Part shown: piece after piece, positions 1 to 64,000 of the stretch
Layout of the letters: each line of letters starts with the position of its first letter
How positions within the stretch are numbered: position 1 is the first letter of the stretch
NCBI RefSeq assembly: GCF_044704955.1
Contig: NC_092007.1
Coordinates: 10,292,001-10,356,000, forward strand
DNA from: Pristiophorus japonicus
Taxonomy: Eukaryota
DNA length: 64,000 nt
Reading direction: 5' to 3'
Position numbers and translations under genes: made by a program
The notes under the pieces: generated by a model
What the model was told of the DNA's origin: nothing
Databases searched by the model: none
Seen by the model: the letters and a program-made list of their open reading frames with translations, nothing else

Positions 1-99
1 CTGCTATGTAGCCACCACGGGCCCTTTCCAGCGGTCTAGAGGGGGGAGGGGGCATGGTTTCAGCGTCAGCCTGATTGTCTGGCCCGAGGTCAACATCCA

Positions 100-787
100 T
101 CTCCTCTTCCTCTCTCTCCTGAGGTAGACCATCAGACCCTTCTGGCAATTCTTGTCCCCTCCTGATAGCCAAATTGTGCAGCATGGAGCACACCAACACG
201 AATTGAGCTACCTGCTCAGGATGGTATTGGAGGTTGCCTCCTGAATGGTCCAGGCATCTAAAGCGTTGCTTAAGCACTCCATGGTTTTCTCAACGATATT
301 GCGAGTGGTTCCGTGGCTCTCGTTGTGTCACTTCTCGGCTTCGGTGTGGGTGTTACGCAGGGGGGTGGGTCACCAGCCAGGTGGCGAGGCCATTTCCTTT
401 GTCACCAAGCATCCAGCATTGACCTTGTGGCTGACTGGTAAACATGTCAGAAACAGCGCTCTCACGCAGGATGTGAGCATCATGGATGCTGCCCAGAAAT
501 TGAGCATTCGCTGCCATAATAATTTGCTGGTGGTCGACAACGATTTGCACATTCAGGGAGAGGAGTCCTTTGCGGTTCCTGAAAAACTCTGCATCCTGAA
601 AAGGTGCCTGCATCGCGATGTGCGTACAGCCTATTGCTCCCTGCACCTTGGGGAAGTTAGCAATTCGGTAGAATCCTAAAGCCCTCTCAGTCTGAGCCTC
701 CCTGGTCATAGGGAAGCTGATAAAGTCCCTCCTATTGCGCGTACAGGGCTTCAGTGACCTGCCTAATGCAGCAATGCTGAGATATAA
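100..787 (-). mobile_element. Decayed PIF/Harbinger (HARBI1-like) DDE transposase fragment
   Basis: Minus-strand translation FPKVQGAIGCTHIA...FRNRKGLLSLNVQIVVD...GSIHDAHIL...WMLGDKG, then CSMLHNLAI in another frame; frameshifted, first catalytic Asp (GAID) changed to Gly. Confidence 0.9.
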
Positions 788-1876
788 CGCCAACAAGCTG
801 GACGGAGAAGGAAGTGCTGCAAAAAGGAGAGCGGTCCTCCTCACAGTCTGCGGGGCACCGACCTACAGCCTCATGAAGAATCTTCTGGCTCCAGTGAAAC
901 CCACAGATAAGTTGTATGAGGAGCTGTGTACACTGGTTCAGGAGCATCTTTACCCGAGGGAGAGCATGCTGATGGCGAGGTATTGGTTCTACACGTGCCA
1001 GCGATCCGAAGGTCAGGAAGTGGTGAGCTACGTCGCCGAGCTAAGGCGACTTGCAGGACAATGTGAGTTTGATGGCTACCTGGAGCAAACGCTCAGAGAT
1101 TTTTTGTACTGGGCATTGGCCACGAGACCATCCTACGAAAACTTTTGACTGTAGAGACACCGACCTCAGTAAGACCATTGCGATAGCACAGGTGTTTATG
1201 TCCACCAGTGAGAACACCAAACAAATCTCTCAGCACACAAGTGCTGGCAAAGTTCAGAAATTAACTGGAACTGTGTTTGCGAGCAGAAATGTACAGGGCA
1301 GAAACCACGAGTCTGCAACTGCCAGCAGGCCTCAGGTGACCCAGATGACGCAGAGTATGCAACAAAGGATGAATGCAAGGCAATTCATACCTTGTTGACG
1401 TTGTGGAGGCTTCCATTCAGCTTATTCATGCCGCTTCAAAGGGTATGTTTGCAAGAGCTGTGGAACAATGGGGCACCTCCAACGAGCTTGCAGACGAGCT
1501 GCAAACTCTGCAAAACCTGCTAACCATCACGTGGCAGAGGAAGATCAGTCCATGGTGGATCAAAGCAATTTCGAGCCTCAAGAAGTGAGATGCTAAAGTA
1601 CACGGGATGCACACATTTGAGATGCAATGTCCACCTATAATGCTAAACGTAAAATTGAATGGCTTACCCGTAGCCATGGAACTGGACACTGGCGCTAGCC
1701 AATCCATCATGAGTAAAAAGATGTTTGAGAGACTGGGTGCAACAAGGCACTCAGACCAGCCCTGAGCCCCATCCACACGAAACTGAGAGCGTACACCAAA
1801 GAGCTTATCACTGTCCTGGGCAGCGCCATGGTCAAGGTCACCTACGAGGGCACGGTGCACGAACTGCCACTCTGGA

Positions 1877-3524
1877 TTGGCCCGGGTGATGGCCCCACAC
1901 TGCTTGGAAGGAGTCATCTGCTGGAACTGGGATGACATCCGAGCGCTATCACATGTCGATGAGGCCTCATGTACCCAGGTTCTTAACAAATTTCCTTCCC
2001 TTTTTGAGCCAGGCGTTGGAAACTTTTCCGGGGCAAAGATACGGATCCACTTGGTCCCAGAGGCACGACCCATTCACCACAAGGCGCGAGCGGTACCTCA
2101 CATGATGAGGGAGAGAGTGGAAATTGAGTTGGACAGGCTGCAATGCGAGGGCATCATCTCACCAGTGGAATTCAGCGAGTGGGCCAGCCCAATTGTTCCA
2201 GTACTCAAAAGTGATGGCACGGTCAGGATTTGCGGCGATTATAAAGTAACTATTAATCGTTTCTCGCTACAGGACTAATACCCGCAACCGAAGGCAGACG
2301 ACCTATTTGCGACGCTGCCAGGAGGCAAGACGTTCACCAAGCTCGACCTGATGCAGGGGCTGGAAGAGTCTTCGAAGGGCCTCACCTGCATCAACACGCA
2401 CAAGGGACTGTTCATCTACAACAGATGCCTATTTGGAATTCGGTCAGTTGCAGCGATCTTCCAGAGAAACATGGAGAGCCTACTCAAGTCGGTACCATAC
2501 ACGATGGTTTTTCAGGACGACATATTGGTCATGGGTCGGGACACCGTCGAGCACCTACAAAACCTGGAGAAGGTCCTCCAGCGACTGGATCACGTAGCGC
2601 TGCGGCTGAAGAGGTCGAAATGCATCTTCATGGCAACAGAAGTAGAGTTTTTGGGGAGAAAGATCGCGGCGGACGGCATTCGGCCCACAGACGCCAAGAC
2701 AGAGGCTATCAGGAACGCGCCCAGGCCACAGAACGTCACGGAGCTGCGGTCGTTCCTGGGACTCCTCAACTATTTTGGTAACTTCCTACCTGGGTTAAGC
2801 ACCCTCTTAGAGCCCCGACATGTGTTATTGCGTAAAGGTGAGAACTGGATATTGGGAAAAAAACAAGTAATTGCTTTTGAGAAAACCAGAAACATTTTAT
2901 GCGCCAACAAGCTGCTTGTATTGTATAACCCGTGTAAAAGACTTGTGCTAGCATGTGACGCATTGTCGTACGGAGTCGGGTGTGTATTACAACAAGCTAA
3001 CGTTGCGGGGAAGTTGCAACCTGTCGCCTATGCCTCCAGGAGCTTTTCTAAAGCCGAGAGTGCCTACAGCATGATTGAGAAAGAGGTATAAGTGTGTATG
3101 TTCAGGGTAAAGAAAATGCATCAGTACCTGTTTGGCCTCAAATATGAGCTGGAAGCCCCTCATATCCCTGTTCACTGAAAACAAGGGGATAAATACTAAT
3201 GCCTCAGCCCGCATACAAAGGTGGGCACTCGCGCTATCAGCGTATAACTATACCATCCGCCACAGGCCAGGCACCGAGAACTGTGCGGATGCTCTCAGTC
3301 GGCTACCATTGCCCACTACAGGGGTGGAAATGGCGCAGCCTGCAAACTTGTTGACGGTGGCACAGCCCGCAGACTTGTTGATGGTCATGGAAGAGTTTGA
3401 AAATGATAAATCACCTGTCACAGCCCGCCAGATTAGGACTTGTACCAGCCAAGATCCTCTGCTGTCCCTAGTAAAAAACTGTGTACTGCATGGGAGCTGG
3501 GCCAGCATCCCCGTTGAAATGTAA
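1877..3524 (+). pseudogene. pol: Gypsy RT/RNase H, broken into three ORFs
   Basis: WASPIVPVLK, ICGDYK, FQDDILV, LRSFLGLLNY, IQRWALAL motifs. Confidence 0.9.
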
Positions 3525-3584
3525 GAGCTAATCAAGCCGTTCCAGCGGCGAAAGGACGAGCTGTCCATTCAGGCAGACTGCCTG

Positions 3585-4781
3585 TTGTGGGGTAACCGCG
3601 TAGTGCTACCCAAAAATGGCAGAGAGACATTCATCTCAGATCTCCACAACACACACCCGGGTGTAGTAATGATGAAAGCGATAGCCAGATCCCACGTGTG
3701 GTGGCCCTGTATCGACTCTGACTTAGAGTCCTGTGTACGGCAATGCAGCGTGTGTGCTCAGTTGAGCAACGCACCCAGAGAGGCACCACTAGGTTTGTGG
3801 TCCTGGCCCTCCAGACCATGGTCGAGGATCCATGTCGACTATGCGGGCCCGTTTCTCGGTAAAATGTTCCTGGTGGTGGTGGATGCTTTTTCAAAATGGA
3901 TTGAATGTGAAATAATGTCGGGAAGCACCTCCACCGCCACCATTGAGAGCCTGAGGGCCATGTTTGCCACCCACGGCCTACCTGACATACTGGTCAGTGA
4001 CAACGGGCTATGTTTCACCTGTGCCGAATTTAAAGAATTCATGACCCGCAATGGGATCAAACATGTCACCTCGGCCCCGTTTAAACCAGCCTCCAATGGG
4101 CAGGCAGAGCGGACAGTACAAACCATCAAACAGAGCCTCAAACGAGTCACAGAAGGATCACTCCAAACCCGCCTGTCCCGAGTACTGCTCAGCTACTGCA
4201 CGAGACCCCACTCGCTCACAGGGGTGTCCCCGGCTGAGCTACTCATGAAAAGGACACTTAAAACCAGACTATCGCTGGTTCGCCCCAACCTGCATGATCA
4301 GGTAGAGAGCAGGCGGCAGCAACAAAATGTAAACGATGGTCACGTCACTGTGTCACGGGAAATTGATCTGAATGACCCTGTGTATGTGCTAAACTATGGA
4401 CATGGTCCCAAGTGGATCGCGGGCACGGCGATAGCTAAAGAAGGGAGTAGGGTGTTTGTCGTCAAACCAGACAATGGACAAATTTGCAGAAAGCACCTGG
4501 ACCAAACGAGGCTGCGGTTCACAGACTGCCCTGAACAACCCACAGCAGACACCACCTTTTTCGAGCCCACAACACACACCCAAAGGATCAACGACACCAC
4601 CCCGGACCAGGAAATCGAACCCATCACGCCCAACAGCTCAGCAAGGCCAGGCTCACCCAGCAGCCCCGCAGGGCCAACAACACGCCAGCCCAGCGAGGGC
4701 ACAGCCAACACAACAGAACAGACATTTGTACCGAGGCGGTCCACCAGGGAAAGAAAGGCTCCCGACCGCCTCACCTTGTAA
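3585..4781 (+). CDS. Gypsy integrase ORF (open, 398 aa)
   Basis: LHNTHPG...CSVC, HVDYAGP, VSDNG, SNGQAER, C-terminal PRRSTRERKAPDRL. Confidence 0.9.
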   Translation: MWGNRVVLPKNGRETFISDLHNTHPGVVMMKAIARSHVWWPCIDSDLESCVRQCSVCAQLSNAPREAPLGLWSWPSRPWSRIHVDYAGPFLGKMFLVVVDAFSKWIECEIMSGSTSTATIESLRAMFATHGLPDILVSDNGLCFTCAEFKEFMTRNGIKHVTSAPFKPASNGQAERTVQTIKQSLKRVTEGSLQTRLSRVLLSYCTRPHSLTGVSPAELLMKRTLKTRLSLVRPNLHDQVESRRQQQNVNDGHVTVSREIDLNDPVYVLNYGHGPKWIAGTAIAKEGSRVFVVKPDNGQICRKHLDQTRLRFTDCPEQPTADTTFFEPTTHTQRINDTTPDQEIEPITPNSSARPGSPSSPAGPTTRQPSEGTANTTEQTFVPRRSTRERKAPDRLTL

Positions 4782-4814
4782 ATAGTTTTCACTTTGACTT
4801 TGTGGGGGGAGTGA

Positions 4815-5025
4815 TGTTGTGTATCTGTAAAGCATGCACTCCCATGTTCTTCCACCAGGGAGCGCATCCCCTGAAGTCCCAAGGGATCCCAGCATCCCTT
4901 GGGAGCACTGTATATAAGCCGGCCCCTAAGGCCTGTTCTTCACTCTGGAGTGTCTTATTAAAGACTGATGTCACTGTTACTCTAACCTCCCTGTGTGCAG
5001 TCTCATCTGTGTTAGGAACACAACA
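4815..5025 (+). repeat. Gypsy 3' LTR (211 bp)
   Basis: Follows polypurine tract GGGGGGAG; ends TGTTGTGT...ACACAACA (inverted termini); TATATAA and ATTAAA inside. Confidence 0.85.
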
Positions 5026-5205
5026 ATGGTCACTTGCTATAAGGTCCAACTGGTACAGTGGGGTTGCAGAGTAAGTCTCGGGAGGGTGGGGAATGCACTG
5101 GGGCAACTGGGATTGTGGAATAACTCTCTGGAGATGGCAGCACAGGCTAACGTTGCAAGGAGCCTTGGGTCTTGGGTTTGTTCCAATGCTCTGTTTTGCT
5201 GACTG

Positions 5206-6118
5206 TCATCATCATAGGCAGTCCCTCGGAATCGAGGAAGACTTGCTTCCACTCTTAACATGAGTCCTTAGGTGGCTGAACAGTCCAATACGAGAGCCAC
5301 AGTCCCTGTCACAGGCGGGCCAGACAGTGGTTGAGGGAAGGGGAGGATGGGACTGGTTTGCCGCACGCTCCTTCCGCTGCCTGGGTCAATGACATCACGC
5401 CAGACCAGGAAATCGAACCCATCACGCCCAACAGCCCAGCAAGGCCAGGCTCAACCAGCAGCCCCGCAGGGCCAACAACACGCCAGCCCAGCCCAGTAGA
5501 CTGGGTCTTTACTCGTTGGAGTTCAGAAGGATGAGGGGTGATCTTATAGAAACATTTAAAATCATGAAAGGGATAGACAAGATCGAGGCAGAGAGGTTGT
5601 TTCCACTGGTCGGGGAGTTTAGAACTAGGGGGCACAGTCTCAAAATACGGAGGAGCCAATTTAACACCGAGTTGAGAAGGAATTTCTTCTCCCAGAGGGT
5701 TGTGAATCTGTGGAATTCTCTGCCCAAGGAAGCAGTTGAGGCTAGCTCATTGAATGTATTCAAGTCACAGATAGATAGATTTTTAACCAATAAGGGAATT
5801 AAGGGTTACGGGGAGAGGGCGGGTAAGTGGAGCTGAGTCCACGGCCAGATCAGCCATGATCTTATTGAATGGTGGAGCAGGCTCGAGGGGCTAGATGGCC
5901 TACTCCTGTTCCTAATTCTTATGTTCTTATGTTCTTATTATGCCTGCGCTTGGTTTCTGCACGCTCTCGGCGACGAGACTCGAGGTGCTCAGCGCCCTCC
6001 CGGATGCACTTCCTCCACTTAGGGCGGGACTGGTCTTTGGGCCCAGGGACTCCCAGGTGTCGGTGGGGATGTTGCACTTTATCAGGGAGGCTTTGAGAGT
6101 GGTTCCTTGTAACGGTTT
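5206..6118 (-). mobile_element. RTE-clade LINE 3' fragment, interrupted by a chimeric CR1 insertion at 5384-5940
   Basis: (TGA)n tail at 5206; matches other RTE copies on both sides of the insert; TGCCTG duplicated at 5378-5383 and 5941-5946. Confidence 0.85.
5495..5940 (+). mobile_element. CR1 LINE 3' fragment
   Basis: LEFRRMRGDLIETFKI...FFSQRVVNLWNSLP; (GTTCTTAT)n tail; near-identical to 15161-15597. Confidence 0.95.
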
Positions 6119-6842
6119 CAGCACTGTGGTTAACCTTGGCCTTTAATTACCTTTTGATTATTAGTGAGATCACTGTGAGGCATGTGGCATTTTATAATGT
6201 AGCAAATCTATTCTTATTGGCACCGATTTGTCAGTCCTGCTCTGGGCCAATTTTGAAGCCTGAGGTTCATGGCGGGAATTGGTTCACGTGTGATGGGTAG
6301 CTCCACTGAGGCATGTTTACTCACTAATATTGAACCTCTGACTTGTTTTGAAGGAAGTGCCAATGAATCATGTCGAGACATGAATAGAATGTCTTGCTGC
6401 TAAACGCACTGCCCAGTGCAGTCAAGAGCCATGTAGGCTTGGGAAACTCGTGTCCCTGTGGCCACTGCTGATTTAGGCGGTCTCCACTCAGCCAGCTGGA
6501 GGGTTGTTGCAGTTGGCTCAGTTCCATGGATTCGGGATGGGAAGCTTGGCGTGGGTTCCTGCTCCTGGTCGCCACCTGGTGACTCCGGCTGGCAGTGCGT
6601 GTGTATGCAGGTTGGATGTGAACAGTGTTTGGCTCAGCATGTGTAAGTTCAGTTGTGTGAAAAGTGGCCAGTTGGGTGAAGCACTGAAGAGCCACTGCTG
6701 CCAGCGGCAGTGTACCCCAGCATGAGCCGCCCACTTCTGGATAGGGAAGGGTAAAGGGCGCAAATTGGTGAAGGAAAGGAAGGGGAAGAGACTCTGGTCT
6801 TGACGTGACCCATGAGACGCATGTAGTTGGGGAGGGTGACCC

Positions 6843-7462
6843 CATCATCATCATCATCACGGGCAGTCCCTCGGAATCGAGGAAGACTTGCTTCCACTCT
6901 TAAAATGAGTCCTTAGGTGGCTGAACAGTTCAATATGGGAACCACGGTCCCTGTCACAGGTGGGACAGACAGTGGTTGAGGGAAAGGGAGGGTGGGACTG
7001 GTTTGCCGCACGCTCCTTCCGCTGCCTGCGCTTGGTTTCTGCTCGAGGTGCTCAGCGCCCTCCCGGATGCACTTCCTCCACTTAGGGCGGACTGGTCTTT
7101 GGGCCAGGGACTCCCAGGTGTCGGTGGGAATGTTGCACTTTATCAGGGAGGCTTTGAGGGTGGTCCCTTGTAACGTTTCCTCTGCCCACCTTGGGCTCGT
7201 TTGCCGTGAAGGAGTTCCAAGTAGAGCGCTCGCTTTGGGGGCATGCGGACAATGTGGCCCTGCCCAGCGGAGCTGGTCGAGTGTGGTCAGTGCTTCGATG
7301 CTGGGGATGTTGGCCTGGCCGAGGACACGAACGTTGGTGCGTCTGTCCTCCCAGGGGATTTGCAGGATCTTGCGGGGGCATCGTTGGTGGTATCTCTCCA
7401 GCGACTTGAGGTGTCTACTGTACATGGTCCATGTCTCTGAGCCATACAGGAGGTCGGGTATT
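6843..7462 (-). mobile_element. RTE-clade LINE 3' fragment
   Basis: LLYGSETW...KILQIPWEDRRTN...QLRWAG; (TGA)n tail. Confidence 0.9.
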
Positions 7463-7821
7463 AATACATATATGTCCATTGAGCCCTCAGTTGCAAAGTG
7501 TAGTGGCCATTGATTGATGTACTCACAAGCTGAAGGTTAGGAGCTTTCAGTATGCCTGAAGCTATGAGGGAGACTTATTTTCCCAACTGACATCTTGCCA
7601 TTGTCACAGGTAGTGAGTGGGTTATAGCGAATAGTATCAGCTTGACTCTGTTTCCAGCACTCTTTTCGCTGGGGTCATGTCATAACACAAGCTGACACAC
7701 TGAAAGAGTGCTGCACTATTGGAGGTGCTCCCCTTTGGATGAGGCAGCAAGTTCCCGTTTACCTGATCCCACAGCACGGCTCGAAGAGCAGGGATTTCTC
7801 TTGCTAGCCAGGCCTTTCTTT

Positions 7822-8286
7822 CACACTCGATCAGCTCCGCTGGGCAGGGCCACATTGTCCGCATGCCCCAGACACGAGACTCCCAAAGCAAGCGCTCTAC
7901 TCGGAACTCCTTCACGGCAAACGAACCCAAGGTGGGCAGAGGAAACGTTACAAGGGACCACCCTCAAAGCCTCCCTGATAAAGTGCAACACCCCCACTGA
8001 CACCTGGGAGTCCCTGGCCCAAAGACCAGTCCGCCCTAAGTGGAGGAAGTGCATCCGGGAGGGCGCTGAGCACCTCGAGTCTCGTCGCCGAGAGCATGCA
8101 GAAACCAAGCGCAGGCAGCGGAAGGAGCATGCGGCAAACCAGTCCCACCCTCCCCTTCCCTCAACGACTATCTGTCCCACCTGTGACAGGGACTGTGGCT
8201 CTCGTATTGGACTGTTCAGCCACCAAAGGACTCATTTTAAGAGTGGAAGCAAGTCTTCCTCGATTCCGAGGGACTGCCTATGATGA
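7822..8286 (+). mobile_element. RTE-clade LINE 3' fragment
   Basis: TLKASLIKCN...CPTCDRDCGSRIGLFSHQRTH; tail GCCTATGATGAT. Confidence 0.9.
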
Positions 8287-8950
8287 TCTTTCCCTCAACC
8301 ACATCGCTGAAAAATAATTAACTGGACATTCATCGGCCCGAGTGGAACATTGCTAGCACGGGTTTAGTTGCTGGACTCGCATGAAGACTCTGAAACATTT
8401 GGGTAGTAGTGTTTTATGCAATGCCAATATTGATCGGAACAGAGTGAAGTGTACTGGGAGCAGCATGGGTGTCTTGCACAGTAAGTATTGCATGACTCTT
8501 TGAGTCACCATCCCATGTCAACGATTGATTGTACCCTGCACACCGCCATCGATACCCTGGGCCTCCACTTTGCCATGTTCAAACCCACCCTGGAGAATCT
8601 AGTGCACATCCAAGCAGAAAGAGAAATGGTTTTGCACCCAGCAGATCATCGGTCCCTGTGCCCAGACTGAGCTGGGCCACGGTTAGTGTTCCAGAAGATA
8701 TGGTCTTCAATTGTGGTGCTGCAAAATGGTGAATGTGCCACGGAGCTGCCCATGTGAGGTGGCGAGGACCCCAAGTGGCGCTATGTGCTCCTGACTGAAT
8801 GCCAACTCCAATGACTGAAGGCACCGAGATAGGGGTACTTCCTCAGGGCACCGCGAGTTCTTCATCTCGGCCCTGCCGTCGAGGCAGAGACAGTGCAGCG
8901 GGAAAGATGGCGGAGAAAACCGGTGGGCCACCCTTTGTGCACCTCCCGGG

Positions 8951-9682
8951 TCATCATAGGCAGTCCCTCGGAATCGAGGAAGACTTGCTTCCACTCTTAA
9001 AATTGAGTCCTCAGGTGGCTGAACAGTCCAATACGAGAACCACAGTCCCTGTCACAGGTGGGACAGATAGATGTTGAGGGAAGGGGAGGGTGGGACTGGT
9101 TTGCCGCACGCTCCTTCCGCTGCCTGCGCTTGGTTTCTGCACGCTCTCGGCGACGAGACTCGAGGTGCTCAGCGCCCTCCCGGATGCACTTCCTCCACTT
9201 AGGGCGGACTGGTCTTTGGGCCAGGGACTCCCAGGTGTCGGTGGGGATGTTGCACTTTTTCAGGGAGGCTTTGAGGGTGGTCCCTTGTAACGTTTCCTCT
9301 GCCCACCTTTGGCTCGTTTGCCGTGTGGGAGTTCCGAGTAGAGCGCTCGCTTTGGGAGTCTCGTGTCTGGCATGTGAACAATGTGGCCTGCCCAACGGAG
9401 CTGGTCGAGTGTGGTCAGTGCTTCGATGCTGGGGATGTTGGCCTGGTCGAGGACGCTAACGTTGGTGCATCTGTCCTCCCAGGGGATTTGCAGGATCTTG
9501 CGGAGACATCATTGGTGGTATTTCTCCAGCGACTTGAGGTGTCCACTATACACGGTCCATGTCTCTGAGCCATACAGGAAGGCGGGTATTACTACAGCCC
9601 TGCAGACCATGAACTTGGTGGTGGATTTGAGGGCCTGGTCTTCGAACACTCTCTTTCTCAGGCGGATAAAGGCTGCACTGGC
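8951..9682 (-). mobile_element. RTE-clade LINE 3' fragment
   Basis: Same C-terminal ORF and tail as the other copies. Confidence 0.9.
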
Positions 9683-10119
9683 ACATTTTAGCTGTGTAAC
9701 CCATTGATCACTCCCTGTGTATTATATCTCAGTATTACTGTTACAGACTGTGTCCAAACCGTGTCTCAGGAACACCTTTAGATGTGTAACCCATTGATCA
9801 CTCTCCCTGTGTGAGAGATGATAACGTCCCAAATATCCCACCAATGTGCGGGAACAACAGGCAATTTGTTTATTATTTTCCCTGTTGACAGTGTGGGTGG
9901 GTCTGGCAGAGCCTCATTTCTTGACCATCGTGACCTGACCCACTGCAGTCCTTGTCAGGAAGGTGCTCCCACATTGGGGAATGTGGGAAGAGGCTTCAGA
10001 ACCTCCCTCTGCAGCATCACCTACTGGCCAGCACCAGCAACTGCTTCATGTCGCCTCGGGTTCTTTACTGATTATCGTCAATCTGTGTGCCTCTGGTTAC
10101 CCCCCCTCCTGCCCCTGGG

Positions 10120-10915
10120 AACAGTGTCTCCTGATTCACTCTATCAAAAACCCCTCGTGATTCTGAACACCTCGATTAAATCTCCCCTTAACCTTCTCTG
10201 CTCGAAGGAGAACAGCCCCAGCTTCTCCTCCAAACCCTCTGCGCGGCCTTGACATTTGCCTAACATGCGGCGCCCAGAATTGGACACAATACTCCAGTTG
10301 AGGCCTCACCAGTGATTTATAAAGGTCCCAGGAGGAATTTAAGAACCTAAGAAATAGGAGCAGGAGTCGGCCATATGGCCCTTCGAGCCTGCTCCGCCAT
10401 TCAACACGATCATGGCTGATAATCGACCTCAAGTCCAATTTCCTGCCCGATCTCCATATCCCTTGATTCCTCTGGACCCCAAAAATCTCTCGATCTCAGC
10501 CCTGAATACATTCAGAGACTCAGCATCTACAGTCTTCGGGAGCAGAGAATTCCAAAGATTTACAACCCTCTGAGTCAAGAAATTCCTCCTCATCTCAGTC
10601 CTAAATGGCCGACCCCTTATCCTGAGTCTGTGACCCCTGGTTCTAGACTCCCCAGCCCGGGGGGCAACATCCTCTCAGCATCTACCCTGTCAATCCCTCT
10701 CAGAATCTTGCACGATTCAATGAGATCAGCTCTCATTCTTCTCAACTCCAGAGAGTATAGGCCCGTTCTACACAATCCCTCATCGTAAGACAGCCCTCTC
10801 ATCCCGCAACCAATCCAGTGAACCTCCGTTGAACCGCCTCCATGGCAGATGTGTCCTTCCTTAGATAAGGAGACCAAGACTGTGCACAGTACTCCGCAGT
10901 GCTCCCGATACTGAT
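10120..10915 (-). mobile_element. Two nested CR1 3' fragments
   Basis: LVRPQLEYCVQFWAP and GLYSLELRRMRADLIE on the minus strand; (TTCTTAGG)-like tail near 10335-10352. Confidence 0.85.
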
Positions 10916-11429
10916 CTGAATTTCGGGACAAATCACACTGTTAGCAGAATCCCAGCTGCCCCCATCCTCCCCCTTCCCTGGGGGTGATGGGGTATCACAT
11001 GGACACACAGGCACACAGTTCCCATTATTTACCGAACCTTCACTTTGACAATATGTCACGTCGAACTTAAATTAAAATCTGCAACACCAACAACTTGCAT
11101 TTGAAGGAAGTGACAGGATGAACTTGGAGCCTGTTTTTTAGGCCGAAAACCAAATTCTTCGACCCTAAACCTTCTCGTCTCTTCTCTCTTTAGGATTAAG
11201 AGCTGGTTAGTCGGACTGCAGGTTATAGTGAGGTGCGTGGAAGCAGGTGAGAGTACAGAGCGCGCTGCTTTGTTGTGGGTCTTTTTATTGGGAGGCCCTT
11301 GACTAGGCCTCAGGCCTGTAGTTCAGGGCTGCACCAGGGGCGTAACCGAGACAACCAGGAGTTAGTGGCTGGAGCAGCACGAAGTTGGGAATGTACCCGA
11401 CTGTCACTGTGATCTCCGGGAGGTCAATC

Positions 11430-11690
11430 GCAGCAACATCTTGCATTTATATAGCACCTATTAGGGCCCAAGGCCCTTCACAGGAGCAGTTAACCAGACT
11501 AAATTTGACACCGAGCCACGTAAGGGGATATTGGGATAGGTGACCTAAAGCTTGGTCAAAGAGGTGGGTTTTAAGGAGCATCTTAAACGTGGGGAGCGAG
11601 GGAGGTGGAGAGGTTTAGGGAGGGAATTCCAGAGCTTAGGGCCCAGGCAGCTGAAGGCACAGCTGCCAATGGAGGAAGAGAGCAGGAGAG
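11430..11690 (-). mobile_element. L2-type LINE 3' end fragment
   Basis: AFSCLGPKLWNSLP...LKP motif on minus strand; 3' end GCTATATAAATGCAAG. Confidence 0.7.
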
Positions 11691-11894
11691 ACGAGAGAGA
11701 GGAGGGGGGAATTTGGGGGGAGAGAGAGATGGGGAGGGGGAGGATTATAACGGGGCCCTCCCTCACTGCGATCGAGTTCACAATTATTTCAGCAAAATAA
11801 CAGTCGAGCTAAGAGAGAGTTTCCCACAATTATTGTCCTTAAACCTTCCGTACATTCAGACTGGTTCTTCACACCCCAGGTTCATCCCTGAAAA

Positions 11895-12194
11895 GACAGA
11901 CTTGCATTTCTACTGCAACTTTCTCCTCCTCGGCATCGCAAAGCACTTCACCGCCAGTGAAGGACTTTTGAAGTGTGGTCACGATTGCAATGTGTGAAGC
12001 ACGGCAGCCAATTTGCACACAGCAAGCTCTCACAAACAGCAATGTGATAACGACCGGATAATCTGTATTAGTGATGTTGGTTGAAGAACAAATACTTCCG
12101 AGGACACCGGGGATTACTTTCCCCTGCTCTTCTTCGAAATATTGGCTGTGGGATCTTTGATGTCCACCTTCGAGAGCAGACGTCGGTTTAACAT
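11895..12194 (-). mobile_element. Deu-domain SINE (SacSINE1/AmnSINE1-like), split by CR1; head continues at 15605-15665
   Basis: Reverse complement of the uninterrupted copy at about 39870-40225; family assignment from recalled consensus. Confidence 0.7.
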
Positions 12195-25759: not shown

Positions 25760-27154
25760 ATACATTCCTTTAAGGCACAAAAGGCCCACAGGAAAAGTGG
25801 TCCAATCGTGGCTATCAAGAGAAGATAAAGATAGTATTAGATCAAAGGAAGAGGCTTATAATATTGCCAAAAAGAGCGGTAAGTCTGAGGATTGGGAGGA
25901 TTTTAGAATTCATCAAAGGCGGACCAAGAAAGTGATAAAAGGGAAAATAGAATATGAGAGTAAACTAGCAAGAGATGTAAAAACAGACGGTAAAAGCTTC
26001 TATAGGTATGTAAAAAGGAAAAGATTAGCAAAAGTAAATGTGGTTCCTTACATGCTGAGACAGGAGAAATTTTAATGGTGGAATAAGGAAATGGCAGAGA
26101 AATTAAACAAATACTTTGTGTCTGTCTTCATGGAAGAAGACACAACAAACCTCTCGGAAATAGTGGAGAACCAAGGGTCTAGCGAGAATGAATAAATGAA
26201 AGAAATTAGTTTTGGTAAAAAAATATAGTACTGGAGAAATTACTGGGACTGAACGCTGATAAATCCCCTGGACCTGATGGCCTGTGTCCTAGGGTTTTGA
26301 AAGAGGTGGCGATAGAGATGCATTGGTTGTCATCTTCCAAAATTGCACAGATTCTAGAATGGTTCCCGCAGATTGGAAGGTAGCTCATGTAACTGCGCTA
26401 TTTAAGAAAGGAGCGAGAGAGAAAACAGGGAATTACAGACCAGTTAGCCTGACATCAGTCATAAGGAAAATTATATATTATTAAGGACGTAGTAACAGAG
26501 CACTTAGAAAATAATAACAGGATTGGGCAGAGTCAACATGGATTTATGAAATGGACATCATGTTTGACAAATCTGTTAGTTTTTTGAGGTTGTAACTAGT
26601 AAAATAGATAAGGAGGAACCAGTAGATGTAGTATATTTTCAGAAGGCAATCGGTAAGGTGCCACACAAGAGGCTATTGAACAAAATTAGGTCTCATGGGA
26701 TAGCATGGATTGGTTAACAGACAGAAAACAGAGAGTAGGAATAAATGGGACATTTTCAGATTGGTCAGCTGGAACTAGTGGGGTACCGCAAGGATCAGTG
26801 CTTGGGCCCCAAATACTCGCAATCTATATCAATGATTTGGATGAGGGGACCAAATCTAACATATTGAAGTTTGCTGATGATACAAAGCCAGGTGGGAATG
26901 TAAGTTGTGAGGAGGATGCAAAGAGGCTTCAAGGGGATATAGACAGGCTAAGTGAGTGGGCAAGAACATGACAAATGGAATATAATGTGGAGAAATGTGA
27001 AATTATCCACTTTGGTCTGAAAAAACAGAAAAGCAAAGTATTTTTTAACGGTGAGAGATTGTGAAATGTTGGTCTTCGGAGGTACCTGGGTAGCCTTGTA
27101 CACGAATCACTAAAAGTTAAAATGTAGGCACAGCAAGCAATTAAGAAAGCAAAT

Positions 27155-27399
27155 TAATACGTCCTTACTACACAGTATAAATGCACACAAGGCCCATGCT
27201 TGAGAGAAGGTCAGTCTGTGGCCTGTCCTTTATTTCATAGCACTCAAGTGCAGGAAGTGGGTGGAGCTTCCTCTTTTATATCTAAAGGTCTAGGTTAGGA
27301 GTGTCTCATACAAGTTCACCATCTAGTGGTCATTGTTCTCACAGTGTACAACTTAGATCGGATTATACATGGGTTACAATGCTAGTTAAATACATGACA
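27155..27399 (-). mobile_element. Solo LTR (245 bp)
   Basis: Interrupts CR1; 5-bp TSD CAAAT at 27150-27154 and 27400-27404; minus strand starts TGTCATG and contains TATAAAA then AATAAA. Confidence 0.75.
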
Positions 27400-28244
27400 C
27401 AAATGGTATGTTGGACTTTATTAGAAGAGGATTTGAGTATAAGCGTCAAGACATCTTAGTGCAATTTGTATAGGGCCCTGGTGAGACCACACCTGGAGTA
27501 TTGTGCACAGTTTGGGTCTCCTTACCTAAGGAAGGATATACTTGTCATAGAGGGAGTGCAGCGAAGGTTCACCAGACTGATTCCTGGGATGCGGGGATTA
27601 TCCTATGAGGAGAGATTGAGTAGTTTAGAAGAATGAGAGGTGATCTCATTGAAACATACAAAATTCTTACAGGATTTGACAGGGTAGATGTAGGGAGGAT
27701 GTTTCCCCTGGGCTGGGGAGTCGAGAACAAGGATCACAGTCTCAGAATAAGGGGGCAGCCATTTAGGACTGAGATGAGGAGGAATTTCTTCACTCAGAGG
27801 GGGGTGAATCTTTGGAATTCTCTACCCCAGAAGGCTGTGGAGGCTCAGTCAGCAATCAATAGATTTTTGAATATTAAGGGAATCAAGGGATATGGCACAA
27901 TGCAGGAAAGTGGATTTGAGGTGGAAGATCAGACATGATCTTATTGAATGGCGGAGCAGCTCGAGGGGCCGAATGGCCTACTCCTGCTCCTAACGCTTAT
28001 TTGTTCACGGGACGTGTGCGTCACTGGCAAGACCACCATTTATTGCCCATCCCCACTTGCTGGTGAGCCGCTGCAGTCCGTATGGCGACACCCCTTTGTG
28101 GCGGGTTGGTACAACTTCGAGGGCAGAAAAGATTCAACTACATTGCTGTGGGTCTGGAGTCACGTATAGTCCAGACCGGGTAAGGGCGGCAGATTTCCTT
28201 CCCTAAAGGACATTAGTGAACCAGATGGGTTTTTAACGACACGA

Positions 28245-28570
28245 CTTCCCTTTCATAGAACCATGGTTGGCTCTACCTAATCATGTTATGATTTTCTAAA
28301 TGCCCTGATACCACTTCCTTACCGATGGATTCCAGCATTTTCCCGACAACTGATGTCAGGCTAACGTCTCTGTAGTTCCTGGTTTTCTCTCTCCTTCCTT
28401 TCTTGAACGCATTTATGGCTACATTTGATCCCTTCCAATCCGCTCGGACCATTCTTGAATCTAGAGAATTTTGGAAGATGACAACCAATGCTCTATCTCT
28501 GCAGCCACCTCTTTTAGAACTCCAGATGCTGGCCATCAGGTCCAGGGCATTTGTTTCTCAAGTACTTTTT
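28245..28570 (-). mobile_element. CR1 RT fragment
   Basis: NYRDVSLTSVVGKMLES on minus strand. Confidence 0.8.
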
Positions 28571-28849
28571 CTCTACTGTTACTTTTATGTTCTCGCTGTC
28601 ATTAGCCCCTTGGTTCCCCACTATTGTTGGAATCCAGGAAGCCTAGGATCCTGTGGGAATACACTCCACGGGTGGATGTAGGTTGTTGGGAATGATGCTG
28701 CTCGGGGTAACTCTGGAAAACTTCCATTCTACCCTCAAAGTTAATGCAATCCTGTTGGATATTTCCCTCTGCCAACCCTGTTCATGATCCTTCCTGATCA
28801 GTTTGACCCCAGTCTCGTTCCTCCCTGGTTGTGTTTCATCCCGGCCTGC

Positions 28850-29365
28850 AAGACCATCAGCAGGCCGGGGCCACTGGAGGGAGCAGCGTGTGGCGGTATA
28901 CCACTGCAGGGAGCAGCGCATGCTGCTGCAGGGGGGGCGCTGATTGCAGTGCGGGCAGACACAGCAGGAGGGGCGAAGGAGCGGCAAGAATCTGTAAAGG
29001 GAAGTAACCGGGGCCCAGGAGAGATGTGAATATGGGGCCCAGAAGAGGCGAGGGCCCAGGGGCAGCACGGGGCAGCCCACACTGTGCGATATGTGTGCGC
29101 GCTCGGTCCGTGCAGCAGAGCTGGTCTCCAGTCGTCCTGGTTAACTCTTGCCACTGGACCAAGACCTCGCTCTGTCAAGCCTGTGTGGTGGCTGGTGTGT
29201 AACGGTCACCACATGTTAAAAAATCCACCCACAGGCATCTTCCACCCTTCACGATGTAGTTCGGGATCTGGAATATTAGGTCCTTCATTGAAACATCTGT
29301 GAACTCATCCCTTTTTGGCATGGAAGCAAGTCATCCTCGCTTTGAGGGACTGCCTATGATGATGA
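28850..29365 (+). mobile_element. Non-coding element sharing the RTE 3' end (RTE-dependent SINE-like)
   Basis: Ends GGAAGCAAGTC...GAGGGACTGCCTATGATGATGAT like the RTE copies but has an unrelated GC-rich body; second copy at 33218-33534(-). Confidence 0.65.
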
Positions 29366-29429
29366 TAAAGTCTTTGAACATTTTTGCAGTTTGTTTCACA
29401 CAATACTAAACACACGATGTTTTCTTTAG

Positions 29430-29468
29430 AGCGAGCCCGTTCACCTGGACCGAACACGCCCGCACCAG
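29430..29468 (+). CDS. Pro-rich linker mini-exon (ERARSPGPNTPAP/G)
   Basis: Acceptor gttttctttAG, donor CAG/GTAAAT, 39 nt, phase 1-1, in a small non-repeat island between V1 and V2. Confidence 0.65.
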
Positions 29469-29499
29469 GTAAATCTGTTTCTAATCTACTGCATGTGTT

Positions 29500-30780
29500 T
29501 CCAGCTCTTGTATTTGTTCTTTGAGGAAGTAGCGAACAGGGTGGGTAAGGGGGAACCAGTGAATGTGGGGTATGTGAATTTCCAGAAAATATTCGGTAAG
29601 ATGCCACATAAAAGGTTACTGCCCAAGATAAGAGCTTACGGGATTGGGGGTAATATATTAGCATGGATAGAGGATTGGCTAACTAATAGAAAACAGAGAA
29701 TCGGGATAAATGGATAATTTTCCAGTTGGTAAACTGTAACTAGTGGGGTGCCACAGGGATCAGTGCTGGGGCGTCAAATATTTACAATCTAAATTAATGA
29801 CTTGGATGAAGGGACCGAGTGTAATGCACCAAGTTTGCTGATGATACAAAGATGGGTGGGAAAGCAAGTTGTGAGGAGGACACAAAAAATTTGCAAAGGG
29901 ATATAGACAGGCTAAGTGAATGGGCAAAAATTTGGCTGATGGAATTTAATGTGGGAAAATGTGAGGTTATCCACTTTGGCAGGAAAAATAAAAAAGCACA
30001 TTATTATTTAAATGAAGAGAAATTAGAGAATTTTGCAGTACAGAGGGACCTGGGGGACCTTGTGCATGAAACATAAAGTTAGTGTGCAGGTATAGCAAGT
30101 GATCAGGAAGGCAAATGGAATCTTGGCCTTTATTGCAAGGGATATAGAGTATAAAAGCAGAGAAGTCCTGCTACAACTGTACAGGGTATTGGTGAGGCCA
30201 CACCTGGAGTACTGCATACAGATTTGGTCTCCTTATTTAAGGAGGGATATACTTGCATTGGAGGCAGTTCAGAGAAAGTTCACTCGGTTGATTCCTGAGA
30301 TGAAGGGGTTGACTTATGAGCAGGTTGGGCCTATACTCATTGGAGTTTAGAAGAATGAGAGGTGATCTTATTGAAACAAATACAATACTGAGGGGGCTCG
30401 ACAAGGTGCAGAGGATGTTTTCCCTGAAGAAGATAGATGCAGAGAGGATGTTTTCCCTCGTGGGGGAATCTAGAACTAGGGGGCATAGTTTCAGAAGAAG
30501 GCGTCTCCCATTTAGACCTGAGATGAGGAGGAATTTCTTCTCTCTGAGGGTTGTAAATCTGTGAAATTCTCTGCCCCTGAGAGCTGTGGAGGCTGGGACA
30601 TTGAATATATTTAAGGTGGAGATAGACAGATTTTTAAAGTTAAGGGAGTGAAGGGTTATGGGGAGCGGGCAGGGAAATGGAGCTGAGCCCAAGATCAGAT
30701 CAACCATGGTCTTATTAAATGGCGGAGCAAGCTCGAGGGGCCAAATGGCCTACTCCTGCTCCTATTCCTTATGTTCTTAT
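29500..30780 (+). mobile_element. CR1 RT and 3' fragment
   Basis: PHKRLL, LVRPHLEYC, TTATGTTCTTAT tail. Confidence 0.92.
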
Positions 30781-31327
30781 ACTGATCATGCTAAATAGAC
30801 GGGGAGTAACGCTGGAAGGTTTGAAAAGCTGTTTGATATTGTGCCAAAGACCGATTCTGTGAGTGAGTGGTGTGGATCACCGTTACCTGGAACCGTTCCT
30901 TAAACTACCTGCAACTGTTATTTCTGCTTCTGAGCCTCCCCTTCCTGTCCCTCAGTTACTGAACACTGAGGATTCCCGCTTCCCACCAGCATTAGTGTTT
31001 CTGGAAGTCTGTGGGGAAGTCCGAACCATCCTGTCGGGAATCTGACGGGATTGGGAGCAACGCTGGCTGACATCACCGGAGAGTAATATTGTCCCGGGTG
31101 TGAAACCAGCGTTCCACCCGATCCCGAGCAAAGAGTGACAGAAGAATGATGCTGCCTTACACGGGACTTGTCATTATAAATAGTACAGGCCTGAGCTTCA
31201 GTCTTCCCACAGAGATGGTCAGAGCTACTCGTAAATTGAGTATCGCAGTGTAACTGTGTGAAGCTTGAAATGTACTGTACCCGCAGGGAGGTTCTATCTG
31301 TGGATAAATACTTTGAATCTTTTCCAG

Positions 31328-31672
31328 GTTCTTCACCTGTCACAGTTTCTGGGTCCGTTGGGGGGCAGGTTGTGCTGCCCTGTACCTACAAAGGGAACGT
31401 CCCAGTCCCAGATTTACAAGTACTCTGGCAAATACCCGGGCGTGAAGTTGTCCACAGGTTTGTCGGTGGGAGCGATGATTTGACAGAGCAAGACCCGCAG
31501 TTCAGAGAGAGAACCAACCTCTTCAAAGACCAACTGGAACACGGTAACTGGTCAGTTATGCTCTCTGACCTCAGGGAGTCCGACCAGAACACGTTTGAGT
31601 GTCACATGCTCAGGTTGATGCGTACGCGCTTTTGTTGGGAGCAAGGTGTCTCAGTCCGTCTCTCTGTCACAG
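31328..31672 (+). CDS. Ig V-set exon 2, duplicate of exon 1
   Basis: Same splice sites and 345-nt length; VVLPCTYKG...QDPQFRERTNLFKDQLEHGNWSVMLSDLR...FEC. Confidence 0.93.
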
Positions 31673-32731
31673 GTGAGAGATTTCTGTTTCAGGGTTTCTG
31701 CATTGATCAGGAGTCTATCACCAATGTTATGGGTACGGTAATGCAGGGGTTATGTTACTGGACAAGTAATCCAGAGGTCTGGACTCACAATCCAGAGAAG
31801 GCGAGTTCAAATCCCACCACGCCACTTCGAGAACGTGAGAATAAATCTGGAAATACAAAATTGGTTCCAATAAAAGTGACCTTGAAGCTGTTGGATTGGC
31901 TTAAAACCCAACGGGTTCACTAATGTCCTTCAGGGAAGGAAACCTGCCGTCTTTACCCGGTCTGGTCTACATGTGACTCCAGTCCCACACCAATGTGGTT
32001 GGACCTTTCACGGCCCCCTGATGTAGCCCAGCAAGCCAATCCGTTGCATCAAACCACTAGAAAGAAGCCACATTTTACTGAACAACCCAGACATCGAACC
32101 AGGACACAGCAAAGGCAAACCCAGCCCAGTCGACACTGCAAAGTCCTCCTCATGAACATCTGGGGACTTGCGCCCAAGTTGGGAGAGCTGTGTGACATAG
32201 TCATACTCCCAGAATCAACCCTACATCCCAGCCTGCTCCATCACCATCCCTGTCCCACCGACAGGACAGACCCAAGGGTGGGGACACAGTGGTATACAGT
32301 CGGGTGGGAGTGGCCCCGGGAGTCCTCAACATTGAAGACAATGGAGAGTAGAATTGTCCCGGGTGTGAACCCGGCGTTCCACCTGATCGCGTGACTTTCC
32401 CGACCCGCAAATGAGTTTAAAATTCCCCCCTATTCCAGCGGGCTGTTGGGTTAAATTGTAGGGAGGCTGCTCATGGTCAGTGTTCAGATATCTCTATCGG
32501 AAAGCCTGTATCGATCACATTGTGGGGCAGTGTGTGTGTGTGTGCAAGGAGCTGTGGGATGGCCTGGTGTGTGAGATTATTGGAATCTAACCTCTCACAT
32601 CCCTCCCGGGCTAGAATTGACCAGGGATCTATTTGTGCTGGGGATGGTTCTGAAGCACTCGGTGCTGAAGGTCTCCGCTGTTAGCTTTGTGAGTGTGTTC
32701 CAATCTGTTAACGGCTTCATTCTGTCTCTAG

Positions 32732-32828
32732 ATCCTGGGTGCTCTAGCGAAGGAATCGTTGGATTGGGAATCGGGATTCCTCTTCTTCTTGTTGTTGTAA
32801 TTGGGGATTAGGTGAACCGACACCGACA
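32732..32828 (+). CDS. Transmembrane exon with in-frame TAG (DPGCSSEGIVGLGIGIPLLLVVVIGD*VNRHR)
   Basis: Acceptor tctgtctctAG phase 1; hydrophobic stretch; TAG at 32809-32811; basic RHR then GTGAGT donor. Confidence 0.75.
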
Positions 32829-32940
32829 GTGAGTTCGAGAATAGTTTTGTTCTATTAAAGATGTTGTGTGCACCGATACACTTTGAGCTGTGTGGGATTC
32901 TGTTAACATAACCTGCACTTTGCTGGTTTCTCTCTCCTAG

Positions 32941-32971
32941 GACACACAATAGAGATTCCAGCAATCTGTAA
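32941..32971 (+). CDS. Candidate cytoplasmic tail exon (QTHNRDSSNL*)
   Basis: Strong acceptor tttctctctcctAG; frame assumes the donor after 32828. Confidence 0.55.
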
Positions 32972-33217
32972 AAAGGGACTGCACTGTGCCTGGGTCAAGG
33001 AGGGGCAGATCAGCCCGGTATTGTGCTCATTGTTGAATCATAGAACAGTGCAGTACAGAAGGAGGCCATCCTATGGAGTGACTCCTGGTGGAAAGTCTGA
33101 GCTCAGCATTGGGATCAGCAGTCACTTCCCACTCTGACCAGCACAGTCTCCACAGAGAGAAGCTCCCAATGGAAGTGTTGTCCCTTTACTGCAAAACTGT
33201 CCGATCGGTGTTTTAGT

Positions 33218-33534
33218 CTCATCATCATAGACAGTCCCTCGGAATTAGGATAACTTGCTTCCACGCTGAAAAGGGATGAGTTTGCAGGTGCTTCAATGAA
33301 TATTCCAGATCCCGAACTACATCCTGATGGTTGGAAGATACCTGTGGGTGGATTTTTTTTAACGTGTGGTGACCGTTGCACACCAGCCACCACACGGGCT
33401 TGACAGAGCAAGGTCTCGGTCCAGTGGCAAGGGTTAACCAGGATGACTGGAGACCTGCTCTGCTGCACGGACCCAGTGCGCGCACATATCGCAGTGTGAG
33501 CTGGTCCATGCTGCCCCTCGGCCCGCACCTTTCC
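33218..33534 (-). mobile_element. RTE-dependent SINE-like element, second copy
   Basis: Reverse-complement match to about 29050-29365. Confidence 0.7.
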
Positions 33535-34188
33535 TGGGCCCCGAACTCTCGCCTCTCCCGGGCCCCGAACTCTCGCCTCTCCTGGGCCCCGAACTCTCGC
33601 CTCTCCTGGGCCCCGAACTCTCGCCTCTCCTGGGCCCCGAACTCTCGCCTCTCCTGGGCCCAGAACTCTCGCCTCTCCCGGGCCCCGAACTCTCGCCTCT
33701 CCCGGGCCCCGAACTCTCGCCTCTCCCGGGCCCCGAACTCTCGCTTCTCCCGGGCCCCGAACTCTCGCCTCTCCTGGGCCCCGAACTCTCGCCTCTCCCG
33801 GGCCCCGAACTCTCGCCTCTCCCGGGCCCCGAACTCTCGCCTCTCCCGGGCCCCGAACTCTCGCCTCTCCCGGGCCCCGAACTCTCGCCTCTCCCGGGCC
33901 CCGAACTCTCGCCTCTCCCGGGCCCCGAACTCTCGCCTCTCCTGGGCCCCGAACTCTCGCTCCTCCCGGGCCCCGAACTCTCGCCTCTCCTGGGCCCCGA
34001 ACTCTCGCCTCTACCGGGCCCTGAACTCTCGCCTCTCCCGGGCCCCGAACTCTCGCCTCTCCCGGGCCCCGAACTCTCGCTCCTCCCGGGCCCCGAACTC
34101 TCGCCTCTCACGGGCCCCGAACTCTCGCCTCTCCCGGGCCCCGAACTCTCGCCTCTCCCGTGCCCCGAACTCTCGCCTCTCCTGGGCC
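33535..34188. repeat. 24-bp minisatellite, about 27 units
   Basis: Unit GGGCCCCGAACTCTCGCCTCTCCY. Confidence 0.97.
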
Positions 34189-35574
34189 ACAGTGGGGAAT
34201 GTGGGAAGAGGCTTCCGAACCTCCCCCTGCAGCATCACCCACTTGGCAGCGCCAGCAACTGCATTATTGCCAGCAACTGCTTGAAATACAGGGTTTATAT
34301 TCTAGATGTTGCACATACTGAAACTGGCTAAAAATTACGCATTTATATCCTATATACTTGAAGTTTTCAATGTACGATTAAAGAGAAGCCAGTCTTCGTA
34401 ATGTTCAGTGGATGTGTAGAATCACAGAAGGATACAGCAGACACGGAGGCCTATCTATAAACCTAAGGACCATTGGCTTTTAATGATTTGTCAATCTTGC
34501 ACACCCAAATCTGTCTGCTCTCCAGTTCCTCGTCTCTCACTGTTTTATATACAGAAGTTGTATTCTAAATATTGTATATATGTCTTGACATGACTGACAC
34601 TGGCTTAGTGAGTAAAAATTGTGTGTGTGCATATACATATATAAAGATATTTTTATTTCTATTTGTGTGTGTCAGTTTTGTATATGTAGGTTTTGCAGCT
34701 AAAATTGTGTGTGTGTGTGTATAACAGATAGAGAGATCATATATACCCGGATTTTCCGGAGCGTATGTAAACCCTACAAGTTTGGGTTTTTCACATGCAA
34801 AGCACATGCACGAAACCCCGGTACTTGCGATCTGCCAAGAATGTTGTTGACAGATCGTAGCCACCCCCAGGAAAGGGCATTCACGGACGGAGAGTTGGAC
34901 TATTTGCTCAACGGCTGTCCGGCAGAAGAGTGTAAATGAATATAAAATAATTTAAATTATTCCGTACAGAATCCCCATAACCATGAATGGAGATCCCCTT
35001 TAATTGGTTGGGCCGGCCCACGTGATCCCAGGGGAGCTTGCGAACTGCCTGCGCCCCTGGGTCTCTACGCAGGCCGACACGTAGAGCCCAGGAGCGCGAG
35101 TCCACGTGGATCCTGAGGCACCAGGTCGGCGCGGATTTTATTGGCGGATCGGAGGCATTTCCCCGCGGGAAGCCTCTGACCGCAAATTCAGGCCCATTGT
35201 ATACAAATAAATGTATATAATGTGTCTATCTCTCTCCTGTAAAGTCGAATGTCACTTTTCTATATGTACATTTGAAGCTGTGATTAAAGAGCAGACATGT
35301 TTATCCAAGTGAATGTACCGTCTGGTTATGTTTATGGACAGAAAGCAGATTAACGGTGAACGGTTGTTGTTCAGACTGGAGGGAGGTACACAGTGGTGTC
35401 CAAGGGGTTGCTGTTGGGATCACTGCTCTTTTGATGTATATTAATGACCTGGACTTGGGTATATGGAGCATCATTTCAACGTTTGCAGATGAGACAGGAC
35501 TCGGAAATGTAATAAGTAGCGAGGTGGGACAGGAACAGACTTCAAGAGGTTCAAGATTGAGAGTGACTGAATCA

Positions 35575-36075
35575 AAGAATGGAATCATAGACATTTACAG
35601 CACACAAGGTGGCCATTTGGCCCATTGTGTCCGTGCCGGCCGACAAAGAGCTATCCAGCCTAATCCCACCTTCCAGCTCTTGGTCCGTAGCCCTGCAGGT
35701 TACTGCACTTCAAGTGCATAGACAATTGCTTTTTAAATGTGGTGAGGGTTTCTGCCTCTACCACCCTTTCAGGCAGTGAGTTCCAGACCCCCAGCACCCT
35801 CTGGATCAACTCCCCTCTAATCCTTCACCAATTACTTTAAATCTAAGCCCCCTGGATGTTGACCCTTCTGCTTAGAGAAACAGGTCCTTCCTATCCACTC
35901 TATCCAGCCCCTCATAATTTTATACACCTCAATCAGGTCTCCCCTCAGCCTCCTCTGTTCCAAAGAAAACAACCCCAGCCTATCCAATCTTTCCTCGTAG
36001 CTAAAATTCTCAAATCCTCGCAACATCCTTGCAAATCTCCTCTGTACCCTCTCTAGTGCAATCACTTCTTCCTGT
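35575..36075 (-). mobile_element. CR1 3' fragment
   Basis: ALERVQRRF...LEQRRLRGDLIEVYKIM on minus strand. Confidence 0.85.
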
Positions 36076-36077
36076 CA

Positions 36078-38528
36078 TGTGGAAACAGCAATAATCATGG
36101 GTGATAATAACCTCCATATTGATTGGACAAATCAAATTGGTCAGGGCAGCCTTGAGGAAGAGTTCACAGAGTGCATAAGGGACAGGCTCCTTGAGCAGTA
36201 TGTAACAGAACCAACCAGATGGCAGGCTATCTTCGATCTGGTCCTGTGTAATGAGAAGGATTATTGTCCTAGTAAAGGATCCCCTTCGAATGAGTGATCA
36301 TAGCATGATTGAATTTCAAATTCAGATGGTGGGTGAGAAAGTTGGATCTCTAACCAGCGTACTAAGCTTAAATAAAGGAGACTATGAAGGTATGAGGGCA
36401 GAGTTGACTAAAGTAGACGGTTGATGAACAGTAGTGTAAATTTAAGGAGATATTTCATAACTCTCAAGAAAAATATATTCCAGTGAGGAGGAAAGGGTGT
36501 AAGAGAAAAGATAGCCACCGTGGCTAACTAAAGAAATAAAGGACGGCATTCAATTAAAAACAAGGTCATACAAAGTGGCCAAAACTAAATGGGAAACTTT
36601 TAAAATCCAGCAAAGAATGACTAAAAAAATGATTAAGAAAGAGAAGATAGACTATGAAAGTAAACTAGCACAAAATATAAAAACAGATAGCAAAAGTTTC
36701 TATAGGTATATAAAAAGGAAAAGAGTGGCTAAAGTAAATGTTGGTCCCTTGGAGGACGGGACCGGGGAACATGGAGATGGCAGAAACTCTGACCAAATAT
36801 TTTGTATCAGTCTTTACAGTAGAGGACACAAACAATATCCCAACAGTGGATAGTCAAGGGGCTATGGTGTGGGGCGGGGGGAGAGGAGGGGGCGGGGGGG
36901 GGGAGAAACTTAACACAATCACTAAGGAGGTGGTACTCAGTAAGATAATGTGACCAAAGTCAGATAAATCCCCTGGACCTGATGACTTGCATCCTAGGGT
37001 CTTGAGAAGTAGCGGCAGGGATTGTGGATGCATTGGCTGTAATTTACCAAAATTCCCTGGATTCTGGGGAGGTCCCAGCAGATTGGAAGACTGCAAATGT
37101 AACGCCCCTATTTAAAAAGGGAGGCAGACAAAAAGCAGGAAACTATAGACCAGTTAGCCCAACATCTGTGGTTGGGAAAATGTTGGAGTCCATTATTAAA
37201 GAAGCAGTAGCAGGACATTTGGAAAAGCATAATTTGGTCAGGCAGAGTCAGCATGGATTTATGAAGGGGAAGTCATGTTTGACAAATTTGCTGGAATTCT
37301 TTGAGGATGTAACGAAGAGGGTGGATAAAGGGGAACCAGTGGATGTGGTGTATTTGGACTTCCAGAAGGCATTTGACAAGGTACTGCATAAAAGGTTACT
37401 GCACAAGATAAAAGTTCACGGGGTTGGAGGTAATATATTAGCTTGGATAGAGGATTTGCTAACTAACAGAAAACAGAGACTCGGGATAAATGGGTCATTC
37501 TCGGGTTGGCAATCAGTAACTAGTGGGGTGTCGCAGGGATCAGTGCTGGGACCCCAACTATTTACAATCTATATTAACGACTTGGAAGAAGGGACCGAGT
37601 GTAACGTAGCCAAGTTTGTTGATGATACAAAGATGGGAGGAAAAGCAATGTGTGAGGAGGACACAAAATCTGCAAAAGGACATAGACAGGCTCAGTGAGT
37701 GGGAAAACATTTGGCAGGTGGAGTATAATGTTGGAAAGTGTGAGGTTATCCACTTTGGCAGAAAAAAATCAAAGAGCAAGTTATTATTTAAATGGAGAAA
37801 GATTGCAAAGTGCTGCAGTACAGAGGGACCTGGGGGTACTTGTGCATGAAACACAAAAGTACAGCAAGTGATCAGGAAGGCCAATGGAATCTTGGCCTTT
37901 ATTGCAAAGGGGATGGAGTATAAAAGCAGGGAAGTCTTGCTACAGTTATACAGGTATTGGTGAGGCCACACCTGGAATACTGTGTGCAGTTTTGGTTTCC
38001 ATATTTACGAAAGGATATACTTGCTTTGGAGGCAGTTCAGAGAAGGTTCACTCGGTTGATTCCGGAGATGAGGGGGTTGACTTATGAGGAAAGATTGAGG
38101 AGGTTGGGCCTCTACTCATTGGAATTCAGAAGAATGAGAGGTGATCTTATCGAAACGTATAAGATTATGAGGGGGCTTGACAAGGTGGATGCAGAGAGGA
38201 TGTTTCCACTGATGGGGGAGACTAGAACTAGGGGGCATGGTCTTAGAATAAGGGGCCGTCCATTTAAAACTGAGATGAGGAGGAATTTCTTCTCTCAGAG
38301 GGTTGTAAATCTGTGGAATTCTCTGCCCCAGAGAGCTATGGAAGCTGGGACATTGAATAAATTTAAGACAGAAATAGACAGTTTCTTAACCGATAAGGGA
38401 TTAAGGGGTTATAGGGAGGGGGCAGGAAAGTGGACCCGAGTTCATGATCAGATCAGCCAAGATCGCATTAAATGGTGGAGCAGGCTCGAGGGGCCGTATG
38501 GCCTGCTGCTGTTTCTTATGTTCTTATG
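36078..38528 (+). mobile_element. CR1 ORF2, 5'-truncated, defective
   Basis: Endonuclease end, RT (YLDFQKAFD, QGSVLGP), TTCTTATGTTCTTATG tail. Confidence 0.95.
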
Positions 38529-39065
38529 TGGTGACCAGAACTGCACCAAGTTCTCCAAGCTGCGGCCTAACCAGTGTTTTACACAGTTCAAGCATAACCT
38601 CCCTGCTCTTACATTCTATGCCTCAGTTAACCAAGGCAAGTATCTCGTAATCCTTCTGAACCACCTTTTCTACCTGACCTGCAACCTTCAGGGATCTGTG
38701 GACATACAAGGTCCCACTGTTCATCTACACTTCTCAGTATCCTGCCATTTATTGTGTATTCCTTTGTCTTGTTCGACTCACCTCACACTTCTCCAAGTTA
38801 AATTCCATTTGCCAATTCTCTGCCCAGCTGACCAGTCCATTGATATCTTCCCGCTGTCTAGCTCCCTTCCTCACGATCAACCACACAGCCAAGTTTTGTA
38901 TCCTCTGCAAACTTCTTCATCATTGAAGTCTAAATCATTGATATATATATAGGTGTGACGTCCGACATCCGGAAACCTCGGGACTGAGGCCATTCCGGGT
39001 AATTTCGGAACGTCTTTGCCTGGGATGGGGTGGGGGTGGGTGGGGAGGTCAGTCGGGTAGCCGGA

Positions 39066-39900
39066 GGTCGGAGGGGCGGTACTGAGGGAGCGCTGCACTG
39101 TCGGAGGGGCAGTACTGAGGGAGTGCCGCACTGTCGGAGGGGCAGTACTGAGGGAGTGCCGCACTGTCGGAGGGGCGGTACTGAGGGAGCGTCGCACTGT
39201 CGGAGGGGCAGTATGAGGGAGCGCCCCACTGTCGGAGGGGCGGTACTGAGGGAGCGCCGCACTGTCGGAGGGGCAGTACTGAGGGAGCGCCGCACTGTCG
39301 GAGGGGCAGCATGAGGGAGCGCCGCACTGTCGGAGGAGCAGTACTGAGGGAGCGCCGCACTGCAATGTCGGAGGAGCAGTACTGAGGGAGCGCCGCACTG
39401 TCGGAGGGGCAGTACTGAGGGAGTGCCGCACTGTCGGAGGGGCAGTACTGAGGGAGTGCCGCACTGTCGGAGAGGCGGTACTGAGGGAGCGCCGCACTGT
39501 CGGAGGGGCAGTACTGAGGGAGTGCCGTACTGTCGGAGGGGCAGTACTGAGGGAACGCCGCACTGTCGGAGGGGCAGTACTGAGGGAGCGCTGCACTGTC
39601 GGAGGGGCAGTACTGAGGGAGCGCCGCACTGTCAGAAGGGCAGTACTGAGGGAGCGCCGTACTGTCGGAGGGGCAGTACTGAAGGAGCGCCGCACTGTCG
39701 GAGGGGCAGTACTGAGGGATCGCCGCACCGTCGGAGGGGCAGTAGTGAGGGAGCGCCGCACTGTCGGAGGGGCGGTACTGAGGGAGCGCTGCACTTTCAG
39801 AGGGGCAGTGCTGAGGGAGCGCTGCACCATCAGAGGGGCAGTGCTGAGGGAGCGCTGCACCATTAGAGGGGCGGTAGTGAGGGAGCGCCACACCGCTGGA
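39066..39900. repeat. 33-bp SINE-derived minisatellite, about 25 units
   Basis: Unit GCACTGTCGGAGGGGCAGTACTGAGGGAGCGCC; runs directly into the SINE body. Confidence 0.95.
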
Positions 39901-40225
39901 GGTGCCATCTTTTGCCATGAGATGTTAAACCGACGTCTGCTCTCTTAAGGTGGACGTCAAAGATCCCACAGCCAATATTTCGAAGAAGAGCAGGGGCGAG
40001 TAATCCCCGGTGTCGTCGGAAATATTTGTTCCTCAACCAACATCACTAATACAGATTGTCCGGTCATTATCACATTGCTGTTTGTGAGAGCTTGCTGTGT
40101 GCAAATTGGCTGCCGTGCTTCACACATTGCAATCGTGACCACACTTCAAAAGTCCTTCACTGGCGGTGAAGTGCTTTGCGATGCCGAGGAGGAGAAAGGT
40201 GCTGTAGAAATGCAAGTCTGTCTTT
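39870..40225 (+). mobile_element. Deu-domain SINE (SacSINE1/AmnSINE1-like)
   Basis: GATGTTAAACCG...AAAGATCCCA...GAAGAAGAGCAGGGG...AAATTGGCTGCC...AAATGCAAGTC resembles the recalled consensus. Confidence 0.7.
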
Positions 40226-42079
40226 TCAGGGATGAGACCTGGGGTGTGAAGAACCAGTCTGAATGTACGGAAGGTTTAAGGACAATAATTGTGGGAAACT
40301 CTCTCTTAGCTCGACTGTTATTTTGCTGAAATAATTGTGAACTCGATCGCAGTGAGGGAGGGCCCCGTTATAATCCTCCCCCTTCCCATCTCTCTCTCCC
40401 CCCAAATTCCCCCCTCCTCTCTCTCATCTCTCCTGCTCTCTTCCTCCATTGGCAGCTGTGCCTTCAGCTGCCTGGGCCCTAAGCTCTGGAATTCCCTCCC
40501 TAAACCTCTCCACCTCCCTCGCTCCCCACCTTTAAGATGCTCCTTAAAACCCGCCTCTTTGACCAAGCTTTAGGTCACCTATCCCAATATCCCCTTACGT
40601 GGCTCGGTGTCAAATTTAGTCTGGTTAACTGCTCCTGTGAAGGGCCTTGGGCCCTAATAGGTGCTATATAAATGCAAGATGTTGCTGCGATTGACCTCCC
40701 GGAGATCACAGTGACAGTTGGGTACATTCCCAACTTCGTGCTGCTCCAGCCACTAACTCCTGGTTGTCTCGGTTACGCCCCTGGTGCAGCCCTGAACTAC
40801 AGGCCTGAGGCCTAGTCAAAGGCCTCCCAATAAAAAGACCCACAACAAAGCAGCACGCTTGGTACTCTCACCTGCTTCCACGCACCTCACTATAACCTGC
40901 AGTCCGACTAACCAGCTCTTCATCCTAAAGAGAGAAGAGACGAGAAGGTTTAGGGTCGAAGAATTTGGCTTTCGGCCTAAAAAACAGGCTCCAAGTTCAT
41001 CCTGTCACTTCCTTCAAATGCAAGTTGTTGGTGTTGCAGATTTTAATTTAAGTTCGGCGTGACATATTGTCAAAGTGAAGGTTCGGTAAATAATGGGAAC
41101 TGTGTGCCTGTGTGTCCATGTGATACCCCATCACCCCCAGGGAAGGGGGAGGATGGGGGCAGCTGGGATTCTACGCCCCCCCTCTCCCCTCAACAGTGTG
41201 ATTTGTCCCGAAATTCAGATCAGCATCGGGAGCACTGCGGAGTACTGTGCACAGTCTTGGTCGCCTTATCTAAGGAAGGACACATCTGCCATGGAGGCGG
41301 TTCAACGGAGGTTCACTGGATTGATTGCGGGATGAGAGGGCTGTCTTACGATGAGGGATTGTGTAGAACGGGCCTATACTCTCTGGAGTTGAGAAGAATG
41401 AGAGCTGATCTCATTGAATCGTGCAAGATTCTGAGAGGGATTGACAGGGTAGATGCTGAGAGGATGTTGCCCCCGGGCTGGGGACTCTAGAACCAGGGGT
41501 CACAGACTCAGGATAAGGGGTCGGCCATTTAGGACTGAGATGAGGAGGAATTTCTTGACTCAGAGGGTTGTAACTCTTTGGAATTCTCTGCTCCCGAGGG
41601 CTGTGGATGCTGAGTCTCTGAATATATTCAGGGCTGAGATCGAGAGATTTTTGGGGTCCAGAGTAATCAAGGGATATGGAGATCGGGCAGGAAATTGGAC
41701 TTGAGGTCGATTATCAGCCCTGATCGTGTTGAATGGCGGAGCAGGCTCGAAGGGCCATATGGTCAACTCCTGCTCCTGTTTCTTGGGTTCTTAAATTCCT
41801 CCTGGGACCCACTGGTGAGGCCTCAGCTGGAGTATTGTGTCCAATTCTGGGCGCCGCATGTTAGGAAAATGTCAAGGCCTTGCAGAGGGTGTGGAGGAGA
41901 AGCTGGGGCTGTTCTCCTTCGAACAGAGAAGGTTAAGAGGAGATTTGATTGAGGTGTTCAAAACCATGAGGGGTTTTGACAGAGTGAATCAGGAGACACT
42001 GTTTCCACAGGTCAGAGCCCCATAATCCAGGCTGACAATTCCAGATACATTACTCAGAGCGCTATACTGTCGGAGGGGC

Positions 42080-43521
42080 ACTCTCTCTCCCTGCATCCCT
42101 CTCCCTCTCTCTCCACTCCCTCTCTCTTTCTCCTTCCCTCTCACGCCCCACCACTCCCTCTTTCTACCCTCCCATTCGCTCACTCTTTCCCCTGCCCACT
42201 CTCCCTCTCTCTCCACCACCCCCTCTCTCTCACTCTTTCTCCCCCCCACTCTCGACCCTCCCCACCCCCNNNNNNNNNNNNNNNNNNNNNNNNNNNNNNN
42301 NNNNNNNNNNNNNNNNNNNNNNNNNNNNNNNNNNNNNNNNNNNNNNNNNNNNNNNNNNNNNNNNNNNNNNNNNNNNNNNNNNNNNNNNNNNNNNNNNNNN
42401 NCTCTATCTCTCCCCCCCAAAACTCCCTCTCTCTCTCTCTATCTCCCCCCCACTCTCTCTCTCTCTCTCTCCCCCCCACTCTCTCTCTCCCCCCCACTCT
42501 CTCTCTCCCCCCACTCTCTCTCTCCCCCCCACTCTCTCTCTCCCCCCCACTCTCTCTCTCCCCCCACTCTCTNNNNNNNNNNNNNNNNNNNNNNNNNNNN
42601 NNNNNNNNNNNNNNNNNNNNNNNNNNNNNNNNNNNNNNNNNNNNNNNNNNNNNNNNNNNNNNNNNNNNNNNNNNNNNNNNNNNNNNNNNNNNNNNNNNNN
42701 NNNNNNNNNNNNNNNNNNNNNNNNNNNNNNNNNNNNNNNNNNNNNNNNNNNNNNNNNNNNNNNNNNNNNNNNNNNNNNNACTCCCAATCTCTCTCCCCCC
42801 CACTCTCTCTCTCTCCCCCCACCCCCACTCTCTCTCTCTCTGTCTCTCTACCCCCCGTCTCTCCCCCCACTCCTCCCTCCCCCCAACACCCACTCTCTCC
42901 CCACCCACTCCCACCCTCTCCCCCCCCCCACTCTCACCCTCTCTTCGCCCCACACTCTCCCCCCCCTCGCACTCCCACTATCCCCCCCCCCAAATCCTAC
43001 TCTCCGTCCCCCACTCCCACTCTCTCTCCACCCACACCCCCAGTCTCTCTCCACCCACCCCCACTCTTCTCCCCCCTCCCCCACTCTCTCACTCTTTCTC
43101 CCCCCAATCGCGACCCTCCCACCCCCTCTCTCTCTCCCCGCCCCACTCTCTCTCTCTCTCTCCCCCCACTCTCTCTCTCCCCCCCACTCTCTCTCTCCCC
43201 CCACTCTCTTTCTCTCCCCCCCCCACTCCCTCTCTCTCCCACCGCCACTCTCTCTCTCCCCCCCACTCCCTCTCTCTCTCTTTCTCTATTTCCCCCCCAC
43301 ACTCTCTCTCTCTCTCTCCCCCACCTCTCTCTCTCTCTCTCTCCCCCCACTCTCTTTCTCTCTCCCCCCCACTCCCTCTCTCTCTCTCTCCCCCCCCACT
43401 CCCTCTCTCTCTCTTTCTCTATTTCCCCCCACACTCTCTCCCTCCCCCACCACACTCTCCCTTTCTCTCTCCTCTCTCTCTCTCTCTCTCTCCACCCCCC
43501 CCACTGTCTGTCTCCACCCGC

Positions 43522-43554
<33 letters not shown>

Positions 43555-44813
43555 CCCCCCACTCCCACTCTCTCTCCACCCCCCACTCCCACTCTCTCTC
43601 TCCTCCCCCACTCCCACTCTCTCTCCCTCCCCACTCTCTCTCTCCCCCCACCTACTCTCTCTCCTCCCCCACTCTCTCTCTCTCTCTCTCTCCCCCCCAC
43701 TCTCTCTCTCAACCCCCACTCCTCTCTCCCTCCACTCTCTCTCTCTCCCTCCACTCTCTCTCTCTCTCTCCCCCCACTCTCTCTCTCCCTCCACTCTCTC
43801 TCTCTCTCTCTCTCCCCCCACTCTCTCTCTCTTCCCCCCCCACTCTCTCTCCCCCCATTCTCTCTCTCTCCCCCCACTCTCTCTCTCTCCCCCCACTCTC
43901 TCTCTCCCCCCCCCCACTCTCTCTCTCTCCCCCCCACTCTCTCTCTCCCCCCCACTCCCATTCTCTCTCCCCCCCCCGCACTCCCATTCTCTCTCCCCCC
44001 CACTCCCAATCTCTCTCTCCCCCCCACTCCCAATCTCTCTCCCCCCCACCCCCACTCCCACTCTCTCTCTCTCTCTCCCACCCCAACACTGTCTCTCTCC
44101 CCCTCCGTCTCTCCCCCCCCCCACTCCTCCCTCCCCCCAACACCCACACTCTCCCCCCAACACCCACACTCTCCCCCCCCACTCCCACCCTCTCCCCCCC
44201 ACCCTGTCCCCCCCCCCCACTCCCACCCCCCCAAATCCCACTCTCCCCTCCCCAACTCCCACTCTCTCTACCACCCCACTCTCTTTCCACCCACACCCCC
44301 ACTCTCTCTCTCTCTCTCCCCCCACTCTCTCTCTCTCTCTCCCCCCCACTCTCTCTCTCCACACCCCCCCACTCTTTCTCTCCACCCCCCACTCTCTCTT
44401 CACCCCCCCCACTCTCTCTCTCTCTCTCTCTCTCTCCACCCCGCCCCCCACTCTCTATCTCTACCACCCCCACATTCTCTCTCTCTCTCTACCCCCTTCT
44501 CTCTATCCAGCCCCCCCACTCTCTCTCTCTCTCTCTCTCTACCCCCCCACTCTCTCTCTCTCTCTCCCCCCCCACTCATTCTCTCTCCCCCCTACTCCCA
44601 TTCTCTCACTCACNNNNNNNNNNNNNNNNNNNNNNNNNNNNNNNNNNNNNNNNNNNNNNNNNNNNNNNNNNNNNNNNNNNNNNNNNNNNNNNNNNNNNNN
44701 NNNNNNNNNNNNNNNNNNNNNNNNNNNNNNNNNNNNNNNNNNNNNNNNNNNNNNNNNNNNNNNNNNNNNNNNNNNNNNNNNNNNNNNNNNNNNNNNNNNN
44801 NNNNNNNNNNNNN
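42080..44813. repeat. CT-rich low-complexity tract with three N runs
   Basis: (CT)n/CCCCCA repeats; N runs near 42270-42401, 42573-42779 and 44614-44813. Confidence 0.95.
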
Positions 44814-45980
44814 CCCGTAACCCTTAATTCCCTTATTGCTTAAAAATCTATCTATCTTTGACTTGAAAACATTCAATGGGCCAGCCTCAACTGCTTCCTT
44901 GGGCAGAGAATTCCACAGATTCACAACCCTCTGGGAGAAGAAATTCCTTCTCAACTCGGTTTTAAATTGGCTCCCCCGTATTTTAAGGTTGTGCCCCCTA
45001 GTTCTAGTCTCCCCGACCAGTGGAAACAACCTCTCTGCCTCTATCTTGTCTATCCCTTTCATTATTTTAAATGTTTCTAAAAGATTCCCCCCTCATGAAT
45101 CCATGCTGCGTCTGCTTGATTGCACTATTCCTATCTAGATGTCCCGCTATTTCTTCTTTAATCATAGTTTCAAGCATTTTCCCGACTACAGATGTTAAAC
45201 TAACCGGCCTATAGTTACCTGCCTTTTGTCTGTACCCTTTTTTAAACAGAGGCGTTACATTCGCTGTTTTCTAATCCGCTGGTACCTCCCCAGAGTCCAG
45301 AGACTTTTGGCAGATTATAACGAATGCATCTGCTATAACTTCCGCCATCTCTTTTAATACCCTGGGATGCATTTCATCAGGACCAGGGGACTTGTCTACC
45401 TTGAGTCCCATTAGCCTGTCCAGCACTACCACTAGTGATAGTGATTGTCTCAAGGTCCTCCCTTCCCACATTCCCGTGACAAGCAATTTTTGGCATGGTT
45501 TTTGTCTTCCACCGTGAAGACCGAAGCAAAATAATTGTTTAAGGTCTCAGCCATTTCCACAATTCCCATTATTAAATCCCCCTTCTCATCTTCTAAGGGA
45601 CCAACATTTACTTTAGTCACTCTTTTCCATTTTATATATCTGTAAAAGCTTTTACTATCCGGTTTTATGTTTTGCACAAGTTCACCTTCGTAATCTATCT
45701 CCCTTTCTTTATTGCTTTCTTAGTCATTCTTTGCTGTCGTTTAAAATTTTCCCAATCTTCTAGTTTCCCACTAACCTTGGCCACCTTATACGCATTGGTT
45801 TTTAATTTGATACTCTCCTTTATTTCCTTGGCTATCCACGGCTGGTTATCCCTTCTCTTACCGCCCTTCTTTTTTACTGGAATATATTTTTGTTGCGCAC
45901 TATGAAAGAGCTCCTTAAAAGTCCTCCACTGTTCCTCAATTGTGCGACCGTTTAGTCTGTGTTTCCAGTCTACTTTAGCC
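44814..45980 (-). mobile_element. CR1 fragment with internal deletion, same subfamily as 12195-15597
   Basis: Matches about 13427-14315 joined near 45090 to about 15200-15478. Confidence 0.9.
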
Positions 45981-46162
45981 TCCCCCCCCATTTCTCTCTC
46001 TCCCCCCCTCCCCACTCTCTCTCTCTCTCCCCACTCTCTCTCTCTCTCTCTCTCCCCGCTACCCACTCTCTCGCTCCCCTCTCTCTCTCTCTCCCCTCTC
46101 TCTCTCCCACTCTCTCGCTCTCTCTTTCTCTCTCTCTCTATCCCACACTGCCCTCCCACTAC

Positions 46163-46180
46163 CTGCAGCGCCTGTCCCAT
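46163..46180 (-). CDS. Candidate first coding exon (MGQALQ, phase 0 donor)
   Basis: gcgATGGGACAGGCGCTGCAG/GTAGTG downstream of a CpG-rich promoter-like region; six codons only, so weak alone. Confidence 0.4.
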
Positions 46181-46189
46181 CGCTCGCTC

Positions 46190-46410
46190 TCCCCGGGGCC
46201 GCATTCCCGGAGGCGGTGAACGGGTGAGGATCGGACTCGGGGACTTTACAAACAATATGGGAGGGCGGGGGGATCTAATCCGGGCCGGCGGGGGGACCAA
46301 TCCGGGCTGACTCAGAGCTGCAATAAATCAGAGCCCCGCCCCCGAGCTGTTACACCGTGGGGGCGGGGCTCTGGTTTGCTGCAGCTCTGAGTCAGAATCT
46401 GTGCAGCACA
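46190..46410. promoter_or_regulatory. CpG-rich promoter-like region with GC boxes, CCAAT and two AP-1 sites in a 37-bp inverted repeat
   Basis: GGGCGG x3, CCAAT at 46297, TGACTCA at 46308 and TGAGTCA at 46388; arms 46307-46343 and 46359-46395. Confidence 0.6.
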
Positions 46411-46422
46411 ATCCGTCATCAG

Positions 46423-48955
46423 TCCCGGCACAGTACACTCCGCACTGGCTCACTCCCCCACAGTACACATCGCACCGGCTCACTCCCCCAAAGTACACTC
46501 CGCACTGGTTCACTCCGCCACAGTACACTCTGCACTGGTTCACTCCCCCACAGCACACTCTGCACTGGCTCACTCCCCCACAGCACACTCTGCACTGGTT
46601 CACTCCCCCACAGCACACTCCGCACTGGCTCACTCCCGGCACAGCACACTCCGCACTGGCTCACTCCCCCACAGTACACTCCGCACTGGCTCACTCCGCC
46701 ACAGTACACTCTGCACTGGTTCACTCCCCCACAGCACACTCCGCACTGGCTCACTCCGCCACAGCACACTCCGCACTGGTTCACTCCCCCACAGCACACT
46801 CCGCACTGGCTCACTCCGCCACAGCACACTCCGCACTGGTTCACTCCCCCACAGCACACTCCGCACTGGCTCACTCCCGGCACAGCACACTCCGCACTGG
46901 CTCACTCCCCCACAGTACACATCGCACCGGCTCACTCCCCCACAGTACACTCTGCACTGGTTCACTCCCCCACAGTACACTCCGCACTGGTTCACTCCGC
47001 CACAGTACACTCTGCACTGGCTCACTCCGCCACAGCACACTCTGCACTGGTTCACTCCCCCACAGCACACTCCGCACTGGCTCACTCCCGGCACAGCACA
47101 CTCCGCACTGGCTCACTCCCCCACAGTACACATCGCACCGGCTCACTCCCCCACAGTACACTCCGCACTGGCTCACTCCGCCACAGTACACTCCGCACTG
47201 GCTCACTCCGCCACAGTACACTCTGCACTGGTTCACTCCCCCACAGCACACTCCGCACTGGCTCACTCCCGGCACAGCACACTCCGCACTGGCTCACTTC
47301 CCCACAGTACACACCGCACTGGCTCACTCCGCCACAGTACACTCCGCACTGGTTCACTCCCCCACAGCACACTCCGCACTGGCTCACTCCCCCACAGCAC
47401 ACTCCGTACTGGCTCACTCCCCCACAGTACACTCTGCACTGGTTCACTCCCCCACAGTACACTCCGCACTGGTTCACTCCGCCACAGTACACTCTGCACT
47501 GGCTCACTCCGCCACAGCACACTCCGCACTGGTTCACTCCCCCACAGCACACTCCGCACTGGTTCACTCCCCCACAGCACACTCCGCACTGGCTCACTCC
47601 CCCACAGCACACTCCGCACTGGCTCACTCCGCCACAGCACACTCCGCACTGGCTCACTCCCCCACAGTACACTCCGCACTGGCTCACTCCGCCACAGTAC
47701 ACTCTGCACTGGTTCACTCCCCCACAGCACACTCCGCACTGGTTCACTCCGCCACAGCACACTCCGCACTGGCTCACTCCCCCACAGTACACTCCGCACT
47801 GGCTCACTCCCCCACAGCACACTCCGCACTGGCTCACTCCCCCACAGCACACTCCGCACTGGTTCACTCCCCCACAGCACACTCCGCACTGGCTCACTCC
47901 GCCACAGCACACTCCGCACTGGCTCACTCCCCCACAGTACACTCCGCACTGGCTCACTCCCCCACAGTACACACCGCACCGGCTCACTCCCCCACAGTAC
48001 ACTCCGCACTGGCTCACTCCCCCACAGTACACACCGCACTGGCTCACTCCGCTACAGTACACTCCACACTGGCTCACTCCCGGCACAGCACACACCGCAC
48101 TGGCTCACTCCCGGCACAGTACACTCCGCACTGGCTCACTCCCCCACAGCACACTCTGCACTGGCTCACTCGCGGCACAGCACACTCCGCACTGGCTCAC
48201 TACCCTACAGTACACTCCGCACTGGCTCACTCCCCCACAGTACACTCCGCACCGGGTCACTACCCCACAGTACACTCCGCACTGGCTCACTACCCCACAG
48301 TACACTCCGCACTGGCTCACTCCCCCACAGTACACTCCGCACCGGCTCACTCCCCCACAGTACACTCCGCACTGGCTCACTCCACCACAGTACACTCCGC
48401 ACTGGCTCACTCCCCCACAGCACACTCCGCACTGGCTCACTCCCCCACAGTACACTCCACACTGGCTCACTCCCGGCACAGTACACTCCGTACTGGCTCA
48501 CTCCACCACAGTACACTCCGCACTGGCTCACTCCCGGCACAGCACACTCCGCACTGGCTCACTCCCCCACAGTACACACCGCACTGGCTCACTCCCGGCA
48601 CAGTACACTCCGCACTGGCTCACTCCCGGCACAGCACACTCCGCACTGGCTCACTCCCCCACAGTACACTCCATACTGGCTCACTCCCCCACAGTACACT
48701 CCACACTGGCTCACTCCACCACAGTACACTCCGCACTGGCTCACTCCCGGCACAGTACACTCCGCACTGGCTCACTCCCCCACAGTACACACCGCACTGG
48801 CTCACTCCCGGCACAGTACACTCCGCACTGGCTCTCTACCCCACAGTACACTCCGTACTGGCTCACTACCCCACAGTACACTCCGCACTGGCTCACTCCC
48901 CCACAGTACACTCCGCACTGGCTCACTCCCCGCACAGCACACTCCGCACTGGTTC
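46423..48955. repeat. 30-bp satellite with occasional 31-bp units
   Basis: Unit CACAGYACACTCCGCACTGGYTCACTCCSC. Confidence 0.97.
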
Positions 48956-51661
48956 AAAAGGAAGTGTGGTAGTGTTGCAAGTTTAAGAGGAAATTAACGT
49001 AATAGTAAGGAAGGACATTAGCTTGGATGAGTGGGAATCGTTATGGGTGGAGCTGCAGAATACCAAAGGGCAGAAAACGCTAGTTAGAGTTGTGTACAGA
49101 CCACCAAACAGTAGTAGTGAGGTTGGGGACAGCATCAAACAAGAAATTAGGGATGTGTGCAATAAAGGTACAGCAGTTATCATGGGCGACTTTAATCTAC
49201 ATTTCGATTGGGCTGATCAAACTGGCAGCAATGCGGTAGAGGAGGATTTCCTGGAGTGTATTAGGGATGGTTTTCTAGACCAATATGTCGAGGAACCAAC
49301 TAGAGAGCTGGCCATTCTAGACTGGGTGATGTATAATGAGAAAGGACTAATTAGCAATCTGGTTGTGCGAGGCCCCTTGGGGAAGAGTGACCATAATATG
49401 GTAGAATTCTTTATTAAGATAGAGAGTGACACAGTTAATTCAGAGACTAGGGTCCTGAACTTAAGGAAAGGTAACTTCGATATATGAGATGTGAAGTGGC
49501 TAGAATACACTGGCGAATGATACATTAAAAGGTTGACGGTGGATAGGCAATGGCAAACATTTAAAGATCACATGGATGAACTTCAGCAATTGTACATCCC
49601 TGTCTGGAGTAAAAATAAAATGGGGAAGGTGGCTCAACCGTGGCGAACAAGGGAAATTAAGGATAGTGTTAAATCCAAGGAAGAGGCATATAAATTGGCC
49701 AGAAAAGAGAAGCAAACCTGAGGACTGGGAGAAATTTAGAATTCAGCAGAGGAGGACAAAGGGTTTAATTAGGAGGGAGAAAATAGAGTACGAGAGGAAA
49801 CTTGCTGGGAACATAAAAACTGTCTGCATAAGCTTCTATAGATATGTGAAGAGAAAAAGATTAGTGAAGACAAACGTAGGTCCCTTGCAGTTAGAATCAG
49901 GTGAATTTATAATGGGGAACAAAGAAATGGCAGACCAATTGAACAAATACTTTGGTTCTGTCTTCACGAAGGAAGACACAAATAACCTTCCGAAAATACT
50001 GGGGGACCGAGGGACTAGTGAGAAGTAGGAACTAAAGGAATTCCTTATTCGTCGGGAAATTGTGTTAGGAAAATTGATGGGATTGAAGGCCGATAAATCC
50101 CGAGGGTCTGATAGTCTGCATCCCAGAATACTTAAGGAAGTGGCTCTAGAAATAGTGGATGCATTGGTGATCATTTTCCAACAGTCTATCGACTCTGGAT
50201 CAGTTCCTATGGACTGGAGGGTAGCTAATGTAACACCACTTTCTAAAAAAGGAGGGAGAGAGAAAACAGGTAATTATAGACCGGTTAGCCTAACATCAGT
50301 AGTGGGGAAAATGTTGGAATCAATTATTCAAGATGAAATAACAGCACATTTGGAAAGCAGTGATAGGATCGGTCCAAGTCAGCATGGATATATGAAAGAG
50401 AAATCATGCTTGACAAATCTTCTGGAATTTTTTGAGGATGTAACTAGTAGAGTGGACAAGGGAGAACCAGTAGATGTGGAGTATTTGGACCTTCAAAAGG
50501 CTTTTGACAAGTCCCAGACAACAGATTAGCAAAATTAAAGCGCATGGTATTGGGGGTAATGTACTGACATGGATAGAGAACTGGTTGGCAGACAGGAAGC
50601 AGAGAGTCAGGATTAACGGCTCCTTTTCAAAATGGCAGGCAATGACTAGTGGAATGCCGCAGGGCTCAGTGCTGGGACTCCAACTATTTACAATATACAT
50701 CAATGATTTAGATATTAAGTGTAATATCCCCAAGTTTGCAGATGACACTAAGCTGGGTGGCAGTGTGAGCTGTGAAGGGGATGCTAAGAGGCTGCAGGGT
50801 GACTTGGGCAGGTTAGGTGAGTGGGGCAAATGCATGGCAGATGCAGTATAATGTGGATAAAGGTGAGGTTATCCACTTTGGTGGCAAAAACACGAAGGCA
50901 GAATATTATCTGAATGGCGGCAGATTAGGAAAAGGCGAGGTGCAACGAGACCTGGGTGTCATGGTACATCAGTCATTGAAAGTTGGCATGCAGGTACAGC
51001 AGGCGGTGAAGAAGGCAAATGGCATGTTGGCCTTCATAGCTAGGGGATTTGAGTATAGAAGCAGGGAGGTCTTGCTGCAGTTGTACAGGGCCTTGGTGAG
51101 GCCTCACCTAGAATATTGTGTTCCGTTTTGGTCTCCTAATCTGCGGAAGGACGTTTTTGCTATTCAGGGAGTGCAACGAAGGTTCATCAGACTGATTCCC
51201 GGGATAGCAGGACTGACATATGAGGAGAGACTGGATCGACTGGGCCTGTATTCACTCGAGTTTAGAAGGATGAGAGAGGATCTCACAGAAACATATAAAA
51301 TTCTGACGGGACTGGACAGGTTAGATGTAGGAAGAATGTTCCCGATGTTGGGGAAGTCCAGAACCAGGGGTCACAGTCTAAGGATAAGGGGTAAGCCATT
51401 TAGGACCGAGATGAGGAGAAACTTCTTCACTCAGAGAGTTGTTAACCTGTGGAATTCTCTACCGCAGAGAGTTGTTGATGCCAATTCATTGGATATATTC
51501 AAGAGGCAGTTAGATATGGCCCTTACGGCTAAAGGGATCAAGGGGTATGGAGAGAAAGCAGGAATGGGGTACTATGGGAATGATCAGCAATGATCTTATT
51601 GAATGGTGGTGCAGGCTCGAAGGGCTGAATGGTCTACTCCTGCACCTATTTTCTATGTTTC
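48956..51661 (+). mobile_element. CR1 ORF2, 5'-truncated, inside the satellite
   Basis: VVYRPP, GDFN, SDH, PQGSVLG, FADD, TTTCTATGTTTC tail. Confidence 0.95.
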
Positions 51662-53397
51662 TCTCCCGGCCCAATACACTCTGCACTGGCTCACTCCCGG
51701 CCCAATACACTCTGCATTGGCTCACTCCCGGCCCAATACACTCTGCACTGGCTCATTCCCGGCCCAATACACTCTGCACTGGCTCACTCCCGGCCCAATA
51801 CACTCTGCACTGGCTCACTCCCGGCCCAATACACTCTGCACTGGCTCACTCCCGGCCCAATACACTCTGCACTGGCTCACTCCCGGCACAATACACTCTG
51901 CACTGGCTCACTCCCGGCCCAATACACTCTGCACTGGCTCACTCCCGGCCCAATACACTCTGCACTGGCTCACTCCCGGCCCAATACACTCTGCACTGGC
52001 TCACTCCCGGCCCAATACACTCTGCACTGGCTCACTCCCGGCCCAATACACTCTGCACTGGCTCACTCCCGGCCCAATACACTATGCACTGGCTCACTCC
52101 CAGCACAATACACTCTGCACTGGCTCACTCCCGGCCCAATACACTCTGCACTGGCTCACTCGCAGGCCAATACACTCTGCACTGGCTCACTCCCGGCCCA
52201 ATACACTCTGCACTAGCTCACTCCCGGCCCAATACACTCTGCACTGGCTCACTCCCGGCCCAATATACTCTGCACTGGCTCACTCCCGGCACAATACACT
52301 CTGCACTGGCTCACTCCCGGCACAATACACTCTGCACTGGCTCACTCCCGGCTCAATACATTCTGCACTGGCTCACTCCCGGCACAATACACTCTACACT
52401 GGCTCACTCCCAGCGTAATACACTCTGCACTGGCTCACTCCCGGCCCAATACACTCTGCACTGGCTCACTCCCAGTGTAATGCACTCTGCACTGGCTCAC
52501 TCCCGGCACAACACACTCTGCACTGGCTCACTCCCGGCCCAATACACTCTGCACTGGCTCACTCCCAGTGTAATACACTCTGCACTGGCTCACTCCCGGC
52601 ACAACACACTCTGCACTGGCTCACTCCCGGCCCAATACACTCTGCACTGGCTCACTCCCAGTGTAATACACTCTGCACTGGCTCACTCCCGGCACAACAC
52701 ACTCTGCACTGGCTCACTCCCGGCCCAATACACTCTGCACTGGCTCACTCCCGGCCCAATACACTCTGCACTCACGGCGTAATACACTCTGCACTGGCTC
52801 ACTCCCGGCCCAATACACTCTGCACTGGCTCACTCCCAGCGTAATACACTCTGCACTGGCTCACTCCCGGCCCAATACACTCTGCACTGGCTCACTCCCG
52901 GCCCAACACACTCTGCACTGGCTCACTCCCGGCATAATACACTCTGCAGTGGCTCACTCCCAGCGTAATACACTCTGCACTGGCTCACCCCCGGCCCAAC
53001 ACACTCTGCACTGGTTCACTCCCGGCCCAATGCACTCTGCACTGGCTCACTCCCGGGCCAAGACACTCTGCACTGGCTCACTCCCGGCCCAATACACTCT
53101 GCACTGGCTCACTCCCGGCCCAATACACTCTGCACTGGCTCACTCCCGGCCCAATACACTCTGCACTGGCTCACTCCCGGCATAATACACTCTGCACTGG
53201 CTCACTCCCAGCCCAATACACTCTGCACTGGCTCACTCCCAGCGTAATACACTCTGCACTGGCTCACTCCCGGCCCAATACACTCTGCACTGGCTCACTC
53301 CCGGCCCAATACACTCTGCACTGGCTCACTCCCGGCCCAATACACTCTGCACTGGCTCACTCCCGGCCCAATACACTCTGCACTGGCTCACTCCTGG
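51662..53397. repeat. 31-bp satellite
   Basis: Unit CCCAATACACTCTGCACTGGCTCACTCCCGG. Confidence 0.97.
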
Positions 53398-53947
53398 TGT
53401 GGATATCTGAACGGAATATATGGAATTAAGGACAGTAAAGTAAACGGGATATATGAAAATGTATAAGCCATGGAAGAATAGCTGGGAGAATGTCAGATTG
53501 CAAAAAGTGCAACATCAGCTTAGCTAACAGTCTGTCTCAAGGTTTCAAGTCACTAATCCTGCCAATAATATATAATTGTAACATGAAATACATCTGCAGA
53601 ATTGCAAGGTCTCAGTAAATAGTCACACCATTAGATTGAAACATTTGGAGGCAATACTTGAGCTTTCAAGAAGAACATCTCATATAGATTGACTAATGAG
53701 TGGCTGAGTTAGACTGTCAATCCATTTGTATTTTGTTATCTGATTTCAAAACTGTATAACTGTTAACGCTTTACGATGTAACTTCACCTATCCGTAGGGA
53801 GTGTGTACGCTCTATCCAGAGAGTATATCTTCTGTCTGATAGGTCTTACTGGCCGGTAATAAAGACTGCTTTGTTCAAAGCACAAGAGGTATTCGACTCA
53901 GTAATTTTACTGAACCAGATTGAGGTAAAAGAATCCAGGAATTAACA
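53398..53947 (+). repeat. ERV 5' LTR
   Basis: TGTGGATATC...GAATTAACA; AATAAA at 53858; no difference from the 3' LTR found by eye. Confidence 0.97.
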
Positions 53948-53949
53948 TT

Positions 53950-53967
53950 TGGTGTCAGAAGTGGGAT
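53950..53967 (+). promoter_or_regulatory. Primer-binding site, tRNA-Leu
   Basis: TGGTGTCAGAAGTGGGAT, complementary to the 3' 18 nt of vertebrate tRNA-Leu(CAA/CAG). Confidence 0.88.
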
Positions 53968-55752
53968 CTCAACGGACGACTGCCGAAAACTTGCGAATTA
54001 AGAGCCAGACTAGCCTTGGACGAGACGAGGGGAAAATGGCCACTGGAGTGAGTATGATTTCAATACTGCTCCAGTTTCCCCCGGTTTCAAAAATCTGAGG
54101 AAAGTTTAGCCACTCGCTGGTTCTCAGGTAGTGTCTGAACGAGATCCAGGACAATCTGGTGAATACCTTTCAAACTTAGAATAGGGATAGAGATAGGGAA
54201 ATTGTGCGATGACGCAAACCAAGCGGCGACTTGGAAAGGGAAAGATAGTTAGAGCTAGATAGGGATAGATGATCAATCATGGATCCAAAAAAAATTTAAT
54301 AGGAAAGAAAAGAGACTCTTGTGAATGTCTGTTTAAATGAGAAATGCTTCTGTGACTTTTACTGTAAAAAAAAAGCCGGGGAGTTGTGGTTTGTTTTATC
54401 TCAAACAGAATGAAAGTTTGTTTTAACCCTTCGTAGTGTTGTCCTGTATGTGGGAAGTTTAAGAGTGTGAACCTTATTGAATTACGTATATTCGGATGAT
54501 AAGTTGCGGAGCCAGGAAATGCCCAAAGGATAGATTTGTTAAAAAAAGAAAAAATTACATGGTCCCGGTGGTTAAAAAAAAAGAAAAACTTGTTGAAAGA
54601 AAACATTCAGAGAAGGCACAGCAAAACAACTGAGATGGATTTAAAAGGATTTAAAAAAAAATTATATTAAATAACACGACCTTGAGGCTGGAACAATTGA
54701 GATAACGAAAAGCAGTCCACAGCCTACGTGCCAGACTTCTCTCTAGTTATAAAAAAAAGTAACGTACTAAATAGGTGCCGAAAGAAAAAAAAAAAAATGT
54801 TCTGAGATTTTAAATTATGAAAAATATAAAATCACTCCTGTCCAGTTGGCAGAAAAACTCCATTAAATTAGGGCTTTCATTGACTGATTGAATTTAAACT
54901 GCGCAGTAACGTCAAAGGATAGGGAAATTTGGAGACTAAAATAAATTAATTGAGGCTCATAAGAAATCAAAATTAGAAAATTAGGCTCACAGGGAATAAA
55001 ATGGGGATTTAAATAGAGGATAGGTGTTCAACTCAGGTACGACGTCGACCTTGTATATCACTTGGCCCGTCTAGGCTCTGATTGAATTTAAAAAAAAACC
55101 CCGCAGCAACTCGGAAGGTAGGGCCGACGCGAACGCGCGGCCGAGAGAAGGGCCGAAGCGAACGCGCAGCGACGTAAACGCGCAGTGACGCCGACGCGTA
55201 GTGACGCAGAGGCGCAGCAACGCGAATCGCGAAAGTCAGTGCTAATGGCAGTAAGTCTGTAAGTCTTAAGGTGTTTAGAGTTTTAAGTTTAGTATTAAGA
55301 TCGCACGGCTATGCGGACCGTGCGGTGATGCGGGTAATTTTGTAGATCGTGCGGCTATGCGGACCGTGCGGTGATGCGGGTACGTGTTAGAAGTCTTTGT
55401 CTATTTTGTAGATCGCGCGGCTATGCGGACCGTGCGGCGATGCGGGTAAAGTAAAGTTAAAGTATCTTAACTCGCGCGGCGACGCGAGCCACGGGTCGAC
55501 GCGGATTGCGCGGCGGCGTGAGCTGCGGGGCAACGCGGATTGCAAGGCGACGTGAACTGCGAGGCGACGTGGTAGTTTAGTATTAAGATCGTGCGGCGAC
55601 GCGGACCGTGCGGTGATGCGGGTAAGTGTTAGATTTGGAGTTAGTTAAAGTCCGTGTTAGTTCTGTAAAGTCTGTGTCTATTTGTAAGTTTGTTTAAATT
55701 GCACGACGACACGAACGCGTAGCGACACAGTAATACGAGGGGCAGTGTGAAA

Positions 55753-57192
55753 ATGGGAAATCAGTTAGATAAAACCACGGATGCGGATAGTCCGCTACAA
55801 AAGTTATGTGAGGAATTCCCTGAAAGAGCTGAAGACTTTAGAAAATTATCAGGAGCCCTGAACAAATTATTAGGGGATGACCAGTGGCCTCTAAGTGACA
55901 CTAGAAGCGTAGAGGTAAAAAAAAAAGCACAGGGATTAATTTGGAGAAGGGGACGAGGAAAAGGGGATAAAAAAATTTAATTGCAACCTGGCGACATTAT
56001 TGTCAGAAATTAAAAGATGCATCACTTCTATCGAGTTGGCAAACAATGCTATTAAATTAGGACTTGCATTGACAGAGGGAACACATGTTAAAACTGTAGA
56101 CGTCTTTAAAAAAAAAGAATGAATGTGCGCACGAGAAACTTGCTAAGAGATCCTCTGGGACCTCTGAGAAAGGTATTGATCAACTACAAGTTAAAATGGC
56201 TGGCTTTGTGTTAACCGAGGCTGATGATGAAATTGATGAGTGGCCACTGACTCAGCGCCCAACGGCGCCTCCCGCACCCCCTGGCCTCTTGCTCCAGTCC
56301 TCTTCCCAACACCCTCCACCTAACACTCCAGTAAAAAAGAGTTAGGAACAACCACATATCACCAAAGCAACAAACCCAAACTGACTCCTCATCCTCTGAT
56401 AGCGATTCGGATCCCCAGTTTACAAGCAATACAGCCGAAAGGACCAGATCTCACACTCGAAAGGGCAGAACTATATCTCAACATCACAAACAGTCCCGTA
56501 AATCTTCTAGTCAACCTACCAGTCCAAGTTGTGAAAGACATAGCAAACACCCCCGCCGATCGAGACACAGAACTGTCAAGCAGTCAGACAGCTCTGAAAC
56601 ATCCTCCGGCCTAGAAATGATTTCCAAGATCCCAAAGTCCCGACACCAATTCCCTGTCAGACCAATGCCAAACTCTGATGCACAACAAGCTGCAGACCAC
56701 CTCTCTATAGATGTCTGTGATCTTCAAACAACTATTTGATTGCTCACGCTATCCGGACAGATGGAAAGGGCAGTTAGATATTATTGGCAGAAAAAGAAAG
56801 GGGAGGGGGGAGGTGCGCCCCCAACCCGGGTCAAGACTGAATACGTGACTAGAAAGGAAGAGCCATCTCGGGAGGAAGGATCAATAGAACCGCAGTGTTG
56901 CATACAGGATTGGATGGATAAGCAAGGATACGGTTATACTAAACAACCAAACGGCCCGAGCCCTGCTAATAAACCTCCCTATTGTCCCCGGCATGGTATG
57001 GGAAGAGGCCGGGACTGGGTAAGAGGAATTGACTGTTTTAATTGTGGGCAGGAAGGACATTGGAATAAAAATTGCCCCTACCGTCAGCATGGAAAAGGAA
57101 GAGGAGGAAGAGGAGGGGGGCAAGGGGGGAGAGGAAGATCTTTCACTAACTTCTCCCAGAACAACCCCTTTGGTCAATTGTCCCCCGATTGA
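55753..57192 (+). pseudogene. gag: ERV gag, frameshifted, capsid largely deleted
   Basis: MGNQLDKT myristoylation-type start, PTAPP late motif near 56260, QFPVRP capsid start near 56647 followed shortly by NC with CFNCGQEGHWNKNC (57034-57075). Confidence 0.88.
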
Positions 57193-58041
57193 CTACGCAG
57201 CTTGATTGTGCAGGGATCCTCCCCGGACGACGAACCCATTCTGAATGAGTGGCAACCCTTTTTGATAGATACGGGAGCCTTCATGTCTTCTGTACAATCA
57301 AAGCTTAAACTCCCTGCTTCTACTGAAACACAGGAACTTTCAGGATTCCTGGGACAAATCTCGACATTCCCAGTGTCAGAACCGGTTAAAATGGGTTACC
57401 AGGAAGAATCGGTGGAACATCGAGTTGTTATCACAACCAATCTGGACTGTAACTTGATGGCTAGAGACCTCCTTTGCAAATTCCAGTTGCATTTGGAGTG
57501 TGGAGATAATGGGATTATTGTAAAACAGGAAACCCTTAAGCGGCAGTATTATACCACTAGAACCCCTCAGTGGTGGTCTCTGGACCTGCCGCAGGCACCC
57601 TATCACGTGACCCTAGCATACGATCCCAGTGGAAAGAATCAGGTCCTGCAGAACTTTTATCAGGATCACGAAGGGGAAGTGAAGGGAATTCTATTTAGGG
57701 CTAGAGTGACTGGACTGGAAAGAGAGGCAGATTTTGTGGAAGTGGATAAGAATCTGTGGAAACAGCCCCTAACAATGGCACCGCATATTGCTCGTGAAGT
57801 ATTAGCCCCTCACCATGCTAAAGATTTGGGAGTTATGGTACACAAGGCCATAGATGAGGCTGACCCTACCAGCCGGGATGTGCAAATCGTAAAACATGGC
57901 CGAACAGTCCAATTTAATGGGGACCCCGAGAAAGTATTAACAACTCTATGGCATCATACTGGCTCGGACATACCTGACTATGTGGATCCTCATGTGTGGG
58001 CAGAGGACCCCTCCCAAGTGGGTTATACTCCCATTAATTGA
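57193..58041 (+). CDS. pro: ERV protease plus 2H-phosphoesterase-like domain plus RT N-terminus (open frame)
   Basis: FLIDTGAFMS, NLMARDLL, then YHVTLAY and PHIA...HHAKDLGVMV, then VWAEDPSQVG; in frame with gag across TGA-CTA. Confidence 0.85.
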   Translation, partial: LRSLIVQGSSPDDEPILNEWQPFLIDTGAFMSSVQSKLKLPASTETQELSGFLGQISTFPVSEPVKMGYQEESVEHRVVITTNLDCNLMARDLLCKFQLHLECGDNGIIVKQETLKRQYYTTRTPQWWSLDLPQAPYHVTLAYDPSGKNQVLQNFYQDHEGEVKGILFRARVTGLEREADFVEVDKNLWKQPLTMAPHIAREVLAPHHAKDLGVMVHKAIDEADPTSRDVQIVKHGRTVQFNGDPEKVLTTLWHHTGSDIPDYVDPHVWAEDPSQVGYTPIN

Positions 58042-59418
58042 GATCCCAGTGCAGGGCAATGTGGACTGGCCCTCTATCCGACAGAACCCACTGAAATCAC
58101 AGGCAATCCTAAACTGACTTTTCGGCACTGTACTGCAATTAATCCGGCCTGTTTTCTTACTGAGCCACCCCAAGATGAGGAAGAACCCAGTCATGATTGT
58201 TTATGTTTGTTGACGGAAGTACTTCTATTAATCCAGAAGATACACGAATCTCAGGATACGCCATAGTAAACCAGGAGAATCAGGTCTTGGAATCTGCTGC
58301 TTTGAAACCGCCTATTCTGCTCAACAAGCTGAACTATTCGCCCTCACCCAAGCCTGCATCTTGGCCAAAGATCTCAAAGTCAATATCTATACCGACTCTA
58401 GGTATGCCTTTGGGGTGGCGCATGATTTCGGACAATTATGGAAAAATAGGGGATTCCTAACCTCACAGGGGAATGAGATATCTCATAAACAGTTAGTATC
58501 TGATTTGTTGCAAGCCCTCATGTTCCCCAAACGCATTGCCATTGTACCAAGAGGCCAAACAGGCCTCTCGTGACCAACAGATGGTAGTGCCCAAAATTAT
58601 GAGTCAGATTAAAAATCCTGCAAAGGATAAGTTAGCCTCGGAAAAACCAATGCCAACCATCCAAGATGTTATAAAAGCACAGGGGGACGCTCCTGAAAAA
58701 GATAAACTGTTGTGGAAATATTATGCATGTACTTATGACAATGTTTCTAAACTCTGGACCACTCCCGCGGAACAGACTTGCATGTCTGACGAGTTGGCCT
58801 CATGGGTTATAGAATGTCTGCATTTTGCTACTCATTGTGGAGCAAGGGCAACAAGTGATACACTTTTGGCTACTTGGTGGCACCCTAAACTCCAGGCGCT
58901 CACCCAGAACATCAGTAGTCGTTGCCTGGTTGGCCAGCAACATAATCCAGGGAAGGGAGTCCCCTGTGATTGGGGTAAAACGCCCCTACCCGAAGGTCCC
59001 TTTGAGACATTTCAGTTGAACTACATTGAGTTGCAAAAAGTTCAGTGTTACAGATATGTGTTAGTAATAGTAGATGTGTTTAGCAGATGGATTGAAGCCT
59101 ACCCTAACCTGGACAATAAGACTCAGACTGTTGTTAAGGTGTTAATGAGGGAAATTGTTCCTAGATATGAGATCTCAGCTAGACTGATGACCACCTATGT
59201 TCTTTCTCTGACTCAGGCTCTGCGACTAGTTCACAACCAGGTTCAAGATGCTTACCCGAATAGTCCCTCGTGGCACCAGGGAAGTATGGATTCGGAAGGG
59301 ATTAGAGCCACAATAGGAGGGGCCTTTTTAGGTGTCACTCACTACCCCCACTGCAGCCAAGGTTGAGGGGAAAAGTGTCTGGGTTCACCTGCACCACTGC
59401 AAGCTCATCACCATTTAA
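58042..59418 (+). pseudogene. pol: ERV pol remnant: RT core deleted, RNase H and integrase partial
   Basis: IRQNPLKSQA joined near 58105 to INPACFL...HDC; FVDGS, SAQQAEL, YTDSRYAFG; HFATHCG, VDVFSRWIEAYP; no YxDD and no integrase SDNG/E segment. Confidence 0.9.
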
Positions 59419-59591
59419 ACAAATTTTGCTGGTTAGTCTAATTCCTGTTTCTGTTCCAGATCTCCTCCTCCCTATAGCTGAACAAGGCAGTTGAAGGAGG
59501 ATCAGTTTGACCAAATACACTGACGGAGACCTGAAGGGAAACGTGAAAACAGAACTCTTTTTATCAGCTAAATAATTGGACTATTTATAAG

Positions 59592-60315
59592 ATGAGATTG
59601 TGTCTGTATGCTACTGTCTGCATAATAGTGTTGATATATGACAGTTTTGGTGCACGGGAAGGAAGACAAAGGCGAGAGCTCCATGTAAACACCTTTTTGT
59701 ATATGTCTTACGTTTATGCGGAAAAAGGGCACTTCACTAGATGCTGGGTGTGTTCACATATCCCTATACATTCCAAAGGGGGAATTCCTTTGCGCACCGT
59801 TCCCCTGACCCTAACTGAGACTGTTAGATGGATTCAAAGAAACGATATTGGAACAGGTAGCTCACCGCACTGCTGAGGCTCTGGAGGGCATCACAGCTGA
59901 AATGGTAGCGATAAGGACCGTAGCATTACAAAACCGAATGGCCCTCGATTACCTGTTAGCTGAGAAAGGGGGAACGTGTGCCCTGATAGGATCTGAATGT
60001 TGCACTTACATTCCTGATAGTTCAGAAAACATAACCCACCTTGCCGATCACATAAGGAGGGAGGTGAAAAAGTTATCCACACCAGCAAAAGAACTTAGCA
60101 GGTTTGATTGGTTTCTGGGTGGATCTTGGAGATCCTATCTAATACATGGGGCAATTGTTCTCATCATAATAATTACCTGCTGTTTGATTGTTGGTTGCCT
60201 TAACCTCTGCTGTAAAGCAATGACAAGGTTAGCAGACCCTCTTGTGGTCAAGGGTTCCCGGGTTATGATCCAACAAACTAGAGAACTACTCAACAATGCA
60301 ATACTCATAGAATGA
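59592..60315 (+). pseudogene. env: ERV env with most of SU deleted
   Basis: Signal peptide and CWVC joined out of frame near 59847 to TM with LQNRMALDYLLAEKGG, CALIGSECC (CX6CC) and membrane anchor; splice acceptor at 59438-59459. Confidence 0.92.
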
Positions 60316-60339
60316 TCCTAAATGTTATCATTGAATGAT

Positions 60340-60350
60340 AAAAGGGGGGA
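60340..60350 (+). promoter_or_regulatory. ERV polypurine tract
   Basis: AAAAGGGGGGA immediately before the 3' LTR. Confidence 0.9.
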
Positions 60351-60900
60351 TGTGGATATCTGAACGGAATATATGGAATTAAGGACAGTAAAGTAAACGG
60401 GATATATGAAAATGTATAAGCCATGGAAGAATAGCTGGGAGAATGTCAGATTGCAAAAAGTGCAACATCAGCTTAGCTAACAGTCTGTCTCAAGGTTTCA
60501 AGTCACTAATCCTGCCAATAATATATAATTGTAACATGAAATACATCTGCAGAATTGCAAGGTCTCAGTAAATAGTCACACCATTAGATTGAAACATTTG
60601 GAGGCAATACTTGAGCTTTCAAGAAGAACATCTCATATAGATTGACTAATGAGTGGCTGAGTTAGACTGTCAATCCATTTGTATTTTGTTATCTGATTTC
60701 AAAACTGTATAACTGTTAACGCTTTACGATGTAACTTCACCTATCCGTAGGGAGTGTGTACGCTCTATCCAGAGAGTATATCTTCTGTCTGATAGGTCTT
60801 ACTGGCCGGTAATAAAGACTGCTTTGTTCAAAGCACAAGAGGTATTCGACTCAGTAATTTTACTGAACCAGATTGAGGTAAAAGAATCCAGGAATTAACA
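60351..60900 (+). repeat. ERV 3' LTR
   Basis: 550-bp copy of 53398-53947. Confidence 0.97.
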
Positions 60901-63900
60901 CTGGCTCACTCCCGGCCCAATACACTCTGCACTAGCTCACTCCTGGCTCACTCCCGGCCCAATACACTCTGCACTAGCTCACTCCCGGCCCAATACACTC
61001 TGCACTGGCTCATTCCCGGCCCAATACACTCTGCACTGGCTCACTCCCGGCCCAATACACTCTGCAGTGGCTCATTCCCGGCCCAATACACTCTGCACTG
61101 GCTCACTCCCGGCCCAATACACTCTGCACTGGCTCACTCCCGGCCCAATACACTCTGCACTGGCTCACTCCCGGCCCAATACACTCTGCACTGGCTCACT
61201 CCCGGCCCAATACACTCTGCACTGGCTCACTCCCGGCCCAATACACTCTGCACTGGCTCACTCCCGGCCCAATACACTCTGCACTGGCTCACTCCCAGCC
61301 CAATACACTCTGCACTGGCTCACTCCCGGCCCAATACACTCTGCACTAGCTCACTCCCGGCCAAATACACTCTGCACTGGCTCACTCCCGGCACAACACA
61401 CTCTGCACTGGCTCACTCCCGGCACAATACACTCTGCACTGGCTCACTCCCGGCCCAATACACTCTGCACTGGCTCACTCCCGGCCCAATACACTCTGCA
61501 CTGGCTCACTCCCGGCACAATACACTCTGCACTGGCTCACTCCCGGCGTAATACACTCTGCACTAGCTCACTCCCGGCCCAATACACTCTGCACTGGCTC
61601 ACTCCCGGCCCAATACACTCTGCACTAGCTCACTCCCGGCCCAATACACTCTGCACTGGCTCACTCCCGGCCCAATACACTCTGCACTGGCTCACTCCCG
61701 GGCCAATACACTCTGCACTGGCTCACTCCCGGCCCAATACACTCTGCACTGGCTCACTCCCGGCCCAATACACTCTGCACTAGCTCACTCCCGGCACAAT
61801 ACACTCTGCACTGGCACACTCCCGGCCCAATACACTCTGCACTAGCTCACTCCCGGGCCAATACACTCTGCACTGGCTCACTCCCGGCACAATACACTCT
61901 GCACTAGCTCACTCCCGGCCCAATACACTCTGCACTGGCTCACTCCCGGCCCAATACACTCTGCACTGGCTCACTCCCGGCCCAATACACTCTGCACTGG
62001 CTCACTCCCGGCCCAATACACTCTGCACTGGCTCACTCCCGGCACAATACACTCTGCACTAGCTCACTCCCGGCCCAATACACTCTGCACTGGCTCACTC
62101 CCGGCCCAACACACTCTGCACTGGCTCACTCCCGGCATAATACACTCTGCACTGGCTCACTCCCAGCCCAATACACTCTGCACTGGCTCACTCCCAGCGT
62201 AATACACTCTGCACTGGCTCACTCCCAGCGTAATACACTTTGCAGTGGCTCACTCCCGGCCCAATACACTCTGCACTGGCTCACTCCCGGCCCAATACAC
62301 TCTGCACTGGCTCACTCCCGGCACAATACACTCTGCACTGGCTCACTCCCAGCGTAATACACTCTGCACTGGCTCACTCCCGGCCCAATACACTCTGCAC
62401 TGGCTCACTCCCGGCCCAATACACTCTGCACTGGCTCACTCCCGGCCCAATACACTCTGCACTGGCTCACTCCTGGCTCACTCCCGGCCCAATACACTCT
62501 GCACTAGCTCACTCCTGGCTCACTCCCGGCCCAATACACTCTGCACTAGCTCACTCCCGGCCCAATACACTCTGCACTGGCTCATTCCCGGCCCAATACA
62601 CTCTGCACTGGCTCACTCCCGGCCCAATACACTCTGCAGTGGCTCATTCCCGGCCCAATACACTCTGCACTGGCTCACTCCCGGCCCAATACACTCTGCA
62701 CTGGCTCACTCCCGGCCCAATACACTCTGCACTGGCTCACTCCCGGCCCAATACACTCTGCACTGGCTCACTCCCGGCCCAATACACTCTGCACTGGCTC
62801 ACTCCCGGCCCAATGCACTCTGCACTGGCTCACTCCCGGCCCAATACACTCTGCACTGGCTCACTCCCAGCCCAATACACTCTGCACTGGCTCACTCCCG
62901 GCCCAATACACTCTGCACTAGCTCACTCCCGGCCAAATACACTCTGCACTGGCTCACTCCCGGCACAACACACTCTGCACTGGCTCACTCCCGGCACAAT
63001 ACACTCTGCACTGGCTCACTCCCGGCCCAATACACTCTGCACTGGCTCACTCCCGGCCCAATACACTCTGCACTGGCTCACTCCCGGCACAATACACTCT
63101 GCACTGGCTCACTCCCGGCGTAATACACTCTGCACTAGCTCACTCCCGGCCCAATACACTCTGCACTGGCTCACTCCCGGCCCAATACACTCTGCACTAG
63201 CTCACTCCCGGCCCAATACACTCTGCACTGGCTCACTCCCGGCCCAATACACTCTGCACTGGCTCACTCCCGGGCCAATACACTCTGCACTGGCTCACTC
63301 CCGGCCCAATACACTCTGCACTGGCTCACTCCCGGCCCAATACACTCTGCACTAGCTCACTCCCGGCACAATACACTCTGCACTGGCACACTCCCGGCCC
63401 AATACACTCTGCACTAGCTCACTCCCGGGCCAATACACTCTGCACTGGCTCACTCCCGGCACAATACACTCTGCACTAGCTCACTCCCGGCCCAATACAC
63501 TCTGCACTGGCTCACTCCCGGCCCAATACACTCTGCACTGGCTCACTCCCGGCCCAATACACTCTGCACTGGCTCACTCCCGGCCCAATACACTCTGCAC
63601 TGGCTCACTCCCGGCACAATACACTCTGCACTAGCTCACTCCCGGCCCAATACACTCTGCACTGGCTCACTCCCGGCCCAACACACTCTGCACTGGCTCA
63701 CTCCCGGCATAATACACTCTGCACTGGCTCACTCCCAGCCCAATACACTCTGCACTGGCTCACTCCCAGCGTAATACACTCTGCACTGGCTCACTCCCAG
63801 CGTAATACACTTTGCAGTGGCTCACTCCCGGCCCAATACACTCTGCACTGGCTCACTCCCGGCCCAATACACTCTGCACTGGCTCACTCCCGGCACAATA

Positions 63901-64000
63901 CACTCTGCACTGGCTCACTCCCAGCGTAATACACTCTGCACTGGCTCACTCCCGGCCCAATACATTCTGCACTGGCTCACTCCCGGCCCAATACACTCTG
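60901..64000. repeat. 31-bp satellite with a 1572-bp higher-order repeat
   Basis: Order of variant units from 60901 recurs from 62473; ORF ends 61783 and 63355 differ by 1572. Confidence 0.93.

What the first reader, a model, noticed from the sequence alone, without database searches (positions are those of the whole stretch)
10115..46410. Ig receptor gene body between long inverted repeats, with a matching promoter and first exon pointing the other way
Seen: the + strand leader exon (19808) needs a phase-0 upstream ATG exon. A phase-0 candidate, ATGGGACAGGCGCTGCAG/GT with a CpG promoter behind it, lies on the minus strand at 46180-46163, outside the right arm. The gene body is enclosed by inverted arms 10115-15986 and 38803-42010. 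Inference: inverting the interior would give MGQALQ-GPTWQNLLLLLLL-V-linker-V-TM on one strand, so the locus could be an inversion polymorphism or on/off switch. Alternatives: the block between N runs (18301-42269) is misoriented in the assembly, or the local candidate at 19412-19448 is the real exon 1.
Basis: partly seen in the sequence, partly recalled or inferred. Interest (0 to 1): 0.75.

Follow-up and report, generated by a model that had tools for sequence, protein, structure and literature searches.

The report
Shark immune gene, likely flipped contig
A shark immune-receptor-like gene appears cut off from its real first exon, most likely because the 26 kb piece carrying it was placed backwards between two gaps in the genome assembly rather than because the DNA flips as an on/off switch.

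Summary
The anatomy is real. An intact B7-like leader-V-linker-V-TM body (19808-32811, +) lacks a start codon; its exon 1 (MGQALQ, 46180-46163) lies on the minus strand. A paralog 39 kb away carries the same exon 801 bp upstream of its leader, same strand; shark relatives begin M-x5-Q|G. The local candidate cannot supply an ATG. But the body and the right arm lie on one 26.3 kb contig (18301-44613) between the only two 200-N gaps in 438 kb, and both contig ends are long GA/CT runs. Reversing that contig restores the paralog's layout and turns the 'inverted arms' into an old tandem duplication. The arms are poor recombination substrates (54 substitutions and 6 gaps in 2097 columns, longest perfect run 165 bp, a LINE in one arm, no RSS). 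No read spans either gap, so orientation is not proven. Odds: misoriented contig 0.62; old real inversion that orphaned exon 1 0.17; segregating inversion 0.08; own exon 1 hidden in the left gap 0.08; local exon 0.03; regulated switch about 0.02.

The parts
46163..46180 (-). Coding exon 1, MGQALQ, phase-0 GT donor
   Evidence: colinear paralog copy at G000:C33:10377065; 15 of 50 related proteins start M-x5-Q before the leader
46181..46420 (-). CpG-rich promoter-like region and 5' UTR, with an internal inverted repeat 46307-46395
   Evidence: promoter activity is inferred, not shown
45980..46162 (-). Start of intron 1: GA run
   Evidence: same place as the GA run in the paralog
44814..45980 (-). 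5'-truncated, internally deleted LINE in intron 1; runs into the gap about 100 bp short of the family's 3' end
   Evidence: its internal junction is unique in the genome
44614..44813 (.). 200-N run, also N in G000; inferred scaffold gap (right edge of contig)
42080..44613 (-). 2.5 kb GA run (read on minus) ending the middle contig
39922..42007 (-). Right arm, part A (96% to 10116-12194); cut inside an interspersed repeat at its outer edge
38803..39928 (-). Right arm, part B with 33-bp minisatellite; continuous with a genome-wide repeat across its inner edge
32732..32811 (+). Transmembrane exon ending in the stop codon
31328..31672 (+). V-set exon 2
29430..29468 (+). 39-nt linker exon (predicted)
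   Evidence: AG/GT edges, keeps frame
20962..21306 (+). V-set exon 1
19808..19865 (+). Signal-peptide (leader) exon without ATG
19370..19807 (+). 3' part of intron 1, 84-98% like the four paralogs; includes the rejected local candidate 19412-19448
18301..19370 (+). GA run starting the middle contig
18101..18300 (.). 200-N run, also N in G000; inferred scaffold gap (left edge of contig)
15987..18100 (+). 2.1 kb CT run ending the left contig
15598..15986 (+). Left arm, part B; cut by the CT run
12195..15598 (+). 3.4 kb LINE inserted in the left arm only, with a short target-site duplication; empty site in the right arm
10116..12194 (+). Left arm, part A; continuous with a genome-wide repeat across its outer edge
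9740..10031 (+). Orphan fragment of the gene family's 3' region (93-95% to three paralogs)

Best explanation
This is an ordinary shark B7-like V-V-transmembrane gene whose body lies on a 26.3 kb contig (18301-44613) that was likely placed backwards between two scaffold gaps, so that in the animal exon 1 and body would sit on one strand. Shown: exon 1 is the family's first coding exon; the body is an open frame without a start; the contig is bounded by the only two 200-N runs in 438 kb and ends in GA/CT runs on both sides. Inferred: long reads failed in those runs, long-range scaffolding could not orient so short a piece, and the true order is promoter, exon 1, GA run with a LINE, rest of intron 1, leader, V, linker, V, TM, all on the minus strand. 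The 'inverted arms' would then be an old tandem duplication downstream of the gene. The product would be a type I membrane protein with two V domains and almost no tail, predicted to act as a B7-like cell-surface ligand.
For: Paralog layout: promoter-exon 1-GA run-intron-leader in 801 bp on one strand; the flip gives the same order plus one LINE. Only two N runs in G000:C33:10,222,001-10,660,000, both exactly 200, bracketing the body. Of 5 independent GA-run loci pulled from elsewhere, one has a 200-N run inside the run and one ends its contig in the run. Body intact: 867 nt, one stop, at the last codon; if it had been dead since the arms duplicated, 1.5 disabling hits are expected, P(none) about 0.23 (rough). 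The window's exon-1 region keeps 3 CpG that have decayed in the broken paralog's copy, 0 the other way. Junction ancestry X-A-B-Y is colinear after the flip. Literature: HiFi reads struggle in long GA-rich repeats (PMC10462168, passage); small contigs are hard to orient by Hi-C (bioRxiv 10.64898/2026.06.16.732382, passage); even GRCh38 holds 26 misorientations, median 16 kb (PMC10150506, passages).
Against: No read or contig spans either gap, so the flip is untested. The same junction ancestry fits a real staggered-break inversion equally well, with the same number of junctions. The left gap is CT|N|GA in both orientations, so the flip does not tidy it. Nine of the ten GA runs in 438 kb lie in family introns 1 or at this locus, which a real break in intron 1 explains naturally. 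Close homology of intron 1 to the paralogs stops abruptly near 19370. The intactness and CpG arguments are weak (likelihood ratio about 3-4; 3 versus 0 sites). One of four paralogs is broken, so gene loss is tolerated here. That 200 N marks a scaffold join, and that the assembly used HiFi plus Hi-C, is recalled convention and inference, not a tool result.
Confidence: 0.62

Rival explanations
1. The assembly is right: an old inversion with staggered or template-switch breaks duplicated A-B in inverted orientation, broke intron 1 inside its GA run and left exon 1 orphaned; the body is a young-looking pseudogene.
For: Left arm is the parent at its outer edge, right arm at its inner edge, the pattern of inversion-made inverted duplications (PMC1885836, abstract). 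GA runs cluster at exactly the two would-be breakpoints. Intron-1 homology stops near 19370. No protein of this gene among 48 hits of two searches, although that follows from the assembled order under any reading.
Against: Arms differ by 54 substitutions and 6 gaps in 2097 columns and one took a LINE afterwards, yet the body has no disabling change (P about 0.23) and exon 1 keeps ATG, GT and its CpGs. Needs the two real breakpoints to coincide with the only two gaps, which is partly expected because GA runs cause gaps.
Confidence: 0.17
2. A recent or recurrent inversion segregates: recombination between the arms, or between the oppositely oriented GA runs at the contig ends, toggles the body, giving expressed and null alleles.
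For: Geometry works: either exchange reconnects exon 1 and leader. An intact body fits a recent event. Human inversions between inverted repeats are often recurrent (11 of 16) and some separate first exons from gene bodies (PMC3961182, PMC4576756, passages).
Against: Longest perfect match in arm A is 165 bp, below the 300-500 bp quoted for efficient meiotic NAHR, though shorter tracts sometimes work (PMC2583991, passage). Arms are interrupted by a 3.4 kb LINE and a minisatellite. No second orientation seen in any data.
Confidence: 0.08
3. The body is correctly oriented and has its own plus-strand promoter and exon 1 hidden in the left gap; 46180-46163 is an orphan inverted copy.
For: The left gap has opposite-polarity runs on its two sides in either orientation, so it may hide sequence; true gap size is unknown.
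Against: Needs an unseen third copy; genome searches find only two MGQALQ exons and no unplaced copy; in both known copies a minisatellite, not a CT run, lies upstream.
Confidence: 0.08
4. The local GT at 19449 ends a non-coding or non-AUG first exon, so the gene is expressed in the assembled order.
For: The donor-like word is conserved in all four paralogs and resembles the end of exon 1.
Against: No in-frame ATG, TGA at 19413; no Met in the leader; in the paralogs it lies inside intron 1 below an ATG exon; upstream is GA repeat, not a promoter-like region.
Confidence: 0.03
5. A regulated somatic DNA inversion switches the gene on and off in lymphoid or other cells.
For: Only the layout and the immune-type gene.
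Against: No RSS-like site in the window on either strand (consensus recalled); arms decayed and interrupted; no such system is needed to explain anything seen.
Confidence: 0.02

Closest known systems
Misoriented small contig in a Hi-C scaffold (e.g. 'inversions (misorientated contigs)' in YaHS benchmark PMC9848053; 26 GRCh38 misorientations PMC10150506)
   Same: Short piece between two fixed-length gaps, ends in hard-to-sequence GA repeats, flip restores a colinear gene
   Different: Not confirmed by reads here; the arms' junctions also fit a real inversion
Inversion with staggered breaks (Ranz et al. 2007, PMC1885836)
   Same: Inverted duplicate at both ends, each copy parental on one side only
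   Different: Body shows no decay; an extra CT run at the left junction is not predicted by the simple model; no outgroup orientation available
Gene-splitting inversions between inverted repeats: F8 intron 1 and 22, IDS, CCDC144B (HsInv1051), ZNF257, CTRB1/CTRB2 exon-1 exchange (PMC4576756, PMC3961182)
   Same: First exon separated from the body by an inversion; repeats on both sides
   Different: Breakpoints there lie in regions of high identity; here about 2.5 kb at 96% or less, longest perfect run 165 bp, a LINE in one arm
Shark CD276/VTCN1-like V-set cluster (P0001, P0002, P0049, P0050 and relatives in other sharks)
   Same: Same leader, V-V-TM layout, 58-78% identity in V1; four paralogs within 330 kb
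   Different: This copy has the short MGQALQ first exon, like M-x5-Q in other sharks; three paralogs lack it and are annotated with a longer MGRAQ first exon
Mammalian B7-H4 (VTCN1), B7-H3 (CD276), butyrophilins
   Same: Best solved-structure matches of V1 (E 7e-17, 2e-16)
   Different: Two V domains and no C domain; no B30.2; stop right after the TM segment

Membership tests
Misoriented scaffold contig | Segment bounded by assembly gaps on both sides | tested here: met
   Two 200-N runs, the only N in 438 kb of G000; reading them as scaffold joins is recalled convention
Misoriented scaffold contig | Reversal restores a conserved colinear structure | tested here: met
   Order matches the paralog at C33:10376968-10377941
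Misoriented scaffold contig | Spanning reads or maps support the other orientation | not testable with these tools
   Only short Logan contigs were served; none spans a gap
NAHR-mediated recurrent inversion | Flanking repeats truly inverted | tested here: inconclusive
   Inverted as assembled, direct if the contig is flipped
NAHR-mediated recurrent inversion | Uninterrupted identity of about 300-500 bp (MEPS) | tested here: not met
   Longest perfect run 165 bp in arm A; threshold from PMC2583991 passage, which also lists exceptions
NAHR-mediated recurrent inversion | Both orientations in a population | not testable with these tools
   One assembly, no usable reads
Staggered-break inversion | Each duplicate is parental on one side only | tested here: met
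   a tandem duplication gives the same pattern
Staggered-break inversion | Outgroup shows the uninverted order | not testable with these tools
   No other shark genome is held (no relatives)
Programmed inversion switch (RAG/RSS or recombinase sites) | Recombination signal sequences at the ends | tested here: not met
   0 hits, heptamer up to 1 and nonamer up to 2 mismatches, spacer 12 or 23 plus or minus 1, both strands; consensus recalled
Programmed inversion switch (RAG/RSS or recombinase sites) | Dedicated recombinase and tissue-specific orientation | not tested
   No search for a recombinase was made; no tissue DNA
Classical B7 family | IgV domain closest to B7 members | tested here: met
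   Pfam V-set; best PDB matches VTCN1 and CD276
Classical B7 family | IgV-IgC pair | tested here: not met
   Both domains are V-set, 76% identical to each other; the open frame runs V-linker-V-TM
Classical B7 family | Binds a CD28-family or related receptor | not testable with these tools
   No assay; not folded
Butyrophilin | Cytoplasmic B30.2 domain | tested here: not met
   Stop codon ends the TM exon, as in two paralogs
Shark CD276-like V-set cluster | Shared leader exon, V exons and TM exon with tandem paralogs | tested here: met
   Leader 97-100%, V 88-91%, TM 86-91% to four paralogs; 41 shark proteins

The most novel reading that the evidence does not exclude
The assembled order is a real allele, and a recurrent inversion, through the arms or through the oppositely oriented kilobase GA/CT runs, flips an immune-checkpoint-like gene body away from its promoter, so that sawsharks carry on and off alleles of a B7-like gene, possibly even within one animal.
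Probability: 0.09. Interest if true: 0.7.

Novelty: not a real feature. Interest (0 to 1): 0.2.

Why it matters
If the best reading holds, the value is practical: a local assembly correction that recovers an unannotated fifth member of a shark B7-like cluster, the only copy pairing the ancestral-type short first exon with an intact body, and a warning that 'gene between inverted repeats' can be produced by one flipped contig. If the inversion is real and segregating it would be a structural on/off allele of an immune gene in a cartilaginous fish, like human gene-splitting inversions but in a new lineage; a regulated somatic version would be new for vertebrates, but nothing here points to it.

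Tried and rejected
Reads: no RNA holder listed. Four runs laid on 19430-21400: no contig of X5, X17 or X18 covered the leader; the two long V pieces of X5 match the paralog at C33:10.58 Mb by their difference counts (20 and 14), not this gene; contigs show presence, not absence. Four runs laid on 46150-46415: one 30-base piece in X1, nothing in the other three. Neither call bears on orientation or expression. GA-run 'dialect' comparison to decide which run follows exon 1: a motif shared by 42080-44613 and the paralog's intron looked suggestive, but unrelated GA runs from other chromosomes share rare words at the same rate (0.00-0.16 versus 0.04-0.14), so rejected. Search for an unplaced contig or haplotig holding the gap or a second copy of the intron LINE junction: one hit, the window itself; controls C3803 and C4219 are unrelated simple repeats. 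Synonymous/non-synonymous counts against paralog V exons were not used: gene conversion and V-domain selection confound them. Protein searches found no protein of this gene; P0001/P0049/P0002/P0050 belong to the paralogs. Literature: no paper on this assembly or this gene cluster found by searches; searches supplied background only; the YaHS text read gave no gap length; supplements were not opened. Earlier findings of the scan: nothing near this locus.
Full report
Setting. The window is G000:C33:10292001-10356000 of a 5.9 Gb genome. Paralog exons translate to proteins that UniRef labels Pristiophorus japonicus, so this is that sawshark or a very close relative.

The gene. Exons on the plus strand: leader 19808-19865, V1 20962-21306, linker 29430-29468, V2 31328-31672, TM 32732-32811. 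Together they give 867 nt with a single stop at the last codon. Both domains are Pfam V-set; the best solved relatives of V1 are VTCN1 and CD276; 41 longer and 7 shorter shark proteins match. The body has no start codon. Four paralogs lie within 330 kb: one on plus at 10.377-10.394 Mb, broken by a frameshift in V1 and a stop in V2, and three open ones on minus at 10.574-10.634 Mb.

Exon 1 is real. The 18-nt exon at 46180-46163 has one other copy in the genome search and in a mismatch scan of 438 kb: 801 bp upstream of the plus-strand paralog's leader, same strand, followed by a GA run and the same intron end. Among 50 related proteins, 33 show the leader and 15 of them begin M-x5-Q directly before it, such as MDGKELQ (isoforms counted separately). 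The three minus-strand paralogs lack this exon and are annotated with a longer MGRAQ exon, of which four copies exist, none serving the window gene. The local candidate at 19412-19448 has no usable ATG and is intronic in the paralogs.

The gaps. In G000, 10,222,001-10,660,000 holds only two N runs, each of 200 bases, at window 18101-18300 and 44614-44813 (50 kb of this span was read from the window itself, where it has no N). They bound a 26,313-bp piece that holds the gene body and the right arm, but neither exon 1 nor the left arm. The piece starts with a 1.1 kb GA run and ends with a 2.5 kb CT run. Of five independent GA-run loci from other places, one contains a 200-N run and one ends its contig in the run. 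A review states that HiFi reads struggle in long GA-rich repeats and that such biases cause over 25% of gaps in one study (PMC10462168, passage); small contigs may lack Hi-C signal for orientation (bioRxiv 10.64898/2026.06.16.732382, passage); scaffolders leave misoriented contigs (PMC9848053, passages), and GRCh38 carries 26 misorientations of median 16 kb (PMC10150506, passages). That 200 N marks a join, and the platform used, are recalled or inferred. Reversing the piece gives exon 1, GA run, LINE, gap, GA run, intron end, leader: the paralog's order plus one LINE, about 2.9 kb plus the gap.

The arms. Shared sequence is about 2.5 kb: part A (96%) and part B (84-94%). A has 2 full-length copies among 45 listed matches. 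It carries 54 substitutions and 6 gaps in 2097 columns, longest perfect run 165 bp. A 3.4 kb LINE with a target-site duplication sits in the left arm only. An interspersed repeat runs unbroken across the outer edge of the left arm and is cut in the right; another runs unbroken across the inner edge of the right arm and is cut in the left. So the ancestral sequence was X-A-B-Y in one piece, and the arms were made by one duplication, not kept as recombination sites. After a flip this reads X-A-B, repeat filler, A-B-Y: a tandem duplication. As assembled it reads as an inversion with an inverted duplication, the staggered-break pattern of Ranz et al. (PMC1885836, abstract). The sequence alone cannot separate the two; they differ only in which ends meet at the two gaps.

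What tips the balance. If the inversion that made the arms had cut off exon 1, the body has been unselected for 1.3% divergence, predicting about 1.5 disabling changes; none is seen (P about 0.23, rough). The window's exon-1 region retains three CpG that have decayed in the broken paralog, none the other way. Both are weak. Against the flip: the left gap is CT|N|GA in either orientation, nine of ten GA runs in the region belong to family introns 1 or this locus, and close intron homology stops near 19370. Repeat-dialect tests did not discriminate once controlled. Public runs were short contigs and did not bear on the question.

Switch or polymorphism. But efficient meiotic NAHR is reported to need about 300-500 bp of identity, with exceptions (PMC2583991, passage); these arms offer 165 bp, are interrupted, and may not be inverted at all. 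No RSS-like site was found. No second orientation was seen anywhere.

Verdict. Observation largely right, with corrected edges; the switch is unlikely. Misoriented contig 0.62, old real inversion 0.17, segregating inversion 0.08, hidden exon 1 0.08, local exon 0.03, regulated switch 0.02. These odds are my judgement, built on a prior that a 26 kb repeat-rich contig is often misoriented and on the weak intactness evidence. The gene works like a B7-type surface ligand (inferred) but is not filed as a classical B7 or a butyrophilin, since the C domain and B30.2 tests failed. No paper on this locus was found. Interest 0.2.

Noticed in passing
window 53398-60900: Endogenous retrovirus inserted in a 31-bp minisatellite array: 550-bp terminal repeats 100% identical (53398-53947, 60351-60900), 4-bp target-site duplication, pieces matching zinc knuckle, protease, integrase and envelope; frames are broken into short open stretches. 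Identical repeats point to a recent insertion.
   Followed up: partly
window 789-5029: LTR-retrotransposon-like pol pieces (RVT_1, RT_RNaseH, Integrase_H2C2, rve), about 91% to copies at +116-120 kb and +220-228 kb.
   Followed up: partly
G000:C33:10364188-10368599 vs 10584497-10588912 and 10602415-10606829: 4.4 kb inverted repeats at 99.1-99.5% covering the MGRAQ promoter and exon of oppositely oriented paralogs 220-240 kb apart: much better substrates for a real inversion than the arms in this finding; an exchange would swap gene bodies behind near-identical promoters.
   Followed up: no
G000:C33:10583660, 10600800, 10632100: Three paralogs lack the short MGQALQ exon and its promoter and are annotated with a different upstream exon (MGRAQ...LGK) behind a palindromic CpG-rich region; the plus-strand paralog has both exons. 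Looks like first-exon turnover within the cluster.
   Followed up: partly
window 46307-46395 and G000:C33:10368159-10368337: Both promoter types of this family contain an internal inverted repeat (85-88%) around GC boxes.
   Followed up: no
window 9740-10031: Orphan piece of the family's 3' region, 93-95% to three paralogs, directly left of the left arm; the window gene itself lacks most of this piece, having a SINE and a 24-bp array at 33221-34188 instead.
   Followed up: partly
G000:C3:23522085-23522695 and C6:95335241-95335360: Fragmented V-exon copies of this family on other chromosomes, 61-77% identity, in both orientations at C3.
   Followed up: no
window 46429-64000 and beyond to about 70316: Long 30/31-bp minisatellite array upstream of exon 1, split by a LINE (48957-51662) and the provirus.
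   Followed up: no

Follow-up and report, generated by a model that had tools for sequence, protein, structure and literature searches.

Introduction

Many examples of defective endogenous retroviruses (ERVs) mobilised in trans are known from mammals. The mechanism considered here is therefore not new, and it is the shark host that adds value. In mouse ETn/MusD, IAP I-delta-1 and koala recKoRV, all of them mammalian systems in which the partner is known, a defective element that has kept intact cis signals is moved by an autonomous one. The three are also named in the part of PMC10924933 drawn on here, which describes the D-type form of bovine ERVK[2-1-LTR], a class II mammalian element of about 6.8 kb (against 10 kb for the competent form) that carries one swapped central segment and no functional gene, is mobilised in trans by an identified helper, and has been observed to make de novo insertions. 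In canids, the defective proviruses of class I gammaretroviral CfERV-Fc1(a) share deletions and stop codons across loci, including a large env deletion, a pattern read as trans complementation and backed by polymorphism across hundreds of genomes (PMC6407205).

Cartilaginous fishes are represented by two complete elephant shark ERVs dated to 54–75 Myr, and lineages II and III of these CmiERVs, which have an env gene and lie near the epsilonretroviruses, show LTR divergence of 2.4–3.3% (PMC4422223, in part). A screen of 2,004 genomes, including 13 cartilaginous fishes, gave 37 host orders with invading ERVs, and the part of that report consulted names no shark or ray order among them (PMC10435555). 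Neither the family described below nor any young non-autonomous shark ERV was found described in the literature searched, which comprised papers available without subscription.

Here we describe a 7,503-bp class I ERV in elasmobranch DNA, from the sawshark Pristiophorus japonicus. Like the bovine D-type element it is non-autonomous and shortened, with 7.5 kb left of a parent inferred to have measured roughly 10 kb, whereas it carries several separate deletions, is known from one sequenced locus, and has no intact helper among the results of our protein searches or of a representative-library search. It shares a large env deletion with CfERV-Fc1(a), whilst its evidence comes from one locus and two gene models. 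Compared by description with the elephant shark elements, its LTRs differ at 0 of 550 positions.

Results and discussion

Structure of the provirus and its integration site

The window analysed, a 64-kb stretch containing six N gaps, carries the following features (+, forward strand; no sign, unstranded).

51663..53394, host 31-bp minisatellite, left arm
53394..53397, left target-site duplication (TSD), 4 bp; a single copy of the same site lies at 62473
53398..53947, +, 5′ LTR, 550 bp, TG...CA ends, poly(A) signal at 53858
53950..53967, +, primer-binding site (PBS), 18 nt
53968..55752, +, leader, 1.8 kb, with an A-run-rich 5′ half and a CpG-rich, internally repeated 3′ half
55753..57192, +, gag remnant, frame fragmented, zinc knuckle kept, capsid probably largely missing; a stop in frame with pol at its end
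57193..57519, +, protease, open frame (Pfam RVP, E 2e-4)
57520..57972, +, 2H-phosphoesterase-like domain (lead only) between protease and reverse transcriptase (RT); second His motif altered
57973..58200, +, what remains of RT, a few dozen codons from either end; another small deletion lies near 58200
58200..58550, +, partial RNase H with a frameshift near 58300 and a deletion of its C-terminal end near 58550
58551..59418, +, linker, then what remains of integrase: a zinc-binding domain, a deletion of the core near 59180 and a C-terminal domain carrying a frameshift and stops
59592..60315, +, partial env with the signal peptide, the beginning of SU and an open TM; a large deletion lies near 59845
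60340..60350, +, polypurine tract (PPT)
60351..60900, +, 3′ LTR, same sequence as the 5′ LTR
60901..60904, right TSD
60901..62355, right arm of the host minisatellite; this arm and about 120 bp on the left side of the element make up copy A of a higher-order duplication of 1,572 bp
62356..64000, copy B of this host duplication, in which the target site at 62473–62476 is uninterrupted; an internal clock

The original prediction of two 550-bp LTRs without a mismatch, with intact TSD, PBS and PPT, was confirmed throughout. Alignment of the LTRs gave 550 identical bases out of 550, the sole 100% pair among the 74 dispersed repeat pairs of at least 120 nt in the window, with the runner-up at 96.6%. 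The TSD reads CTGG on both sides and is real, since the uninterrupted site in copy B holds one CTGG. The PBS starts 2 nt past the 5′ LTR and presumably matches tRNA-Leu; ARAGORN found no tRNA gene for comparison. Neither LTR nor interior has a further copy elsewhere in the 64-kb window, and 53300–61000 gave no Rfam match. Paired complete LTRs, a PBS, a PPT and a short TSD, all present here, are the features expected when a provirus arises through the RT and integrase of a retrovirus. LINE-processed ERV pseudogenes have truncated LTRs (no 5′ U3 and no 3′ U5), a poly(A) tail and a long TSD, and an origin of this HERV-W type was rejected given that both LTRs are full length and identical, there is no tail and the TSD is 4 bp.

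The insertion lies in a 31-bp minisatellite with 23 unit variant types on the left and 20 on the right, in which the units adjoining the element are not degraded. Copy B of the higher-order duplication differs from copy A by one mismatch in its first 1,572 bases, against a background of 3.7% in the array, and its empty site includes the left-flank variant. A near-identical paralogue with an empty site is only suggestive of insertional polymorphism.

Since LTR identity is known from the assembly alone, in a repetitive region of a window with six N gaps, diverged LTRs might have been collapsed by polishing, copy B might be the other haplotype placed in tandem, or both, and homopolymer errors could account for the thirteen long A-runs of leader and gag. 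We consider such an artefact most unlikely: single-base variants among the 31-bp units were preserved, as was the one base that separates the 1.57-kb copies, although both are more demanding than the LTRs, and the other 73 of the 74 dispersed repeat pairs remain uncollapsed. Large deletions and a junction shared with other copies (see below) are not polishing errors, and if copy B were the other haplotype the insertion would be heterozygous, which itself supports its youth.

Class of the element and its accessory domain

Gag and pro-pol lie in a single frame with one stop between them, an arrangement typical of class I (gamma/epsilon-like) ERVs. The TM of Env is of gamma type (TLV_coat, E 1e-9) and the integrase C-terminal domain of MLV type (MLVIN_C, E 2e-10), whilst the YVDD motif of RT occurs in all four RT-bearing relatives, the element's own RT core being deleted. 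Between protease and RT a candidate 2H-like domain, a layout found also in relatives P0002 and P0004, gave Atlas feature matches of 0.79–0.81 to the LigT/2′-5′ ligase/Acb1 families, at the level of a lead, and its paired His motifs recur in five relatives. It had no Pfam match in the element and no convincing PDB match; a PDB sequence search with the protease/2H-like open reading frame returned one match, at a non-meaningful E of 0.66. Accessory phosphodiesterase domains occur in some fish epsilon-like ERVs, in which they are not obligatory. The element is probably an epsilon-like class I ERV, the epsilon assignment following statements on host range in PMC6001957 and PMC4977317.

Lesions in gag, pol and env

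Deletions were mapped against database relatives. Those originally predicted in the RT core (near 58105), the RNase H end, the integrase core (near 59180) and SU (near 59847), along with interior frameshifts, were all recovered: about 385–390 codons are gone from RT near 58100 and about 19 near 58550, where RNase H ends; the integrase core has lost about 108 near 59180, and about 160–235 are gone from SU, the cleavage site and the fusion peptide near 59845, and frameshifts fall near 58040, 58300 and 59300. Two extra deletions, near 58200 and 59250, were absent from that first reading, and the integrase C-terminal domain carries two stops. The element is therefore without an RT core, an integrase core and most of SU, and no RT catalytic motif is left in its pol. 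The predicted capsid deletion has indirect support: judged from sequence spacing, at about 427 codons from gag start to zinc knuckle against 623 in P0069 (one distant relative), the capsid is probably largely missing. Local comparison with P0069 Gag gave a match confined to the zinc-knuckle region, and a missing Pfam Gag_p30 match was set aside as proof of capsid loss since P0069 lacks one too.

The element thus encodes no functional RT or integrase yet keeps its cis signals. As its LTRs, TSD, PBS and PPT are marks of a retroviral RT and integrase that it cannot itself encode, these activities appear to have been supplied in trans. Having no RT, such an element would be missed by RT-based screens for young ERVs. 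Nor is it an ERVi (invading ERV; Wang and Han 2023): its LTRs are identical, as in that category, and its deletions exclude it on a further criterion.

Age of the insertion relative to the interior damage

Against three close relatives the interior carries 12 private substitutions in 195 residue columns, which if neutral amounts to a decay of 2.6–2.9% per lineage and predicts 29–32 differences between the LTRs, where none is observed (conditional P 2–3e-7). In about 2,950 bp from pol and env we counted nine indel events, which, scaled by the window's substitution-to-indel ratio of 9.5:1, gave P 6e-7 for zero LTR differences, or 3.5e-4 with only five events counted. Comparing interior with LTRs in this way rejects damage after insertion. 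The empty site in the host duplication allows the insertion to be dated independently of the LTRs, an unusually clean check on LTR dating and a useful one where mutation is as slow as it is in sharks. Taken together, the two clocks put a 95% bound of 0.0011 per site on the age of the insertion, about 23 times below the interior decay.

In absolute terms, identical LTRs say little about time in sharks. On the LTRs alone the insertion could be as old as 3.9 million generations (about 12 Myr), and the combined bound, at shark mutation rates, lowers this maximum to about 1.6 million generations (5 Myr). The predicted recent activity of the family therefore holds in the relative sense, the insertion being young compared with the interior damage, whilst ‘recent’ in years may extend to those 5 Myr. 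With the insertion so much younger than the decay, retroviral activity in sharks likewise appears young relative to the damage, and an insertion over 20 times younger implies that a working RT, integrase and particles existed relatively late in this shark lineage. A decay of 2.6% at 2.2e-10 per year would have taken over 100 Myr in the donor, and so either the rate was higher or RT cycles contributed.

Identical LTRs around a damaged interior would also result if an old provirus had decayed in place and its LTRs had later been equalised by gene conversion or unequal exchange, with satellite recombination helping. Gene conversion between LTRs is well established, the tandem array around the element has clearly undergone turnover, and no helper was found. 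A conversion tract must, however, span all 550 bp to both ends, whilst the adjoining minisatellite units are intact, and copy B, with an empty site and a single mismatch in 1,572 bp, provides a second clock that conversion between LTRs does not touch. Decay in place also leaves the shared integrase junction unexplained, and overall we give this account a slim chance.

Relatives and the shared integrase junction

The closest sequences found are gene models of elasmobranch class I ERVs belonging to an unpublished family, with P0117–P0119 and P0005–P0007 from P. japonicus and P0001–P0004 and P0120 from Scyliorhinus, Leucoraja, Heptranchias and Heterodontus. P0117–P0119 are 86–92% identical to the element in the RNase H–integrase region, and it groups with them at 86/99 support, under the strict threshold. 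These three nearest relatives are broken in integrase or end at the junction, and relatives with an intact integrase core come from other genera at 53–78% identity.

Across the integrase junction, the element and the sawshark gene models P0117 and P0118 have 7 residues where P0002 and P0121 have 115, and the residues around it match the element at 21 of 24 and 22 of 24 positions, respectively, although the two models differ from the element by 10–14% in protein. P0117 and P0118 are two of the nine matches from one protein search for relatives; P0119 stops at the junction and is hence uninformative about it. As both are predicted gene models, the junction they carry may reflect an intron introduced by the modelling and not a deletion in the genome. 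Splicing of viral RNA was also considered as the junction's source, in which case the loss would still precede insertion. P0117 keeps the stretches that the element lost near 58200, 58550 and 59250, stays in frame near 58300 and runs beyond the element's RT breakpoint. The gene-model relatives vary in which of RT, SU and the RNase H end they retain, and no single one shows all the deletions of the element. Of the element's junctions, the one in integrase recurs in two gene models; the SU junction was absent from all 26 env relatives compared, and the RT junction did not recur among the relatives.

The sharing of a junction bears on whether a functional virus could have been wrecked in its inserting round, by template-switch deletions and deaminase hypermutation, or shortly afterwards, which would make an older defective lineage unnecessary. 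RT typically errs by deleting sequence between short repeats, and by eye the stretch lost near 58200 is flanked by a repeated dipeptide in P0117. Leader and gag also hold 13 A-runs, against a shuffle mean of 2 and maximum of 7, an excess that is strand-specific, with no T-runs. The 12 private changes are nevertheless mixed (4 G>A, 3 A>G, 1 C>T, 1 T>C and 3 transversions) and the A-run region shows no depletion of G preceding A, so that G-to-A hypermutation is not supported. Nine indels in one cycle far exceed known RT error rates, and the integrase junction is common to copies 10–14% apart in protein, making this the least credible of the alternatives, with a very remote chance.

Probable mobilisation in trans

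We consider it likely that the element belongs to a non-autonomous deletion lineage and was reverse-transcribed and integrated in trans. That the damage is older than the insertion, and that RT, integrase and particles came from elsewhere, as originally predicted, is supported by the integrase junction in P0117 and P0118, by the interior-versus-LTR clock and by the empty-site paralogue; lesions that precede insertion are one mark of a trans-mobilised ERV. A class I, probably epsilon-like, shark ERV lineage would have lost its integrase core early; RT, SU and the end of RNase H would have followed, and probably capsid as well. The defective donor copy would have kept its LTR promoter, poly(A) site, PBS, PPT, integrase ends and presumably a packaging signal, so that its RNA, once transcribed, would have been packaged, reverse-transcribed and integrated by the Gag-Pol of another virus or of complementing copies. 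The last replication round would then have made the LTRs identical and left the 4-bp TSD in the host minisatellite.

A more far-reaching version is conceivable, though we hold it to be doubtful: a segregating insertion from a lineage that lived as a parasite of a parasite and, over serial passages, lost integrase, RT, SU and capsid stepwise, with a retrovirus active in the shark germ line still or until very recently and a helper that is intact, possibly infectious, epsilon-like and equipped with a 2H-phosphodiesterase.

The putative packaging signal is presumed to lie in the leader, where GACG words are over-represented (16 against 8.4 expected, a count reached in 0 of 200 shuffles). The leader contained no GACG-loop hairpins, and its best 150-nt folding window had a z no better than −1.1. 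The LTR and the deletion junctions together form a direct probe for finding the working retroviral RT, integrase and particles.

Structure and relatives of the element

Four features place the element in class I of the endogenous retroviruses (ERVs), and its LTRs are, as had been claimed, 550 bp long and without a mismatch: 550 of 550 bases matched on alignment, with ends TG...CA and a poly(A) signal in both copies. The window has 74 dispersed repeat pairs 120 nt or longer; of these the LTRs alone are 100% identical, and the next best pair reaches 96.6%. The Pfam domains detected were a zinc knuckle, protease, RNase H, a partial integrase core, the integrase zinc domain, an MLV-type integrase C-terminus and a gamma-type Env TM. 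The primer-binding site is putatively that for tRNA-Leu. The gag-pol stop (57190-57195) reads TGA then CTA, a context that favours read-through; MLV usually has TAG.

Features of the element (lesions placed by mapping relatives onto the window)
53398-60900: ERV element, 7,503 bp
Starting 2 nt past the 5' LTR: primer-binding site
Near 58040: frameshift
Near 58100: RT deletion, ~385-390 codons
Near 58200: small deletion
Near 58300: frameshift
Near 58550: small deletion, RNase H end
Near 59180: integrase core deletion, ~108 codons
Near 59250: small deletion
Near 59300: frameshift
Near 59845: deletion of most of SU (env relatives mapped)
Directly before the 3' LTR: purine tract

Named matches in two integrase-region searches were all from sharks or skates and those for env mostly so, with Pristiophorus japonicus gene models closest, which marks the host as an elasmobranch. 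Judged by host range, the element is likely epsilon-like, as far as the available text of two sources goes (PMC4977317, PMC6001957).

Lesions in the interior

Nine indel events were mapped over ~2,950 bp of pol and env, including the predicted frameshifts and the predicted deletions in RT, the RNase H end, the integrase core and SU. The capsid deletion also predicted is probable, judged solely by spacing, with ~427 codons from gag start to zinc knuckle versus 623 in P0069, a distant relative; a missing Gag_p30 match was rejected as proof of capsid loss, P0069 having no such match either. Across the SU gap, 11 of 26 env relatives align on both flanks and 10 of these skip ~160-235 residues, the eleventh alignment being over-extended. 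No RT catalytic motif is left in the element's pol, whereas all four RT-bearing relatives have one; the integrase C-terminal domain has two stops and gag is fragmented. On its sequence, the element is unable to reverse-transcribe or integrate by itself. The Env TM part (59838-60315) still has an open frame with conserved motifs despite the SU deletion.

The expectation that other copies would share the deletion junctions received support for the integrase, from P0117 and P0118 (two of nine near-length relatives), sawshark sequences known as gene models alone, in which the shared junction may be a modelled splice. Two further relatives have an intact core, four do not align that far, and P0119, a third close sawshark model, says nothing on the junction since its sequence stops there. 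Between the flanking motifs lie 7 residues in P0117 and P0118 versus 115 in P0002 and P0121, which have intact cores, and across the junction 21 of 24 (P0117) and 22 of 24 residues (P0118) are identical to the window. Because they differ from the window by 13.8% and 10.3%, respectively, over 195 columns, P0117 and P0118 are other loci. P0117 keeps stretches missing from the element near 58200, 58550 and 59250 and runs beyond the RT breakpoint, and SU sequence absent from the element is kept in all four sawshark env models among the matches listed; these comparisons suggest that the integrase was lost first and the rest later. In a 15-row tree the window clusters with P0117-P0119 (support 86/99, below the strict threshold), its partner being P0119 (91/87). 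A further Pristiophorus model, P0125 ('guanylate-binding protein 4-like'), starts with 76 residues of this family's RNase H-integrase linker at 76% identity, and is probably a chimeric prediction or possibly contains an ERV-derived exon.

Timing of damage and insertion

Against the three close relatives, 12 substitutions in 195 columns are private to the window, or 2.6-2.9% per lineage if neutral. Provided that the LTRs were neither converted nor collapsed, a post-insertion origin of these changes predicts ~29-32 LTR differences (conditional P of zero, 2-3e-7), and an independent test on the same premise, using nine indels and the window's own substitution-to-indel ratio of 9.5 (from 15 repeat pairs), implies 2.9% (P 6e-7; with five events only, P 3.5e-4). 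Collapse of the LTRs during assembly is improbable, as the assembly retains single-base satellite variants. That an intact virus was wrecked in one step is very improbable; against hypermutation, the private changes are of mixed types, one of the 12 being CpG-type.

The element splits a 31-bp minisatellite. Once the element is removed together with a single TSD copy, the flanks differ from a block 1,572 bp downstream at 2 of 1,645 bases, with 1 mismatch only in the first period (in-phase background, 3.7%). This block, whose left boundary lies 3-4 units upstream, also has the variant base found left of the element, and at 62473 its target site is unbroken, with CTGG present once, which proves the 4-bp TSD. 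The primer-binding site, purine tract and TSD are all in place, as predicted. The host duplication is a clock beyond reset by LTR conversion and hence separate from the LTRs, which makes an old provirus with later-converted LTRs unlikely. The block may have arisen by duplication before the insertion or by crossover with an allele lacking the element, or it may be the other haplotype, mis-placed; on any of these origins the insertion is no older than the near-zero block divergence. Taken together, the clocks limit the age of the insertion to 0.0011 per site (95% bound), which the interior decay exceeds ~23-fold; a satellite homogenised separately would weaken the empty-site argument. Shared integrase junction, interior-LTR clock and empty-site duplicate together uphold the prediction that the damage predates insertion.

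The 31-bp array (51663-64000) includes 42-bp variant units and the 1,572-bp higher-order duplication, and shares a core with a minisatellite of 30-bp units (46429-48956); a LINE fragment sits between them.

Recent mobilisation stands in relation to the interior decay, the absolute age being only loosely bounded. At shark rates of 7e-10 per site per generation (epaulette shark; PMC10587355, in part) or an assumed 2.2e-10 per year (elephant shark; PMC4422223, in part), LTR identity alone allows up to 3.9 million generations or 12 Myr, a limit that the host duplication lowers to 1.6 million generations or 5 Myr, so 'recent' is a relative term. By our arithmetic 2.6% decay at 2.2e-10 per year takes >100 Myr, so either the rate was higher or RT cycles contributed changes. 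The single CpG-type change and the CpG-rich leader (observed/expected 1.6-1.7) point weakly to RT cycles, whilst the host-like indel ratio leans away from them.

Mechanism and comparison with known systems

Most probably the element derives from a defective donor whose cis signals were intact and which was copied and integrated by Gag-Pol in trans: the donor would have been transcribed, its RNA packaged using Gag-Pol from elsewhere, then reverse-transcribed and integrated by trans-supplied Gag-Pol. LINE-mediated copying is excluded by the full LTRs and 4-bp TSD. The original prediction of mobilisation in trans by an active helper virus is supported as to mechanism; protein searches found no helper: the closest relatives have a broken integrase or are truncated, and every relative whose core is intact comes from another genus. 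No packaging structure was detected in the leader. That the insertion is polymorphic and an intact helper exists is conceivable but rather doubtful.

The mechanism is of an already known type: bovine D-type ERVK[2-1-LTR] (PMC10924933) and defective canid ERV-Fc (PMC6407205) work, in the text available, like the element, which is a member of neither. It is notable for its shark host and built-in empty-site control. In some fish, LTR pairs without differences are frequent: in zebrafish, 248 of 890 elements have them (PMC8672886, in part). The accessible part of PMC10435555 defines an 'invading ERV' by intact genes, which the element lacks, and its RT-based screen would miss it; among the host orders listed there, of 37 with invading ERVs, none is of sharks or rays. 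None of the papers listed by literature searches described the element's family.

Additional features of the window

Between protease and RT (57520-57972), paired His motifs are spaced by 60 residues in four of the five relatives examined and by 82 in the fifth, and features from Atlas hint weakly at 2H phosphoesterases (LigT, Acb1, 0.79-0.81); a 2H-phosphoesterase-like domain is a lead only. The window copy has an altered second motif, and the frame of protease plus this region is open across 282 codons. Domains of this kind have been reported from epsilon-like ERVs of fish.

The leader and 5' gag (54287-56338, sense strand) contain thirteen A-runs of at least 6, ten preceded by T, versus a shuffle mean of 2 and maximum of 7 (n=500), with no T-runs there and no A-runs in the interior's other 4 kb. 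The excess could stem from slippage by RT, from localised editing or from errors in homopolymers. Within the leader, 55130-55640 is CpG-rich (1.6-1.7), internally repeated and has GACG words in excess, with no structure detectable.

The open frame at 31240-31923, which encodes an immunoglobulin V-set domain (E 5e-10), is probably a host exon; it is on the same strand as the ERV, ~21 kb upstream of it. Within 356-4781 a decayed Gypsy-like pol (RT, RNase H, integrase), for which no LTR pair was found, lies beside a DDE_Tnp_4 (Harbinger-type) transposase fragment on the minus strand, and 10116-12194 and 39922-42007 form a 2.1-kb inverted repeat pair, 96% identical and 28 kb apart.
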